Shown here one piece after another: positions 1-64,000 of a stretch of DNA of 64,000 bases. The notes under the pieces are model-generated. The model searched no databases and had not been told where the DNA came from. It was given only the letters and a program-made list of their open reading frames with translations. The stretch is from an uncultured Candidatus Saccharimonas sp. Its GTDB lineage: Bacteria; Patescibacteriota; Saccharimonadia; Saccharimonadales; AWTP1-31. The position numbers and the translations under genes were made by a program. The stretch covers positions 4,600 through 68,599 of the forward strand of contig CALRBE010000004.1 of NCBI GenBank assembly GCA_943354005.1, given 5' to 3'. Positions within the stretch are counted from its first letter, which is position 1; every line of letters begins with the position of its first letter.

Positions 1-621
1 CGAGGTGCTTTCTTGGAATCTATTGGAGAAAAACCAGCCACACTAGCTACTCTTGAAGCCACTGCAACAGATCTACGTAATCTTTTTCAAGATAAAGAAA
101 AGAGTATACCAATCTATATTGGTGGATTTGGACAAAAAGTATTGGGTCTTGCAGGCAGGCTGGGGGTGGACGGCATAAAATTAGGTGGAAGCACCAATCC
201 TCTTTTGGCTGAAAAAGCGAAACAAACAATTAACAATCCTTACGTAAAGGTAGTTCTGGGGGCAGTCTCAGTAATCGATGCAGATAGAAAAGCAGCACGC
301 CAACTTGCGCGCAGAGAAGTTGCCAAATATCTAGATGTAGTTGGGTCGTTAGATACAACACTCGATCAGGACGAATTGGCTTCACTGGCTATCTTCACTA
401 AAAGGTTTCGATTGGGAGATCCACAAGCCAGTGATTCCATATCAGATTCACTACTTGATAAATTCTCTATTGCCGGCACACCAGAAGATGCTATCGAAGC
501 AGTTTCCAAAATGAATGGACTTGTTGACCGCTTTGAATTCGGTACACCGCATGGCCTGATGGACCGTACGAGAGCAATACACTATATAGGCCAGTCAATT
601 ATTAATGAGCTAAGGAAATAA
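1..621 (+). CDS. Luciferase-like (LLM/Mer-type) flavin- or F420-dependent oxidoreductase, C-terminal part; 5' end lies outside the window
   Basis: The frame is open from nt 1. The C-terminal segment ...FSIAGTPEDAIEAVSKM...FEFGTPHG... resembles the C-terminal region of LLM-class oxidoreductases. The TTG at 13 is only the ORF-track start. Confidence 0.55.
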   Translation, partial: RGAFLESIGEKPATLATLEATATDLRNLFQDKEKSIPIYIGGFGQKVLGLAGRLGVDGIKLGGSTNPLLAEKAKQTINNPYVKVVLGAVSVIDADRKAARQLARREVAKYLDVVGSLDTTLDQDELASLAIFTKRFRLGDPQASDSISDSLLDKFSIAGTPEDAIEAVSKMNGLVDRFEFGTPHGLMDRTRAIHYIGQSIINELRK

Positions 622-622
622 T

Positions 623-937
623 ATGAAGTACTACTTGTTCGACTTAGAAATTGAGACTATAGGTGATCCAAAAACATATAACTGTTCGCACAAAGTCGGC
701 GATGGTCTAATTGTTAAAGGTGAAAACATAATGTTTAAACCAGGAACTAAACAGTTTTCCCACTATGCTCTAGCTAGCCTAATGCCTTATGTGGCTGCTA
801 AACAAAGAGCTTCTGAAGAATCAGATTTTATGTACTTTGAGTCTGAGATTGCTTGCCCCGACCCTAAATGTAGCGCATTGTTTCGATTTAAACGTTTAAA
901 AAAGCGACTATATAGCTATGAACCAATTGAGAAATAG
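623..937 (+). CDS. Small Cys-containing protein, possibly TIGR04076 family
   Basis: The 104-aa ORF starts 1 nt after the upstream stop. The pattern C-x-H-K-V-G-D ... P-Y-V ... C-P-D ... F-R-F recalls TIGR04076-type small proteins. This is a recall-based, weak call. Confidence 0.4.
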   Translation: MKYYLFDLEIETIGDPKTYNCSHKVGDGLIVKGENIMFKPGTKQFSHYALASLMPYVAAKQRASEESDFMYFESEIACPDPKCSALFRFKRLKKRLYSYEPIEK

Positions 938-1103
938 GATTTAGACCTACCGAAACCCTATTATTTAATTACTTGTCTACATTAAGATAAGTACGAAAGG
1001 GTGCTTATTCTATGGAATGGTGAGCTTGATGGTCTATAACCGTTTCGACCCATAACTGTCATAGAGCATAAAAATCCTTAAACTTTAATGGTATTATTAA
1101 GCT

Positions 1104-1556
1104 ATGAATAAAACTTCAAATGCTCAATATAACAGTAGTCAGTTCTCACCACTTAAAGACGGGTATAAACTCACCTATACAGAAAAAGACAACAGATTAA
1201 AGCTAGTCTACAAGGATGGATCCATCATATTTGATGTTAGTTTAGATGAAGTCGAAGGTATTTATAAAATGTATACTTTCCTGATCATAAAACTAAAGGA
1301 CAATACTAGGCACTTCATAAGCTTTGGCATTATTCTTAATTCAACCAAAGATATAAGAAGTCTTGATTTAACCGACACGAGTTATAGTGACGCAATGGAT
1401 GAATGGGTTAAATTACTAATATCCAAAGGAGTTAAGTTAAAATTGTCAACAAGTATAAGAATCCTATATTTCATACTATATTTCTGTGTTGCTAACTTTG
1501 TTCTACTGATAATTTTACGGTTAATACTTTTAATAGTGAAATTATCAAGTTCTTAA
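1104..1556 (+). CDS. Hypothetical protein with hydrophobic C-terminal anchor
   Basis: 150-aa ORF that is visibly more AT-rich than its neighbours. The C-terminal ~40 aa are strongly hydrophobic (ILYFILYFCVANFVLLIILRLILLIV). A TATTAT box lies 6 nt upstream of the ATG. I recognise no family. Confidence 0.45.
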   Translation: MNKTSNAQYNSSQFSPLKDGYKLTYTEKDNRLKLVYKDGSIIFDVSLDEVEGIYKMYTFLIIKLKDNTRHFISFGIILNSTKDIRSLDLTDTSYSDAMDEWVKLLISKGVKLKLSTSIRILYFILYFCVANFVLLIILRLILLIVKLSSS

Positions 1557-1608
1557 ACAGTAATGATCCAGTAACGTGAATGCTTACTGGACTTTAAATC
1601 AGAATATT

Positions 1609-1632
1609 TGGCTTGGGCGGAGGGATTCGAAC
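1609..1632 (-). other. Orphan tRNA 3'-end fragment (T-loop, T-stem 3' strand, acceptor 3' strand, CCA)
   Basis: The minus strand reads GTTCGAATCCCTCCGCCCAAGCCA. It matches the 3' end of the tRNA-Gln at 2554-2577 at 21 of 24 positions. No D arm, anticodon arm or 5' acceptor strand can be found upstream. Confidence 0.6.
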
Positions 1633-1744
1633 TACTATCATGAACTAACAACTAAGAGTCTCGTACCGTAAATTTGTCTAAAATTACTATATATAATTAG
1701 AATATAGACAATGGGATTCTAGTAACTAAAAGAGCTGCCGAAAT

Positions 1745-2497
1745 TTATTCAAAGTAACGGCTGGTTGTTGGCGCGGATAACCTCTTTCGCCACTCATCTT
1801 GATCTAGCGGTATAGTTGTTTCAACTGTAAGATGTTCTGGTGATACGGTGCCGGGGATGTAGAGACCCTCAAAGCCACCCTGTATAACACTCGGTAGTGC
1901 AAAGATGGTACAGTCCTTACCAGCTTCACGCAAACGACCAACTGCATCAGATAGGCGGTTGTTAATAATTTCAGGTGCGAAAGGGTCGGCCTTGAGTACA
2001 GTAATGCTTGCATCAGGAGTTAGGTAAGCTTCATGAAACCTATCTGTAATTGCTTGAGCTTGATTACGATCGTTTGTTGAGAACCCTTCGTTTAAGGCGA
2101 CATATCTCATTTCCTGGGCAAGTATCCAGGCTCGTTCAGGTACGCCATAACCAATATTATATCTGTCGCCAAACATACCTGGTGTGTAAAAGAATACACC
2201 ACGCTCGCGGTCATTACGTGTACCATTGACGTATATATCGAACATTCCGCTAACACCAGGCTTGCCACGTGTACGAAGTAGGTTACGTGCTAAAACTAGG
2301 TCTTCTTCCGTAATACTAGAAGAGTCACCATTCAGTCCCTCTTCTATAATCTGAGGTACTAAGCTGCTATGGGTGTTGTGTAGCAAATCAACAGAAGCGT
2401 AAATTTCTACTAATTCAGGCCAGTCATCAAATAACTCCGTAATTTCTGGAACAATTTGGTCTCTTTGTCGTTCAAAAGCTGCTTCGGGTGAAATCAT
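1745..2497 (-). CDS. Hypothetical protein (250 aa), no recognisable family
   Basis: Clean ORF that looks more GC-rich than the adjacent 1104-1556 ORF. An extended -10 (TGtTATAAT, complement of 2504-2512) ends 6 nt before the ATG. Confidence 0.6.
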   Translation of the reverse strand: MISPEAAFERQRDQIVPEITELFDDWPELVEIYASVDLLHNTHSSLVPQIIEEGLNGDSSSITEEDLVLARNLLRTRGKPGVSGMFDIYVNGTRNDRERGVFFYTPGMFGDRYNIGYGVPERAWILAQEMRYVALNEGFSTNDRNQAQAITDRFHEAYLTPDASITVLKADPFAPEIINNRLSDAVGRLREAGKDCTIFALPSVIQGGFEGLYIPGTVSPEHLTVETTIPLDQDEWRKRLSAPTTSRYFE

Positions 2498-2553
2498 AAT
2501 AACATTATAACATATAAACTACTAATTGTAAATAGATTATTAGTTAGCGATGA

Positions 2554-2627
2554 TGGCTGGGGATGAGGGATTCGAACCCCCGATCGCGGAACCAGAATCC
2601 GCTGCCTTACCACTTGGCCAATCCCCA
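2554..2627 (-). tRNA. tRNA-Gln (anticodon CUG), CCA encoded
   Basis: The minus strand folds as a cloverleaf: acceptor TGGGGAT/ATCCCCA, D arm GCCA-AGTGGTAA-GGCA, anticodon arm GCGGA-TTCTGGT-TCCGC (CTG at positions 34-36), T arm GGGGG-TTCGAAT-CCCTC (one G-T pair), discriminator G plus CCA. Length is 74 nt. Confidence 0.9.
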
Positions 2628-2633
2628 ACGAAC

Positions 2634-2665
2634 CCATGTATTTTAACAAAATATATGGTTTTTTT
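2634..2665 (+). terminator. Terminator-like hairpin plus T7 run with no obvious upstream + strand gene
   Basis: CCATGTATTT (2634-2643) pairs with AAATATATGG (2649-2658), giving 10 bp with one G-T wobble. The loop is TAACA and TTTTTTT follows at 2659-2665. The stem is AT-rich, so confidence is low. Confidence 0.35.
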
Positions 2666-2924
2666 CTAGGTGTACTAGTTTTACTCACTACTGTTGATAT
2701 TTTGTAGTCCCGATAAAGGTTGATACATCAGTGCATTAAGATATATCGCTACGCTATATACCAACAACTTACGTAACAAGAACAATAGTCCAACTTGACC
2801 CTGCTTCATAGGCATTAATAACTAATCACTTATCAATAAGGAGTTATGCGTTCTTTTTAGTTTGTCATTTCATTAAAAGTTTTTTTATAAATTTAGCAAT
2901 ATCTCCATGCGAGTGTGCTGGACC

Positions 2925-2953
2925 TTGTAACTTCAACACCCTAATGGTAATAT
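2925..2953 (+). promoter_or_regulatory. Putative sigma-70 type promoter of the protease gene
   Basis: TTGTAA (2925-2930), 17-nt spacer, TAATAT (2948-2953). It is followed by AGAAGGA (2962-2968), 9 nt before the TTG start at 2978. Confidence 0.45.
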
Positions 2954-2977
2954 GTTGAAATAGAAGGAAATTAAATT

Positions 2978-5386
2978 TTGCAAAGAAACAACAATAAAAG
3001 ATCAAAGAAACAAAATAGTCATCCTGAAAGCCTTTATGGACTAAAAAGGTTAACCAAGAGCCCCCATTTATCGCACAAACTAAGTAAGTCTATGGCAATC
3101 GTAGGCATCATTTTCGTAGTTATAATGCTGTTTGGAATCGGGGGCTATTTTTACATAACAAGTAAAGCTTCAAACAAAAATAACGACAATTACAAGAATA
3201 ATATAAATGATGCCTTAAACGCGGTTGGTGCAAGCGGCGGCGTATCAAATATTAGCAAAAATGCAAAAATTGAATCATCACTTGGCTTTTCACTCAAATT
3301 TGACCCGAGTACTACAACTGCCCAAGCGGAAGTTACAGATGCTAGCTCGACAGACAAGTATATTACAGGGAATGTATACGAGGGTGATGATGCATTAGAA
3401 AAAAGACCATATTCAATCGTTAAACTACGATTAAAAAAGAGAACAACAGATTTAGCCTTTGCCGAGCCTGAAGTTGTAATTTTAACCAATATCCGTAAAT
3501 CATATTGGGATAATGCACTTCCTGGGGAGCAGAAGATAGATACACTTATTAGAAAAAATAGTGCAGGAAAAACAAGCTACATCGGCTATGTAGGATCTAA
3601 ACCTGAAGATATATCGATTAACGGAAATAACTATAAGAAAATAACTTACACCAAATCAGTAAAATATGACCAAGCGACAGTTACTAGTAGTTTCATTGTT
3701 TACCTTACAGTACAGAATGATCGGCCTTACACAATAAATATCAATGGTATTACAAGTAATAATATTGATGAGATAAATGTTCTAAATTCAATTATAAGCA
3801 CTATTAAATATGAAAACTTTGACTCCTCCCAGCTTTCATTTAAGCAAGAATTACAAAGGGTGCTAGCAGCAGTCACAGGAGACACTTTAGACAAAGAAAA
3901 TAGCAATACTCCATTTGCCATTGATCCAGAGTCAGTTTTTAAGGTTATATTAAAAAATCAACCTTCAGTTGTGCGAATAGCAGTAATATCATGTGCTGAC
4001 ATAGAGCTTCCAGCAATTTCGAGTCAAAACAGTACAACTCTTAAGGGAGCGTGCGAAGGTGGCATTGGGAGTGGATCTATAGTTTCAGAAGACGGGTATA
4101 TTGCAACTAATGGTCACGTTGTAGATTTACCTAAAGATTATCTCTCTTCATATGTGGCCAATTCAATAACTGTTGAACAGCTTAAAACAAGGTTTAAGGA
4201 TATATCCGATTACCTAGTCAAAGAGGGCTTATTAAGTAAACAAGCCAATACAAATCTATTTAAAGATCTTGAATCAGGAAAGATCGATTATAATCAATTA
4301 CTTAGCGCATTTATGCAAATTGTTCCAAAAAATGTAAAAATATCTAACGATGAAACAAAGTACTACGCTCAGACCAGTACTAAAGCGATGAAGTTGGACA
4401 ATGTAAACAATAGGATAGTCGTCAAAAGCGATAGTACTATTAAGATTGCAAAATTTATAAGTAAAGATTTCGAAAATCCTACTGGTGTATCTGGACTTAG
4501 TGAAGATACAAAAGGCACAGATGTAGCTTTATTAAAAATTGAGGGCAAATACCCTTCAACTAAACTAGGATCAATTAAAAGCATAAGTAACGGTTCAGAA
4601 ATCACTGCGATAGGTTTCCCAGCATTTGTTGATGATGGGTTGGCTACAAAATCTGACAAAACTAAGCCTACAATTACACAGGGCAAGGTAACAGAATCCT
4701 ACACTCTTGACAGTAAAAATTTAATATTTACGAGCGTTCCAATCTCAGCCGGAAATAGTGGAGGTCCAGCATTCAACAAGGATGGATCTCAAATCGGTTT
4801 GAATACCTACGGTACACCTAAATGCCCCGATGGTAAATGTTTTGGAGAGGGCATCGTAAGAGACATTGCAGATTTAACTCAACTTGCAGACAAAAGTAAC
4901 ATTAAGTTATCCGAAACTAGCAGTATATCTACCGAATGGGCAAAGGGTCTAGATGCGTATCTTGCAAGTAACTTTAAAGGAGCAGTCAAGTCATTTAATA
5001 CAGTACAAAAAGAATATCCTGCTCTCTATCTAGCGGCATCAATGGAAAAGCTTTCGCAGTCTAAAGTAGGTTCACCAGGTGATAAGAGCAGCGAATTTGA
5101 ATCAGCTTCTAATCTTAAGATAATTGGCTTAATCGCTGGAGTTATCGTCATATTCTCAGGCTCTACTCTCGGCTTCTTCTTATTGCGCGGAAGCCATAAA
5201 AAGAATAAGCAGCTTAACGCCCAAGCCCAAGTGCCTGGCCAACAAGTACAAGCTACTACCATGCAGGTTCCTCAGCCGACCACAGCCTATACCCCGAACA
5301 ATCTTCCACCAAGTCCTCCAACTAACATTCCACCAAGCACCCCACCAAGTCCTCCAACTAACATTCCACCAAGCACCCCTTCATGA
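2978..5386 (+). CDS. Membrane-anchored trypsin-like (S1/HtrA-type) serine protease with a large N-terminal unknown domain and Pro-rich C-terminal tail
   Basis: N-terminal TM segment (MAIVGIIFVVIMLFGIGGYFYI). Catalytic-triad contexts are TNGHVV, DVALLKI and GNSGGPAF. A second TM lies near the C-terminus (IIGLIAGVIVIFSGSTLGFFLL), followed by the tail PPSPPTNIPPST x2. The TTG start at 2978 has an upstream RBS; an internal ATG start is also possible. Confidence 0.75.
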   Translation: MQRNNNKRSKKQNSHPESLYGLKRLTKSPHLSHKLSKSMAIVGIIFVVIMLFGIGGYFYITSKASNKNNDNYKNNINDALNAVGASGGVSNISKNAKIESSLGFSLKFDPSTTTAQAEVTDASSTDKYITGNVYEGDDALEKRPYSIVKLRLKKRTTDLAFAEPEVVILTNIRKSYWDNALPGEQKIDTLIRKNSAGKTSYIGYVGSKPEDISINGNNYKKITYTKSVKYDQATVTSSFIVYLTVQNDRPYTININGITSNNIDEINVLNSIISTIKYENFDSSQLSFKQELQRVLAAVTGDTLDKENSNTPFAIDPESVFKVILKNQPSVVRIAVISCADIELPAISSQNSTTLKGACEGGIGSGSIVSEDGYIATNGHVVDLPKDYLSSYVANSITVEQLKTRFKDISDYLVKEGLLSKQANTNLFKDLESGKIDYNQLLSAFMQIVPKNVKISNDETKYYAQTSTKAMKLDNVNNRIVVKSDSTIKIAKFISKDFENPTGVSGLSEDTKGTDVALLKIEGKYPSTKLGSIKSISNGSEITAIGFPAFVDDGLATKSDKTKPTITQGKVTESYTLDSKNLIFTSVPISAGNSGGPAFNKDGSQIGLNTYGTPKCPDGKCFGEGIVRDIADLTQLADKSNIKLSETSSISTEWAKGLDAYLASNFKGAVKSFNTVQKEYPALYLAASMEKLSQSKVGSPGDKSSEFESASNLKIIGLIAGVIVIFSGSTLGFFLLRGSHKKNKQLNAQAQVPGQQVQATTMQVPQPTTAYTPNNLPPSPPTNIPPSTPPSPPTNIPPSTPS
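5306..5377 (+). repeat. Perfect 36-bp tandem duplication (2 copies) inside the protease 3' end
   Basis: CCACCAAGTCCTCCAACTAACATTCCACCAAGCACC occupies 5306-5341 and repeats exactly at 5342-5377. It encodes PPSPPTNIPPST twice. Confidence 0.95.
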
Positions 5387-5436
5387 TAGTTCGTACTTTC
5401 TTAAATGCATCTAACATAAATAGTAGAAAGTAATAT

Positions 5437-5664
5437 ATGTCAGAGCAACCATCCATCATCCCATTTGTAATAGTTATAATAAATATTGTAGCTATATTGG
5501 TTGCGACTTACCTTATGATTTCTGGAATTTATAAGTATGAAAAATATAGAAAGCTAGGTGAATTACCTGATTCCATTCTAATTAAGAAATCAATGAAAAA
5601 AATAATCGTAGGTCTCATTGTATATTTAGTGCCTGTAGTTACCGAACTATTTATCAGTATTTAA
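5437..5664 (+). CDS. Small hypothetical membrane protein (75 aa, two hydrophobic segments)
   Basis: The ORF has two TM-like stretches (IIPFVIVIINIVAILVATYLMI and IIVGLIVYLVPVV). No homology recognised. Confidence 0.4.
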   Translation: MSEQPSIIPFVIVIINIVAILVATYLMISGIYKYEKYRKLGELPDSILIKKSMKKIIVGLIVYLVPVVTELFISI

Positions 5665-5776
5665 TCAAATAAATGTAGCAATATTTAGATTTACGTTGTT
5701 CACTATACCTTAGTACTATTGTTATTATGCTTACACGCTATCTTTGCTATAATATAATTATTAAAAGGGGTAACAT

Positions 5777-6901
5777 ATGAAACGTAAAAGTTTAATAATA
5801 GCTGGAATAAGTGGAATTTTGTCACTGTTCATTTTTGGAGGTGTGGCGCGCGCACAAGCTGTCCGATCAGCCGAAAGCGTAACTGTACCCAAAAACCAAG
5901 TCATTAATTCCATGCTTTATAGCTCAGGAACTGATATAAAAATAGAGGGTACAATCAACGGTGATCTTTTCTGTTTTGGCACAAACATTGTAATCTCCGG
6001 TATAGTTCTTGGGGATATCTATTGTTTTGGTCAAAATATTACGTTTACCGGTAACGCTAGCGGAAGCGTACGCCTAGCGGGGCAAGACATTACATATTCC
6101 GGTAAATCACTTGGAAGCGTAAGCCTTTTAGCATCAAAAGTTACAGTACAGAATGGTACAGATATCGGTAGAGACCTACTTGTTGCTGCAAGCAACACAA
6201 CAATTGATGGTAAGATTGGTCGCGATGCGTCTATTGCGGCTACCAACGCAACAATAACAGGTACTATCGGACGCGATCTAGGTGGAAGATATCAATTCCT
6301 GACACTTGCACCTTCCGCTAACGTTAAGGGAAGTATCGACTATACGAGTCAAAACGACCTTCTAAAATCTTCAAGTACACAAGTCGGTGGTAACATAAGT
6401 CGTCGCGACGTCGCTGCTAAAAGCGGTACACAGCTTCCAAGCATATATGTCTTTGGGGCCTATATCTTCATTTCTTTGTTAATCGTGTCTCTAACTGTTG
6501 TACTTATTTTTCCTAAGCTATTTACTAAAACTACAAAAGAAATTTCGGAGCGAACTGGGGCAACAATTGGTAAAGGTTTACTGACACTATTCATTGCACC
6601 TATTATATTAATTGTTATCTCTGCAACTCTTGTAGGTATACCACTTGCTGGATTAGCATTTGCTGCATGGCTAGTCGTATTGTTCATGAGCGGCCCAATA
6701 TTTGCTTACTACGTAGGCCATAGAGTTACTAAAGGTAAGCATTCACCTTTCGTTACTATGCTCGTAGGTTCTGTAATCGTATTGCTCCTATACCTAATCC
6801 CTATAGTAAATGCAATTATTGGTCTGGTTGTAGGAATTGTTGGATCTGGAGCAGCCGTCGGTGCCCTTAAGCATCACAAAGCTGTATCTAAGAAAGCTTA
6901 A
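5777..6901 (+). CDS. Secreted or membrane protein with bactofilin-like beta-helical repeats and a C-terminal polytopic membrane domain
   Basis: SD AAAGGGG lies upstream. Signal-peptide-like N-terminus ends ...GGVARA-QA. About 200 aa of G-x-I/V-x-G-D/S repeats follow (GTINGDLFCFGTNIVISGIVLGDIYCFGQNITFTGNASGSVRLAG...), typical of polymer-forming or bactofilin-like beta-helices. The C-terminal third contains 4-5 TM helices. Confidence 0.6.
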   Translation: MKRKSLIIAGISGILSLFIFGGVARAQAVRSAESVTVPKNQVINSMLYSSGTDIKIEGTINGDLFCFGTNIVISGIVLGDIYCFGQNITFTGNASGSVRLAGQDITYSGKSLGSVSLLASKVTVQNGTDIGRDLLVAASNTTIDGKIGRDASIAATNATITGTIGRDLGGRYQFLTLAPSANVKGSIDYTSQNDLLKSSSTQVGGNISRRDVAAKSGTQLPSIYVFGAYIFISLLIVSLTVVLIFPKLFTKTTKEISERTGATIGKGLLTLFIAPIILIVISATLVGIPLAGLAFAAWLVVLFMSGPIFAYYVGHRVTKGKHSPFVTMLVGSVIVLLLYLIPIVNAIIGLVVGIVGSGAAVGALKHHKAVSKKA

Positions 6902-6911
6902 AATATAGCTT

Positions 6912-7541
6912 ATGTCTTCAGTAGGTATGCGGACACGAAGACCACTTATTATTGGTCTTACCGTGTCCGCTTTGATCCTTGCGCTAAGTACATATATAGC
7001 TTCAATCCAGAAGTTACCCTTATGGGAACAACAACTATTTACAAAAATATTCAATCTACCTAGTAGTTTATATAATATATCGACATTCATAACACTATTC
7101 GGTAGTGGCTGGATGGTTATTGGATTAGTGTTTACTCTTATAATAATTAAAAGACGCGAACTTGCTCTCCAAGTTTTTATTTTGAGTAGTATTACCTTTC
7201 TGATAGTACAATTCATGAAGGATACTATCGCTCGACCACGTCCAGTTGGACTCGTCGCTGACCTGACTCTCAAACAATATGAAGCTACTGGATTTGGATT
7301 TCCTTCCGGTCACTCTGCACTCAGTATGGTCTGCGCATTAGTAATATTGCCTTACGTGTCTCGCCCATGGAAACTAATTATAATAATTGGAGTAATCCTA
7401 GTCGGACTGTCTAGAATTTATCTTGGAGTACACGCACCTCTGGATGTTATCGGAGGCTGGAGCTTAGCTATTGTTATATGGTACATATCTAAACTATTTT
7501 TTTCAAAGAATATCCTTGCAAAAAATTCTCGAAAAACATAA
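6912..7541 (+). CDS. PAP2-family phosphatase (undecaprenyl-diphosphatase or lipid phosphatase type)
   Basis: All three PAP2 motifs are present: KDTIARPRP, PSGHS, SRIYLGVHAPLDV. The protein is polytopic. Confidence 0.8.
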   Translation: MSSVGMRTRRPLIIGLTVSALILALSTYIASIQKLPLWEQQLFTKIFNLPSSLYNISTFITLFGSGWMVIGLVFTLIIIKRRELALQVFILSSITFLIVQFMKDTIARPRPVGLVADLTLKQYEATGFGFPSGHSALSMVCALVILPYVSRPWKLIIIIGVILVGLSRIYLGVHAPLDVIGGWSLAIVIWYISKLFFSKNILAKNSRKT

Positions 7542-7570
7542 GCTTATTAAGGAAGTGTGAGGCTTCCCTT

Positions 7571-7606
7571 GAACCTCTGGCTGTGCCAGGGGTTCCTTAT
7601 ATTTTT
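7571..7606 (+). terminator. Rho-independent terminator after the PAP2 gene
   Basis: GAACCTCTGG (7571-7580) pairs with CCAGGGGTTC (7586-7595), giving 10 bp with one G-T wobble. The loop is CTGTG, followed by CTTATATTTTT. Confidence 0.65.
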
Positions 7607-7677
7607 CTAGGTTCTTTCGTGACAACTTAAGGGTAACTCAGGTATCATGAAGAAGTAATTTTAAGGATTTTCATTAT

Positions 7678-8433
7678 ATGGCTACATTAGCTCAAGTTAT
7701 TTTATTCGCATTTTTAGGGGGCGTAATATCCCTTGTAGGAGGATTACTGCTTCTTAGTAACAAAAAGTTAGCAAAAGCATTAGAAGCGTACGGTATGCCG
7801 TTCGCCGCAGGTGCACTGCTTGCTGCAGTATTTCTAGATCTACTTACAGATGGCATTGAAGAGGCTCCGGCTGGCACTGTACTCACAGCTACCATGGTTG
7901 GTATTTTTATCTTTTTCTTTGCTGAGAGGTTCTTACGTTGGTTTCATCATCACCATCAGCACGGTTCACCAGATCCATCGGTCTCATTGATTGTTGCTGG
8001 AGATACGATTCACAACGCCCTTGATGGTATCGCAATTGCAGCGGCATTCTTAGTAAGTGTCCCGACCGGAATAGTTACTACAATTGCAGTTGCTGCCCAT
8101 GAGATCCCTCAAGAAATAGGTGATTTTGGATTGCTTCTATCAAAGGGCGTAAAGCGATCTAAAGTTCTACTTATTAACGTCGTTAGTGCCCTTGCAACCG
8201 TTGTGACAGCAATTATAACCTTCCAGCTAGGAAGTAACACCGAGTTACCTTTAGGAGTTCTATTAGGTATAAGCGCAGGGTTCTTATTGTATATTGCACT
8301 CAGCGATATTATTCCTACAATTCATGAAAAATCTACTAATAAAAGATTATTTGAATTACAGCCGTTTCTTATGATTCTTGGCGCATGTCTCGTAGCCCTT
8401 GCAATTCAAATAGCTCATCATATTGCAGAATAA
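7678..8433 (+). CDS. ZIP-family divalent metal (Zn/Fe) transporter
   Basis: Polytopic protein with a His-rich loop (WFHHHHQHG) and the ZIP signature HEIPQEIGDFGLL. Confidence 0.85.
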   Translation: MATLAQVILFAFLGGVISLVGGLLLLSNKKLAKALEAYGMPFAAGALLAAVFLDLLTDGIEEAPAGTVLTATMVGIFIFFFAERFLRWFHHHHQHGSPDPSVSLIVAGDTIHNALDGIAIAAAFLVSVPTGIVTTIAVAAHEIPQEIGDFGLLLSKGVKRSKVLLINVVSALATVVTAIITFQLGSNTELPLGVLLGISAGFLLYIALSDIIPTIHEKSTNKRLFELQPFLMILGACLVALAIQIAHHIAE

Positions 8434-8479
8434 GAATAAGCGCGTTTATCTATAAACTCCTATAGGCTATACTAGTACT

Positions 8480-9700
8480 ATGGAAATAGTTTTGGTCATC
8501 TTCGGGATATTAAATTGCGCACTTATTGTCGTATTGCTTCTAAAAAAGAACAGTTCAGGCTTAGATACCGCGATGCGCGACGAGTTTATGCGTAATCGTA
8601 AAGAATTCCATGATGCTAATAAAGAGTTACGCCAAGAGCTTACTGTTGGATTAACTCAGACAAAAGAATCGCTCGATAAAAGACTTGAACAACTACGTGA
8701 TAAGAATGACGAAAAACTCGAGCTGATTCGAAAGACTGTTGAAACAAGACTAGTGAGCTTACAAAAAGATAATGCCGAAAAACTTGAGAAGATGCGCGAG
8801 ACTGTTGATGAGAAATTGCAAAGTACACTCGAAAAACGCTTATCACAAAGCTTCAAGGTCGTAAGTGAACGTCTTGAAATGGTGCATAAAGGACTTGGAG
8901 AGATGCAGAATCTAGCATCTGATGTCAGTGACTTTAAGCGTGTTCTTACAAACGTTAAGACGCGCGGTACATGGGGCGAAGTCCAGCTCGAAAATCTACT
9001 AGAGCAAGTGTTCATTAAGGACCATTATGACAAGCAAGTTAAGCTTAGCTCTACTAGTAACGACACTGTTGATTTTGCAATTAGACTACCGGATAAGAGT
9101 TCACCTAAAGGTTTCATCTATCTTCCAATAGATGCTAAATTCCCACTCGAGGATTATCAAAGGCTTGTTGCAGCTCAAGAGAAGGGCGACCAAGTGTTAA
9201 CTGTCGCAGCACAAAAGGCCATGGTGAATAGGGTTAAGGCAGAGGCAAAATCAATTAAAGCCAAGTACATACAACCACCAAAGACTACCGACTTTGCAGT
9301 ATTGTACGTTCCAACAGAAGGAATGTTTGCTGAAATACTAAGAGAACCAGGCTTGTTTGAAAAATTACAATCTGAATATAGAGTTACTATTGCAGGACCT
9401 ACAACAATCGCAGCCATACTAAGTAGCTACCAGCTTGGGTTTAGGACATTAGCTATCGCCGAACAGACTGGACAAGCTTGGGAACTCTTAACTGGTATCA
9501 AGGGTGAATTCACGAAGTTTGGAGATCTTCTTGATAAGACACGAGAAAAGCTAGTTCAAGCAACCAAGAACATCGATTCAGCATCATCTAAAAGTAGAAC
9601 AATTGAACGTAAGCTTGATAAGGTACAGCAACTTACCGATAAGGCTAGTTCTTCAGTAGACGACGTAGCAGTAAAACAACTTGATATTCTAGAGCCGTAA
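8480..9700 (+). CDS. rmuC: DNA recombination protein RmuC
   Basis: N-terminal TM, a long coiled coil, then the RmuC nuclease-like core (TRGTWGEVQLENLLEQ, DFAIRLPD, IDAKFPLEDY). Confidence 0.85.
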   Translation: MEIVLVIFGILNCALIVVLLLKKNSSGLDTAMRDEFMRNRKEFHDANKELRQELTVGLTQTKESLDKRLEQLRDKNDEKLELIRKTVETRLVSLQKDNAEKLEKMRETVDEKLQSTLEKRLSQSFKVVSERLEMVHKGLGEMQNLASDVSDFKRVLTNVKTRGTWGEVQLENLLEQVFIKDHYDKQVKLSSTSNDTVDFAIRLPDKSSPKGFIYLPIDAKFPLEDYQRLVAAQEKGDQVLTVAAQKAMVNRVKAEAKSIKAKYIQPPKTTDFAVLYVPTEGMFAEILREPGLFEKLQSEYRVTIAGPTTIAAILSSYQLGFRTLAIAEQTGQAWELLTGIKGEFTKFGDLLDKTREKLVQATKNIDSASSKSRTIERKLDKVQQLTDKASSSVDDVAVKQLDILEP

Positions 9701-9704
9701 CAAT

Positions 9705-10202
9705 TTATCTAAAGTTTTGAAATGAAACAGGGAAGTCAAATTCTTGTTCTTTGATGATCGCCATTGTGTCTTGCAGATCATTCTTGCTCTGACTCATAAC
9801 GCGTATTTCATCGCCTTGAATCTGAGTCTTTACTTTAGGAAGCATTTCTCGTATTTTTGCAGTAATTTTCTTGGCCTTTTCTTGATCAAGACCTTTTTTA
9901 AACGGTATGTCCCAGGTAGTCTTCAAGTTTGATGTCAATGGTGTTGCACTAAGATCAAGTAGTTTTTGACTCTGACCGCGTGTTGCTAGTTTCTTTCGAA
10001 CAATATCCACGATTGCATCGAGTTGATATTGGCTATCGCCAGTAACTTTGAATCCTGTTTTCGCTTCTCCACTCCAATCGATTGCAGCTGAAGTACCCTT
10101 AAAATCATATCTAGAATCTAGCTCACGTTTTGTCTGTTCATATACATTAATAATTTCCGACTTATCGTAGTCGCTTACAATATCAAATGAAAATGTCGGC
10201 AT
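9705..10202 (-). CDS. yajQ: YajQ-family (UPF0234) nucleotide-binding protein
   Basis: 165 aa. MPTFSFDIVSDYDKSEIINVYEQTKRELDSRYDFKG is the characteristic YajQ N-terminus. AAGGAG lies 7 nt upstream of the ATG. Confidence 0.85.
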   Translation of the reverse strand: MPTFSFDIVSDYDKSEIINVYEQTKRELDSRYDFKGTSAAIDWSGEAKTGFKVTGDSQYQLDAIVDIVRKKLATRGQSQKLLDLSATPLTSNLKTTWDIPFKKGLDQEKAKKITAKIREMLPKVKTQIQGDEIRVMSQSKNDLQDTMAIIKEQEFDFPVSFQNFR

Positions 10203-10324
10203 CGTTAATCTCCTTATTACAAATTCTTAATTACGGTACCTGTAGTATACCAGCAATGGCCTGCATTATTTGCGCCTCTTTGTGTGTGGTTACCAAAGCC
10301 CAAGACTGCTATAATAAACCTAAT

Positions 10325-11356
10325 ATGTCTACCTCTACTATTTCAATTGAACAGGCTAAAGATGCGCTCAAAGCTGAGTTCGAAACGCTTGAAATAAAAA
10401 AACAAATCCTAAGAAGTAAAACTCTAGAATCTCTGATGGCTAATTTAAAGATCCTACCTAACGAAGAAAAGGCTGAATATGGAAGAGATATTAATGCTCT
10501 AAAGGGCGAGATTGTATCTTGGGTTAACGACGCAGAGTCTGAGGATCAGGAACTTGGACCAATTGATGTTACTGCACCATTTGATATAAATACACCTGAG
10601 AATAAAAGACCCGCTTTACTATCGACAAAACTTGGCAGTAAACACCCTATTATGATTGAACTAGAATATATCGTCGATATCTTTAGCCGTATGGGATTTG
10701 AAGCAGTCGAATCACGACAAATCGATGACGACTATCATATGTTCGAGTCACTTAATTTCCCCGAAGGCCATCCAGCCCGAGATGACTATGACACATTTAT
10801 GACAACCGAAGGACTCATAGCTCCGGCACATACCAGTACTATGCAGAACCGTGTACTACGGCAATATAAAGATAATCTAACAAATGGTTTACCAATCGCT
10901 GTCGTTATTCCCGATCGTGTCTTTCGTAACGAAGATGTTGATGTTACCCACGAACATACCTTTCACCAGTTTGAAGGAGTTTATATCGATAAAGATGTGA
11001 ACGTCGGTAACCTCATAGCAACTCTCAAGGCATTCATGAGTGAGTACTTTGGACAAGAGATTAAAGCTAAATTACAGCCATTCTATTTTCCATTCACTGA
11101 GCCAAGTTTTGAATTTGCTATAGAAAGACCAGAATCACTAAGAAAAGGCGATACAGAAGCAGATATGTGGCTTGAGCTTCTTGGTTGCGGAATGATTCAC
11201 CCTAATGTTCTTAAAGCTGCAGACATAGACCCCACTGTTTATACAGGATTTGCATGGGGTTGTGGTATCGAACGGCTTGTTATGATGAAGAATAGTATTG
11301 AAGACATCAGGCATTTCCAGTCTGGTAAATTAGACTTCTTGAGGCAATTTTCATGA
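10325..11356 (+). CDS. pheS: Phenylalanine--tRNA ligase alpha subunit
   Basis: Class II aaRS motifs are present (HPARD, FRNE, GFAWGCGIERL). The ORF-track start at 10187 overlaps yajQ. ATG 10325 gives a typical length of about 343 aa and is preceded by TGcTATAAT. Confidence 0.95.
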   Translation: MSTSTISIEQAKDALKAEFETLEIKKQILRSKTLESLMANLKILPNEEKAEYGRDINALKGEIVSWVNDAESEDQELGPIDVTAPFDINTPENKRPALLSTKLGSKHPIMIELEYIVDIFSRMGFEAVESRQIDDDYHMFESLNFPEGHPARDDYDTFMTTEGLIAPAHTSTMQNRVLRQYKDNLTNGLPIAVVIPDRVFRNEDVDVTHEHTFHQFEGVYIDKDVNVGNLIATLKAFMSEYFGQEIKAKLQPFYFPFTEPSFEFAIERPESLRKGDTEADMWLELLGCGMIHPNVLKAADIDPTVYTGFAWGCGIERLVMMKNSIEDIRHFQSGKLDFLRQFS

Positions 11357-13866
11357 AATTTAGTATAAATTGGGCACAACATTACAGTAATATTGACCTT
11401 AAAACTTGGTCTAGTGACGACGTAGTTAGCATGATAGGATCTCAGCTAGGAGCTGTCGAAGAGGTTATTAAGTGGGGACCTCGTTATGACGGTATCGTCG
11501 TCTCACGCATAGTTTCATTCAAAAAACATAGTAATGCAGATACTCTTAGCGTCTGCCTTATCGACGATGGTGGCGTCACTAAGGATGTTAAACGGAACGA
11601 AGATGGTTTCGTGCAGGTAGTATGTGGCGCTTCTAACGTCGCAGAAGATCTTGTTGTCGCGTGGATTCCTCCTGGCGCTACTGTTCCTAGTAGTGTTGAT
11701 ACTGATCCATATGTTCTTGAAGCTCGTGAAATTCGAGGTGAAGTTAGCAATGGCATGTTGGCAAGCCCTAAGGAACTTAACATAAGCGAAGAACATGAAG
11801 GCATTTTAGAGATTAATCCGGATGCTGTAGGTAAAGAAAATACTAAACCAGGGACTTCTTTCAAGAAACTATATGGCCTAGATGATCTTGTTATTGATTG
11901 TGAAAATAAGATGTTTACGCATCGGCCGGACTGTTTTGGCATACTTGGCATTACTCGAGAACTAGCCGGAATAAATGGACAACAATTCGAAAGCCCAGAT
12001 TGGTATAATAGCCCCGTTGACTTGCCCGTAGTGTCAGATCTAGAAATTACCTCTAAGAACGAAATTATGGACGCAGTACCACGTTTCATGGTGCAGGTGA
12101 TTCAAGACGTTACTGTGCAAGCTAGTAGTGTCGGAGTACAAGCTGCACTTACTCGAGTTGGTAGTCGCCCAGTTAATAATATTGTTGATCTATCTAACTT
12201 TTACATGCACCTGACTGCACAACCTACTCACGCTTTTGATTACGATAAGGTTAAAACATTATGCTCCGGAGAAGTTACCATCTTTCCTCGCATGGCACAA
12301 AAAGGTGAAACACTAGAACTATTAAATGGTCTGACAATTAATTTATCTGAAAAAGATATTGTAATTGCAACCGATAAGCAGCCTATAGCACTTGCTGGCA
12401 TCATGGGTGGTTCACAAACTGAAGTTGACGATACTACTAAAAGCATTATTCTAGAATGTGCAACTTTCGACATGTATACAATTAGGCGAAGTAGCATGCG
12501 TCACGGTCTATTTACTGATGCTGTTACACGGTTCAATAAAGGCCAGTCACCTAGGCAAAACCCAGCTATTCTTGCACGTTTAGTTCAAAACATTACTGAA
12601 TTCGCCGGAGGATCAGTAGGCGATAGCTATGACTCATATGAAGGTAAAGATTTACTATACTGGGATCCAGTCATGTGCGACATTGATTTTATTAACAGTA
12701 GACTAGGAAGTGAATTAACTGCCGAACAGGTCAAAGGATTACTCGTAAATGTTGAGTTTAAGGTTGATTTTGACCAAGGTCAGTTGAAGATATCTGCACC
12801 ATTTTGGAGGAGAGACATTGAACTTCCTGAAGATATTGTTGAAGAAGTAGGTCGCCTATATGGATTCGATAAACTACCTGTTGCTTTGCCTACGAGAGTT
12901 GCTTCACCAACCAGCGTTAATCCACTTATGAAATTTAAAAGCTCGATCCGTACAATGTTATCTCAAGCTGGAGCGACTGAAGTCTTGAGCTACAGCTTCG
13001 TTTCAGGCACTCTTTTGTCTAGTTCAGGTCAAGATCCTAACGATGCCTATAAGCTTAGTAATGCACTTAGTCCTGCACTTGAGTACTATCGCATTTCATT
13101 AACTCCAAGTTTATTAAGTAAAGTACATCAGAACATTAGAGCCGGTCATGATAAATTCGCAATATTTGAAATAGGTAAAACACATATACGTAGTAACGGA
13201 GTAACAGGCGAAAATGTGCCAAACGAATTAGATATGCTTTCACTAGTCTATGTCATGTCAGATAAACTTACCGACAAGTCCACTGGCGCTACTTATTATG
13301 AGGCGAAACATTACCTTGATTATATCTCAAGTAAATTCAACATCTCTTTAACCTATGTTCCAGTATCTAGCGCCGAGGGTCATCAAATTCACGGACCATT
13401 TAATCAGAATCGTTCATCTTTGATTATTGATGCTAAAAGTGGAGATGCAATTGGCGTAATTGGAGAGTATACATTTACGACACGTAAAAAACTTAAACTT
13501 CCAGAGCATGTTGCAGGATTTGAAATTAATATTGCAGCACTACTTAAAATTGCTGGCCCAGAGACTTCATATGTGGCGAAATCACGTTACCCTCACATTA
13601 AACAAGACATGACTATAAGTACTAATGGATCTTCTAACTATAGTGAAGTAGTTAAGAACGTTCTTCAGGCCATGAACGAACTTGGTGACTCCGCAGGTTA
13701 CATTTTCGATATTCAGCCATTAGATATTTACCAGAAAGAACCTGAATCTCCAAAACAGATTACTTTGCGCGCAGATATTTCTCATCCAGAGAGAACTTTA
13801 ACGACTCAAGAAGTCGGTGAATTTATAGCCAGTGTTATTAACGAAGTTGATAAAAAAGAAGTTTAA
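11353..13866 (+). CDS. pheT: Phenylalanine--tRNA ligase beta subunit
   Basis: 837 aa with a 4-nt overlap with pheS. It contains the tRNA-binding domain (VVSRIVSFKKHSNADTLSVCLIDDG), B3/4, B5 and the anticodon-binding C-terminus. Confidence 0.95.
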   Translation: MKFSINWAQHYSNIDLKTWSSDDVVSMIGSQLGAVEEVIKWGPRYDGIVVSRIVSFKKHSNADTLSVCLIDDGGVTKDVKRNEDGFVQVVCGASNVAEDLVVAWIPPGATVPSSVDTDPYVLEAREIRGEVSNGMLASPKELNISEEHEGILEINPDAVGKENTKPGTSFKKLYGLDDLVIDCENKMFTHRPDCFGILGITRELAGINGQQFESPDWYNSPVDLPVVSDLEITSKNEIMDAVPRFMVQVIQDVTVQASSVGVQAALTRVGSRPVNNIVDLSNFYMHLTAQPTHAFDYDKVKTLCSGEVTIFPRMAQKGETLELLNGLTINLSEKDIVIATDKQPIALAGIMGGSQTEVDDTTKSIILECATFDMYTIRRSSMRHGLFTDAVTRFNKGQSPRQNPAILARLVQNITEFAGGSVGDSYDSYEGKDLLYWDPVMCDIDFINSRLGSELTAEQVKGLLVNVEFKVDFDQGQLKISAPFWRRDIELPEDIVEEVGRLYGFDKLPVALPTRVASPTSVNPLMKFKSSIRTMLSQAGATEVLSYSFVSGTLLSSSGQDPNDAYKLSNALSPALEYYRISLTPSLLSKVHQNIRAGHDKFAIFEIGKTHIRSNGVTGENVPNELDMLSLVYVMSDKLTDKSTGATYYEAKHYLDYISSKFNISLTYVPVSSAEGHQIHGPFNQNRSSLIIDAKSGDAIGVIGEYTFTTRKKLKLPEHVAGFEINIAALLKIAGPETSYVAKSRYPHIKQDMTISTNGSSNYSEVVKNVLQAMNELGDSAGYIFDIQPLDIYQKEPESPKQITLRADISHPERTLTTQEVGEFIASVINEVDKKEV

Positions 13867-13875
13867 CTTTTAGCT

Positions 13876-15654
13876 ATGAAATATATTTTCCGAATTATTA
13901 GATTTACTAAAGAGCTTAAAGCTTACTACATTACGATTAGTATACTTTCGATTTTGATTGCAGCAGCCGGCCTTATGTACCCGCTTTTAAGTGGATGGGC
14001 TATCGATGAGATTAGATTCGGTACTGATGCTAACGTAGGAAAGCTAATCTTCATAGTAGTACTTATTTTTGCAAGTGATCTTGCGTCTAACCTTCTGTCT
14101 AACATTAATGGGCATATTGGTGACCGTATGGCGGCTAAGTTATCCAAATCTCTTGGCTCAAAGTATTATCAGCATCTTCTCAGTTTGCCTCAAAGCTACT
14201 TTGATTCTGATATGACAGGTAAGATAATAAATCGACTTAACCGCTCAATAGTACAGATAGTTAACTTTATGCAGATATGGAGCAATAACTTTCTCCAATT
14301 TATATTCAGTACTGTTCTAGCACTTGCCATAGTCGCATATTACAGCTGGCAGGTAGCATTACTACTGTTTGCCTTATACCCAATATTTGTTTTAATGACC
14401 GTTAAGGCTAGCTCCACGTGGCAAGGCTATCAGAAGAAGATAAATAACAATGCAGATATTGCAAGTGGGCGCTTCGCGGAGTCTATCTCCCAGGTTAAAG
14501 TTGTTAAAAGCTATATTCAAGAAAAACGTGAGCTCAGTTTCTTCAACAAGCATTCACAAAATATTATTAATTATACTAAGCCCCAGTCGCGGTACTGGCA
14601 TATAAAAGATTTCCAGCGACAATTTGTGCTTAATATTATATTTTTCTTAGTATACATATTTATTTTTGTTCAAGCTGCTAATGGCCAGATCACGCCTGGT
14701 ATAGCAGTCGCACTTATCCTTTATTCATATCAAATTCGTATTCCAATTTTTACTATTAGCTTTCTAGTAGAGAATACACAGAAAGCAATTTCTGACAGTA
14801 AGGACTACTTTGAAATACTCGAGATCAAAGCAGACATAGTAGATAAAGCAGACGCCAAAAAGCTTATAATCTCAGAAGGTGCGATTACCTTTAAAAATGT
14901 AACATTCGGTTATGGAGACACGGAAGTTCTTAAAGGCGTAAATATTACTATTGCTCCAGATACAAAAGTTGCTCTTGTCGGGGAAAGCGGTGAAGGTAAA
15001 ACAACCCTTACTAATCTACTACTACGTCTTTATGAACCAAATAGCGGGACAATTAGCATAGACGATCAAAACATTCAGGAAGTAACGCAGCAAAGCCTTA
15101 GAGAAAATATTGGTATAGTTTTTCAAGACCCTGCGCTTTTCAGTGGAACTATTAAAGAGAATATTTCCTACGGTAATCCTGGGGCATCTCTTGGCGAAAT
15201 ACGAGCAGCAGCAAAAGCAGCAAATGCAGATGAATTTATCGGGAAGCTAGAAAAAGGCTACGATGCTGAGATAGGCGAAAAAGGTTTGAGATTAAGCGGT
15301 GGCCAGAAGCAGCGCATAGCTATAGCCCGCGCTTTACTTAAAAATGCTCCAATACTTATTCTAGACGAAGCAACTAGCAGCTTGGACAGCAAGAGTGAAT
15401 CAATGGTCCAAGAGGCATTGGAACGTCTCATGAAAGGCAGAACTACTTTAATCATTGCTCACCGACTAAGTACTATCCAAAGTGTAGATACTATTATCAC
15501 GTTACAGAAAGGTTCTGTCAGTGAGGTTGGTAGTCCTGAAGAACTTTCTCATTCAGGTGGTATATACGACCAGCTATTGCAAATACAGAGTGGCACTAAA
15601 GAAGATGTTAAGAATAAACTAAAGGAATACGACGTCTATGAAACAAGCAGTTAG
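13876..15654 (+). CDS. ABC transporter, fused permease/ATPase (MsbA or multidrug exporter type)
   Basis: Six-TM N-terminal domain. Walker A GESGEGKTT, signature LSGGQKQR, Walker B ILILDEATS. Confidence 0.9.
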   Translation: MKYIFRIIRFTKELKAYYITISILSILIAAAGLMYPLLSGWAIDEIRFGTDANVGKLIFIVVLIFASDLASNLLSNINGHIGDRMAAKLSKSLGSKYYQHLLSLPQSYFDSDMTGKIINRLNRSIVQIVNFMQIWSNNFLQFIFSTVLALAIVAYYSWQVALLLFALYPIFVLMTVKASSTWQGYQKKINNNADIASGRFAESISQVKVVKSYIQEKRELSFFNKHSQNIINYTKPQSRYWHIKDFQRQFVLNIIFFLVYIFIFVQAANGQITPGIAVALILYSYQIRIPIFTISFLVENTQKAISDSKDYFEILEIKADIVDKADAKKLIISEGAITFKNVTFGYGDTEVLKGVNITIAPDTKVALVGESGEGKTTLTNLLLRLYEPNSGTISIDDQNIQEVTQQSLRENIGIVFQDPALFSGTIKENISYGNPGASLGEIRAAAKAANADEFIGKLEKGYDAEIGEKGLRLSGGQKQRIAIARALLKNAPILILDEATSSLDSKSESMVQEALERLMKGRTTLIIAHRLSTIQSVDTIITLQKGSVSEVGSPEELSHSGGIYDQLLQIQSGTKEDVKNKLKEYDVYETSS

Positions 15655-16084
15655 AGCTATCATTATTCACAATAATAACCTTCTAGTCATGAAGCGTAAT
15701 AAGTTTGGTAAGGAATACTATACCTTGATTGGTGGCCATGTTGAGATGGGTGAGAGCCATGAAGTAGCGTTATTACGTGAGATACATGAAGAAACTATGG
15801 TGCATGTTGCACATCCGCGTTTAGTATTCGAAGAACATGCCGGCCATGTATATGGAACTCAGTATGTGTTTGTTTGTACTTATGTTTCTGGTGTCCCAAT
15901 ACTGCACCCTCATGCCGATGAAGTCCATATTAATAAGCTTGGTCAGAATACTTATACGCCAATGTGGCTACCATTAGATAAGCTAGAAGAAGTCCCTTTT
16001 TTATCTGAAAAATTAAAACACAAGATTATTGCATCACTTAAAGACGGCTTTCCTAAAGAAGTTGACACATTTACCACTCAATAA
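15638..16084 (+). CDS. NUDIX hydrolase
   Basis: Nudix box GGHVEMGESHEVALLREIHEET. It overlaps the ABC gene by 17 nt. Confidence 0.8.
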   Translation: MKQAVRAIIIHNNNLLVMKRNKFGKEYYTLIGGHVEMGESHEVALLREIHEETMVHVAHPRLVFEEHAGHVYGTQYVFVCTYVSGVPILHPHADEVHINKLGQNTYTPMWLPLDKLEEVPFLSEKLKHKIIASLKDGFPKEVDTFTTQ

Positions 16085-16127
16085 TTAAAAAATACATCTA
16101 TTTTTCCATAAAACAATCCATCTCTTT

Positions 16128-16136
16128 TGCTATAAT
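16128..16136 (+). promoter_or_regulatory. Extended -10 element upstream of the FKBP gene
   Basis: TGcTATAAT at 16128-16136, about 27 nt upstream of ATG 16164. AAAAGGGG SD lies in between. Confidence 0.4.
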
Positions 16137-16163
16137 TAGATGGTAACTAAAAAAGGGGTACAC

Positions 16164-16700
16164 ATGGCAAAACTAGGCCAACGGATTGCAGCTTTGACGT
16201 TATCAGTCTTTTTCTTGTTCTCAGCAATAGGATTTAGCGGACTGGTCATATGGCAGTCGCTTCAGCAAAACAAACGGGATAAAGAACTTGCTAAAAGCGC
16301 AACAGTAGATAATACAATAAAGGAGAACACATTGGATAATCAAAAACTAGAAAACTTTACACCTGTTGCTCAGGTAGAAACATTACAAAAAATTGATACA
16401 GTCGTAGGCACAGGGGCTGAAGTAAAACCAGGAGATACAGTAACTGCGCATTATACAGGTGCACTAGCTAAGAACGGGATAGTATTTGATTCTTCAGTAT
16501 CTAGGGGTGAACCTGCAACCTTCCCACTTAGTAACGTTATTAAGGGATGGCAAGAAGGCGTTCCAGGCATGAAAGTTGGCGGAAAGCGTCGTTTACTAAT
16601 ACCTGCATCTCTTGGATATGGCGAACAGGGCAGCCCACCAAAGATCGGTCCAAACGAACCTCTCGTATTCGATATTGAATTAGTCAAAATTGGACAATAA
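16164..16700 (+). CDS. FKBP-type peptidyl-prolyl cis-trans isomerase, membrane-anchored or secreted
   Basis: N-terminal hydrophobic segment. FKBP domain motifs: VTAHYTGALAKNGIVFDSS, VIKGWQEGVPGMKVGGKRRLLIPASLGYG, LVFDIELV. ATG 16164 is preferred because of the SD upstream. Confidence 0.85.
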   Translation: MAKLGQRIAALTLSVFFLFSAIGFSGLVIWQSLQQNKRDKELAKSATVDNTIKENTLDNQKLENFTPVAQVETLQKIDTVVGTGAEVKPGDTVTAHYTGALAKNGIVFDSSVSRGEPATFPLSNVIKGWQEGVPGMKVGGKRRLLIPASLGYGEQGSPPKIGPNEPLVFDIELVKIGQ

Positions 16701-16717
16701 ACACAATATATAGTGTA

Positions 16718-16745
16718 TTGACTTGATACATAAGCACTATATAAT
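16718..16745 (+). promoter_or_regulatory. Near-consensus sigma-70 promoter of the glutaredoxin-like/trxB operon
   Basis: TTGACT (16718-16723), 16-nt spacer, TATAAT (16740-16745). AGAGGA SD precedes ATG 16789. Confidence 0.55.
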
Positions 16746-16788
16746 GCTTTATACATAGCTATTAATACTAAAAAGAGGAACAGTAAAA

Positions 16789-17037
16789 ATGGTAAAAGAT
16801 ATTACAATCTATACGACAAACACATGCGCCTACTGCGTTATGGTTAAGAAATGGCTAGGAACAAAAGGACATACATATAAAGAAGTAAATTTGGATGATC
16901 ATCCAGAACGTCAAAAAGAAGCCTTTGAAGCAAGCGGTCAGCTAGCCGTGCCAGTAACAATCGTTACAAAGAAGGATGATTCTAAGGAAGTTATCGTTGG
17001 CTATAATCTTGCAAAACTTGCGCCAGCTGTAGCCTAG
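16789..17037 (+). CDS. Glutaredoxin-like protein (NrdH/Grx family)
   Basis: 82 aa, thioredoxin fold with a CAYC redox motif near the N-terminus (IYTTNTCAYCVMVKKWL). Confidence 0.75.
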   Translation: MVKDITIYTTNTCAYCVMVKKWLGTKGHTYKEVNLDDHPERQKEAFEASGQLAVPVTIVTKKDDSKEVIVGYNLAKLAPAVA

Positions 17038-17068
17038 GACCGCACATAAAAGTAATAAGAGGGTATTT

Positions 17069-18037
17069 ATGACAGAAGTAAAAAAAGTAGTTGACGCACA
17101 TAGTCATCGAATTTGGGACGTAATTATGGTAGGTGCAGGCCCAGCAGCCTTAAGTGCCGCATTATATACATCAAGAGAAGATATTACGACTCTCCTTTTT
17201 GAAAAAGGGGCTATCGGGGGTTATGCTGCTGTTACCGACTGGATCGATAACTACCCAGGCTTTCCTAAAGGTGTAGCTGGGCTTGAGCTTGCAGATAACC
17301 TACGATTACAGGCTGAACGTTTTGGGGCTATAATTGAGCTTGGCGATGTCCTCAGTCTTAAACGCTCTGAAGGTCTCATCGAGCTTGATACAACAAGTGG
17401 ATTATTCAAGGCTAGGGCCGTACTACTAGCTACTGGTAGCGACTGGAAGAAGATTGGCGTTCCTGGAGAAAAGGAATACTTCGGACGTGGCGTCCACTAT
17501 TGTGCAACTTGTGACGGTGCATTCTATAGGGATAAACGACTTGCTGTCATTGGTGGCGGAAACTCTGCTGTACAAGAAGCTATTTTTCTAACTAGATATG
17601 CCAGCCATATCGATCTTCTTGTTAGGGGTGACTCATTCCGTGCATCTGAAATACTACAGCATGATCTTAAGAAGCATCGAGAGAAGATTACGATCCACCT
17701 CAATACAACTACTGACGAAATAGTCGCTGTTGATAATAAGGTTCACCATGTCTTAGGCACTAGAAAGACTACCGGTAAGAAAGTCGAATATCCAGTCGAC
17801 GGTGTATTCGTATTTGTAGGTCTTGAACCAAACACACAGTTCCTTAAAGGATCTGGTGTTGAGCTAGACGAAATCAAGCTTATTAAAACAAATGACCACC
17901 TTGAGACATGCGTTAAAGGTATTTTTGCAGCTGGTGACTCCAGAAGTGGCGCGACCATGCAGATTGCTAGCGCTACTGGCGAAGGTGCCAAAGCTGCTCT
18001 AGAAATTCGAGAATACCTCAATAAAATGAAGGGGTAG
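17069..18037 (+). CDS. trxB: Thioredoxin-disulfide reductase
   Basis: FAD motif GAGPAALSAALY, redox-active CATCDG, NADPH motif GGGNSAVQEA. Confidence 0.9.
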   Translation: MTEVKKVVDAHSHRIWDVIMVGAGPAALSAALYTSREDITTLLFEKGAIGGYAAVTDWIDNYPGFPKGVAGLELADNLRLQAERFGAIIELGDVLSLKRSEGLIELDTTSGLFKARAVLLATGSDWKKIGVPGEKEYFGRGVHYCATCDGAFYRDKRLAVIGGGNSAVQEAIFLTRYASHIDLLVRGDSFRASEILQHDLKKHREKITIHLNTTTDEIVAVDNKVHHVLGTRKTTGKKVEYPVDGVFVFVGLEPNTQFLKGSGVELDEIKLIKTNDHLETCVKGIFAAGDSRSGATMQIASATGEGAKAALEIREYLNKMKG

Positions 18038-18045
18038 TCCCGCTC

Positions 18046-18723
18046 TTAGATTGATTCGTATCCAGGGAAATAATCAGTTACTATCTGATATCGATTGAGT
18101 CCCATTGACTTAAAATCTGTGGCGAGTGCTTTTGCCATTGGTTCAGGTCCTGAAACATAGATATGTTTTGTTTTTATCTCACCAATTATTTTTTCTAGGT
18201 CAAGTGCCGTATGCCTTTTACCATCACTAAGAACATGCAGTTCTACAAATGGCTGCGATAGCTCTTCTGTGAAAGCAACCTGATCTTGACTCTGGGCCAG
18301 GTAGATCAGTTGGATTGAGCGAGTAGCATGTTTCTGCGAAATCCAAGTAATCATTGATCTAAATGGAGTTACTCCAATACCGCCAGCAATAAATACGAGT
18401 TTAGTCGAATCATCTTTTGGTAATACAAAATCACCCATAGCTTCACTTATATCAATAGAATCTCCGGGTTTAAGGGAATGAAGTTTTTTCTTAAAAGAGC
18501 TTGGTTTCTTGGGATCTATTTTAGTAGTAATTGCAATGTGACTTTCAGTTGGAGATGAGGATAAAGTGAACCAACGTTTCTGTCCTCGATCGTCGGGGTT
18601 CTCATGGGCAATATGAAATTCAAGAAACTGTCCTGCAATGTAGCGAAGCGTGCTCCCAGGTTCAAAATAATAGGTATAGATGTGTTCTGCATCATTGATT
18701 GATCGAATAAATTGTGCTTTCAT
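18046..18723 (-). CDS. Ferredoxin-NADP reductase-like FAD/NAD(P)-binding oxidoreductase
   Basis: FNR-family motifs RWFTLSSSP (RxYS-like FAD site) and GGIGVTPF (NAD(P) site). No Fe-S domain is present. Confidence 0.7.
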   Translation of the reverse strand: MKAQFIRSINDAEHIYTYYFEPGSTLRYIAGQFLEFHIAHENPDDRGQKRWFTLSSSPTESHIAITTKIDPKKPSSFKKKLHSLKPGDSIDISEAMGDFVLPKDDSTKLVFIAGGIGVTPFRSMITWISQKHATRSIQLIYLAQSQDQVAFTEELSQPFVELHVLSDGKRHTALDLEKIIGEIKTKHIYVSGPEPMAKALATDFKSMGLNRYQIVTDYFPGYESI

Positions 18724-19415
18724 TTCTTTTTCCTTTTATTAGTACGGAATTGTTGCATGACTAGTGGATCATTTGTAGTGATTGCAATGCCTGGATATAG
18801 CAGTCGCAAAAATTTAGCTATCCATACTTTATTGACCGTGAAAACTATGATGTCTAGGTTATGTCTCCAGGCCAGTGCATAGGCAAGTGGGTTTAGTGTC
18901 CAGAAGTTTACATCTATACCTTGAAAACCATACAGACGTGCTGCATTAATGGCGTCAAAGGCATTTCGGTGCTCGAGTACGTATAATGGAATATCTGGTT
19001 GAAGCTTTTGAAACCTATCTAACTCTTGGTGGTTAAAAGATATGACACTGTGAATTTTTTTATTCGGATGTTTATGTAATATTTTCGAGAGCGGTTCAGA
19101 CCAGTTTCCACTTTTTGCTTCTATGATTGCCGTTGTCTTACCACAGGTTTCGAGTGCTAGCTCGAGAGTCGGTATTCGGTTACCGTCTTTATCTTTAATC
19201 TTATCGAGTTCGGTACTTGTAAGATCGGAGACCTTTTTATCTATTTCATATGTTCGATTAAGGCTTGCATCATGACATAGATATAGCTTCAAATCCTTGC
19301 TTACGCGAATATCAAACTCAACAGCGTCGACGCCAGCTTTTATAGCGGTTTTAATGCCTAATATAGTATTTTCAGGTGCAATATTTGCAGCGCCGCGATG
19401 TCCGATAACGTTCAT
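18720..19415 (-). CDS. Glycerophosphodiester phosphodiesterase
   Basis: The GDPD signature HRGAANIAPENT is followed by EFDI. It overlaps the downstream FNR-like gene by 4 nt. Confidence 0.85.
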   Translation of the reverse strand: MNVIGHRGAANIAPENTILGIKTAIKAGVDAVEFDIRVSKDLKLYLCHDASLNRTYEIDKKVSDLTSTELDKIKDKDGNRIPTLELALETCGKTTAIIEAKSGNWSEPLSKILHKHPNKKIHSVISFNHQELDRFQKLQPDIPLYVLEHRNAFDAINAARLYGFQGIDVNFWTLNPLAYALAWRHNLDIIVFTVNKVWIAKFLRLLYPGIAITTNDPLVMQQFRTNKRKKK

Positions 19416-19527
19416 ATTACATATATTGTATCAAACAAAACCAACTAGATTAGCGCGACCTCAATAAAAAATAATTAATAGGTTAGACTTGGTGTATTAT
19501 AGATAGTAAGCAAAGGAGAAATATAAT

Positions 19528-20061
19528 ATGGCTGATTTTAATATAATACTAGATGCAGGAAACGTTTCAGATGGCACAATTAATGTTGTAAACGAGATAC
19601 CTATGGGTTCAAACCTAAAGGTTGAATGGAATCGAAAAAAAGCAATATTCGAACTTGATCGTGTTGAGCCAGAAATTTTCGCAAAGCCATGCAACTACGG
19701 CTTTATCCCTCAAACATTAGACGAAGACGGTGACGAACTTGACGTCTTATTAGTCTGCGGTTCAGCTATCCCAACTGGAGTTGTCGTTCGAGCTCGCATT
19801 ATCGGTATTATGAATTTTGAAGATGACGGCGAAATGGATCATAAAGTCGTTGTAGTTCCAGAAGATGATCGTGCCACAGGAAACGCTATTCAGACTCTTG
19901 AAGATCTACCAAAACAGTGGATCAATCAGTTAACTCATCACTTTACGCACTATAAGGATCTCAAAAAACCAAATAGCACGAAAGTTCTAGGATGGGGAAA
20001 TATTGAAGAAGCTAAAGCTACAATTGTAGAGTGTCAAAAACGTTGGACTGAACAGGCTTAA
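19528..20061 (+). CDS. ppa: Inorganic pyrophosphatase (family I)
   Basis: VVNEIPMGSNLKVEW, YGFIPQTLDEDGDELDVLL. AAGGAG SD upstream. Confidence 0.95.
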   Translation: MADFNIILDAGNVSDGTINVVNEIPMGSNLKVEWNRKKAIFELDRVEPEIFAKPCNYGFIPQTLDEDGDELDVLLVCGSAIPTGVVVRARIIGIMNFEDDGEMDHKVVVVPEDDRATGNAIQTLEDLPKQWINQLTHHFTHYKDLKKPNSTKVLGWGNIEEAKATIVECQKRWTEQA

Positions 20062-20147
20062 TTCATATACTACAATTCTTGAAGATTGCATTCGTTTTCT
20101 GTTATGCTTAAGTATAGAACATAAGCTAATAAGCCAGGGGGCAATCT

Positions 20148-21188
20148 ATGAAAACACGAGTGGCAATTAATGGTTTCGGACGCATTGGTAGAAGTGCATT
20201 TAAGGTTGCATTTGAACGTAGCGACATTGAGATAGTTGCAATCAATGATCTTACCGACACAAAAACGCTTGCACATCTTTTAAAGCACGATAGTAACTAC
20301 GGTCTTTATCAGCACGAAGTAGGTTTTGACGACGAACATATTATCGTTGATAAAAAACTAATTAAGATTCTTGCCGAAAAAGAACCTGGTGCTTTGCCAT
20401 GGAAAGACATGAAGATCGATATCGTTATCGAATCTACTGGATTTTTTGTTGATCCAGAGCTTGCTAAAGCACATATTACAGCGGGAGCACATAAAGTTGT
20501 ACTGTCTGGTCCTGCAAAAGGTGACGGTGCGACAACTATTGTACTGGGCGTAAATGAAGACAAGTTAGAAGTTGCTGAAGACATTATCAGTAATGCTTCA
20601 TGCACTACTAACTGTATAGCACCTGTCGCTGCAATTATTGAAAGTCATTTTGGTATCAAAAAAGCAATGATGACCACTGTTCATAGCTACACTGCCAGTC
20701 AAAAATTACAAGACGCACCTGCTAAAGATTTGCGTGAAGCAAGAAATGCAGCAGAAAATATCGTACCAACTACTACTGGAGCTTCTAAGGCAGCAGCACT
20801 AACCTTGCCAAGTCTAAAGGGTGTCTTTGGAGGTATGAGCGTGCGTGTACCAACTCCAGTTGTATCACTCAGTGACTTCGTAATAATTACAAAAAAGAAA
20901 GTCACCGTTGAGTCTGTAAATGAAGTATTTAAGAAAGCAGCAAAAGAGCCTTACTATCAGGGTATTGTGGCAGTGTCTGATGAACCGCTTGTTAGCAGTG
21001 ACTACATTGGTAATAGTCACTCTGCAATTGTCGACCTCAGTTTAACTGCTGTTATTGACGATGATATGTTAAAAGTGGTGGCATGGTATGACAATGAATG
21101 GGGCTACAGTAATCGTCTTATTGAGCTTGTCTCAGATACTGGTAGATTGCTTCACCAAAAACACGATCATAAAGAACATCACAGCTAA
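20148..21188 (+). CDS. gap: Type I glyceraldehyde-3-phosphate dehydrogenase
   Basis: INGFGRIGR at the N-terminus, active site SNASCTTNC, WYDNEWGYS near the C-terminus. Confidence 0.95.
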   Translation: MKTRVAINGFGRIGRSAFKVAFERSDIEIVAINDLTDTKTLAHLLKHDSNYGLYQHEVGFDDEHIIVDKKLIKILAEKEPGALPWKDMKIDIVIESTGFFVDPELAKAHITAGAHKVVLSGPAKGDGATTIVLGVNEDKLEVAEDIISNASCTTNCIAPVAAIIESHFGIKKAMMTTVHSYTASQKLQDAPAKDLREARNAAENIVPTTTGASKAAALTLPSLKGVFGGMSVRVPTPVVSLSDFVIITKKKVTVESVNEVFKKAAKEPYYQGIVAVSDEPLVSSDYIGNSHSAIVDLSLTAVIDDDMLKVVAWYDNEWGYSNRLIELVSDTGRLLHQKHDHKEHHS

Positions 21189-21202
21189 TAGAAGAGCACT
21201 AC

Positions 21203-21652
21203 ATGAATATATACGTCGGAGCCGATCATAACGGATTTCATTTGAAGAGCAGTCTACTGCGTTATTTGCGATCCGCAGGCTATGACATCACCGACGAAGG
21301 TGATGAGTCCTTAAATCCAGAAGATGACTACCCAATCTTCGCTTCAAAGGTTGTTACCGGATTGCGTCAAGATACTTCACAAGAGCCTCGAGGCATCCTT
21401 ATCTGTGGTAGTGGTCAAGGCATGGCTATTGCAGCTAATAGGTACAAGGGTATACGTGCCTGCGTAGGCTTTGATATTGAATCTGTAAAATCTGCAAGGA
21501 ATGACGATGACTGCAATATTCTGTGCTTGCCTGCAAAAATACTAGCTTCCGACGATGCATCTTTACTCGTTGAGACATTTCTAAATACTCCTTTTGCTGC
21601 AGCGCCTCGATTCATCCGTCGTAATCGTGAACTTGATGAAATGATAACCTAG
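21203..21652 (+). CDS. rpiB: Ribose-5-phosphate isomerase B
   Basis: 149 aa of the RpiB/LacAB family: GADHNGFHLK, ILICGSGQGMAIAANR. Confidence 0.9.
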   Translation: MNIYVGADHNGFHLKSSLLRYLRSAGYDITDEGDESLNPEDDYPIFASKVVTGLRQDTSQEPRGILICGSGQGMAIAANRYKGIRACVGFDIESVKSARNDDDCNILCLPAKILASDDASLLVETFLNTPFAAAPRFIRRNRELDEMIT

Positions 21653-21694
21653 TCTTTGTTATGACAGCGCTTACGCTTATAATAGACAGTAACT

Positions 21695-22456
21695 ATGAAA
21701 GAGATTAATCCCAGTACCGATCAGCCAATTGAGCCGCTGACTCTAAATGCAAGCGATAGCCATGAAAAGGTTATCAAACCTCAGGGTTCAATTAAAACAA
21801 ACGCAACTGTAGTTGAAACCGATGAGACGAACGCCAAAACAAAACGTCTCTTCCTTACGATTCTTGGAGTTATTTTAATTATAGTAATTGTGGTTGGAGT
21901 ATTCGCAGTACTTATTTCTAAGGACTCTAAGGACACTAAAACAAAGGGTCCAACACCAGGAAATAATCAGATAAATGCAGCTTCATTGTTGGACTACTCA
22001 TCTGTCTGTAGTGGCTCCAAAATCATAAACACAATCACTACAGATGCTAAAAAACGACGAATTGCGTTTTTTGACGAGGTCACCACAAACAGTGGCCAAT
22101 ACAGTCTTTCGGACGTTGCTCTTGAAGATAGTACGTGGGAGGCTGATTACACTAAATACACGAGCACGCAGCTTGTCGGGTGCTTAACTCGCATTAAAGA
22201 AACTAATACGGGTATTAAATGCGATCTTACTGATGATAATAAGCAAGATCAAAAAGTATCTGTGTATAACGTCACATACCGATTAACTATATATGATGCG
22301 TCAACCGGCCAACTGCTTGGTACAAAAAATATTGAAGGTAAAGCTTCCGCTTGTCCTTACTTTGCCACCTATACACAAGATAACCCTAAGATATATGCCT
22401 TGCCCGAAAAATCTGTGCTTTCTGCAGCCGTAAAAGAATATGTCGTGGAAGAATAA
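21695..22456 (+). CDS. Hypothetical single-pass membrane protein with Cys-containing extracytoplasmic domain
   Basis: One TM (LFLTILGVILIIVIVVGVFAVLI) follows a ~50-aa N-terminal tail. The C-terminal ~170 aa contain 4 Cys. No family recognised. Confidence 0.5.
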   Translation: MKEINPSTDQPIEPLTLNASDSHEKVIKPQGSIKTNATVVETDETNAKTKRLFLTILGVILIIVIVVGVFAVLISKDSKDTKTKGPTPGNNQINAASLLDYSSVCSGSKIINTITTDAKKRRIAFFDEVTTNSGQYSLSDVALEDSTWEADYTKYTSTQLVGCLTRIKETNTGIKCDLTDDNKQDQKVSVYNVTYRLTIYDASTGQLLGTKNIEGKASACPYFATYTQDNPKIYALPEKSVLSAAVKEYVVEE

Positions 22457-22457
22457 C

Positions 22458-23096
22458 ATGGCTATTATTTGTCCTACTATAACTGCAACAAGTAAAGCAC
22501 TGTATCAAAATCAAATGAATGACGTTGCTAAATTCGCTAAACGCATCCATGTTGATCTTGCCGATGGCGTCTTTGCTCCTACAAAGCTTGTTGATCCGAA
22601 GGATGCTTGGTGGCCGGTTGGAATTACAGCCGATGTACACCTTATGTATGAAACCTCCAGGCCCTTTCTAAAGGATCTTATAGCCTTAGAGCCACATATG
22701 ATAATATTGCACGCAGAATCAGTTGGAAACTTTTATGAATTAGCCAAGACGATTCGTTCTAATGGCATCAAGGTGGGAATTGCACTTTTAGAAGCGACAC
22801 CAGTAAGCAAGATAAGGCAGGCTATTGATGATATCGACCACGTATTAATTTTTAGCGGCGATCTAGGCTACTTTGGTGGCCACGCAAATCTGTCTTTGTT
22901 GCAAAAAGTTACTGAAATAAAGCGCTATAACGCAAGTGTCGAAATTGGTTGGGACGGCGGAATTAACGAGTCAAATATACATAAACTCGTTTTAGGCGGT
23001 GTGGACGTATTAAATGTCGGCGGAGCAATCCATCTATCCAAGAATCCAACGAAAGCATATAATAAGCTCAAAGCATTAGCGGAAAGTAGTACATAA
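22458..23096 (+). CDS. Divergent ribulose-phosphate 3-epimerase-like TIM-barrel protein
   Basis: Rpe-like ligand contexts are retained (IHVDLADGVF, DVHLM, GYFGG, WDGGI), but the sequence is divergent overall. ATG 22458 is preferred because the 22440 start overlaps the upstream ORF. Confidence 0.7.
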   Translation: MAIICPTITATSKALYQNQMNDVAKFAKRIHVDLADGVFAPTKLVDPKDAWWPVGITADVHLMYETSRPFLKDLIALEPHMIILHAESVGNFYELAKTIRSNGIKVGIALLEATPVSKIRQAIDDIDHVLIFSGDLGYFGGHANLSLLQKVTEIKRYNASVEIGWDGGINESNIHKLVLGGVDVLNVGGAIHLSKNPTKAYNKLKALAESST

Positions 23097-23947
23097 TGAC
23101 GCATACAATTGAAGATCTTGAGCTAATAGCTGTAGAAATACGGCAAGATATCATTAAGATGCTTTTGCAAGCTGGCAGTGGACATAGTGCAGGGCCACTA
23201 GGACTTGCCGATATATTTACTGCATTGTATTTCGATATTCTAAAACATGATCCAAAGAATCCAGATTGGGAAGAGAGAGATATGCTTTTACTGAGCAATG
23301 GTCACTGCGCACCTGTTCGTTATGCAGCAATGGCAAGAGCTGGCTATTTTGATTTATCTGAGCTTAAGACACTAAGACAATTAGGATCTAGATTACAGGG
23401 ACACCCAGAGCGCACTAAGCTGCCCGGAATGGAGACTACAAGTGGACCCCTTGGTTGTGGCTTGAGCCAGGCAGCCGGAATGGCTCTAGCAATGCGAATG
23501 AATGATATCCATCACCGCTGGGTATACGTTGTTCTAGGCGACGGTGAACTTGATGAGGGTAATATCTGGGAAGCTGCTATGCTCACATCTAAATATAATC
23601 TTAATAACGTCATCGGAATTATTGACCGGAATAATATCCAAATAGACGGCCCTACGGAATCAGTCATGCCTCTTGATGATCTTAAGGCTAAATGGGTTAG
23701 TTTCGGCTGGCATGTAATTGAAATTGATGGAAATAATATAGAAGCTGTAATTGATGCCTGCGCTATGGCTAGAGCTGTCGTAGAGAGACCAGTTATGATT
23801 ATTGCTCATACTATTCCGGGTAAGGGCGTTGATTTTATGGAATATGACTTCCATTGGCATGGATCCCCACCGAACGCCGAACAGGCAAAAAAAGCGCTAG
23901 GCGAGTTACGCACATTGCAGGGAAAAATTAGGAGTGAACATGAATGA
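23096..23947 (+). CDS. Transketolase, N-terminal (TPP-binding) subunit
   Basis: Split-type transketolase: GSGHSAGPLGLADI, GDGELDEGNIWEA. Confidence 0.9.
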   Translation: MTHTIEDLELIAVEIRQDIIKMLLQAGSGHSAGPLGLADIFTALYFDILKHDPKNPDWEERDMLLLSNGHCAPVRYAAMARAGYFDLSELKTLRQLGSRLQGHPERTKLPGMETTSGPLGCGLSQAAGMALAMRMNDIHHRWVYVVLGDGELDEGNIWEAAMLTSKYNLNNVIGIIDRNNIQIDGPTESVMPLDDLKAKWVSFGWHVIEIDGNNIEAVIDACAMARAVVERPVMIIAHTIPGKGVDFMEYDFHWHGSPPNAEQAKKALGELRTLQGKIRSEHE

Positions 23948-24911
23948 TCTTAACCTTATAAAAGACGTTCTAGACAAGGACATCGTTCGTGAACCAATAC
24001 GCAAAGGATTCGGTCGCGGACTACTAAGTGCTGGAAAAATTAACGTAAATGTAGTTGCAGCATGTGCTGACTTAACAGAATCAACTCAGATGAGCTTATT
24101 CAAGAAAGAATTTCCTGAGCGTTTTGTTGAAGTTGGAGTAGCAGAACAAAATCTCGTTACAGTAGGATCAGGAATGGCGGCAATGGGTAAGATACCTTTT
24201 GTGAGCAGTTATGCAGCTTTTAGCCCAGGTAGAAATTGGGAGCAAATCAGGACTACCATTTGCTTAAACGATCGGCCAGTTAAAATTGTTGGCTCTCATG
24301 CAGGTGTTTCGGTTGGACCAGACGGTGCTACGCATCAAATGCTAGAGGATATCGCATTAATGAGAGTACTTCCCAATATGGTCGTTATTGCACCTGGCGA
24401 TAGCCTTGAAGCTGAACGCGCTACTCTAGCTATGGCATCAGACCAACGGCCAACATATATTCGCCTAGCCCGGGAAGCTACTCCTATAGTAACAACTGAC
24501 AAGACGCCATTTGAAATCGGCAAGGCATATGTCTACAAAGCCGGTAAGGACCTTACTATCATGAGTACCGGTACAATGACCTATCAGGCGCTAGCTGCGG
24601 CCGCAAAGCTTGAAAAAGATGGTATACACGCCGAAGTCATACATATCCCGACTATCAAACCCTTGGATGAAAAGACAATTATAGCCAGTGCTAAAAAAAC
24701 AGGTAAAGTCATTACGGTCGAAGAGGGCCAAATAATCGGCGGACTAGGTGGAGCCATTGCCGAATTACTAAGCCAAACATCGCCCACTAAAGTTATACGA
24801 ATGGGTATGCAAGACAGATTCGGTGAATCCGGTAAACCGGACGAGCTATTAGAACACTTTGGACTAACTGCAAAACATATTGCTGTTCAAGCTCACCACT
24901 TAGTAATGTAA
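23940..24911 (+). CDS. Transketolase, C-terminal (pyrimidine-binding) subunit
   Basis: FVEVGVAEQNLV, GPDGATHQ. AGGAG lies 5 nt upstream of ATG 23940, and the gene overlaps the N-terminal subunit gene by 8 nt. Confidence 0.9.
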   Translation: MNDLNLIKDVLDKDIVREPIRKGFGRGLLSAGKINVNVVAACADLTESTQMSLFKKEFPERFVEVGVAEQNLVTVGSGMAAMGKIPFVSSYAAFSPGRNWEQIRTTICLNDRPVKIVGSHAGVSVGPDGATHQMLEDIALMRVLPNMVVIAPGDSLEAERATLAMASDQRPTYIRLAREATPIVTTDKTPFEIGKAYVYKAGKDLTIMSTGTMTYQALAAAAKLEKDGIHAEVIHIPTIKPLDEKTIIASAKKTGKVITVEEGQIIGGLGGAIAELLSQTSPTKVIRMGMQDRFGESGKPDELLEHFGLTAKHIAVQAHHLVM

Positions 24912-24913
24912 CC

Positions 24914-25537
24914 CTAGCGACTAAATACTCGTTTACGTAGAAGCATGACACGGGTCAGTACTACAAATACGTGCAATAGAAGAATCTCAATAGTAACTGC
25001 AATGAATAACGACTTAAAGTCTTTATTAGTAGACCAGTTATTAATCACTTTACTGTAGTTTTGATTGACGTATGGTAAACCAGCGCTTATAAAAAAGTTA
25101 AAATACAGAAGTCCAATTACAGCAACTGCTGTTCGTAAAGCAATTTTTTTAGAGAAATCTTGAATTTGTGACTGAGGATCTACACCAGTTGGATGTACAT
25201 ATTTACTAAATTCCAGGTCTTCATTTATTTCTGTAGTTACGTTAGAACCTGCCCACCAAATTAGGTTTACTACAACTCCAACAAGGGCCCAGAATATGGC
25301 CAGTGAAAGTGTGCCGGCGATTTTTTCACCAACAAGTCTTGTTAATAGCAAGTCTATCCCTGATATTCCAAGTCTAATCGGATTGAAGTCACCCGACACG
25401 AATAGCAGGTCTTTTAACCGGTCAACTCCACTTAGTATCAGGGTTGCTCCTGTTATAAAGACGTATATTAGAATCTCTATACCGTTAGGCATCAACCAAA
25501 AAAATGCTTGTTTTATATTATCTCTAGATGTATTCAT
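24914..25537 (-). CDS. Hypothetical polytopic membrane protein
   Basis: 207 aa with 4-5 hydrophobic helices. It is convergent with the transketolase genes. No family recognised. Confidence 0.5.
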   Translation of the reverse strand: MNTSRDNIKQAFFWLMPNGIEILIYVFITGATLILSGVDRLKDLLFVSGDFNPIRLGISGIDLLLTRLVGEKIAGTLSLAIFWALVGVVVNLIWWAGSNVTTEINEDLEFSKYVHPTGVDPQSQIQDFSKKIALRTAVAVIGLLYFNFFISAGLPYVNQNYSKVINNWSTNKDFKSLFIAVTIEILLLHVFVVLTRVMLLRKRVFSR

Positions 25538-25612
25538 AACTTAAATCACTGTAGTTTCATATCAAGTATATGCTATTGTAAGTCATAAGCATAAGAAAAA
25601 AAGGAGTCAACG

Positions 25613-26527
25613 ATGCCTCAAACACTTAAACAAATGCAAGAAGATTGTGCTGCTGCTAGAAAAGCTATTAAGCGGGCTAGGGACGAGCACTATGCAATCG
25701 GAGCTTTTAACTTGGATAATCAAGAAACGCTTATAGCTGTCACAAAAGCAGCTGCTGCAAAAAACGCACCTGTCATGGTTGAAATAAGCCATGGAGAAGT
25801 TAAATTATTGGGGCTTAATAATGTCAGGGATATGGTAGATAACTATAAGGCTGAGTTTAAGGTTGAAATGTACATTAATTTGGACCACTCCCCATCAGTT
25901 GAAGCGGCAAAAGCTGGTATTGATGCAGGTTTTGAATTTATTCACATTGATATTTCACAAGAAAACCACGACGCTACAGAAGAAGAAATAATCAGTAAAA
26001 CTAAGGAAGTAGTCGAGTATGCTAAAAAGACAGGCGCCTTGGTTGAGAGCGAGCCCCATTATTTTGGCGGGGGATCAAATCGTTTCACTAAAGCATTTGA
26101 CTACGATGAGATTAAAAAGACTTTTAGTACCCCGGAAGGCTCCGCCCGTTTCGTTTCAGAAACTGGAATCGACACTTACGCAGCAGCAATAGGAAACTTA
26201 CACGGATCTTACCCAGTTCCTAAAAGGCTTGATTTAAAGCTACTACAGACAATTAGAGACTCTATTGACTGCAATATCAGTCTTCATGGAGGAAGCGGCA
26301 CACCTGGTCACTATTTTGAAGATGCTGTTAAGATTGGAGTTTCTAAAATTAATATTAATTCAGACATGCGCATTGCGTATCGGACTACTCTTGAAAAAGT
26401 ATTGAAAGAGAATAAAACTGAATTCGCTGTAATTAAACTAATGGATGAAGTTATCGAGGCAGTTCAGGCTGTAGTTGAAAGCAAAATCGATTGCTTTAAT
26501 TCGACGGGTAAAGCAAAACCGCAATAG
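25613..26527 (+). CDS. fba: Class II fructose-bisphosphate aldolase
   Basis: AAGGAG SD upstream. Class II aldolase motifs: AIGAFN, LDHS, GNLHG, LHGGSG. Confidence 0.9.
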   Translation: MPQTLKQMQEDCAAARKAIKRARDEHYAIGAFNLDNQETLIAVTKAAAAKNAPVMVEISHGEVKLLGLNNVRDMVDNYKAEFKVEMYINLDHSPSVEAAKAGIDAGFEFIHIDISQENHDATEEEIISKTKEVVEYAKKTGALVESEPHYFGGGSNRFTKAFDYDEIKKTFSTPEGSARFVSETGIDTYAAAIGNLHGSYPVPKRLDLKLLQTIRDSIDCNISLHGGSGTPGHYFEDAVKIGVSKININSDMRIAYRTTLEKVLKENKTEFAVIKLMDEVIEAVQAVVESKIDCFNSTGKAKPQ

Positions 26528-26597
26528 CTAGACAATCGGGTACTATGTTAAAATATGCATAAGTGCAATACAACAATACTAAAGAGGGGTGGCAGCA

Positions 26598-27596
26598 ATG
26601 AGCATTGACGTTTTATCAGTCGGAGATATCGTAACTGATGCATTTATTAAATTAATGGACGATCAGGCTCATGCTACTAAGGATAATAAAGGCAGATGGC
26701 TCACTATGCCTTTTGGGGTGAAGATACCTTATGACCATGTCGAGGTACTTGAAGCTGTCGGAAATGCACCAAACGCCAGTGTAAGTTTTTCGAAGCTTGG
26801 CCTAAAGAGCGCGCTTATGGCAAATGTTGGCGGTGATCAGAATGGCCGAGATATGATCGCTTCACTTGAGAATAGTAAAGTTGATACGCGCTTCATTAAA
26901 GTTAACACAAAGCAGAAAAGTAACTACCACTATGTTCTATGGTACAAAGCTGAACGCACAATTCTTATTAAGCATGAAGAATATAAATACCACTGGCCGC
27001 ATTTAAGACCTGACGAGATCCCGAAATGGATTTACTTCAGCTCCATAAGTAAAACTGCTGAAAAATTTCATGATGAACTTTCTGATTGGCTAATAAAACA
27101 CCCAGACGTAAAGCTCGCCTTTCAGCCAGGTACTTTTCAAATTAATATGGGCACAAAAAGACTCGCTGAACTATATAAAAACACCGAGGTATTAGCAGTT
27201 AACCGTGAAGAAGCAGTCATGGTATCAAAAGGAGATTATAAAAATATAAATGATCTGTTCGATAAGCTTCATGCGCTTGGTCCTAAGATAGTCGTTATAA
27301 GCGATGGTCCAGACGGAGCATATGCCTCAGATGGCAATAGGCGATTAAAAATGCCAATTTATCCTGATCCCTCTCCACCATTTGAAAGAACCGGAGCTGG
27401 AGACGCTTTTACATCAACGTTTGTAGCCGCAATAATTAACGGAAGCGATATAGAGGGTGCATTGCAATGGGCACCGATTAATTCTATGAGTGTTGTTCAG
27501 TATGTTGGTGCACAAAAAGGACTTTTAACTGAGGCTCAGATAACCAAACTTCTTAAACAGTCACCTCGGTGGTATAGACCCGAAGAACTAAAGTAG
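26598..27596 (+). CDS. PfkB/ribokinase-family sugar(-phosphate) kinase
   Basis: N-terminal VGDIVTD, the C-terminal GAGDAF anion-hole motif and DGPDGAY. ATG 26598 lies 8 nt after the AAGAGGGG SD. Confidence 0.8.
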   Translation: MSIDVLSVGDIVTDAFIKLMDDQAHATKDNKGRWLTMPFGVKIPYDHVEVLEAVGNAPNASVSFSKLGLKSALMANVGGDQNGRDMIASLENSKVDTRFIKVNTKQKSNYHYVLWYKAERTILIKHEEYKYHWPHLRPDEIPKWIYFSSISKTAEKFHDELSDWLIKHPDVKLAFQPGTFQINMGTKRLAELYKNTEVLAVNREEAVMVSKGDYKNINDLFDKLHALGPKIVVISDGPDGAYASDGNRRLKMPIYPDPSPPFERTGAGDAFTSTFVAAIINGSDIEGALQWAPINSMSVVQYVGAQKGLLTEAQITKLLKQSPRWYRPEELK

Positions 27597-27606
27597 CTTA
27601 TATATA

Positions 27607-28848
27607 ATGGCCCACGCACTATCTCAATTGCTTGACGCTCATGAACCACTATTCACAATGGAGATGCAAGATCTCGAAAGAATTAGTGGCCATGCCTCAA
27701 TTGACGTTAAATTGATTGCAGAAATATCTCAAAAATTTCGGATGAAGATAAAAGAGCTTGGACTTGATCCTGACGATTCGACAGCTAACGAGCTTTATCA
27801 TGCGCTTCAGGGACTTATGAAATTGCACAATGAATATCTAACTAAAGCGATCGGCTGTAAGTTAGACTCAGACCTTGATTCACAGTGTAAGGCTATTAAA
27901 AAGGCAATCGATAAGCTTAATATTCCAAAAACTTGTTGGGTCATGAAGCAAAGTGTTGCAAAAAAAATACTAAAAGCCTATCCGCCCAAAAAAGTAATGA
28001 AGTATCTAGGATATAAATCCATTGATTCAATGATAAAGCGTGAGCCCATTATTGAACTGTATGCTGCTTGCCGAGTCATAGAAACAACTTCATGGCAAAA
28101 CAATTTCATTAAGACCTACAAGAAACTAACACCAAGTGACTTTGAACTACGCGAGATTAAGATTATCGTACTAACAAAAGAACGCTGGAGTGCTGCCGCT
28201 GCTCCATATGTAAAGTCTTCAAGGAGTAATATAACGCACCTTAAAGAGCTCGGCGCTGTCATCATCCTGCCAATAAATGTCGAGTATTTAAAAGGAGCAG
28301 TTATAAGCATAATGTCTCTGGCAATATATTATATTGGGGAAATACGCTCATATAGTGCTTTTTTCAAGCTCCATCAGGTACGTCCAGACTTTAGTACTGT
28401 CATTGTCGACACTATTCTTAAAGATCCACCTACTAAAGCCAAATTAGCTGGTAAAGACATGCATTGGAGGATAATACAAAGGCACTTCGGAAGCACTGAG
28501 CATATACAGGCAGAACTTTTTGAACCGCATGTACAAGTTGAAGATCTTTTTTGGCGCAAGGCAGAAGAAGTACTGTATAGGTTAGAACCAGCTTTGAAAT
28601 TCTGGGAAGAACTAGACTATGTCGGATCCTTCCGAACTGAAACTCCCGTCTCTTTTAATATGATGGACAACGCAATAAGTTATTGCAATGGGCTATCTTT
28701 TGCAAAACGTTCTAATAACCACTTACGACAAAGTCTAGTTAATGAACTTTACTTACGATATCTTAAGCAACCGACAGTAGAAGCGGTAATTCTTGAGCAA
28801 TTAAACGATGATCTTTTCAGTGTCGATAACTTTCTAGGAGATATATAG
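27607..28848 (+). CDS. Hypothetical protein (413 aa), no recognisable domain
   Basis: Long clean ORF starting 10 nt after the pfkB-family stop, with its stop 1 nt before the next start. Soluble, helix-rich by eye, with no motif I can place. Confidence 0.6.
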   Translation: MAHALSQLLDAHEPLFTMEMQDLERISGHASIDVKLIAEISQKFRMKIKELGLDPDDSTANELYHALQGLMKLHNEYLTKAIGCKLDSDLDSQCKAIKKAIDKLNIPKTCWVMKQSVAKKILKAYPPKKVMKYLGYKSIDSMIKREPIIELYAACRVIETTSWQNNFIKTYKKLTPSDFELREIKIIVLTKERWSAAAAPYVKSSRSNITHLKELGAVIILPINVEYLKGAVISIMSLAIYYIGEIRSYSAFFKLHQVRPDFSTVIVDTILKDPPTKAKLAGKDMHWRIIQRHFGSTEHIQAELFEPHVQVEDLFWRKAEEVLYRLEPALKFWEELDYVGSFRTETPVSFNMMDNAISYCNGLSFAKRSNNHLRQSLVNELYLRYLKQPTVEAVILEQLNDDLFSVDNFLGDI

Positions 28849-28849
28849 C

Positions 28850-29413
28850 ATGTATCAAATCTGCGTATCAGCGGCAGCAAAAGGCAAGACTGTAGAAGAA
28901 GCAAAAGAAATTGCCCGAGAAACAGGAGTTATATTGGCTGAAGCAGGACATACCTTAATGACTGGAGCCACGGTTGGCTTACCTAATACGGCCGCTATGA
29001 GCTATAAGAAAGCAAATGGCCATATGAGTCTGGGCATTAGCCCTGCTTCGAGCAAAATTGAGCACGTTATGAAGTATCGACTGCCAACTGAAGCATATGA
29101 CGCTATTCTCTATTCTGGACTCCACTATATTGGACGCGATGCTCTATTAATTAACTCAAGTGATGCAGTCATTAGTATCGGTGGCCGGATTGGTACACTC
29201 CATGAGTTTACGATCGCATTAGAATCAGGAACTCCAATCGGGTTTATTCAGGGAAGTGGAGGTATTAGCACCGAGATCATGGATATCTTACATGCAGCGG
29301 GTCGCCACCAGGGTGACGATGTAGTTTTTGGCAAGACACCCCAGGAAGTCCTTGATGCACTCGTCGCTATACTCGATAAACGTAATAAGAAATACGCCCA
29401 TCTGTATAAATAG
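28850..29413 (+). CDS. TIGR00725-type / LOG-like Rossmann-fold protein (SLOG superfamily)
   Basis: 187 aa. The layout is GHTLMTGATVGLP ... DAVISIGGRIGTLHEFTIALESGTPIGF. This parallels TIGR00725/LOG proteins (GGxGVM ... GGGyGTLsEia.al..gKPv). GGRIGTLHE is a near match to the LOG PGGxGTxxE motif, with one extra residue. Confidence 0.65.
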   Translation: MYQICVSAAAKGKTVEEAKEIARETGVILAEAGHTLMTGATVGLPNTAAMSYKKANGHMSLGISPASSKIEHVMKYRLPTEAYDAILYSGLHYIGRDALLINSSDAVISIGGRIGTLHEFTIALESGTPIGFIQGSGGISTEIMDILHAAGRHQGDDVVFGKTPQEVLDALVAILDKRNKKYAHLYK

Positions 29414-29435
29414 CCTTACTGTTATAATGTAGCTA

Positions 29436-31400
29436 ATGAATGCGTTTGAAATATCAAGTTCCTACAAGCCAGCAGGTGACCAACCTGTTGCTATTGACTC
29501 ACTAGTTAAGGGTCTTAAAAAGGGCGTTAAAGAACAGACGCTACTGGGAGTTACCGGAAGTGGTAAAACTTTTACTATGGCAAACGTCATACAAGAGGTT
29601 CAAAAGCCGACACTTGTTCTCTGCCATAACAAAACCCTCGCCGCCCAACTATATGAAGAGTTTAGGCGTTTCTTTCCTAATAATGCCGTTCACTATTTCG
29701 TGAGTTACTTTGACTATTATCAGCCAGAAGCCTATATCGCTCGCAGTGATACTTATATTGAAAAAGATAGCCAAATTAATGAAGAGATAGATCGCTTAAG
29801 ACATGCTGCTACTGACTCTTTGCTATCACGAAAAGACGTTATCATTATTGCCAGTGTCAGCTGTATATACGGTATTGGCTCTGTTGAAGACTATGATGGC
29901 CTGGCCGTAACACTTAAAGTAGGTGAACGTCGCTTAAGAGACAAGCTACTTAGACAGCTTACAGATATTCAGTATCAACGTAATGACATTGATTTTTCAA
30001 GAGGTGCATTTAGAGTCCGCGGAGACGTTGTCGATATTTTTCCAGCAGGTGAAGAAACAGCTTATCGAATTGAATTTTTTGGTGACGAAATTGAAAAAAT
30101 GACCGAGATAAATCCGCTCACTGGTGAAATAATCAAGCAAAAAACGTCACTCAAAATTTTTCCCAGTTCACACTACGTTACACCGTACAATAAGTTACAA
30201 GTAGCACTCGGTCATATTAAAAAAGAACTCGATAATCGGCTTGAGTTTTTCAAAAAGAATAAGTTACTCCTTGAAGCTCAACGAATACAGCAACGTACAA
30301 ATTTTGATATTGAAATGCTTGAAGAGACTGGTTTCGTAAAAGGAATCGAAAATTATAGTCGCTATCTTACTAATCGTGAGCCAGGCGAGCAGCCGGCTAC
30401 TCTACTTGATTATTACCCTGATGACTTCTTAATGTTTATAGATGAATCGCACATGACTATTCCTCAGGTTCGCGGTATGTATAACGGAGACAGGGCACGC
30501 AAAGAAGTGTTAGTGGAACATGGCTTTCGCCTACCCAGTGCTCTTGATAATAGACCGTTGACGTTCTCTGAATTTGAACGACACATCAATCAAGTAATAT
30601 ATGTTAGTGCAACTCCTGCTGAGTATGAACTCTCACGCAGCCCTGAAGCCATACAACAGATTATTCGGCCCACAGGTCTAATTGACCCGGTTATACAAAT
30701 ACGACCCGTTGCAGGGCAGGTGGATGATCTAATTGCTGAGATACGCGCAACTACAGAAAAACACCAGCGTGTACTTGTTACTACGCTTACAAAGCGGATG
30801 AGTGAAGATCTTACTGACTATCTCAAAGAACTAAACATTAAAGTGGCATATATTCATAGCGACGTTGATACCCTGGATAGGACTGATATCCTACGTGATC
30901 TAAGACTTGGAGTATACGACGTTATTGTAGGCATTAACCTGCTACGAGAAGGCCTCGACCTTCCGGAAGTAAGCCTAGTTGCTATACTCGACGCAGACAA
31001 AGAAGGATTTTTACGAAGCCAACAGGCACTGACTCAAACTGTAGGTCGAGCTGCTCGACATCAAGAAGGCCGGGTAATAATGTACGCTGATTCCATTACT
31101 GGAAGTATGAGTCGTACTATCAAGGAAACAGATAGACGCCGAACTATTCAAGAAAAGTATAATAAAGATCATGGCATAACGCCGACAAGCATCTCTAAGA
31201 ATATTGAAAAAAGGATGCGTGCTGATCTACCTGAAGAAGCAATGACCGCTAAACTCAATCTTAAGAAAATTCCAAAAGACGAGTACAAGCACTTACTTAA
31301 AGACTTAGGGGCTCAAATGGATCTTGCAGCAGCTAACCTTGAATTTGAAAAAGCCGCTGAACTAAGAGATATCATGGAGCAAATAAAAAAAGAATTATAA
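29436..31400 (+). CDS. uvrB: Excinuclease ABC subunit B
   Basis: GVTGSGKT Walker A, YYQPEAY beta-hairpin region, DESH box, C-terminal UVR motif (FEKAAELRD). TGtTATAAT ends 7 nt before the ATG. Confidence 0.97.
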
Positions 31401-31404
31401 ACTT

Positions 31405-32457
31405 TTACTGACCTAAGTGTACTTTGTAAAATTCAAGGTCATCTGCCTGTTTTGAGTCGCAACGCTCCATTTCAAATAGTAAGGCAAATATTCGTTTGTC
31501 TATATGCTCCAATGTCTTAGAGTGTGCAATAGTTAGATGAGCGCCTTCAATCCTTTCGATCCGGACATTATCATGGTCCGCATATATATCTTCCCAGACG
31601 TGCGGCATGCTGGCAAAGTCATCGTGAAACGTCGTAATATGCATATTTTGTTTAATAGGTATGAGACTGGCCAGCTCACCGGATTCTCCACTAAACAAAC
31701 TTGGTCCAAGGAGTATGTTATTGATAATTGCTTTTGGGTGAACATCTAATGACGCAGGATAGTGAACCATTTTTCGAAGAGAAATACTGCCTACTAATTT
31801 TGCAAATTCTAAGGGCTCTTGAGCTATTTGCTTCATTAGATCGGGCGCTTTGGAAATTGAAAACTTCTGTGGAAAACATGGTGCCGTAAGATCAGCGTAG
31901 GGAATATTCCTATCGTATAGTTTTGCTAACGCGAGAACTCCTTTGCCTACCATAGCGCCGCGTGACTCTCCTAAAAGAATCATATCTTGGGTTTCTATAT
32001 GCAATTTATCATTTTTACTTTGTACGGTATCCAAAATCTTATGCATATGGTGAGCCGTACGTAACAAAGAATGGTCTTGTAAACTTTGCATGTGGGCAGT
32101 GAGGGGCACTTTATCTGGATTTCTGTAACTGCCTTCGATACCAATGGCCATACCAGAAACCCCTAGACGCATAAAATGCTCAATAGTATGCCTGTTGTGA
32201 CCACGTGTACTTGTCCACCAGGCTGGCGTAAGTCCTATTGTAATATCAGTGATAGGCTCATTGGCTACTGCTCTTAAGACGGCGTAGGCCGTACTATCTT
32301 TCATGATAACAGCGTCTGAGTGAAGAGTTCCCGCCGCATGATAATCTGGAAGAGAAATATCAGGTATGTATTCTTGGACCGCAGTAGTGAACTTTAAAGA
32401 CTCAAATGAATTTTGAACATTTATCGCTATATCTTTTTGATTATTTTGAGCACTCAT
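31405..32457 (-). CDS. Hypothetical alpha/beta-hydrolase-like protein
   Basis: 350 aa. It has a nucleophile-elbow-like GESRG motif (LLGESRGAMVG), a later FHDD, and GAH near the C-terminus, an order consistent with a Ser-Asp-His triad. No closer family recognised. Confidence 0.5.
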   Translation of the reverse strand: MSAQNNQKDIAINVQNSFESLKFTTAVQEYIPDISLPDYHAAGTLHSDAVIMKDSTAYAVLRAVANEPITDITIGLTPAWWTSTRGHNRHTIEHFMRLGVSGMAIGIEGSYRNPDKVPLTAHMQSLQDHSLLRTAHHMHKILDTVQSKNDKLHIETQDMILLGESRGAMVGKGVLALAKLYDRNIPYADLTAPCFPQKFSISKAPDLMKQIAQEPLEFAKLVGSISLRKMVHYPASLDVHPKAIINNILLGPSLFSGESGELASLIPIKQNMHITTFHDDFASMPHVWEDIYADHDNVRIERIEGAHLTIAHSKTLEHIDKRIFALLFEMERCDSKQADDLEFYKVHLGQ

Positions 32458-32548
32458 ACTACATAATCCAAACTTCTAATGCTAGAGTCATGTTATTACT
32501 CTATAGTTCATCTGTAAAGTATTTCTTACTTTGATGTATAATAATGTG

Positions 32549-32839
32549 ATGGTAAACCTCACTCGAGAAGATGTACATCGACTTGCGATGCTCTCTAAAA
32601 TAACAATTGCTGAAGATGAAATTGCACAAATGCAGAAAGATCTAGACTCAGTTCTAGCTTATGTTGAGAAACTTCAGGATGTTGATACCTCTAACCTGGA
32701 GCCAACTAATCAGGTTACAGGACTCAAGAACATTATGCGAAATGATGAGGTTATAGACTATGGTATGAGCCAAGAGGTTCTTCTTTCAAACGTACCAGAA
32801 GTTGAAAAAAACTATATTAAAACAAAGCGTGTGCTATGA
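32549..32839 (+). CDS. gatC: Asp/Glu-tRNA amidotransferase subunit C
   Basis: MVNLTREDVHRLAMLSKITIAEDEI is a typical GatC N-terminus. TATAAT (32537-32542) ends 6 nt before ATG 32549. It overlaps gatA by 4 nt. Confidence 0.85.
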   Translation: MVNLTREDVHRLAMLSKITIAEDEIAQMQKDLDSVLAYVEKLQDVDTSNLEPTNQVTGLKNIMRNDEVIDYGMSQEVLLSNVPEVEKNYIKTKRVL

Positions 32840-34272
32840 ACAGTAAATGGCTACCAATTAATGAAATAGCTGAAAAAGTAAACAATGGAAGTTTAAGCGC
32901 CACTGATATGGTGGATCAAGCACTTAAGACTATCGAACAGAACACTGAATACAACGCGATCATAGTTACTACTGCAGATCGAGCTCGCGAAAGAGCTTTA
33001 CAAATAGATAAGCTAATTAAATCTGGCACTAATGCAGGAATGCTAGCTGGCGTTCCATTCATAGCAAAAGATAATTTTTTAGTATTTGGAGCTGAGACAA
33101 CTGCAGCAAGCAATATCCTTAAGGGCTTCAAAGCTCCTTATCAGGCTACAGTTATAGAAAAACTAGAGGCTGCCGGTGCTATTTGTGTCGCAAAAGCTAA
33201 CCTAGACGCCTTTGGGCATGGCGGTAGCACAGAAAATAGCGATTTTGGTCCAACCCTAAACCCACATGATAAGCATAAGGTTCCAGGTGGTTCTTCAGGC
33301 GGATCAGCCGCAGCTGTAGTGCTGGATATGGTCCCATTCGCTCTGGGAACCGATACTGGAGGCTCAAGCCGCCAACCAGCAAGCTTTAGTGGTTGCGTGG
33401 GATATAAGCCAACATACGGCCTTATGAGTCGAAGCGGCATTATTGCAATGGCAAGTAGTACTGATACTGTTGGTGTTCTTGGTCGTGACGTTACGGACGT
33501 CGCCTATGTTACTGAATGTATCAGCGGCAAAGATCCATTAGATAGTACGACAATTGAGAGCGACCCTGCTGGTTACATGATAGATAAGCCGCTTAAGGAT
33601 CTTAAGGGTATAAAAATAGGTCTTGTTTCAGAATATATGACTGATGGAGTTGATCCAGACGTCAAGAACAAAATTGAAGAAACTGCAAAGCAGCTTACAG
33701 CACTTGGAGCTGAAGTTATTCCAGTAAGTATTCCAAGCTTATCTCTGGCTCTTGCTGTCTACTATATTTTAGTCCCTGCAGAAATTAGCAGTAACCTTAG
33801 TCGTTACGATGGGCAACGATTTGGGTATAGTGACCCTAACGCAAAGGACCTAGATGAAAGCTATACGAACTCTCGAACAAGAGGCTTTGGAAAAGAAGCA
33901 AAACGCCGAATAATGATTGGTACCCATGTATTGAGTAGTGGCTACTACGAGGCGTATTATAAAAAGGCCCAGCTAGTTCGTACTAAAATAATTAATGAAG
34001 TTCATAAGACATTCCAGTCAGTCGATTATCTTATTGGCCCGGCAGCTCCAACAACGGCTTTTGAGCTCGGTAGCAGCACGCAAGACCCTCTACAGATGTA
34101 TCTTGCAGACATTATGACGGTTGGGGCTAGTCTTACCGGTATCCCAGCTATTGTAATACCAGCTGGAACTGTTTCAGGTATGCCTGTAGGTTTACAGATA
34201 ATGTCCCCACAAAAGTCAGATAAATCACTACTAGAAGTAGCTCAATTAGCACAGAAAGAAATAAACAAATGA
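32836..34272 (+). CDS. gatA: Asp/Glu-tRNA amidotransferase subunit A
   Basis: Amidase signature GGSSGGSAAAV and GTDTGGSSRQPA. Confidence 0.95.
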   Translation: MNSKWLPINEIAEKVNNGSLSATDMVDQALKTIEQNTEYNAIIVTTADRARERALQIDKLIKSGTNAGMLAGVPFIAKDNFLVFGAETTAASNILKGFKAPYQATVIEKLEAAGAICVAKANLDAFGHGGSTENSDFGPTLNPHDKHKVPGGSSGGSAAAVVLDMVPFALGTDTGGSSRQPASFSGCVGYKPTYGLMSRSGIIAMASSTDTVGVLGRDVTDVAYVTECISGKDPLDSTTIESDPAGYMIDKPLKDLKGIKIGLVSEYMTDGVDPDVKNKIEETAKQLTALGAEVIPVSIPSLSLALAVYYILVPAEISSNLSRYDGQRFGYSDPNAKDLDESYTNSRTRGFGKEAKRRIMIGTHVLSSGYYEAYYKKAQLVRTKIINEVHKTFQSVDYLIGPAAPTTAFELGSSTQDPLQMYLADIMTVGASLTGIPAIVIPAGTVSGMPVGLQIMSPQKSDKSLLEVAQLAQKEINK

Positions 34273-34613
34273 AATTATTACCTGCTCGTAAAATAAATCA
34301 GAATAAATTCAAAGAAAAGTGGGTTGAACTACAAGCTTACTGTAAGACCAAAAATACTTGGGGTCTTGCTTTAATTAATGCCGATAGTCTTCTTGATGAG
34401 GCATTAAAAAAGAAACGATTTAAAGGTAAAAGTATGGGTGAACGCCTGGTTGATGCTCAGAGAGTATTAACAAATAATGATGCCATTTGGTTTGCTCATA
34501 ATCTGGCCAAGAAAGCAGTTAATGATAGTACTATGAAATTGAAGGAATCTGATGTTAAGAAATCACTTGTAGGATTTAGGCAAGCATTACGAGATTTAGG
34601 AGCATTAGAGTAG
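34269..34613 (+). CDS. Hypothetical 114-aa protein embedded in the gatCAB operon
   Basis: Its ATG overlaps the gatA stop (ATGA), and its stop lies 1 nt before the gatB ATG. Lys-rich, apparently all-helical, with no motif recognised. Confidence 0.6.
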   Translation: MKLLPARKINQNKFKEKWVELQAYCKTKNTWGLALINADSLLDEALKKKRFKGKSMGERLVDAQRVLTNNDAIWFAHNLAKKAVNDSTMKLKESDVKKSLVGFRQALRDLGALE

Positions 34614-34614
34614 C

Positions 34615-36096
34615 ATGGCAAAGGTTTCACAGGATATAAGAGACAAGTATACCGTTACTATAGGTATTGAATGTCATGTCCAGCTCAAGACCTACACGAA
34701 GCTTTTCGCGGGAGTTAGTAATGATGCACGGGGTGCAGCACCAAATACGCTTATTAGTCACATATGCCTGGGTCTTCCTGGGGCTTTACCTGTTGTTAAT
34801 GCACATGCTATTGAACTGGCAAGTCGCGCAGCCTTTGCACTTAAATCTACGCCTTCTACTTTTAGTACATTTGATCGAAAACATTACTTTTATCCTGACT
34901 TACCTATGGGATATCAGATTACGCAGTTTTATGACCCGATTGTTGTTGGCGGTAAGGTGCATACGAATGTTGATGGTACGCCACATATCGTTAGTATTAC
35001 CCGTGCTCATCTTGAAGCAGATGCAGGAAAAAATACGCATCCGGCCGGTGCAGACTATAGCCTAGTTGATCTTAACCGAGCTGGTACTCCTCTTTTAGAA
35101 ATCGTCTCAGACCCAGATATTCATAGTCCTGCTGAAGCTCGTGCCTACGCTCACGAACTATTCCTACTTATGAAGTATGCCGATGTATCAGACGCTGACT
35201 TATTCCATGGCAACATGAGGTTTGATGTTAATGTAAGTGTTAGCACAACGGATGAACTTGGTACTCGAACTGAGACTAAGAACTTAAACTCATTCAAAAG
35301 TGTAGAAAAAGCAGCAGAATATGAGATCAATCGACAGATAGCTTTACTCGAAAAAGGTGTAAAAATTGACCAAGAAACTCGTGGCTGGGATGATGGATCT
35401 CAGAAAACAACAAGCCAGAGAGGCAAAGAACAAGCACACGACTATCGCTATATGCCTGATCCTGACTTACCGCCAATTGAGTTGAGTGATGATTTTATTG
35501 CACGCGTAAAGGAAACCTTACCAATGATGCCTGATGAGTGGCGGGCAACATTAGCAGGACTTGGGCTAGACGCTAGTCAGATTTCAGTACTACTAGAAGC
35601 TGAAGTAGACAATTCTAATGTTGAGTATCTGCTCATTCTAAAAAATAATCTAAGTAATAAAAACTATGCTAAACAGCTTGCGAATTGGTTTGTCAACATT
35701 GAAATACCGTATAGAAGAGATGAGGCCAATAACCCACGTATTCTAGCACCTCAAAAACCAAAACTTTATAAGGCCGTTTATGACATGGTTGAAGCAAATA
35801 AGCTAAGCTCAACTTCTGCAAGAAATCTGATTCAACTATTACTCGATCACGAAGAACTGCCAGACAATATTGAGCAGTATGCTACAGATCAAGGGCTTGT
35901 CCAGGTTTCAAATACAGATGAACTTGAGAAAATAGCAGATACAGTTATTGAAGACAATTCTCAGGCCGTTGCTGATATAAAAAGTGGAGAGATGAAAGCT
36001 CTTGGGTTCCTTGTGGGACAAATGATGAAGCTATCAAAAGGCAAGGCTAACCCATCAATTGCCCAAGAAATACTAAAGAATAAGATCCTTTCATAA
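34615..36096 (+). CDS. gatB: Asp/Glu-tRNA amidotransferase subunit B
   Basis: IGIECHVQL, FDRKHYFYPDLP, LNRAGTPLLEIV, C-terminal YqeY-like tail. Confidence 0.95.
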   Translation: MAKVSQDIRDKYTVTIGIECHVQLKTYTKLFAGVSNDARGAAPNTLISHICLGLPGALPVVNAHAIELASRAAFALKSTPSTFSTFDRKHYFYPDLPMGYQITQFYDPIVVGGKVHTNVDGTPHIVSITRAHLEADAGKNTHPAGADYSLVDLNRAGTPLLEIVSDPDIHSPAEARAYAHELFLLMKYADVSDADLFHGNMRFDVNVSVSTTDELGTRTETKNLNSFKSVEKAAEYEINRQIALLEKGVKIDQETRGWDDGSQKTTSQRGKEQAHDYRYMPDPDLPPIELSDDFIARVKETLPMMPDEWRATLAGLGLDASQISVLLEAEVDNSNVEYLLILKNNLSNKNYAKQLANWFVNIEIPYRRDEANNPRILAPQKPKLYKAVYDMVEANKLSSTSARNLIQLLLDHEELPDNIEQYATDQGLVQVSNTDELEKIADTVIEDNSQAVADIKSGEMKALGFLVGQMMKLSKGKANPSIAQEILKNKILS

Positions 36097-36135
36097 AACC
36101 ATAGATTTTTAATCGTATGCTGGTAGAATAAGCTT

Positions 36136-37026
36136 ATGCATAACAAGCCAGTAAGAAAAGCAGTTATAGCTGCAGCAGGTTTTGGAACTCGTTTCCTTCC
36201 GCAAACAAAAGCATTACCTAAAGAGATGCTTCCTCTGGTAGACAAGCCAATCATTCAATATATTGTCGAAGAGCTCGTTGACGCAGGTATTGAGGACATT
36301 GTTATTGTAACCGGGTATCATAAGCGATCAATCGAAGATCATTTCGACAATATGAGCGCAGAGCTTAGAAATAACCTTAAAAAGTCTAATAAACTTGAAT
36401 TACTTGAAGAGACAAAAAAGATATCTAATCTTGCTAACTTTGCATATATTAGACAGAAAGGTCCTTACGGTAATGCAACTCCAGTCTTGAACGCTGAACA
36501 TCTCGTTGGAGACGAACCTTTTATATATACCTTTGCAGATGACTTTATCGTCTCATCACCCTCAAGATTTAAACAAATGATACAAGTTTACAATGAATAT
36601 AACTGTAGCGTTCTTACCTGTATTCCAGTTACTAAGGATGAAGACTATAGCCGATATGGCATAGTGGCGGGTTCTGAAATTAAACCAGGTCTACTTCAAA
36701 TGTCGACTATAATTGAAAAACCAGGTAAAGAAAATGCTCCAAGTAATCTTGCAAGTGTTAGTGGCTATCTTCTTACTCCAGAAATATTCAGATACCTTCA
36801 TCTTGCTAAAGAAACAAAGCCCGAGGATAGTGAATTTTATATTCAACCAGCTATGCAAATGCTCATTGAAGACGGCGGACAAATAGTCGCATACGAAGTC
36901 GAAAATGGTACATACTACGATACTGGCAATAAGCTTGAATACCTAAAGACAGTAGTCGATTTTGCATTAAAGCATGAGGATATTAAAGATGATTTTATGG
37001 AGCATTTAAGATCTAAACTAGAATAA
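36136..37026 (+). CDS. galU: UTP--glucose-1-phosphate uridylyltransferase
   Basis: AVIAAAGFGTRFLPQTKALPKEMLPLVDKP is the canonical GalU N-terminus. Confidence 0.9.
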   Translation: MHNKPVRKAVIAAAGFGTRFLPQTKALPKEMLPLVDKPIIQYIVEELVDAGIEDIVIVTGYHKRSIEDHFDNMSAELRNNLKKSNKLELLEETKKISNLANFAYIRQKGPYGNATPVLNAEHLVGDEPFIYTFADDFIVSSPSRFKQMIQVYNEYNCSVLTCIPVTKDEDYSRYGIVAGSEIKPGLLQMSTIIEKPGKENAPSNLASVSGYLLTPEIFRYLHLAKETKPEDSEFYIQPAMQMLIEDGGQIVAYEVENGTYYDTGNKLEYLKTVVDFALKHEDIKDDFMEHLRSKLE

Positions 37027-37053
37027 CGGTAACTTTTCAGTATAATATTCAAT

Positions 37054-37308
37054 ATGGACATAACTCGGAGCGAACAGATATTAGTCATTATTCTTGCATC
37101 TACCCTCGCTATACTCTTAATCTTAGCTATTATCGCTACTATAAAGTTCATTCAAGTGCTTAGCGATATTAAACGGATCACTAAAAAAACAAGCGATATG
37201 GCCGATAAGGCTGAGTCCATGATAGATAATATTCAAACGACCACTGCATCTATTAAGATCGTACAACTACTTACATCACTATTTAATAAGACAGATAGAA
37301 AGAAATGA
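37054..37308 (+). CDS. Small membrane protein, DUF948/YtxG-like
   Basis: 84 aa with an N-terminal TM plus a helical tail. Its position directly upstream of, and overlapping, a YtxH-like gene mirrors the ytxG-ytxH arrangement of Firmicutes. Confidence 0.45.
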   Translation: MDITRSEQILVIILASTLAILLILAIIATIKFIQVLSDIKRITKKTSDMADKAESMIDNIQTTTASIKIVQLLTSLFNKTDRKK

Positions 37309-37715
37309 AAAAAAATTCTCGTAACTTAATTATAGGAGCGGCTGCTTTAGGCGCTGTTAGCTATCTTGCAGGAATTCTTACTGCTCCAAAAAAAGGTAGC
37401 GAAACAATTGAAGATATACGCCATGCATCAGTTAAGGCTAAAATAGGCATGGAAAAATCGCTAAAAAAACTATACGCTGACTCATCTAAGCAAATTGAGC
37501 GCGCATTAAACGTTAACCAGAACCTAACAGCACAGACTAAAAAAGAACTTGATTCAATGGTCTCTGCACTTAAGAATGTGAAAGAATCCATTAAGAATTA
37601 TCTTACTTCCATTCGTGATGGCGACATTGAAGAAAACGAAATTACATTGCTCTTAACAGACGGTCGTAATAATACGCAGCGGCTGAAACTCTTTATCGAT
37701 ACCCTTGAAAAGTAA
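37305..37715 (+). CDS. YtxH-domain protein
   Basis: N-terminal TM followed by GILTAPKKGSETIEDIR (YtxH-type motif), with a helical remainder. Confidence 0.6.
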   Translation: MKKNSRNLIIGAAALGAVSYLAGILTAPKKGSETIEDIRHASVKAKIGMEKSLKKLYADSSKQIERALNVNQNLTAQTKKELDSMVSALKNVKESIKNYLTSIRDGDIEENEITLLLTDGRNNTQRLKLFIDTLEK

Positions 37716-37788
37716 TTATTGTTAATTTCCTGATGTATAATTTGATTATTCTTTATGGTTCGCGGGACGACCTTTATACTAGAAGGTA

Positions 37789-40700
37789 ATGACAGAGGCA
37801 AATAAACTAACTCCTGATTCGTATGTCCATCTTCATAACCATACGCACTACAGCCTACTAGATGGGCTAACTAAAGTTCCACAACTCATAGAGCATGTAA
37901 AAAAAGATGGTATGCACAGTGTGGCTATCACTGACCACGGAACAATGTCCGGGGCTGTTGAATTTTATAAAGCTGCAAAAGCGGAGGGTATAAAGCCAAT
38001 TATTGGTATTGAGACCTACTTAGCACCTAGAGGCCATACGGATCGTGATGCTACTAAGGATAAGACCCCATTTCACCTCATACTTCTGGCAATGAATAAT
38101 AAGGGCTATCAGAACTTGATGCAATTAAGTACTATAGCTAACCTCCAGGGCTTCTACTATAAGCCCAGAGTAGATCACGCATTACTTGAAAAATATAATG
38201 AGGGCATTATTGTTCTCAGCGGCTGTATTGGTGGCGAAATAGGTAATGCACTTCGCAATAACCAATACGAACAAGCTAAGGCCACTGCACAGTGGTATAA
38301 GAAGGTATTTGGTGATCGTTATTATATAGAAATACAGGATCATGGGCATAAAGACCACCCAAATGTATGGGATGAGCAAATCGGTGTTACTGAGCAAAGC
38401 CTTAAACTAGCCAAAGAACTTGATATTCCTTGTGTTCTGACATGTGACGCTCATTATCTAACCCATAAAGATAAACAAGCCCATGAACTTCTGTTATGTG
38501 TACAAACAGGTTCCTATCTAAGCGATGAAAAGAGAATGAGCCTAGCAAATTTTGATCTACACGTCACAAATCCTAAGGAAATTATTGCGCGTTGGGGTTC
38601 TGATCATTCAGATCTTATTACCGAAACTTCTAAAGTAGCGGAGCGCTGTAATGTGGAGCTTGAGCTTGGCGGCATATTGATTCCTAAATTTCCTGTTCCG
38701 CCTGAAGAGACTGAAAGCTCATATCTACACAAACTCGTTTACCGCGGATTAGCATGGAGGTATGGCGGTATTAGCCTGGAAGATTCTAAAAAATTAACGA
38801 TACCTATCGCCAAAAAGACTCTCCCTAAAGATGTGATGAAACGAACCGAATACGAGCTTGGAGTTATTGAGAGTATGGGCTTTAACGGATACTTCCTTAT
38901 TGTTGCTGATTTCATTAACTGGGGTAAGAATAGCGGAATTGTTTTTGGCCCTGGACGTGGTTCAGCCGCTGGATCGATTATTGCCTATGCAATGCGTATC
39001 ACTGAGTTAGACCCACTACGTTATGATCTTCTATTCGAGCGTTTTTTAAACCCTGACCGTATAAGCATGCCTGACGTCGATATTGATATCCAAGATACAC
39101 GTCGAGATGAGGTAATACAATATTGTGTAGAAAAGTACGGATCTGAAAGAGTAGCTAATATAGTCACCTTCGGTAAAATGGCGGCCCGTAATGCAGTCCG
39201 TGATGTTGCCCGAGTGCTGGAAGTTCCGTATTCTGATGCCGATAGACTATCTAAAATGATCCCACCTCCAGTACAGGGCAGACATATTTTACTTAAAGAC
39301 TCCCTTTTAAAAGACCCAGACTTAAAAGAAGAATATGCTAGCAACGAGCAAAGTAAAAAAATATTTGATCTTGCCGTGCAACTTGAAGGTACTATTCGAA
39401 GCCATGGAGTACACGCCGCAGGAGTCGTTATTGCGCCAGATGATATTGTTAAATACGCACCTCTTGAAATGGCTCAAAAAGGAGTTGTCTCAACGCAGTA
39501 TTCTATGGGCCCAGTTGAAGAGCTGGGACTCCTCAAGATGGACTTCCTGGGGCTATCAAACTTAACGATTATTAAAAACACTCTGCGTGTCGTTAAGAAG
39601 GTTAACCAAATAGACATTGATATTGCAACAATCCCGCTAGATGATAAAAAAACTTTCGAGCTTTTGCAAAGAGGGGATACTACTGGCGTATTCCAGTTAG
39701 AATCTGCAGGAATGAAGCGCTATCTTAAAGAGCTGGCACCTACTAAATTTGATGATATTATCGCTATGGTTGCTTTATATCGACCAGGGCCAATGCAATT
39801 TATTGATGACTTTATTGCCCGCAAGCACGGAAAAAAAGCTATTACATATGAACACGAAGGACTTAAATCTGCTCTTTCTGAAACGTACGGAATTCTTGTC
39901 TATCAGGAACAGTTTATGCAGATTAGTAAAGATATGTGTGGATTCTCTGGTGGCCAAGCAGATACCTTACGAAAAGCTATAGGAAAAAAGCAACGCGAAA
40001 CTATGGCTAAAATGAAGAGAGCCTTTATAGACGGAATGGTTGAGCAAAGCAAAGTTCCTAAGTCATTTGCTAATAAATTTTGGGCGCAACTTGAAGCTTT
40101 TGCTGACTACTGTTTTAACAAGAGTCACTCAGCATGCTATGGTCTCATTGCGTATCAAACGGCTTATTTGAAAGCTCACTATCAAGAAGCATTCATGGCC
40201 GCATTGATGACAAGTGATTACGATAATATAGATCGTCTGGCAATTGAAATATCTGAATGTAACAATATGGGAATAAAAGTATTATCACCTAATGTTAACG
40301 AATCGTTTGTTGAGTTTTCCGTAGTTCCGGGTAAACAAGAAATTAGATTTGGTATGGCTGCAATTAAAAATGTTGGCACGGCTGCAGTAGAAGAAATACT
40401 AAGAGCCCGGGAAGAAAAGGCCTTCAGCTCAATCGAAGATTTCTTCTCACGCGTTAATTCACGTATTGTTAACCGCAAGTCCATAGATAGCCTAATTAAA
40501 GCTGGAGCGTTCGATACATGGGGATCCCGAACTATGCTACTACATAACGTCGAGACCCTTCTGGCTTTTGCTAACAGAATTCAAAAGGAAAAGGCGAGCG
40601 GACAAACAGACCTATTTGGATCATTAGTTGAATCCACACAAGAAGCTACACCAATGCTTAACCTTGTTGAGGTTGCTGAAGAGATTAGTGTGCGTGAACA

Positions 40701-41421
40701 ATTACAGTGGGAACGTGAACTTCTTGGATTATATATATCATCACATCCGTTAGAAGATTATAAGGTATGGTTATCGGAGCAAACAATTCCAATAAACCTA
40801 ATTACACCAGATCTCCATAATAAGGCAGCAACAGTCGGAGGTGTCGTTCTTGAATCGAGAGAAATACTCACTAAGAAAGGTCAAAAGATGGCTTTTGCTA
40901 AGATTGCTGACGAATTTGGCGAAATGGAATTAATACTCTTCCCGGGAGTATATGAAAAGAGTAATGACCTTTGGAAGCGCGATGCTATTGTGATTTTAAC
41001 TGGTAAAATATCAGGCCAAGACCGTGAAGGTAATATATCGGCGTCTGTGCAAATCCTAGTTGATTCCGCGCGTGAGGTTTCTTATTCGGAAGTTAAGAAC
41101 TACCTGCCTAATATGAAAAAGATTAAAGCACCTAAAATTGTTAAACCAAAAATTAAGAAACAAAAAGTAGGTACAGAGAAAAAAGAAGAAATTGTGGACA
41201 AGAGACTCTACATCAAGCTTCCAGTAAAATATGATCAGAGCGTACTAATGTCCTTAAAAGAAGCTATTGATTTAGCACCAGGATCTACAGAAGTAGTCTT
41301 GGTTATTGGTGAAGGTGAGCAGCGTCAAATAATTAAACTGCCAATGATGATATCAAGTAAGCCTGAGAACCACGATATAATTAAGGACCTAGTCGGATCT
41401 AGTAATGTAAAGCTGCAGTAG
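37789..41421 (+). CDS. dnaE: DNA polymerase III alpha subunit
   Basis: 1210 aa. PHP domain (HLHNHTHYSLLDG), polymerase core (PDVDIDI, GLLKMDFLGL, FNKSHSACY) and OB-fold C-terminus. Confidence 0.97.
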   Translation: MTEANKLTPDSYVHLHNHTHYSLLDGLTKVPQLIEHVKKDGMHSVAITDHGTMSGAVEFYKAAKAEGIKPIIGIETYLAPRGHTDRDATKDKTPFHLILLAMNNKGYQNLMQLSTIANLQGFYYKPRVDHALLEKYNEGIIVLSGCIGGEIGNALRNNQYEQAKATAQWYKKVFGDRYYIEIQDHGHKDHPNVWDEQIGVTEQSLKLAKELDIPCVLTCDAHYLTHKDKQAHELLLCVQTGSYLSDEKRMSLANFDLHVTNPKEIIARWGSDHSDLITETSKVAERCNVELELGGILIPKFPVPPEETESSYLHKLVYRGLAWRYGGISLEDSKKLTIPIAKKTLPKDVMKRTEYELGVIESMGFNGYFLIVADFINWGKNSGIVFGPGRGSAAGSIIAYAMRITELDPLRYDLLFERFLNPDRISMPDVDIDIQDTRRDEVIQYCVEKYGSERVANIVTFGKMAARNAVRDVARVLEVPYSDADRLSKMIPPPVQGRHILLKDSLLKDPDLKEEYASNEQSKKIFDLAVQLEGTIRSHGVHAAGVVIAPDDIVKYAPLEMAQKGVVSTQYSMGPVEELGLLKMDFLGLSNLTIIKNTLRVVKKVNQIDIDIATIPLDDKKTFELLQRGDTTGVFQLESAGMKRYLKELAPTKFDDIIAMVALYRPGPMQFIDDFIARKHGKKAITYEHEGLKSALSETYGILVYQEQFMQISKDMCGFSGGQADTLRKAIGKKQRETMAKMKRAFIDGMVEQSKVPKSFANKFWAQLEAFADYCFNKSHSACYGLIAYQTAYLKAHYQEAFMAALMTSDYDNIDRLAIEISECNNMGIKVLSPNVNESFVEFSVVPGKQEIRFGMAAIKNVGTAAVEEILRAREEKAFSSIEDFFSRVNSRIVNRKSIDSLIKAGAFDTWGSRTMLLHNVETLLAFANRIQKEKASGQTDLFGSLVESTQEATPMLNLVEVAEEISVREQLQWERELLGLYISSHPLEDYKVWLSEQTIPINLITPDLHNKAATVGGVVLESREILTKKGQKMAFAKIADEFGEMELILFPGVYEKSNDLWKRDAIVILTGKISGQDREGNISASVQILVDSAREVSYSEVKNYLPNMKKIKAPKIVKPKIKKQKVGTEKKEEIVDKRLYIKLPVKYDQSVLMSLKEAIDLAPGSTEVVLVIGEGEQRQIIKLPMMISSKPENHDIIKDLVGSSNVKLQ

Positions 41422-41424
41422 TCG

Positions 41425-42441
41425 TTAGAGTACTTTCATGACGATCTGACTGGCGATTGCATAGAAGACCACGAAGGCAACTATCGTTACATCAAGCAAT
41501 TTATTCTTTAGCAAGAACTTCTTTCCTTTGGTAGCATACTGGTGAATCGAATATCCATGTTTTGTGACAAGTAAAACGCCGCCACTTAGTGCTATAACAA
41601 ACAAAATACTTAAGAGCCAAGGCATACTCTTGTTTGTTGTTGCCTCAATTCGTGAGATCGATTTTGGTTCTGGAGTTAACGTTTGCGTAGTTGTGGCCGA
41701 AGAACTTTTTGTTGAATCATCCTGCACAGTAGTAGTTTGTGTTTCGGTCACTGTTGTAGTTTCCGGTGTTGTTGAGGTAGTTGCCGGCTTAACGACAGCA
41801 GGAGCAGGAGCAGTAGCTAAAGGAGATGCGTACATCGCCACTACAACGGTTTGTTGACCAAGATTCTGGTATGAAGGAGCATTTGCTATTCCGAATCCGA
41901 CTTCAGTAAATCGACTGTTGAGTAAGTTTTCCTTGTGGCTAGGGCTTGCCATCCAGCCATCAATTACACCCAGCTCACTAGTTACCTGGTTTGTATTAGT
42001 TATTCTGTATCCGAATGCCAAGTTCTCACCAGCAATACTGTAGCTATAGCCAGCGTTAGTAATGAAAATCCACGGCGCAGTTCCTTCAGGTGTGTTATGT
42101 GACCAGTAATCTTTTGTTGCCATATCATTTGCTTTGTTCTGAGCAGCTTTAGTCAACTTGTCGTTATATGTCAACGCTCCAGCTCCTGCAGCTGCACGTT
42201 TCTGATTCGTTGCGGTAACAAGGGTGTTACTCCCAATATCAGTAGCGTAAGCTAGGACTTCAGATTTTGTAGACTGCTGTACTGAACTAGACTGTGGCTT
42301 TATTAACCAAATACTTAAAAAGATTAGCGTAATAATAGGAATATATGGTGTATATACCTTTAAGAAATGACCAGTTCTTTTCTGGTGTTCTCCTTGTCGT
42401 TTTCTGTGTCCATGAACTAATTTTTTTGTTTGATGTTTCAC
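41425..42441 (-). CDS. CAP/SCP/PR1-domain protein, membrane-anchored, with Thr-rich linker
   Basis: GTG start. N-terminal TM. CAP motifs YWSHNTPEG, GENLAFGY, GWMASPSHKENLL. A Thr/Pro-rich linker follows, then C-terminal TM helices. Confidence 0.8.
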   Translation of the reverse strand: MKHQTKKLVHGHRKRQGEHQKRTGHFLKVYTPYIPIITLIFLSIWLIKPQSSSVQQSTKSEVLAYATDIGSNTLVTATNQKRAAAGAGALTYNDKLTKAAQNKANDMATKDYWSHNTPEGTAPWIFITNAGYSYSIAGENLAFGYRITNTNQVTSELGVIDGWMASPSHKENLLNSRFTEVGFGIANAPSYQNLGQQTVVVAMYASPLATAPAPAVVKPATTSTTPETTTVTETQTTTVQDDSTKSSSATTTQTLTPEPKSISRIEATTNKSMPWLLSILFVIALSGGVLLVTKHGYSIHQYATKGKKFLLKNKLLDVTIVAFVVFYAIASQIVMKVL

Positions 42442-42481
42442 TGTAACCAGTATAATCAGAATATAACAAAAACGCTATAGC

Positions 42482-42982
42482 TTAGGACAGGTTAGATAAC
42501 GTATATAGACAGATAGCTGCCGCTTGTACAACATTAAACGACTCTTTAGAGCCCTTCATAGGTATTTCTATTATCTGATCGGCGTATTCCAGTTCTTCTT
42601 GTGAAAGACCTTCGCGCTCACTTCCCAATAACACTGCAATATTATCCGGCCTATTATCATATTCAGATAGTAGAATACTTTTTTCATTCTGTTCTAAGGC
42701 AATAATTGTGTATCCGTCTTTTTTAAGTTTTTGGACGGCTTGTTTAAGAGTATCGTCATGCCTCCAGTTAACTGTGCGTTCGGCTCCAAGAGCAGTTTTA
42801 TGGATCTGCGCATCAAGTTTTTTCGCAAGATGAGGCAATCGTTCGTCTTTATCTTGAAGTGGGTATGCAGTATAACCACTGAGGCATACTATATCTACTC
42901 CAAGACCATCTGCTGTGCGCAGTAAAGATCCTACGTTATGGATACTTCTCATGTTGTGTGCAATTACAGCTAATTTGGCCAT
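42482..42982 (-). CDS. SpoU/TrmH-family RNA 2'-O-methyltransferase
   Basis: 166 aa. NVGSLLRTADGLGV, LLGSEREGLS, IPMKGSKESFNVVQAAAICLY. Confidence 0.8.
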   Translation of the reverse strand: MAKLAVIAHNMRSIHNVGSLLRTADGLGVDIVCLSGYTAYPLQDKDERLPHLAKKLDAQIHKTALGAERTVNWRHDDTLKQAVQKLKKDGYTIIALEQNEKSILLSEYDNRPDNIAVLLGSEREGLSQEELEYADQIIEIPMKGSKESFNVVQAAAICLYTLSNLS

Positions 42983-43078
42983 AGATTAATACTACACACA
43001 GAAGCTTTTTGTTCATAATTAAATAATATGTCATTATATAATTTCAGCGTTTTAACTGCTTGTGGTTAAATAGATGGG

Positions 43079-44683
43079 ATGACAGTAGATATTCGAATAA
43101 CAGAAGAGCAAACTACAGAAAAACGAGCCGGCATATTAGGCTTGGAATATACTGATACAACAAAAATTACAGACAAAAGATTATTCCCTCAGCTTCTGAA
43201 TAAAGAAGATATGTACGCAATGCGTGTAATCCCCATAGAATATAGTAAAAATGGCATAGAATTCGGTATTACAACAACTACTTCACAGCAGACAATGAAG
43301 AGGCTTACTCAGCAATTTCTAGACCACAGAGTATCGTATAAGCTCATTTCCGAAACTGGCTATAACGATTACATGAAGTTATACGATCCCCCTAAAAAAG
43401 TTATATACAAAGATATAACGATCTCTAATGACTCACAAACTGACCTCATATCACAGGTAACAGCTACACTCGATCAGATACGAGCAGATGACATGTTAGC
43501 TTATTTAACAAGCCAGGCTCATAAACTTGGTGCTTCAGACATACACGTAGAGAATCAGCCCTCATTTGTACGCATACGCATCAGGATAGACGGTGTCTTA
43601 CATCCAATTGCTAAGATTACTCACGAGCGTTCCCGTATGCTTACTTCATCAATAGCCAGTGCGGCCAATATATCAACATCCTCAAATACGTCACAACAGG
43701 GCCACATTACTCAAAAAGTAGTAATGGCAGACAAATCAGTTGTTAATATAAACCTCCGTGTTGAATCCGTACCTGCAATTAATGGTATGGATATAGTAAT
43801 GCGTCTATTTAATATGGAAGCAAGCAACTATACGCTGGATCGACTAGGCTTAAACTCAATTGAAAGATCAGTAGTAGATAATATCATTAAGAAACCTAAC
43901 GGCCTGGTACTCGCTGTTGGTCCTACCGGCTCCGGTAAAACTACTACCCTTTATTCTATGCTAAATACCCTAAATATAGAGACCCGCAAAATAATCACTA
44001 TTGAAGATCCTGTTGAATATCAATTCGATGGTATTACCCAGATCTCAGTAACCAGTGAAACAGGTGATGAAACGCATTTTGCGGATAAGTTGCGTGCAGT
44101 ACTTCGTCTTGATCCAGATGTCGTGATGGTTGGAGAGATACGTGACAATGATACGGCAAAAACTGCCCTCCAGGCATCACTTACCGGACACCTAGTGCTA
44201 TCTACTTTTCACGCGGGTTCTTCTGCCCAAGCGCTCACTAGAATGGTAGACATTATTGGACAAAACCCTTTATTTACTTCAGCTATAAGACTGATTATGG
44301 CCCAACGTTTAGTCCGTAAGCTAGATAATGATACGAAAATACCTTATGAACCAGATGAGGCTACCAAAAAACAAATCAGCGATATTATTCAGACTCTTCC
44401 TGCAATGTATATGAAACCTGACATATCAAACTTTAAATTGTATAAGCCAGGAAGCTCAAAAGAAAACCCTTTTGGCTATAAGGGTCAAATTGCGATTCGC
44501 GAACAAATGGTTATGAGCGATGCACTTAGAACACTGCTAAGTAAGCCGAGCGCTGAAATTACTAGCCAGCTGATCGAAAGCACAGCGGTTGAAGCTGGAA
44601 TGCTTACTATGCTGCATAGTGCTGTATTTAAACTATTATCTGGTGAGACAACTTACGACGAAGTATTTCGTGTTCTCGGCTAA
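43079..44683 (+). CDS. Type II/IV secretion or type IV pilus assembly ATPase (GspE/PilB family)
   Basis: N-terminal T2SSE_N-like domain, Walker A GPTGSGKTTT, Asp box IITIEDPVEY, Walker B VVMVGEIRD, His box LVLSTFHA. Confidence 0.85.
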   Translation: MTVDIRITEEQTTEKRAGILGLEYTDTTKITDKRLFPQLLNKEDMYAMRVIPIEYSKNGIEFGITTTTSQQTMKRLTQQFLDHRVSYKLISETGYNDYMKLYDPPKKVIYKDITISNDSQTDLISQVTATLDQIRADDMLAYLTSQAHKLGASDIHVENQPSFVRIRIRIDGVLHPIAKITHERSRMLTSSIASAANISTSSNTSQQGHITQKVVMADKSVVNINLRVESVPAINGMDIVMRLFNMEASNYTLDRLGLNSIERSVVDNIIKKPNGLVLAVGPTGSGKTTTLYSMLNTLNIETRKIITIEDPVEYQFDGITQISVTSETGDETHFADKLRAVLRLDPDVVMVGEIRDNDTAKTALQASLTGHLVLSTFHAGSSAQALTRMVDIIGQNPLFTSAIRLIMAQRLVRKLDNDTKIPYEPDEATKKQISDIIQTLPAMYMKPDISNFKLYKPGSSKENPFGYKGQIAIREQMVMSDALRTLLSKPSAEITSQLIESTAVEAGMLTMLHSAVFKLLSGETTYDEVFRVLG

Positions 44684-44686
44684 GGA

Positions 44687-45820
44687 CTACACAATAACTT
44701 CAGCTATAGCTGGAACTAGTCGTTCATCAAGTGTGCTCGGTATGATATTAACCCTACTTGGATTTTCGACAAGTGAAGCTATGACATTTGCTGCATCAAG
44801 CTTGTGTTTTTCAGTTATCTCTTTAACGCGATTATCTAGAGCACCTCTAAAGATTCCTGGAAATGCGATTGAATTATTAACTTGGTTTGGAAAATCACTA
44901 CGTCCAGTGGCCATTACTGCAACACCAGCTGCTTGAGCTTCATCAGGCATGATTTCAGGAATTGGATTAGCCATTGCAAATACTATAGGGTCAGTATTCA
45001 TCGACTGGACCATTTCTTTAGTTAGTAGTCCTGCTTTTGAAACTCCAATAAAAATATCTGCACCACGTAATGCATCGGCAAGAGATCCAGATTCATTATT
45101 AGGATTAGTTAATTTTAATAGTTCTTTCTTGTCATCATTAAGATCATTTCTATCGGAGCTAATAATACCCTTACTGTCTACCGCTAGAATGTTTGGATTT
45201 CCGTATGCTCGTATAAGCTTCATGATTGCTGTTCCTGCAGCACCAGCTCCAACGCATACGATCTTACAGTCATCAAGTGTCTTACCAGTTACCTTTAGAG
45301 CGTTAATGAGTCCAGCAAGCACCACGATAGCTGTACCATGCTGATCATCGTGAAAGACGGGAATAGATAATTTTGCCTTTAGTCTTTCTTCAACCTCAAA
45401 GCAAATTGGTGCTGCTATGTCTTCGAGATTAATGCCACCAAAGCTCGGTGCTATTGCACTAACTGCTGCAACAATTTCATCCGCTGTGTGTACATCAAGT
45501 ACGATAGGAACTGCATCTATATTGGCAAAATGTTTGAAAAGCATAGATTTACCTTCCATTACTGGTAGCGCTCCAATTGGGCCAAGATTTCCAAGACCAA
45601 GCACAGCTGATCCGTCACTAACTACAGCAACAGAGTTATTGGTCCAGGTATAGTCACGTGCTTCTTCGGGATGTTCAGCAACATATGTACTTACTACAGC
45701 TACACCCGGGGTATAGTAGATACTCATTTTTTCAACGGAGTCGAGTGTATCTTTGAGTGCAATACCTATCTTGCCTTTAAGTTCTTTATGTCGATTGAGC
45801 GCTTTAGAGTTATTATCCAT
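44687..45820 (-). CDS. NAD(P)-dependent malic enzyme
   Basis: YTPGVA, GSAVLGLGNLGP, FHDDQHGTA, GAGAAG. ATG 45820 (MDNNSKAL...) aligns with the usual malic-enzyme N-terminus. The longer ORF-track start contains the TATAAT box. Confidence 0.9.
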   Translation of the reverse strand: MDNNSKALNRHKELKGKIGIALKDTLDSVEKMSIYYTPGVAVVSTYVAEHPEEARDYTWTNNSVAVVSDGSAVLGLGNLGPIGALPVMEGKSMLFKHFANIDAVPIVLDVHTADEIVAAVSAIAPSFGGINLEDIAAPICFEVEERLKAKLSIPVFHDDQHGTAIVVLAGLINALKVTGKTLDDCKIVCVGAGAAGTAIMKLIRAYGNPNILAVDSKGIISSDRNDLNDDKKELLKLTNPNNESGSLADALRGADIFIGVSKAGLLTKEMVQSMNTDPIVFAMANPIPEIMPDEAQAAGVAVMATGRSDFPNQVNNSIAFPGIFRGALDNRVKEITEKHKLDAANVIASLVENPSRVNIIPSTLDERLVPAIAEVIV

Positions 45821-45928
45821 ATGATTATTATACCTGATGAGCGTATAAAAATGCATGAAAGATGTATTTTACTTTTATTCTAAATAGACTTGACTCCACC
45901 CCTGGTAGTAGTGTAGAATTTAATGATT

Positions 45929-46369
45929 ATGCCATCAATAACTAAACAAATCGAAGATAAATACAAGAAACACGCCGTAGTTGACGTCCGACCTGGTGAT
46001 ACTGTTAAAGTTCATCAAAAGATTAAAGAAGGCGCTAAAGAGCGTGTTCAGATCTTCGAAGGTCTCGTAATCCGTGTATCTAAAAAGGGAAGTCTTTCTT
46101 CTACTATTGTCGTAAGACGTGTAGCTGGCGGACTAGGCGTTGAGAAATCATACCTTCTACATTCACCTCTAGTAGTTAAGATCGAGGTTACTAAGCGTAG
46201 TAAAGTACGTCGTAACTATCTTACTTACATGCGTGCTCGTACTGGTAAAGCAGCTCGACTTACTGGCGTTGCATTTGATAGTGCAATCAACGATCTTCCT
46301 GAAGTGCCTAAAGTTGAAGCTCCTGTAGAGGAATCTGCTGAAACAGAAGAAAAAGCTCCAGAAGCATAA
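45929..46369 (+). CDS. rplS: 50S ribosomal protein L19 with acidic C-terminal extension
   Basis: RPGDTVKVHQKIKEGAKERVQIFEGLVI is the L19 signature region. ATG 45929 is preferred; ATG 45923 is possible. Confidence 0.9.
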   Translation: MPSITKQIEDKYKKHAVVDVRPGDTVKVHQKIKEGAKERVQIFEGLVIRVSKKGSLSSTIVVRRVAGGLGVEKSYLLHSPLVVKIEVTKRSKVRRNYLTYMRARTGKAARLTGVAFDSAINDLPEVPKVEAPVEESAETEEKAPEA

Positions 46370-46395
46370 AAAAACAATATACTTTTGATTTATAA

Positions 46396-46424
46396 AATAC
46401 CGCCTAAATATGGCGGTATTTTTG
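46396..46424 (+). terminator. Rho-independent terminator after rplS
   Basis: AATACCGCC (46396-46404) pairs perfectly with GGCGGTATT (46412-46420). The loop is TAAATAT, and the T run continues to 46423. Confidence 0.8.
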
Positions 46425-46439
46425 TTAGAATATAGTTAT

Positions 46440-47012
46440 ATGAAAACAATTGGTGTTGATGAGGTTGGTAGGGGCTGTCTTGCAGGGCCTGTTGCGGCGG
46501 CAGCAGTATTGCTCGACGATAGCTCTATTTCAACATTAGCTGGTCTGCATCTTACTGATTCAAAAGCGATGACTAAGCTACAGCGCGAAAAGGCCTATGC
46601 AGTTATCACGAAAACTGCGCTTGCTTATGGTGTCGGCTGGGTCTTTCCTGCAGAGATTGATAAGAACGGACTCACTGAAGCGGTACGTAGTGCAATGCAG
46701 CAAGCAGTAAGCGCAATCACAAAAGATTATGATGAAATTATTATTGATGGAAATTATAATTTTCTTAAAGATAATCCTAAAACAAGAACACTAATTAAAG
46801 CAGACCTTACTGAAATTTCGGTGAGCGCAGCAAGTGTAGTTGCTAAAGTTGAGCGTGACAGATATATGAAAGAACAATCTCTGATTCACGTAGGATATGG
46901 ATTTGATGCGCACGTTGGATACGGCACCTTGGCACATATGAAAGCACTTCGGGAACTTGGACCCTGCATTTTACATAGAAGAAGTGTAAAACCTGTAGCT
47001 GCCCTAATCTAA
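46440..47012 (+). CDS. rnhB: Ribonuclease HII
   Basis: GVDEVGRGCLAGPV catalytic motif and DSK. The ORF-track start at 46410 lies inside the rplS terminator, so ATG 46440 is preferred. Confidence 0.9.
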   Translation: MKTIGVDEVGRGCLAGPVAAAAVLLDDSSISTLAGLHLTDSKAMTKLQREKAYAVITKTALAYGVGWVFPAEIDKNGLTEAVRSAMQQAVSAITKDYDEIIIDGNYNFLKDNPKTRTLIKADLTEISVSAASVVAKVERDRYMKEQSLIHVGYGFDAHVGYGTLAHMKALRELGPCILHRRSVKPVAALI

Positions 47013-49564
47013 GAGAAGTATTGCTGTAATGACTTAAGATCGCGTTTTTTCCATGCAGACTGCCATTCAATTGTCTCGATACCTTGGTTGTAGGAGCGTA
47101 CAAAAGCAGGGGACAGGACGCCACTAAAGAACTTCTTATATTCTTTAAGGAATTCAATATCGCTTGTACTTCGTGCCGCAAACATAGGTAATCGATAGAA
47201 AGATAGATCATCTCCAATATTCTTTTCAAGCCAAGACCAGTTATCTTTCATCCATTCCCACGTTTCTTTACGAGAAAACCGATTACTGAAGCTATACACT
47301 AGCCAATAAGCTACGTCTTGAAGTCTTACATCGTCAGATGTGATCAGACTTAGGGCTTTCTTGTTTAAGGTTGGCTGCTTAAAGCTACATAGTGCAGCAC
47401 AGATATTTAGTCTCTCTTCACTTGAAGTAGTCTTATTGTGCATCTTAAGTAGTTTGGTGAATTCAGCTTCGCCCCCATGGCGCGCAGCAGTTACGTACAC
47501 AAGACCTCGAATATCGGGACTGATGTTTTCGGATTGATTAGAAAGAGTGCATTTACGGAAAAGTTCTAACGAGTGATCAACGACACTCGGCTCTTCGCTA
47601 ATTGCAGCCAATGAAAGTATTGTTGGACGCAAGAGGGAATCAAAATATGTCTCTTTGTCACGAGGCTCCCAGCCAAGACGTGTGAGTTCTTTGGCAATTA
47701 ATTCTCTTACGTATGGTTTCATTCCTTCACGAATAGTTTCGTCGTCCATAACAGCCCGCATACCGCCTAGAAGGCCAGCTATTATATCCCATACAGCATT
47801 ATTAGACTCATGAGCGTAATTTTTAAGAAATGTTAATACATCCGTAGTGGGCATGTAGGAAGCTTTAGACGCTTCAGTTAGATCAGCTAATATTGATAGT
47901 CTATCTAGCGGCTTGAGTGACCCTTTAGATATCGCTGTGCCTAAGACGTCTAATACTTTTGCGTCGTATATGGTGCGATAAAAACCACTGCCTCCAACGT
48001 TTAACCTTATGTCAGAATCTGAATTAACTGAAAAAGTATCAAGTGCCTTTGTCATGGAATCAGGCATTTCCTTGTTGGTCGTAAGGAGCGGAACGGGCCA
48101 GGTAGACGTATCTTTTTTAATATTAGCGTGGTTCATGAAAAAACGATTCTGAGTAATTGTAAGACCATTATCTCCATCAGTTACTTTAAGTATTGGATAT
48201 CCACTTTGGCTTGTCCAGGTGTCCATGAATGCCTTAACTGGTTTACTAGAAGCTTTTTCAAGTGAGTTCCATAGATCACGAGTTCGCGTATTTTTGTAGG
48301 AGTGATCTTTTAAGTAGGATCGCAGCCCTTTTTGGAAGTCCTTCTCTCCTAAGTAGTGATAGAGCATATGAATTACACTTGCGCCCTTACTGTAGCTAAT
48401 AGCATCGAAGATAGTCCGTATTTCATCCGGATGCTTTACGGTAACTTCAACGGGATGAGTATGTTCGAGAGCATCTAATTTTAGTGCTTGTTGTTGTTCG
48501 TCAACAGAGAATTGGGTCCACATATCCCATTCCGGAAATAGTTTATCGACAGCTAGGTACTCAAACCAGGACGCAAATCCTTCGTTAAGCCAAAGGTCAG
48601 TCCACCACTCCATGGTTACTAGGTTGCCGAACCATTGGTGAGTTAACTCATGGGCAACGACCATTGCTACATATTGTTTTGTAGGTAGGCTAGTATTTTT
48701 AGGATCAACCAATAGAGCTTGTTCACGGTAGGTTATACATCCCCAATTCTCCATGGCTCCAGACGCAAAATCCGGTAGTGCTACCATGTCGCACTTAGCT
48801 AGAGGATAGTCAATATCAAAGTATTCTGAATAATAGTCTAGGCACTTTACGGCCACATCAAGTGCAAATTTTGTATATTGAACATTATCGGGTGTGGCAT
48901 ATGTCCTGACAACGACACCTCGTTTAGTTTTCGATTCAAGGTAACCCATGTCGCCGTATACGAAAGCTAGTAGGTATGTACTCATTATTGGAGTCTGATC
49001 AAAGGTTGAACGAATATGTCCATCGATCTCTAGTTCAGAAACTACTGGTGTATTCGCAATTACTACTTCGCCTCTAGGAGTAGTCAGGCTTAAGTCAAAT
49101 GTTGCTTTCGCTTCAGGTTCATCTATACAAGGAAATACTTCTCTTGCATGATGACTTTCAAACTGTGTCGCTATTAGTTTCTTTTCACCTTCTTTATCCT
49201 TAAAGAAACATGGGTAGACACCGTTCATGGCTCGAGTAATTACACCGCTGAACTCAAGCCTAACCTCATAAATTCCTGCTTTCATCGGACCAGAAGAATG
49301 AAGGCGAACCTCATCATATGATTTTTGCAGATTCATTCGGTCTACTTCAACACTAGTTCGCTCGTTTTTATATATATGAGTGAGCGAATATGATTTTATT
49401 TTCAAACCTTTTTGATGCAGAGTAATTCTTTGTGAGGGAGGACCAGTTTTTTTACCAGTAATAACAACTGTTCCGGAAAATGTCATCAAATCTTTATTAG
49501 GTACAATATCTAAAATGTAATTGCTGGGTCTAAATTGTTTATAAAGTCTTATTACCTTAGCCAT
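47009..49564 (-). CDS. pepN: M1-family aminopeptidase N
   Basis: GAMENWG exopeptidase motif, and the HELTHQWFGN...WLNEG zinc site. The start is ambiguous: ATG 49564 or GTG 49582. Confidence 0.9.
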   Translation of the reverse strand: MAKVIRLYKQFRPSNYILDIVPNKDLMTFSGTVVITGKKTGPPSQRITLHQKGLKIKSYSLTHIYKNERTSVEVDRMNLQKSYDEVRLHSSGPMKAGIYEVRLEFSGVITRAMNGVYPCFFKDKEGEKKLIATQFESHHAREVFPCIDEPEAKATFDLSLTTPRGEVVIANTPVVSELEIDGHIRSTFDQTPIMSTYLLAFVYGDMGYLESKTKRGVVVRTYATPDNVQYTKFALDVAVKCLDYYSEYFDIDYPLAKCDMVALPDFASGAMENWGCITYREQALLVDPKNTSLPTKQYVAMVVAHELTHQWFGNLVTMEWWTDLWLNEGFASWFEYLAVDKLFPEWDMWTQFSVDEQQQALKLDALEHTHPVEVTVKHPDEIRTIFDAISYSKGASVIHMLYHYLGEKDFQKGLRSYLKDHSYKNTRTRDLWNSLEKASSKPVKAFMDTWTSQSGYPILKVTDGDNGLTITQNRFFMNHANIKKDTSTWPVPLLTTNKEMPDSMTKALDTFSVNSDSDIRLNVGGSGFYRTIYDAKVLDVLGTAISKGSLKPLDRLSILADLTEASKASYMPTTDVLTFLKNYAHESNNAVWDIIAGLLGGMRAVMDDETIREGMKPYVRELIAKELTRLGWEPRDKETYFDSLLRPTILSLAAISEEPSVVDHSLELFRKCTLSNQSENISPDIRGLVYVTAARHGGEAEFTKLLKMHNKTTSSEERLNICAALCSFKQPTLNKKALSLITSDDVRLQDVAYWLVYSFSNRFSRKETWEWMKDNWSWLEKNIGDDLSFYRLPMFAARSTSDIEFLKEYKKFFSGVLSPAFVRSYNQGIETIEWQSAWKKRDLKSLQQYFS

Positions 49565-49616
49565 AGTACATAATTTTATCACAGGTCACTTGTTTAACGG
49601 GCCAATTTGATCCTCG

Positions 49617-49645
49617 TTGCTTTCTTTAGCCAGTTATCGTATACT
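49617..49645 (+). promoter_or_regulatory. Putative promoter of nusA
   Basis: TTGCTT (49617-49622), 17-nt spacer, TATACT (49640-49645). Confidence 0.5.
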
Positions 49646-49656
49646 AATAGGCATAC

Positions 49657-49682
49657 ATCCGGCCGGCAGGTCGGATTTTTTC
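49657..49682 (+). terminator. Intrinsic terminator/attenuator hairpin in the nusA leader
   Basis: ATCCGGCC (49657-49664) pairs with GGTCGGAT (49669-49676), giving 8 bp with one G-T wobble. It has a GGCA tetraloop and is followed by a T run to 49681. It lies between the predicted -10 box and the AAGGAG SD (49696-49701). Confidence 0.6.
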
Positions 49683-49709
49683 ATAACATAAGTAAAAGGA
49701 GAACATACT

Positions 49710-50882
49710 ATGGAACTAGATATGAAAGGACTTGCAATAGCAGTCAAAACTATTGCAGAAGAAAAAAACTTACCTACTGAAACAGTACAAGAGATTGTTG
49801 AACAAGCTCTAGCTGCAGCTTACCGACGCGACTACGGAGACCGCGAACAAGAAGTACGAGTAACTATGAATCTTAATTCAGGTGACGTAGACGCTTATAT
49901 CAGCAAAGAAGTCGTTGAGCTAGTTGGAGACGAACGCTATGAAATTAGTCTTACTGAAGCTCAGGCAATTCGAAAGAATGTTACGATCGGTGAAACTGTA
50001 GAGATTCATCAAAAGGTTGAAGACTTCGGACGTGTTGCTGCACAGACTGCTAAACAAGTGATTCTACAAAGATTACGCGAAGCAGAACGAGAAATCGTAA
50101 TGGCTGAATACGATGACAAAATCGGCACTATTATTAACGGTCTTGTATCACGTGTTGAGGGTATGATTGTACGCGTTGATCTTGGTAAGGCTCAAGGTAT
50201 AATGCCAAAGAGTGAACAGATTGTTGGAGAGCGATACTATCCAGGACAAAGACTCAAAGTATATCTTAAAGATGTAGAACGTAGTTTTAGGGGCCCGCAG
50301 CTTATTGTTAGCCGTGGAAACTCAGCCTTCGTAGAATATCTTTTCCGTAACGAGGTTCCTGAAATGGAAGCTGGATCTGTTGAAATTAAGGCTATCGCCC
50401 GCGAAGCAGGTATTCGTAGTAAGATCGCTGTTGCCAGTAATACTCCAGGAGTTGATCCCGTAGGTACATTTGTCGGTGGTCATGGAACACGCGTTAATGC
50501 TGTTATGAGCGAAATTGGTGAACAAGAAAAAATCGATATTATCGTATGGAGTAATGATCCTAAAGAATTCATCATGAATGCAATGAGCCCTACTAAAATA
50601 ACAAAAGTAGAAATTATGGAATCAGAAAAGAAAGCAGTAGTTATTGTCCCAGAAGATCAGCTTAGTATCGCTATCGGTAAAAGTGGACAAAACGTACGAC
50701 TTGCAAGCAAACTAACTGGCTATGATATAGACATAACTCCTGATGAGCCAAAACAAGAAGCAAAAGAAGTAGTAAAAGAAGCAGCACCAGTTGTTACAGA
50801 AATAAGCAAGAAACCACGACTAAAGCGAAAAGATCAGCTCGAAAGTAGTCTACTAGACGCTATTGAAGAACACGGCGAATAG
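49710..50882 (+). CDS. nusA: Transcription termination/antitermination factor NusA
   Basis: N-terminal domain, S1 domain (GTIINGLVSRVEGMIVRVDLGKAQGIMP), two KH domains (GPQLIVSR, AIGKSGQNVRLASKLTG). There are no AR1/AR2 repeats, and the tail is Lys/Glu-rich. Confidence 0.95.
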   Translation: MELDMKGLAIAVKTIAEEKNLPTETVQEIVEQALAAAYRRDYGDREQEVRVTMNLNSGDVDAYISKEVVELVGDERYEISLTEAQAIRKNVTIGETVEIHQKVEDFGRVAAQTAKQVILQRLREAEREIVMAEYDDKIGTIINGLVSRVEGMIVRVDLGKAQGIMPKSEQIVGERYYPGQRLKVYLKDVERSFRGPQLIVSRGNSAFVEYLFRNEVPEMEAGSVEIKAIAREAGIRSKIAVASNTPGVDPVGTFVGGHGTRVNAVMSEIGEQEKIDIIVWSNDPKEFIMNAMSPTKITKVEIMESEKKAVVIVPEDQLSIAIGKSGQNVRLASKLTGYDIDITPDEPKQEAKEVVKEAAPVVTEISKKPRLKRKDQLESSLLDAIEEHGE

Positions 50883-50888
50883 TAGGTA

Positions 50889-50915
50889 TTAGCAGTCTTG
50901 CTTGCCGAGTGCTAG
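50889..50915 (+). promoter_or_regulatory. CIRCE element (HrcA operator) upstream of clpC
   Basis: TTAGCAGTC-N9-GAGTGCTAG matches the consensus TTAGCACTC-N9-GAGTGCTAA at 16 of 18 positions with exact 9-nt spacing. TATAAT at 50937-50942 and a GAGGA SD follow before ATG 50960. Confidence 0.75.
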
Positions 50916-50959
50916 TTTGATATTATTGTTATAGCATATAATACGAGTATGAGGATAAC

Positions 50960-53434
50960 ATGCAAGATACACCCGATTTTCAAGAATTTCTAAGCCACCT
51001 TACAGATAATGCTCTCCAAAGCTTAAAACATTCTGATGCTATTGCACGTAGTTTTGGTAGTGCATACATCGGCACCGAGCACCTACTACTTGGCGTACTT
51101 GCACAAGAAAATAGCATGGGGGCAAAAATACTTGAAGACGCTGGAATTACATTAAACAGAGCACAGTTGGCTCTTAACCTTGCTCCAAAACCAATAACAA
51201 TCCATATGGGTGCTAAAGGCCTTAGCGAGACAGCTAAGCTAACACTCCGTATGGCTTATGATATCGCAAAAGATTTCGCACAAGATTACTGCGGTACCGA
51301 ACATATTATTTACAGTATATTAAGTCAAAAGAATGCACGGGCTACTCTTTTACTACGTGATATGAACGTTAATCCCGACATTCTAAGTAACGATGTACTT
51401 GCTACCATTAATACTAATGGTCAAGGCGAAGGAATTGCTTCAACTGGTACTCAAAGGACAGGTAAAAAAGCTCGTAAAACTGCTTTAGACTTTTTCGGAA
51501 CTGACATGACTGCAAGGGCAAGAGAGCAAAAGCTTGACCCAGTTATTGGGCGAGAACAACAAATTCAACGCGTTATTACTATACTTAATCGACGCACAAA
51601 AAATAACCCAGTTCTAATTGGTGAGCCTGGCGTAGGTAAAACTGCAATCGTTGAAGGTCTCGCACAGAAGATCGTAAAAGAAGACGTACCTGACAGCCTA
51701 ATCGATAAAAGAATAATTTTACTAGATTTAGCTGGTATGATTGCTGGTACTAAGTACCGTGGTGAATTTGAAGAACGATTAAAAAAGGTCATGGCTGAAC
51801 TTGAAGATGACAAGAATACGATTGTATTTATCGACGAGCTTCACCTAATAGTTGGGGCCGGTGCAGCTGAGGGTGCAATGGATGCCGGCAATATACTTAA
51901 GCCAGCATTGGCTCGAGGTAAGGTGCAGATGATTGGCGCAACAACAACTTCTGAATATACGAAGCATATTGAAAAAGATGCAGCACTAGAACGTCGCTTT
52001 CAACCCGTTCAAGTACCAGAAACTTCTAACGCCGAAACGCTCGCTATATTAAAGGGTCTTCGTAAACACTATGAGCTATTTCACGGAGTATCTATTAGCG
52101 ATGAGGTCCTAGAAGATGCAGTCTATTTTGCCGATAGATATATAAACGATAGATTCATGCCAGATAAAGCGATCGATCTAATTGACGAAACAGGAGCACA
52201 TTTACGTGTAGGACTCGGTAAAACGCCTCCTGAAGTACGTAAGCTTGCAAATGAACTAAAGCTCATCCAAGTTAGGATTGATGAAGCAGTTGAGTCTGAA
52301 GATTATGAGCGAGCCGCCCGCGAGAAAACACGTAGCAGCCAAATACAAGAAGAATTAAAGGCACTTCGTAGTAGCGATAAGGTAGATAGTAAGACTCCAA
52401 TGAAGTCAGAAGATCTTGCTGAAGTCATTGCACGTATTACTGGCGTCCCTGCCCAACGGGTAGTGCGCTCTGAGGCCAAGAACTTACTAAAACTTGAAAA
52501 GATGTTATCTAAACACGTCATTGGACAAAAAGAGGCAGTTGCTGCTGTATCACAAGCTATTCGCAGAAGTCGCTCTGGAATATCTAGTGAAAAACGTCCC
52601 GTTGGATCATTTATATTCTTAGGCCCTACTGGAGTTGGTAAAACTGAACTCGCTCGCGTTCTTGCTGAAAGATATTTTGGCACCACTCAATCACTGATCA
52701 AGATCGATATGAGTGAGTTTAGCGAGCGTCACAATACGTCACGTTTAGTAGGAGCACCTGCAGGCTACGTTGGGTATGATGAAGGTGGACAGCTTACCGA
52801 CAAGATTAGACGTCAGCCTTATAGTTTAGTGCTCTTTGACGAAATTGAGAAAGCACATCCAGATGTGTTTAACATGCTACTTCAAATACTTGAAGACGGT
52901 GTACTGACAGACGCTAAAGGTAGGAAGATAGACTTCACCAACACAATTATTATCATGACTAGTAATATTGGTGCAGACAAGCTACAAAAAGAAGCTAGCC
53001 TTGGTTTTCAGGCAGATAGTACGCGAGATAAAAAAGATCTAGAGTCACTTCATGAACGTAATAGTCAAAAGGTTCATGAAGAACTTAAGAAAATGATGCG
53101 CCCCGAGCTTTTAAACCGTATCGACAAAGTTGTTGTGTTCCATGCACTTACCAAAAAAGAGGCTTTAGATATCCTTGATCTACAAATTGACGAGCTAAGA
53201 CGGCGACTAATTAAACATGGACTTGGTCTTAATGTTAATAACGCAGCAAAAAAACACTTACTAGAAAAAGGATACGATGCATCTAATGGTGTAAGGCCAA
53301 TGCGTAGACTCCTCCAAGATACTATTGAAGATGCCATTGCTCACGGAATACTAAAAGGGTCCTACAATAAGGGTGACATTATTCAAGTCTCATTTGAAAA
53401 GAAAAAACTACAATATTCAGCATCAAGCGAATAG
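50960..53434 (+). CDS. clpC: ATP-dependent Clp protease ATP-binding subunit ClpC (class III Hsp100)
   Basis: Two Clp_N repeats. D1 Walker [10 protein letters not shown] short UVR-like linker ([10 protein letters not shown]) rather than the long ClpB M-domain. D2 Walker [10 protein letters not shown] ClpP-docking-type loop ASLGFQ. Confidence 0.9.
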
Positions 53435-53481
53435 CAATAGCATTGTAGCTACAAAACTTAATACACAGTATAATAATAGAC

Positions 53482-54468
53482 ATGGCTCTCAGTAGAAAAA
53501 CAAAAATATTTCAGACTACACTATCCGGTATTTTCATAACCATTGCTGCACTAGCAATTTTTCAAAGACAAAATATCCAAGACTGGTGGGTTCTTCGTAG
53601 CTACCAGCCATCTGCATCGATATCACAACTAGCCCAAGATACGACCATGACCGATAAAAGTAAAAGAGCATTCTATCTTAACGATCCGAAGGTTCAAGAA
53701 AAGGCTGCCTTCTATGAAAGCTGTAAATTCGGTGAGAATACAATTGTACTGGGTTGTTACATTAAAAACGAAGGCATATACCTACTTAAAGTTAATGATC
53801 CCCGATTAGCCGGTGTTGAGCAAGTAACAGCAGCTCACGAAATGCTTCACGCAGCGTACGACCGTCTTGGAACAAGCGAAAAAGTAGATGTCGATAATCA
53901 GCTAAATGATTTCTACAATAATTTAAAAGATGCAGAGATACGATCCAAGATAGAATTATATAGAAAAAATGGAGCCGATATTACCAATGAACTGCATTCT
54001 ATACTCGGCACAGAAGTCGAGACGCTATCTCCAGCCTTAGAAAAATACTATTCTAAGTACTTTACACAGCGAAAGAAAGTGGTCGCGTACGCTTTGCAAT
54101 ATGAAGCAGAATTTATATCACGCAAGAATAAACTAATTGAATTAGATGCTAACCTTAAATCAATCGAAAAGCAGATTGTAGCAAACAATATTGAACTAGA
54201 GCAATTACAAAAGAGTATTAATGCTGAAAGTGATAGGCTGGATAGGCTACGCCGTTCAGGGCAGATCGAAGAATTTAATAACGCTGTTCCAGCATATAAT
54301 AGTCGCATCCCAGGATTCAGAGCACTCTATGCACAGACTGAAAACCTTGTGGCACAATATAAACAAGTACTTGATGAACGTAATAAAATAGCGATTGAAG
54401 CTCAAGAACTTAATAAAGCATTAGACAGTAGTATTCAGCCAAGCACTGATCCAATTCAGAATCTTTAA
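53482..54468 (+). CDS. Hypothetical membrane-anchored protein with HExxH motif and C-terminal coiled coil
   Basis: N-terminal TM (LSGIFITIAALAIF). VTAAHEMLHAAYD contains HExxH. The C-terminal ~130 aa have heptad-like, Leu/Glu/Lys/Gln-rich sequence. Confidence 0.55.
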   Translation: MALSRKTKIFQTTLSGIFITIAALAIFQRQNIQDWWVLRSYQPSASISQLAQDTTMTDKSKRAFYLNDPKVQEKAAFYESCKFGENTIVLGCYIKNEGIYLLKVNDPRLAGVEQVTAAHEMLHAAYDRLGTSEKVDVDNQLNDFYNNLKDAEIRSKIELYRKNGADITNELHSILGTEVETLSPALEKYYSKYFTQRKKVVAYALQYEAEFISRKNKLIELDANLKSIEKQIVANNIELEQLQKSINAESDRLDRLRRSGQIEEFNNAVPAYNSRIPGFRALYAQTENLVAQYKQVLDERNKIAIEAQELNKALDSSIQPSTDPIQNL

Positions 54469-54484
54469 TGATACACTAGACGTA

Positions 54485-55834
54485 ATGGGATCTAGAAAAA
54501 GTGTACAGTACGAGTGTAGTAGTTGTGGGGACATTTCATCTTCTTGGTCAGGAAAGTGTATGTCCTGTGGGGAATGGAATACCATAAGCGAACAACTGCT
54601 AGTTGAGAATATTGGCCAAGCTATTAAGCATGGTAAGCCAATTAAAACTACTCAACTTAAAAAAGCTAATAAAATTAAAAATGAACCACGTGTTACATCT
54701 TCTATCCCTGAAGTTGACGTGGTTCTTGGTGGAGGTTTTGTCGCAGGTAGCGTTACTCTAATTGCTGGCCAACCCGGCATTGGGAAAAGCACACTACTTT
54801 TACAGATCGCTAGCGCAGTTGGCGACAGCGTTCCAGTTTTATATGTTAGTGGTGAAGAATCTGTACATCAGCTTGCCTCACGTTCAGATAGATTAAAAAC
54901 CCGCGGTACATTTCTTGAAATTGCTTCTAGTGCAAGCGCTGACGACATCGCGTCTACTATTGCTAGCAAGAAATACAAACTTATAATCGTTGATTCAATT
55001 CAGACAATTTCAGTAGAAGGAGTTAGTTCTGCTCCTGGTTCTGTTAGCCAAATAACAAACAGTACTCATGTACTAAGTATAGTGGCTAAAAATACAAACA
55101 CTGCATTAATAATTGTTGGTCATGTTACAAAAGAAGGATCAATTGCTGGACCTAAAGTATTAGAGCACCTTGTTGACGTCGTATTGCAAATAGAAGGCGA
55201 TAGGTATGGAGGCTTCAAGGTACTGCGAGGAGTAAAGAATAGATATGGTTCAACTAATGAAGTAGGCATATTTGAAATGGTAGAATCTGGAATGCAACCA
55301 GTTAAGAATCCTTCCGCAGCATTGCTTGCTGAAAGACAAATAAGTGACGGCTCAGTAGTTCTGGCTACAATGGAAGGCTCCAGACCTCTTCTTGTAGAAG
55401 TTCAGGCCTTAGTAAATAAATCAAGCTATGGATACCCTAAGCGGGCCGCTAGTGGGATTGATTTAAACAGAGTTAACTTGCTCATTGCAATGCTCGAGCG
55501 TCGTACGAAATTAAATCTCGCTGAGCACGATATATATATTAATATTGTCGGAGGCATGAAGGTGAGTGAGCCTGCTGCAGATCTTGCCGTATGTATGGCG
55601 ATTGCCAGCGCGAGTAAAGGTCTTAAGCTCAAGAAAAATGCAGTAGTTTTCGGAGAACTAGGACTAAGCGGCGAAGTGCGTCACGTGCCATTCGTCGAAA
55701 AGCGTGTTCAAGAAGCAACTAAGCTGGGATTCGATGGCGCAATAGGCCCTAAAATTAGAACTGGCAAGAAGCCATCAGGTCTGCACGAAGTAATTGATAT
55801 ACGTTCGGCCCTTAATGGCTTCTTGGAATCCTAA
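54485..55834 (+). CDS. radA: DNA repair protein RadA/Sms
   Basis: Zinc finger CSSCGDISSSWSGKCMSCGEWNT, Walker A GQPGIGKST, KNRYG motif, Lon-like C-terminal domain. Confidence 0.95.
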   Translation: MGSRKSVQYECSSCGDISSSWSGKCMSCGEWNTISEQLLVENIGQAIKHGKPIKTTQLKKANKIKNEPRVTSSIPEVDVVLGGGFVAGSVTLIAGQPGIGKSTLLLQIASAVGDSVPVLYVSGEESVHQLASRSDRLKTRGTFLEIASSASADDIASTIASKKYKLIIVDSIQTISVEGVSSAPGSVSQITNSTHVLSIVAKNTNTALIIVGHVTKEGSIAGPKVLEHLVDVVLQIEGDRYGGFKVLRGVKNRYGSTNEVGIFEMVESGMQPVKNPSAALLAERQISDGSVVLATMEGSRPLLVEVQALVNKSSYGYPKRAASGIDLNRVNLLIAMLERRTKLNLAEHDIYINIVGGMKVSEPAADLAVCMAIASASKGLKLKKNAVVFGELGLSGEVRHVPFVEKRVQEATKLGFDGAIGPKIRTGKKPSGLHEVIDIRSALNGFLES

Positions 55835-58794
55835 AGACTAACAGAATTAGACTGAGTGCCGTTATTTGCTTGAATATATGCAGTCTTACCTGTTCCAGTA
55901 AAGCTAGGAATTGGATAACTAAGTGAAGTTATATTACCAGTACAGGTTAGGGTGACTGTAGAGCTACTGTAGCAAAGCTTATATGGAGAACCACCTGAAA
56001 TGCTATTCCAGGTAAAGTTACCACCAGAGGCACTTAGCGTAATCAGATTACTAGCAGAACTAAACGCAATGCTTGCTGTCCCTTCGTAAAGAACGCTGTC
56101 TATTACTTGAGCCGTTAGTGTTCCGCTACCAGTTAGCGCAGATGCTGGAAGGGTTACACTCTGACCATTAGAGGTTACTTCAAACGATCTAATTATTTGA
56201 CCATTTACAATGAAGTTCACGACTCCCTTAAACTTTTCACTACTAATCGGGTATATACCTTGTGATACGGTAGCCGTATATCCATCGCCTGAAGGGCTCA
56301 GGGATATGCTTGGCGGTGTATCACCACACTTATGAACATCATCCTTTTCACCGTTAGCGTTAGCTCCTGCAAGGCCGCCAGGGACAAACTTATCTGCAGA
56401 GAATTGATTTGCTGATGCATTATTTACAGTTTCTTTAGCACGTTCCGGAGTACATTCAGTAGCAAGCTTCCCAGAAACCTTATCAATAACTTGTGCAGCT
56501 CCAGTGTTCTTAGAATTAGCTTTGTACCAAGATGGGAACAAATCATTTGCTGGACTTGGTTCGACAGATCCTAAACCTACTTTAGAACGAATTATGTAAG
56601 CTGGTTGCGTTTGTACTCCACTAGGCTTCTGACGTTCAACAGCTGGAATATCTGCATGCGCTGCGTTCATCCAGCCTTGCCAAATCGGTTGAGTCATACT
56701 CTCCATAGTTCCACTCAAAACTTTTTGCCCAGTATGAAACCCGACCCATACACCTGCTGAATATTTGGTAGAGAAGCCCATCATCCAACCATCTTTGTTG
56801 TCGTTTGTGGTTCCTGTCTTCATTCCAAACTTCCAGTCCTTATAGCGATGTGGTTTACGTCCTGCAGGGAAGTAACTGGCATTAGGATCACTCATCATGT
56901 CTGCAATAATGTATGCTGAATCAGCACGTACGGGTTGAGTACCTTTACTTGGCTTCCATTCTTCTAGTACTTTTCCTCCTGAATTCTTAATCTGTAGTAT
57001 GTACGTCTGAGGAATCACATTTCCATTACGCGAAATACTTCCATATGCATGCACATGTTCATCTAGATGCAAGAAGGCGCCATCGCCAATTGCACTTGAT
57101 GCATAACAAGGACCTTCTTTAGTATTTGCTTCATCTTCGTAACACTTATAACCGCTTGTAAGTCCTAGTTTTTCTGCAGTTTGAATTGTCTTATCAATTC
57201 CAACTGTAAGCATCGCCTTGACGGCCGGAACGTTACGAGAGCCACCAAGTGCGTAACGAAGTGTTACTGGGCCAGGGTACCTAAAGTCGTAATCCCAAAG
57301 GCAGTTAGCTTTTTTATCTGTTTTAGGGTTGTTTTTATTGGTACAAGGGTAGCCGTCTATAGGACCTTGTGTATCGTAAAGCACTGTTCCTGCTCCAACA
57401 TTTGTACTGTTTTCAATAAGCGCTAAATAGTCGTATGGTTTGAAGCTTGAGCCTGGAGGTAAGGGCCTGTTAGCGTAATTAAACTGCCCGAATTCTGGGT
57501 TATTAAAGTCAACTCCTCCGACAAGAGATACCATTTGCCCATTAGTCACGTCCTCGGCTGCAAAAGCTGCAACATCGCCACCCTGTCGTTTAATTTGTGG
57601 AAGAGCTTTGGCTACCTGTTGTTCAGCAATATCCTGAAGTCTAAGATCAAGAGTTGTAATAACTGACCAGCCACCGATCTTAGCAGTTTCTCTACTTGTC
57701 TCCAGTTGCTTCTTTGCAGCTAAAACAAACCAAGGAGCTCTTATCCCTGCATATTTTGGTTGCGGTTCTTTAACTTTAGCTAGAGTATCTACCTTAAGGG
57801 CATCCTGACGCTGCTGCTCATTTATATAGCCTTGTTCAGCCATTAGTTTAAGAACGTACTGTTGGCGGCCTATAAGGGCTTCACGTGATTCCTGAGGGTT
57901 AGTTTTAAAGTACGCTCCATAAGGTGAGTAGAAGGAAGGAGCTTTTGGTATTGCTGCTAGGAAGGCTGCTTCATCTAGAGTTAGGTCTTTAGCTGCTTTT
58001 TGGAAATAGTCGCGGGATGCGGCTTCAACTCCGTACTGGACGTTTCCGTATGGCGCAGTATTTAAGTACCCAGTAAGAATTTCCTGCTTTGAATAGCTAC
58101 GTTCAAGCTCGACAGAAAGAATAAGCTCCTTAAACTTACGAGTATAGCTTCTATCTTTAGACCAGTTCTGCGTAAGCTTCACGAGTTGTTGAGTAATTGT
58201 TGAGCCACCCTGTTGGCTGCTTCCTCCAGTAATGTTGTTGACTCCAGCACGCGTAATACCGCGGACATCAAAACCACCATGCTTGAAGAAATCCTTATCT
58301 TCAACGGCAACAGTCGCATTACGTACGAATGTTCCAGTCTCAGCTTCAGTAACCGGAATTCGTTTGACGGCATCGTAATCTTCCCAAAGGAGAGTTTTTC
58401 CTGTGCGATCATAGTAACGTATGCTGCCACCTATGTTGTTACCACTAATATCTCTAAGGTTAGGCAGATCTTTTCTGAAGTAGGCAAAAAGAGCTATAAG
58501 AATTAGGAAACCTGTAATTAACCCGATACCAATGATTTTAAGTGCCATGATAGCGCCATCACGACTAAACCAATATTTAAACATTCTACGGGGCTGGAAA
58601 TGTGCAAAAAATCGTTTAAGGCGGTTTTTAGGTAGTCCGGCTTGTCTCATTGCAGAGCGTGCAGACTTTGCAGCTTTACTCGTTTTAATTTTATTACCAA
58701 ATCCTTTGTTGATTTTAATAATGTTGCCACTACGAGTAGTGTACTTGTTCGAGCCTGTAGGCTTTCTGCCTCTAGCTTTGGATGGCTTGTTCAT
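55831..58794 (-). CDS. Class A penicillin-binding protein (PBP1A-type transglycosylase/transpeptidase) with a long C-terminal extension
   Basis: Basic N-terminus plus TM. GT51 motifs (EDKDFFKHGGFD, GGSTITQQLVK, RKFKE). Transpeptidase motifs SSFKP, and a KTGTT box (GMKTGTTN). About 250 extra C-terminal residues are rich in Ser/Thr/Gly. Confidence 0.9.
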   Translation of the reverse strand: MNKPSKARGRKPTGSNKYTTRSGNIIKINKGFGNKIKTSKAAKSARSAMRQAGLPKNRLKRFFAHFQPRRMFKYWFSRDGAIMALKIIGIGLITGFLILIALFAYFRKDLPNLRDISGNNIGGSIRYYDRTGKTLLWEDYDAVKRIPVTEAETGTFVRNATVAVEDKDFFKHGGFDVRGITRAGVNNITGGSSQQGGSTITQQLVKLTQNWSKDRSYTRKFKELILSVELERSYSKQEILTGYLNTAPYGNVQYGVEAASRDYFQKAAKDLTLDEAAFLAAIPKAPSFYSPYGAYFKTNPQESREALIGRQQYVLKLMAEQGYINEQQRQDALKVDTLAKVKEPQPKYAGIRAPWFVLAAKKQLETSRETAKIGGWSVITTLDLRLQDIAEQQVAKALPQIKRQGGDVAAFAAEDVTNGQMVSLVGGVDFNNPEFGQFNYANRPLPPGSSFKPYDYLALIENSTNVGAGTVLYDTQGPIDGYPCTNKNNPKTDKKANCLWDYDFRYPGPVTLRYALGGSRNVPAVKAMLTVGIDKTIQTAEKLGLTSGYKCYEDEANTKEGPCYASSAIGDGAFLHLDEHVHAYGSISRNGNVIPQTYILQIKNSGGKVLEEWKPSKGTQPVRADSAYIIADMMSDPNASYFPAGRKPHRYKDWKFGMKTGTTNDNKDGWMMGFSTKYSAGVWVGFHTGQKVLSGTMESMTQPIWQGWMNAAHADIPAVERQKPSGVQTQPAYIIRSKVGLGSVEPSPANDLFPSWYKANSKNTGAAQVIDKVSGKLATECTPERAKETVNNASANQFSADKFVPGGLAGANANGEKDDVHKCGDTPPSISLSPSGDGYTATVSQGIYPISSEKFKGVVNFIVNGQIIRSFEVTSNGQSVTLPASALTGSGTLTAQVIDSVLYEGTASIAFSSASNLITLSASGGNFTWNSISGGSPYKLCYSSSTVTLTCTGNITSLSYPIPSFTGTGKTAYIQANNGTQSNSVSL

Positions 58795-58934
58795 TAGAAT
58801 GTAATTCGCTCCTTATGTAGTATTTATTATACCAAATTTTTCTAATTTCATAGGATAAAAATCGTTAGCATTATATTTGTATATAAACATTCATCTTACT
58901 ACCAACGACAATGGCTATAAGGTATACTTTTTGT

Positions 58935-60191
58935 ATGGTACAAGAATCACTCACGCAAGAGCTAATACGACGAGGCTTCGTTAATCAAACAACCTTCAAG
59001 TCAATGAAAGATCTCGACTCAACTAAGCGCACATTCTACTTCGGTGTAGATCCAAGCGCGGCTTCAATGACTATCGGCAACTTGGCAGGCATTATGATGG
59101 TTAGAACATTCATTCGACATGGACACAAGGCCATTCTATTGATTGGCGGAGCTACTGGTATGATTGGCGATCCTGACGGTAAAAACGAAGAAAGAGAGCT
59201 GAAGCCTCTAGAAGAAATAGAACAGAACAAAAAAAATATTGTAGATCAATATAAGATAATACTAGATGGCCTTGATTTCGAAGTTGTTGATAATTATTCC
59301 TGGTTCAAGGATATGAATTACCTAGATTTTTTGCGGGACATAGGTAAAAAGGTGCCTATGAGACAAATGCTTGGACGCGATTTTGTGAACAAGCGTTTAA
59401 GTGCAGACGGTATGGGAATTAGCTACGCTGAATTTTCATATGTCTTAGTGCAGGCCTATGATTTTCTTCATTTACATAAAGAAAAGGATGCAACTCTACA
59501 GATTTGTGGATCTGATCAGTGGGGAAATGCAATTGCTGGCGTTGATCTAATTAGACGAGTGACGGGTAACGAGACTCATGTTTGGTCAATACCGCTTGTA
59601 GTCAATAAATCCACGGGCGTTAAATTCGGTAAGAGTGAAGCTGGAGCTGTTTGGCTAAATCCTGACATGACAACACCATACCAGTTCTATCAATTCTGGC
59701 TTAATCTTGATGACGCCGGTGTTGATGACTACTTAAGAATCTATACTGAAATTAGTGAAGAAGACATAAGTGCGACAATGTCTGATTTTGAGAAAAATAA
59801 ATCACAAAGAGCCGCACAGAAGAAACTTGCATATGAAGCAACAAAATTAATTCATGGACTAAACACTGCAAATTCAGTACGCAAGATCAGCGAAGCCTTA
59901 TTCGGGAATACGTCTTTTAATTCTCTTGCTACCCAAGACTTTGTCCAGCTATCAAAAGAGTTAGGCTCTACAAAGGTTTCAAAAGACGATTCCCTAATTG
60001 ATATCCTCGTTGCTTCCCATCTCGCTTCATCTAAAGGTGATGCACGTCGTTTCATTGAAGCTAAGGCCGTTTATATCAATGGAACTCAGATAGGGCCCGA
60101 AAACACGACTCTCGATCCAGACACATTTATTGAGGGCTATATGTTGCTGAGAAGAGGAAAAAATAACCAAACTGTAATCTGCCTGCAATAA
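58935..60191 (+). CDS. tyrS: Tyrosine--tRNA ligase
   Basis: YFGVDPSAASMTIGNL (HIGH-type region), KFGKS (KMSKS region), and a C-terminal S4-like domain. ATG 58935 (MVQESLTQELIRRGF) fits the usual N-terminus and lies 6 nt after TATACT. Confidence 0.93.
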   Translation: MVQESLTQELIRRGFVNQTTFKSMKDLDSTKRTFYFGVDPSAASMTIGNLAGIMMVRTFIRHGHKAILLIGGATGMIGDPDGKNEERELKPLEEIEQNKKNIVDQYKIILDGLDFEVVDNYSWFKDMNYLDFLRDIGKKVPMRQMLGRDFVNKRLSADGMGISYAEFSYVLVQAYDFLHLHKEKDATLQICGSDQWGNAIAGVDLIRRVTGNETHVWSIPLVVNKSTGVKFGKSEAGAVWLNPDMTTPYQFYQFWLNLDDAGVDDYLRIYTEISEEDISATMSDFEKNKSQRAAQKKLAYEATKLIHGLNTANSVRKISEALFGNTSFNSLATQDFVQLSKELGSTKVSKDDSLIDILVASHLASSKGDARRFIEAKAVYINGTQIGPENTTLDPDTFIEGYMLLRRGKNNQTVICLQ

Positions 60192-60247
60192 TACTGTATA
60201 CTTCGCTGTGTAGAAAAAATAATAACAAGAACTAAACAAAGGTACAT

Positions 60248-61012
60248 ATGCCAACATCAAAGAAAAAAGCCGATCAATATAACGACCCTAAACATAACTA
60301 CCTAGACTATTGGAATGGCCGAGACTACGAAAATAAGTCAGAAATTATAGCTCTCAAAAGGTTCTTAAAAGGCAAACATTTCAAAAACGCTGCTGATATT
60401 GGCGGAGGCTTTGGAAGGCTTTGCATTTTCCTTAAGGAATACGCAGACAAAGTTACATTAGCAGAACCTAGTCAGCAACAACTTGACATCGGTAAGGACT
60501 ACCTTAAAGATCAACCAGATATAAAAATGGTACTAACTCAAGCTGATGATCTTAAATTTAAAGATAATTCACTTGATCTTATTACTATGATTCGCGTTAT
60601 GCACCATCTTCCAGATCCGACTAAAGAATTTTCTGAAATAAAGCGTGTTCTTACAGATGACGGTGTATTCATTTTAGAAATTGCCAATAACATTCACGCG
60701 CGAAACCGCATGAAGTACTTAATTAAAGGCGAAAAACTACCAACAAAACCCGTCGACATAAGATCAGATGCTAATCGCAACGACGAAGAAATTGCTTTTG
60801 TGAACCATAATCCAAAAACAGTCATCAAACAACTAGCTCACGAAGGATTAAAAGTTGAAAAAGTATTATCTGTTTCAAATCTTCGTAGTCAATCTCTTAA
60901 GAAAGTCTTACCTGAAAGTGCAATGTTAGCAATAGAAAATGTAATGCAACCAACACTTGCAAAAGCATATTTTGGTCCAAGTACCTTCCTTCTTATACGA
61001 AAAGCTGTATAG
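60248..61012 (+). CDS. Class I SAM-dependent methyltransferase
   Basis: Motif I ADIGGGFGRL, with acidic motif II and post-I regions. Substrate unknown. Confidence 0.75.
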   Translation: MPTSKKKADQYNDPKHNYLDYWNGRDYENKSEIIALKRFLKGKHFKNAADIGGGFGRLCIFLKEYADKVTLAEPSQQQLDIGKDYLKDQPDIKMVLTQADDLKFKDNSLDLITMIRVMHHLPDPTKEFSEIKRVLTDDGVFILEIANNIHARNRMKYLIKGEKLPTKPVDIRSDANRNDEEIAFVNHNPKTVIKQLAHEGLKVEKVLSVSNLRSQSLKKVLPESAMLAIENVMQPTLAKAYFGPSTFLLIRKAV

Positions 61013-61051
61013 GACTCGACCATACATCGTTCTCCAGGTAGTATTGGTAGC

Positions 61052-63091
61052 ATGAACGGATCTGATACTATTGGAATAATAAAGGGCATTGGGCCGGCAA
61101 CTGAGCCATTATTTCATAAAATTGGTATTGCCACACTTCAGGATCTAGTTGATTACTACCCAAGAAGCTATACTGACTTTTCTCATATTACTAATATTCG
61201 AGATATCGAACCCGGCTTAGTAACTATTAAGGCTAAAATAATAAAAGTTACTGGACGGTATGTCCGGCGAGGCATGCATATTACCGAAGCAGTAGCTGAA
61301 GATTCCACAGGCTCTATTCGTATGGTGTGGTTCAATCAGCCCTACAGAGCTACTTCAATTGGAAGTGAGGCTGACTACTTTATTTCCGGAATGTTTGAAC
61401 TTAGTCGACAAAAGATGGTTCTAATGAACCCTACCATTGAAAAGGTTTCCGATCTTCCTATAAGTACTGCCCGAATAGTTCCTCGCTATAAGGAAACTAA
61501 GGGTTTGAAATCAAATCAAATCCGTAAGTCAATTAGAGAAATACTGTCGTATATCAAGAGCGCTCCAGAAACTTTGCCTGAGTGGGTTTTGAATGAACAA
61601 GATCTGATCCCCAGGCACGAAGCTTTGCTTGCCATGCACTTTCCTGAAAGTTCAGAGCATCTCGACGAAGCAAAAAAAAGACTTGGCTTTGAAGAAGTAT
61701 TTGAGCTAGCTCTCGCCTCACTACTTAATAAGGACGAACACGATCAAGAGCATGCGCTCAATATAGTTTTTAATCAGAAACTAGCAAAGGATTTTGTTGG
61801 TCATCTCCCGTTTGAACTTACTCCTGACCAGAAAAGGGTTACTTGGCAGATTTATCAAGACATGGCATCTGCTAACTGCATGAATAGACTAATTGAAGGC
61901 GATGTTGGTTCTGGAAAAACGGTTGTTGCAACTATGGCTGCGTTGATGGTCTTAGCGCAGGAGCTTCAGGTTGCCTTTATGGCACCAACTGAGCTACTGG
62001 CTCGTCAGCATGCAGATACGATCCATTCGCTACTTAAACCTATTGGACTTGAGGGTTCTGTTGGCCTGCTTGTTGGTGGTATGTCGATGTCTCAGAAAAA
62101 AGTAATGCATGAAAGAATAGATTCAGGCGATGTACGCTTCATCATTGGAACACATGCCCTCATTCAAGATAAAGTTAATATGAAGAACCTGGGACTAGTT
62201 ATAATCGACGAGCAACATCGTTTCGGAGTCTCACAGCGTAAACAGCTACAAAAAAAGGCTGGACACATGCCTCATGTTCTATCCATGACCGCAACTCCTA
62301 TTCCTAGAACACTCGCTCTGACTCTTTACGGAGAACTAGATATCTCGATTATTTCATCAAAACCAAAAGGTAGAAAAGCAATTGAAACTAATATCATTTC
62401 ACCCAACTCTACAAAAACAATCCATGCATACATAGATTTAGAAATAGATAAAGGTAGACAAGTTTTTGTTGTATGCCCACTAATATCGGAATCAGAAGTA
62501 TTACAAACAGTCCATTCAGTTGGTAAGGTCCACAAGGAGCTTGCCGAGGGACCATTTAAACATCGTCGAGTAGGTCTGTTACATGGAAAATTACCAGCGG
62601 ATGAGAAAAATGCCATAATGCAGGACTTTATTGATAAAAAAATCGATATATTAGTGTCAACAACTGTAATTGAGGTAGGTGTCGATGTCCCTAACGCTAC
62701 TGTGATGCTAATTCAAAGTGCAGATCGTTTTGGACTAGCTCAACTACACCAATTGAGGGGACGTGTCGGACGTAGTGAACATCAAGGGTATTGTTACCTT
62801 GTGCTTAGTGACTCAAAAGCCCCTAGTAAAAGATTGCAAATATTTGAAAGAAACAATGATGGATTCAAGCTGGCTGAGCTAGATTTAGAGCTAAGAGGCC
62901 CGGGCGCCATCTACGGAACCTTCCAACACGGCCAACTTGACCTGAGGGTCGCTAAATTAACAGACGTGAAGCTCATTGAAGCAGCGCGACAATCGGCTCG
63001 TAGATTTATTAAAAAAGATGAAAAAATGGTATACTATAAGCATCTTGCAGACAGAGTGAATACGCTGAGATCTGTGACTAATCTAAATTAA
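61052..63091 (+). CDS. recG: ATP-dependent DNA helicase RecG
   Basis: Wedge/OB N-terminus. Helicase motifs GDVGSGKT, DEQHRFG, MTATPIPRT, QLHQLRGRVGR. Confidence 0.95.
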   Translation: MNGSDTIGIIKGIGPATEPLFHKIGIATLQDLVDYYPRSYTDFSHITNIRDIEPGLVTIKAKIIKVTGRYVRRGMHITEAVAEDSTGSIRMVWFNQPYRATSIGSEADYFISGMFELSRQKMVLMNPTIEKVSDLPISTARIVPRYKETKGLKSNQIRKSIREILSYIKSAPETLPEWVLNEQDLIPRHEALLAMHFPESSEHLDEAKKRLGFEEVFELALASLLNKDEHDQEHALNIVFNQKLAKDFVGHLPFELTPDQKRVTWQIYQDMASANCMNRLIEGDVGSGKTVVATMAALMVLAQELQVAFMAPTELLARQHADTIHSLLKPIGLEGSVGLLVGGMSMSQKKVMHERIDSGDVRFIIGTHALIQDKVNMKNLGLVIIDEQHRFGVSQRKQLQKKAGHMPHVLSMTATPIPRTLALTLYGELDISIISSKPKGRKAIETNIISPNSTKTIHAYIDLEIDKGRQVFVVCPLISESEVLQTVHSVGKVHKELAEGPFKHRRVGLLHGKLPADEKNAIMQDFIDKKIDILVSTTVIEVGVDVPNATVMLIQSADRFGLAQLHQLRGRVGRSEHQGYCYLVLSDSKAPSKRLQIFERNNDGFKLAELDLELRGPGAIYGTFQHGQLDLRVAKLTDVKLIEAARQSARRFIKKDEKMVYYKHLADRVNTLRSVTNLN

Positions 63092-63140
63092 TAAAATCTG
63101 AATGTATTCAAAAAAAGAAAGTTAATAACGGTATTTAGAA

Positions 63141-63959
63141 ATGTACTCAGGTACAACTTTTACAAATAAATCAGGCAGCATCATGGGTGCTCACCAAAAG
63201 ATTGACCGCGTTGCTCGTAATAATATAGCTAAATTACTTGATGACGATTCTTTATTCCCTGATTCTAAGAACATTATCCATTTCGAGGGGCGTAACGGGC
63301 CAGACGGAATAAAAGGCAAGAGTCCTGCAGTCAACGAACCTTGGCATTTTTATAATCCCTTCGATGACGAGGATATTCTTTTAATCGATATTATTAGAGA
63401 ACATTATGAAAAGCTGGTTACTGTTCTAGCTTCTCATAACCGGGAACGCGTAGCATTTGAGGCTGCGTGGCTTGCGCACGCTCTAGTAGACGGCCTAACA
63501 CCAGCCCATCATTATCCATATGAAGAAAAACTACTCGAACTTAGAGGTGAAGGTCTGGAGACCCGTACTACTATCAAGGAAAAGATGGTCATTCCTGGCA
63601 GTACAAAAACTGAGATGGTAAAAAACAACTGGAAAATGTGGGGACCGAAGGGACTTATGAGTACTCACGCACTTTTTGAGCTTGGAGTCGCAGCTATTAT
63701 TGCACCGCTTTCACTTTCTAGCAGTATGCCCAAGGAAGATGATATAAAACGAATGCAAGAAATTGGTGTTACTGAATACTTTAAACAAACTGCCAGAGAG
63801 ATAGCCGTCCAAGACCTCTACATGCGTTTTTATAAAAGAGGATGGACTACTAAATTAACTCTAGATATACGTAAAAAGCTAGTTCCAACAATTACTAAAA
63901 CTGTAACCCTGGCTTGGTACTGCGCAATTCAGGATTCTAAAATACTTACAAAAAAATGA
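63141..63959 (+). CDS. Hypothetical protein, possibly zinc-dependent phospholipase C / P1-nuclease-like fold
   Basis: 272 aa. AWLAHALVDGLTPAHH resembles the H-x3-D-x4-P-x-H metal-binding segment of the zinc-dependent PLC/S1-P1 nuclease superfamily. Additional early His (GAHQKIDR) and WHFYNP are present. Weak call. Confidence 0.4.
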   Translation: MYSGTTFTNKSGSIMGAHQKIDRVARNNIAKLLDDDSLFPDSKNIIHFEGRNGPDGIKGKSPAVNEPWHFYNPFDDEDILLIDIIREHYEKLVTVLASHNRERVAFEAAWLAHALVDGLTPAHHYPYEEKLLELRGEGLETRTTIKEKMVIPGSTKTEMVKNNWKMWGPKGLMSTHALFELGVAAIIAPLSLSSSMPKEDDIKRMQEIGVTEYFKQTAREIAVQDLYMRFYKRGWTTKLTLDIRKKLVPTITKTVTLAWYCAIQDSKILTKK

Positions 63960-64000
63960 GAATAATATCCGGAACTCTTAAAGGGCATACTTTTGATTCA
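63956..64000 (+). CDS. Start of a probable RsmD-type 16S rRNA methyltransferase (3' end outside the window)
   Basis: The ATG overlaps the upstream stop (ATGA). MRIISGTLKGHTFDS resembles the RsmD N-terminus (MRIIgGk.kGr.l). Only 15 codons are visible. Confidence 0.4.
   Translation, partial: MRIISGTLKGHTFDS

Follow-up and report, generated by a model that had tools for sequence, protein, structure and literature searches.

Do the TATAAT-like hexamers that closely precede many start codons in this DNA act as promoters of mRNAs beginning at or near the start codon itself? The window, meaning the whole stretch of 64,000 nucleotides analysed here, comes from a genome of Candidatus Saccharibacteria (TM7, Patescibacteria/CPR; ultrasmall bacteria), which is about 40% in G+C content and extremely compact; dnaE is matched best by Saccharibacteria MAGs, one locus being 97% identical.

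Hexamers before start codons in the window

A preliminary description of this DNA had listed 19 hexamer/start pairs, and all of them are present (Table 1), with a gap (the nucleotides between the -10-like hexamer and the start codon) of 6 at eight sites, 7 at seven, 8 at two and 9 at two. Four similar sites were missing from that list, namely 19415 and 49564 (both minus strand), 21695 (gap 11) and 43079 (TTAAAT). For the in-window test we took 58 genes with their longest-ORF starts, which avoids a circular choice of starts, and two criteria, both with TANNNT at a gap of 6-9: a loose one with at least 4/6 matches to TATAAT, and a strict one with at least 5/6. The loose criterion finds 15 of the 58 genes against 140 of 2142 among all ATGs (6.5%; binomial p = 3e-6), and the strict one 12 genes against 57 of the 2142 (p = 4e-8). 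Dinucleotide-preserving shuffles (2000) of the 40 nt upstream of 57 naive starts match the loose criterion 6.9±2.4 times and the strict one 2.8±1.7 times, the highest strict count among all shuffles being 10. The excess of -10 boxes before starts in the window is not chance.

Since the shuffles yield about 7 loose matches, several individual sites could nevertheless be fortuitous; those at 6912, 61052 and 42441 could each be explained in this way, and PAP2 6912, dnaE and the CAP gene are weak as individual sites. At PAP2, the TA of the hexamer belongs to the TAA stop codon of the upstream gene, the spacer is just 10 nt, and a second ATG lies 5 codons downstream. The extended -10 element TGn, correctly marked at four sites in the preliminary description, is actually present at 7 of the 19, with about 7% expected. 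Generic -35/-10 consensus scans are no richer than shuffles (53 vs 61.7; 50 vs 49.3), and with the -35 signal so weak it is the -10/TGn geometry that carries the argument. The minus-strand site at 2495..2532, located directly downstream of tRNA-Gln, matches a full promoter better than any other in the window (11/12 plus TG).

Table 1. Start-proximal -10-like boxes in the window and related features; distances are from box to start codon, and counts refer to orthologs with the same geometry
Positions	Strand	Arrangement	Gene or feature	Orthologs and remarks
1089..1106	+	TGgTATTAT, 6 nt, ATG	150-aa protein, no Pfam match	extended -10; T at -1
2495..2532	-	TTTACA, 17 nt, TGtTATAAT, 6 nt, ATG	250-aa protein	
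6899..6914	+	TAAAAT, 7 nt, ATG	PAP2 phosphatase	weak site
8468..8482	+	TATACT, 6 nt, ATG	rmuC	-10 box at gap 6-9 at aligned start, 11/11
10307..10327	+	TGcTATAAT, 9 nt, ATG	pheS	gap 6-9, 30/69
19413..19433	-	TGaTACAAT, 9 nt, ATG	GDPD phosphodiesterase	absent from earlier list
21678..21697	+	TATAAT, 11 nt, ATG	253-aa protein	absent from earlier list
29420..29438	+	TGtTATAAT, 7 nt, ATG	uvrB	gap 6-9, 42/43
32537..32551	+	TATAAT, 6 nt, ATG	gatC (gatCAB first gene)	40/62
36121..36138	+	TGgTAGAAT, 6 nt, ATG	galU	25/53, 20 of these with TGn
37041..37056	+	TATAAT, 7 nt, ATG	84-aa membrane protein	19/24
37775..37791	+	TATACT, 8 nt, ATG	dnaE	only 15/78
42439..42454	-	TATACT, 7 nt, GTG	CAP-domain protein	9/40; N-terminus poorly conserved
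42980..42994	-	TAGTAT, 6 nt, ATG	SpoU/TrmH-like methylase	55/71; Pfam domain from residue 4
43066..43081	+	TTAAAT (degenerate -10), 7 nt, ATG	T2SSE/PilB-type ATPase	absent from earlier list
45818..45832	-	TATAAT, 6 nt, ATG	malic enzyme	31/34, 25 at offset 0
45890..45931	+	TTGACT, 18 nt, TAGAAT, 9 nt, ATG	rplS	
46394..46422	+	intrinsic terminator hairpin	rplS terminator	-15.8 kcal/mol, z = -4.4, A- and U-tracts
46423..46442	+	TGtTAGAAT, 8 nt, ATG	rnhB	41/54, 26 of these with TGn
49562..49581	-	TGaTAAAAT, 8 nt, ATG 49564	M1 aminopeptidase	37/43; absent from earlier list
53469..53484	+	TATAAT, 7 nt, ATG	328-aa protein, no Pfam match	
54469..54487	+	TGaTACACT, 7 nt, ATG	radA	
58923..58937	+	TATACT, 6 nt, ATG	tyrS	
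61039..61054	+	TAGTAT (4/6 match, weak hexamer), 7 nt, ATG	recG	

Position, flanks and conservation of the box in relatives

Our comparative sample covers about 160 related Saccharibacteria loci in two independent sets of 1443 and 717 genes, and in both the hexamer position peaks sharply at gap 6-7. With naive starts, gaps 6, 7, 8 and 9 are found 133, 92, 77 and 64 times in the first set against a baseline of about 27, and 56, 40, 33 and 33 times in the second against about 14; the peak persists from 35% to 55% GC. The flanks are of promoter type, although TGn, the -35 TTG and Y(-1)/R(+1) played no part in site selection. Over 501 sites, the extended -10 positions have T 0.53 and G 0.58 (0.27 for control hexamers), and positions -23 to -21 have T 0.48, T 0.42 and G 0.32, corresponding to a -35 TTG at a 17-bp spacer. 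The base at -1 is a pyrimidine in 79% and A in 6% of the gap-6 class, while the gap 8-11 classes show an excess of A at the 7th or 8th nucleotide after the box. Searched in reverse, TGnTAnnnT-N6/7-ATG turns up 391 times, and 73% of these sites open an ORF of 80 codons or more; other spacings turn up 128-171 times, with 23-38% opening such an ORF. A third or more of the genes in this bacterium and the roughly 160 related pieces have a -10 box from which the mRNA should begin at the start codon or within about 4 bases of it.

Among orthologs with 60-80% protein identity and diverged flanks, conservation of the geometry reaches 65-98%, against 0-5% at internal controls. These low values are found for the operon-internal gatA, gatB, 37305 and pheT, as well as for the 34269 ORF, which like gatA and gatB lies downstream of gatC; nusA has 0/34. 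At uvrB, 39 of the 42 box-keeping orthologs have TGn, and upstream conservation is restricted to positions -16 to -7. In 42/70 orthologs of the T2SSE/PilB-type ATPase, the counterpart of its degenerate box is a regular TANNNT, at gap 6-9 from the 43079-equivalent start. Most pheS orthologs have a -10 box at the aligned start, those outside gap 6-9 mostly at gap 10-11, and a leader of 2-4 nt is likely there; if pheS were read as the longer ORF, which opens at 10187, it would run into the divergent yajQ. Short leaders are likely also for the 253-aa protein of ATG 21695 (about 4 nt) and for rplS (about 2-3 nt), whose orthologs conserve the -35 TTG, the -10 box and the 9-nt gap. The rplS terminator directly abuts the TGn of rnhB, with 3 nt left to the -10 hexamer and just 17 nt to the rnhB ATG. 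In dnaE, AAGG stands between box and ATG but merely 2 nt from the start, and most relatives have TATAAT, a leader of 20-30 nt and a GAGGG/AGGGG Shine-Dalgarno (SD) sequence; by this comparison the arrangement in the window is judged lineage-specific.

The box had also been proposed as a guide to the correct start where the longest ORF is too long, a proposal that is supported only in part. Orthologs agree with this for gatC, rnhB and malic enzyme, where their geometry favours ATG 45820 over ATG 45856, but at rplS the candidates differ by a mere 2 codons. Orthologs of the M1 aminopeptidase begin 5-8 codons further downstream than the position aligned with the GTG, 26 of them at +6 (equal to ATG 49564), and on this alignment we assign the start to ATG 49564, correcting the longest-ORF GTG 49582.

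Initiation modes, proposed mechanism and alternatives

The pattern depends on genomic context. Where a co-directional neighbour is less than 10 nt away, 5% of the genes have the leaderless pattern and 58% an SD, and behind spacers of 17-40 nt the pattern reaches 54-64%, which would place the -35 region inside the upstream gene. It is found in just 11% behind spacers of 9-12 nt, and in 40% of divergent genes. The SD 4-mers form a separate peak at 6-10 nt and are dominant where the upstream gene is less than 10 nt away, which supports the earlier suggestion that two initiation modes coexist. The SD sequences cited for it are in place: AAGGAG before yajQ/DUF520 (10202, minus strand), ppa (19528), fba (25613) and nusA (49710), GAGGA before clpC (50960), and AGGAG before the transketolase C subunit (23940). 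Among orthologs the mode can change from leaderless to SD-led or back, as in dnaE, yajQ (22/45) and NUDIX (9/11). Start codons differ as well, being ATG 0.94, GTG 0.06 and TTG 0 in leaderless-pattern genes (n = 233) vs ATG 0.83, GTG 0.11 and TTG 0.06 in SD-led genes. In uvrB, 14 of the 42 box-keeping orthologs start with GTG, a tolerance resembling that of mapped leaderless transcriptomes. Mycobacterial leaderless mRNAs begin with AUG or GUG.

We consider it likely that sigma-70-type promoters abutting start codons give leaderless or near-leaderless mRNAs, coexisting with SD-led genes; the relatives' position peak, promoter-type flanks and ortholog conservation support the preliminary claim that such an architecture is widespread. 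About 20-23 of the 58 window genes, roughly half of the transcription units, would have a housekeeping sigma-70-type promoter set against the coding sequence, typically an extended -10 (TGnTAtAAT) with a weak -35. Transcription starts are centred 7 bp past the -10 box (PMC12641261); RNA polymerase starting about 7 nt past a box at gap 6-7 would take the A of ATG (or G of GTG) as the first base, and gap 8-11 sites would probably have leaders of 1-4 nt rather than zero. An SD would not fit into such mRNAs, so we infer an SD-independent leaderless translation route that needs a 5'-end start codon. Operon-internal genes would use an SD (AAGGAG, GAGG, AGGGG) 6-10 nt upstream, and so would another group of first genes, those with a leader. 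As many promoters are 10-40 nt behind a co-directional gene without a terminator, SD-less read-through transcripts probably exist too.

On a chance reading, TANNNT-like hexamers would simply be common in AT-rich spacers and some of them would fall 6-9 nt before starts; the loose shuffle count, the three candidate sites and the chance-level promoter scans speak for it. Yet the gap 6-7 peak is replicated in two sets and persists at 50-55% GC, and the unselected flank signature, the ortholog conservation and the strict in-window count all go against it; as the source of the overall pattern chance is refuted, and we give it a negligible probability. It is also highly improbable that the promoters are real but the true start codons lie further 3', with leadered mRNAs and untranslated apparent N-termini. 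Some N-termini do differ between orthologs by 1-3 codons (rnhB, the 37054 gene), and the second ATG of the 6912 gene would suit such a reading, but the proposed starts are followed within 2-13 residues by a Pfam domain (rplS, rnhB, SpoU, recG, galU, GDPD, M1 peptidase), most orthologs have an ATG at offset 0, downstream candidate starts are without a visible SD, and the coupling of the box at 6-7 nt to the in-frame ATG of a long ORF would be left unexplained.

The hexamer might instead work in the mRNA, as an element for SD-independent ribosome binding or an unstructured A/U stretch (S1-type, or resembling the non-SD motif of Bacteroidota) on longer, often polycistronic transcripts. Transcripts from upstream genes probably run through many of the sites, and the first 35 nt are slightly less structured than in SD genes (-2.7 vs -3.2 kcal/mol, p = 0.02). 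However, the invariant T, A and T, the TGn and the TTG one 17-bp spacer upstream are what a sigma factor recognizes in DNA, Y(-1)/R(+1) falls at the expected start site, tightly coupled internal genes nearly lack the motif and have SD instead, TTG starts are absent, and the rnhB box follows a terminator; moreover, group B non-SD genomes have one motif before first and internal genes alike (PMC6028130). We regard this reading as very unlikely. In a mixed regime, the promoters would fire while most protein came from read-through polycistronic mRNAs by reinitiation or 70S scanning, leaving leaderless transcripts minor and perhaps condition-specific. Compact spacers and scarce terminators fit this, and the mode flips of orthologs suggest interchangeable modes. 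It seems quite unlikely all the same, for the divergent genes sharing the architecture have no upstream co-directional transcript to serve them, and the strong box conservation at uvrB, malic enzyme and rmuC implies selection.

Relation to known initiation systems

Leaderless starts are well known in Actinobacteria and Deinococcus; the lineages named for them are Actinobacteria and Deinococcus-Thermus, plus some Aquificae, Chloroflexi and Firmicutes (PMC6028130, PMC3160421). In published leaderless genomes the -10 box is 6-8 nt from the start (PMC6028130), and TA-led genes have TANNNT about 10-12 nt upstream (Zheng et al. 2011, PMC3160421); the Saccharibacteria geometry matches these, which we count in favour of promoters abutting start codons. 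The architecture is the known leaderless type called 'group C' by GeneMarkS-2 or 'TA-led genes' (Mycobacterium, Streptomyces, Corynebacterium, Deinococcus), in a lineage for which we found no report: our literature search gave no paper meaningfully pairing 'leaderless' with Saccharibacteria, TM7 or CPR. Shared with this type are the Pribnow box 6-8 nt before operon-first starts, SD at internal and remaining first genes, leaderless transcription units at 25-50%, the TANNNT/TAtaaT consensus, and orthologs that switch mode over evolution (PMC6028130, PMC3160421). The differences are the Saccharibacteria lineage, its GC content near 40%, its extreme compactness, and that the type is predicted here from sequence.

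The leaderless transcriptomes of M. tuberculosis (Cortes 2013, PMC3898074), M. smegmatis (Shell 2015, PMC4633059) and Deinococcus deserti (de Groot 2014) share the predicted 5'-terminal AUG/GUG, the missing 5' UTR and the coexistence with SD-led genes; they rest on dRNA-seq, ribosome profiling and proteomics, whereas the Saccharibacteria case rests on comparative sequence analysis. With extended -10 (TGn) sigma-70/sigma-A promoters the sites share a TG one base upstream of the hexamer at about half of the sites, a weak -35, and a start about 7 nt downstream with Y-1/R+1 (PMC12641261), but in Saccharibacteria the discriminator would run into the start codon and the initially transcribed region would be coding. 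Bacteroidota-type initiation (GeneMarkS-2 group B) also has many SD-less genes, but in that group internal genes, too, have the non-SD motif before them (PMC6028130), and the anti-SD is reported to be sequestered on the ribosome (PMC7797042). Saccharibacteria, by contrast, show a clear enrichment of SD motifs, and the TA box avoids their coupled genes.

Hexamer placement in the window and its relatives

The window is very compact, at about 40% GC, and holds 58 genes defined by their ORFs together with one tRNA-Gln; the names of leaderless candidates and Shine-Dalgarno (SD)-led genes alike are confirmed by Pfam. The preliminary description listed 19 pairs of a -10 box and a start codon and read them as leaderless mRNAs. 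All 19 pairs are found in place, with gaps from hexamer to start codon of 6 nt (8 pairs), 7 nt (7), 8 nt (2) and 9 nt (2). For the enrichment test we took the longest-ORF start of every gene, so that the choice of start is not circular. On this basis a TANNNT hexamer that agrees with TATAAT at 4/6 positions or more lies at gap 6-9 in 15 of 58 genes, compared with 6.5% for the ATGs of the window taken together (binomial p = 3e-6); with agreement at 5/6 or more the figures are 12 of 58 and 2.7% (p = 4e-8). Dinucleotide-preserving shuffles of the 40 nt upstream of each gene, which control for AT-rich spacers, give 6.9±2.4 and 2.8±1.7 genes, respectively. The excess in the window is real, and the claim that -10-like hexamers are placed before starts beyond chance holds under both controls, with a peak at gaps 6-7; at the 4/6 threshold a handful of single sites could be due to chance. 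On the whole, rule-based sorting of the window genes gives 20 of leaderless type, 20 SD-led and 17 that show neither; roughly half of these 17 are tightly coupled to the upstream gene. Genes for DNA repair and replication make up 6 of the 19 candidates, namely uvrB (29436), radA (54485), recG (61052), rmuC (8480), rnhB (46440) and dnaE (37789).

The same positional preference is seen in two sets of relatives. The first comprises 80 loci syntenic with the window dnaE, nearly all labelled as Candidatus Saccharibacteria or Saccharimonadales MAGs, with dnaE identities to the window of 97% for one locus and 59-78% for the rest, which identifies the organism as a Saccharibacterium (TM7, Patescibacteria/CPR); the second, independent set comprises 80 metagenome contigs around pheS. 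For 1443 genes with naive starts in the dnaE loci, hexamers number 133, 92, 77 and 64 at gaps 6, 7, 8 and 9, against about 27 per position elsewhere, and for 717 genes in the pheS contigs the numbers are 56, 40, 33 and 33, against about 14. In the reverse direction, a search of 2.4 Mb finds TGnTAnnnT followed after 6 or 7 nt by ATG 391 times, with the ATG opening an ORF of at least 80 codons in 73%, while other spacings occur 128-171 times with such an ORF in 23-38%.

Conservation of the hexamer among orthologs

For each window gene other than 1104, 2497, 6912, 53482, 54485, 58935 and 61052 (sites being named by the coordinate of the start codon), we aligned the N-terminus in the orthologs and looked for an in-frame ATG or GTG that is at most 8 codons away and is preceded at gap 6-9 by a -10-like hexamer. 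The matched internal control, 40 codons downstream, gives 0-5%. The results are listed in the table together with other features of the window.

Features of the window and the ortholog counts with a -10-like hexamer at gap 6-9
Feature	Position	Strand	Result
uvrB	29436		42/43 orthologs; 39 with extended -10 (TGn); GTG in 14
malic enzyme	45820		31/34 orthologs
M1 peptidase	49564	-	37/43 orthologs; favours ATG 49564 over GTG 49582
37054 gene	37054		19/24 orthologs
SpoU	42982		55/71 orthologs
rnhB	46440		41/54 orthologs
gatC	32549		40/62 orthologs
rplS	45929		31/59 orthologs
galU	36136		25/53 orthologs
rmuC	8480		11/11 orthologs
pheS	10325		30/69 orthologs; most others at gap 10-11
gatA, 34269, gatB, 37305, pheT			operon-internal; 0-5% of orthologs
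nusA	49710		SD-led; 0/34 orthologs
rplS terminator hairpin	46394-46422		-15.8 kcal/mol, z = -4.4; followed immediately by the TGn of rnhB, and so 3 nt ahead of the -10 hexamer
Best full promoter of the window	2504-2532	-	TTTACA-17-TGtTATAAT, directly after the tRNA gene
tRNA-Gln (CTG)	2554-2627	-	ends 21 nt before the TTTACA of the promoter in the row above

Among the uvrB orthologs, upstream conservation is confined to -16 to -7 (TTGnTACAAT), and among those of rplS the -35 TTG, the -10 box and the 9-nt gap are all kept. In both pheS (10307-10327) and rplS (45890-45931) the box stands further from the ATG, at 9-11 nt, and does so across relatives, with TAAT or TAATT kept immediately 5' of the ATG in pheS, and by sequence comparison this suggests conserved leaders of 2-4 nt instead of a 5'-terminal AUG. 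The initiation mode itself appears to switch between orthologs of some genes. In the window dnaE (37775-37791) looks leaderless, while most relatives have TATAAT, a leader of 20-30 nt and a GAGGG or AGGGG SD; yajQ (10202, minus strand) and a NUDIX gene (15638) are SD-led in the window and of leaderless type in 22 of 45 and 9 of 11 orthologs, respectively.

Promoter signature, gene context and known architectures

We aligned 501 sites on the hexamer and inspected only positions unused in their selection, with 32,237 control hexamers for comparison. The extended -10 positions show T at 0.53 and G at 0.58, against 0.27 at control hexamers, and TGn is present at 7 of the 19 sites in the window. 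Upstream, T, T and G at -23 to -21 reach 0.48, 0.42 and 0.32, which is the position of a -35 TTG with a 17-bp spacer. This enrichment is weak though rightly placed, and is clear at rplS and 2497. Generic scans with the whole -35/-10 consensus and for terminators, over window positions 1-20000 and 40001-60000, stay at chance level, with no more sites than in shuffles; owing to the weak -35 they carry no information. In the gap-6 class a pyrimidine precedes the ATG at 79% of sites and A at only 6%, a sequence signature of the preference for Y(-1)/R(+1) start points, the A of ATG being the putative +1. Where the gap is 8-11 nt, the enriched A is instead the 7th or 8th base after the hexamer, which predicts leaders of 1-4 nt. 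As a general rule, transcription start sites are centred 7 bp after the -10 box (PMC12641261). In the strict class with gaps of 6-7 nt (n=233) the gene starts with ATG in 94%, GTG in 6% and TTG in 0%, against 83%, 11% and 6% in SD-led genes, and this bias fits purine-initiated transcription as well as the dependence of leaderless translation on a 5'-terminal start codon. With both TGn and the start-point signature present, the hexamers would be sigma-70-type extended -10 promoters, and the leaderless or near-leaderless reading of the sites in the preliminary description is supported by the comparative evidence.

The signal is limited to genes that open a transcription unit, those further inside being SD-led. 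Where a co-directional neighbour lies closer than 10 nt, 5% of genes have the pattern and 58% an SD, while the pattern occurs at 40-64% of genes with 13-90 nt spacers and of divergent genes. In the co-directional pairs of all 160 related loci and the window, spacers of 17-40 nt have it in 54-64%, so that the -35 region would fall within the upstream gene, near its 3' end; for divergent genes the value is 40%. Few terminators are detectable in these co-directional pairs. From the rplS terminator to the rnhB ATG there are 17 nt. SD 4-mers form a peak of their own at 6-10 nt upstream of the start, so that two initiation modes coexist, as the preliminary description held.

Several other origins of the hexamer peak may be considered. 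In genomes with AT-rich spacers a TA-rich hexamer could arise by composition, but 21-32% of genes bear the pattern whichever GC class between 35% and 55% is taken, so AT-richness is not the cause. The TA of the hexamer might also be supplied by the TAA or TAG stop codon of the upstream gene, as is the case at 6912 in the window; this artefact is true of only 3 of 357 co-directional sites. Among the genome classes of GeneMarkS-2, the archaeal-type group D has a TATA box about 26 nt upstream of the start, and the position profile has no hexamer peak at 22-30 nt. The Bacteroidota-like group B, with one non-SD motif at first and internal genes and no SD, also disagrees with the data, given the SD peak at 6-10 nt and the rarity of the TA box at coupled genes.

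The pattern is instead the same as in the TA-led genes of Zheng et al. 2011, where leaderless genes are recognised by a TANNNT some 10-12 nt before the start (PMC3160421), and in GeneMarkS-2 group C, where a Pribnow box lies 6-8 nt from operon first genes with SD elsewhere, and 25-50% of transcripts are leaderless (PMC6028130). Leaderless genes of this class are expected to begin with a 5'-terminal AUG or GUG, in keeping with the 0 of 233 sites that use TTG. It is thus a known kind of organisation in a new lineage, with no new mechanism. The lineages named for this architecture are Actinobacteria and Deinococcus-Thermus (PMC3160421, PMC6028130), and Saccharibacteria, a CPR lineage, does not appear in the published lists of leaderless-rich bacteria. 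A literature search on leaderless genes in Saccharibacteria, TM7, Patescibacteria or CPR returned only reference-list matches, though a Saccharibacterium may sit unremarked in the group C table, and a TM7x transcriptome preprint makes no mention of promoters, UTRs or start codons. The single Saccharibacteria set of transcription start sites that was found is for N. lyticus, where 188 have been inferred from RNA-seq coverage and are described as imprecise (PMC12641261). A 16S 3' end, from which the anti-SD could be read, was looked for in the window and in each of the 160 loci, with none found; a CPR ribosome survey reported anti-SD loss only in part of Parcubacteria (PMC9297842).

We lean towards the reading that, throughout Saccharibacteria (many genera, 35-55% GC), leaderless or near-leaderless initiation is the main mode at the gene that opens a transcription unit. 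If so, it would be paired with genome compaction, spacers being little more than TGnTAnnnT and 6 nt with the -35 buried in the upstream gene, and a deep-branching, genome-reduced lineage, with orthologs that seem to change between leaderless and SD-led modes, would join the leaderless-rich bacteria. Extension to other CPR phyla would touch the question of whether bacteria inherited leaderless initiation from an ancestor or derived it repeatedly. Saccharibacteria can now be grown on host bacteria. In practice, the pattern may help start-codon annotation in CPR and Saccharibacteria MAGs and the design of constructs in CPR bacteria: in a native Saccharibacteria expression cassette the 5' UTR may be dispensable, and ATG placed 6-7 nt after TGnTATAAT is a testable design.

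Individual sites and start-codon choice

The strong sites are 29436, 45820, 42982, 46440, 32549, 8480, 37054, 45929, 36136 and 10325, and good geometry is seen at 2497 (TTTACA-17-TGtTATAAT), 1104, 53482, 54485 and 58935, which are outside the ortholog comparison. The weak ones are 6912, where the TA of the hexamer belongs to the upstream TAA and the spacer is 10 nt, 61052 (4/6 hexamer match), dnaE 37789 (15 of 78 orthologs, the relatives mostly having the 20-30 nt leader with GAGGG) and CAP 42441 (9 of 40 orthologs). To the 19 sites can be added 19415 and 49564 (both minus strand), 21695 (gap 11) and 43079, the last with TTAAAT in the window and a proper box in 42 of 70 orthologs.

At six genes (10187, 49582, 45856, 46410, 58911 and 32531) the longest ORF probably begins at the wrong codon. 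The preliminary description held that the -10 rule selects the right start where the longest ORF is too long, and this is supported for malic enzyme, rnhB and gatC and is probable, from the geometry, for tyrS. The rule probably also corrects the starts of pheS and M1 peptidase. At all these genes longest-ORF or SD-trained calling would give a wrong start, for tyrS probably so. The longest-ORF start of pheS (10187) would give a 16-nt overlap with the divergent yajQ, and M1 peptidase orthologs start 6 codons downstream, at ATG 49564. At two genes in the window (5740-5779 and 16120-16166), TGcTATAAT lies about 20 nt upstream and AGGGG, a G-rich SD variant, 5-6 nt before the ATG; ATG 16164 is then a likelier start of the second gene than ATG 16140.
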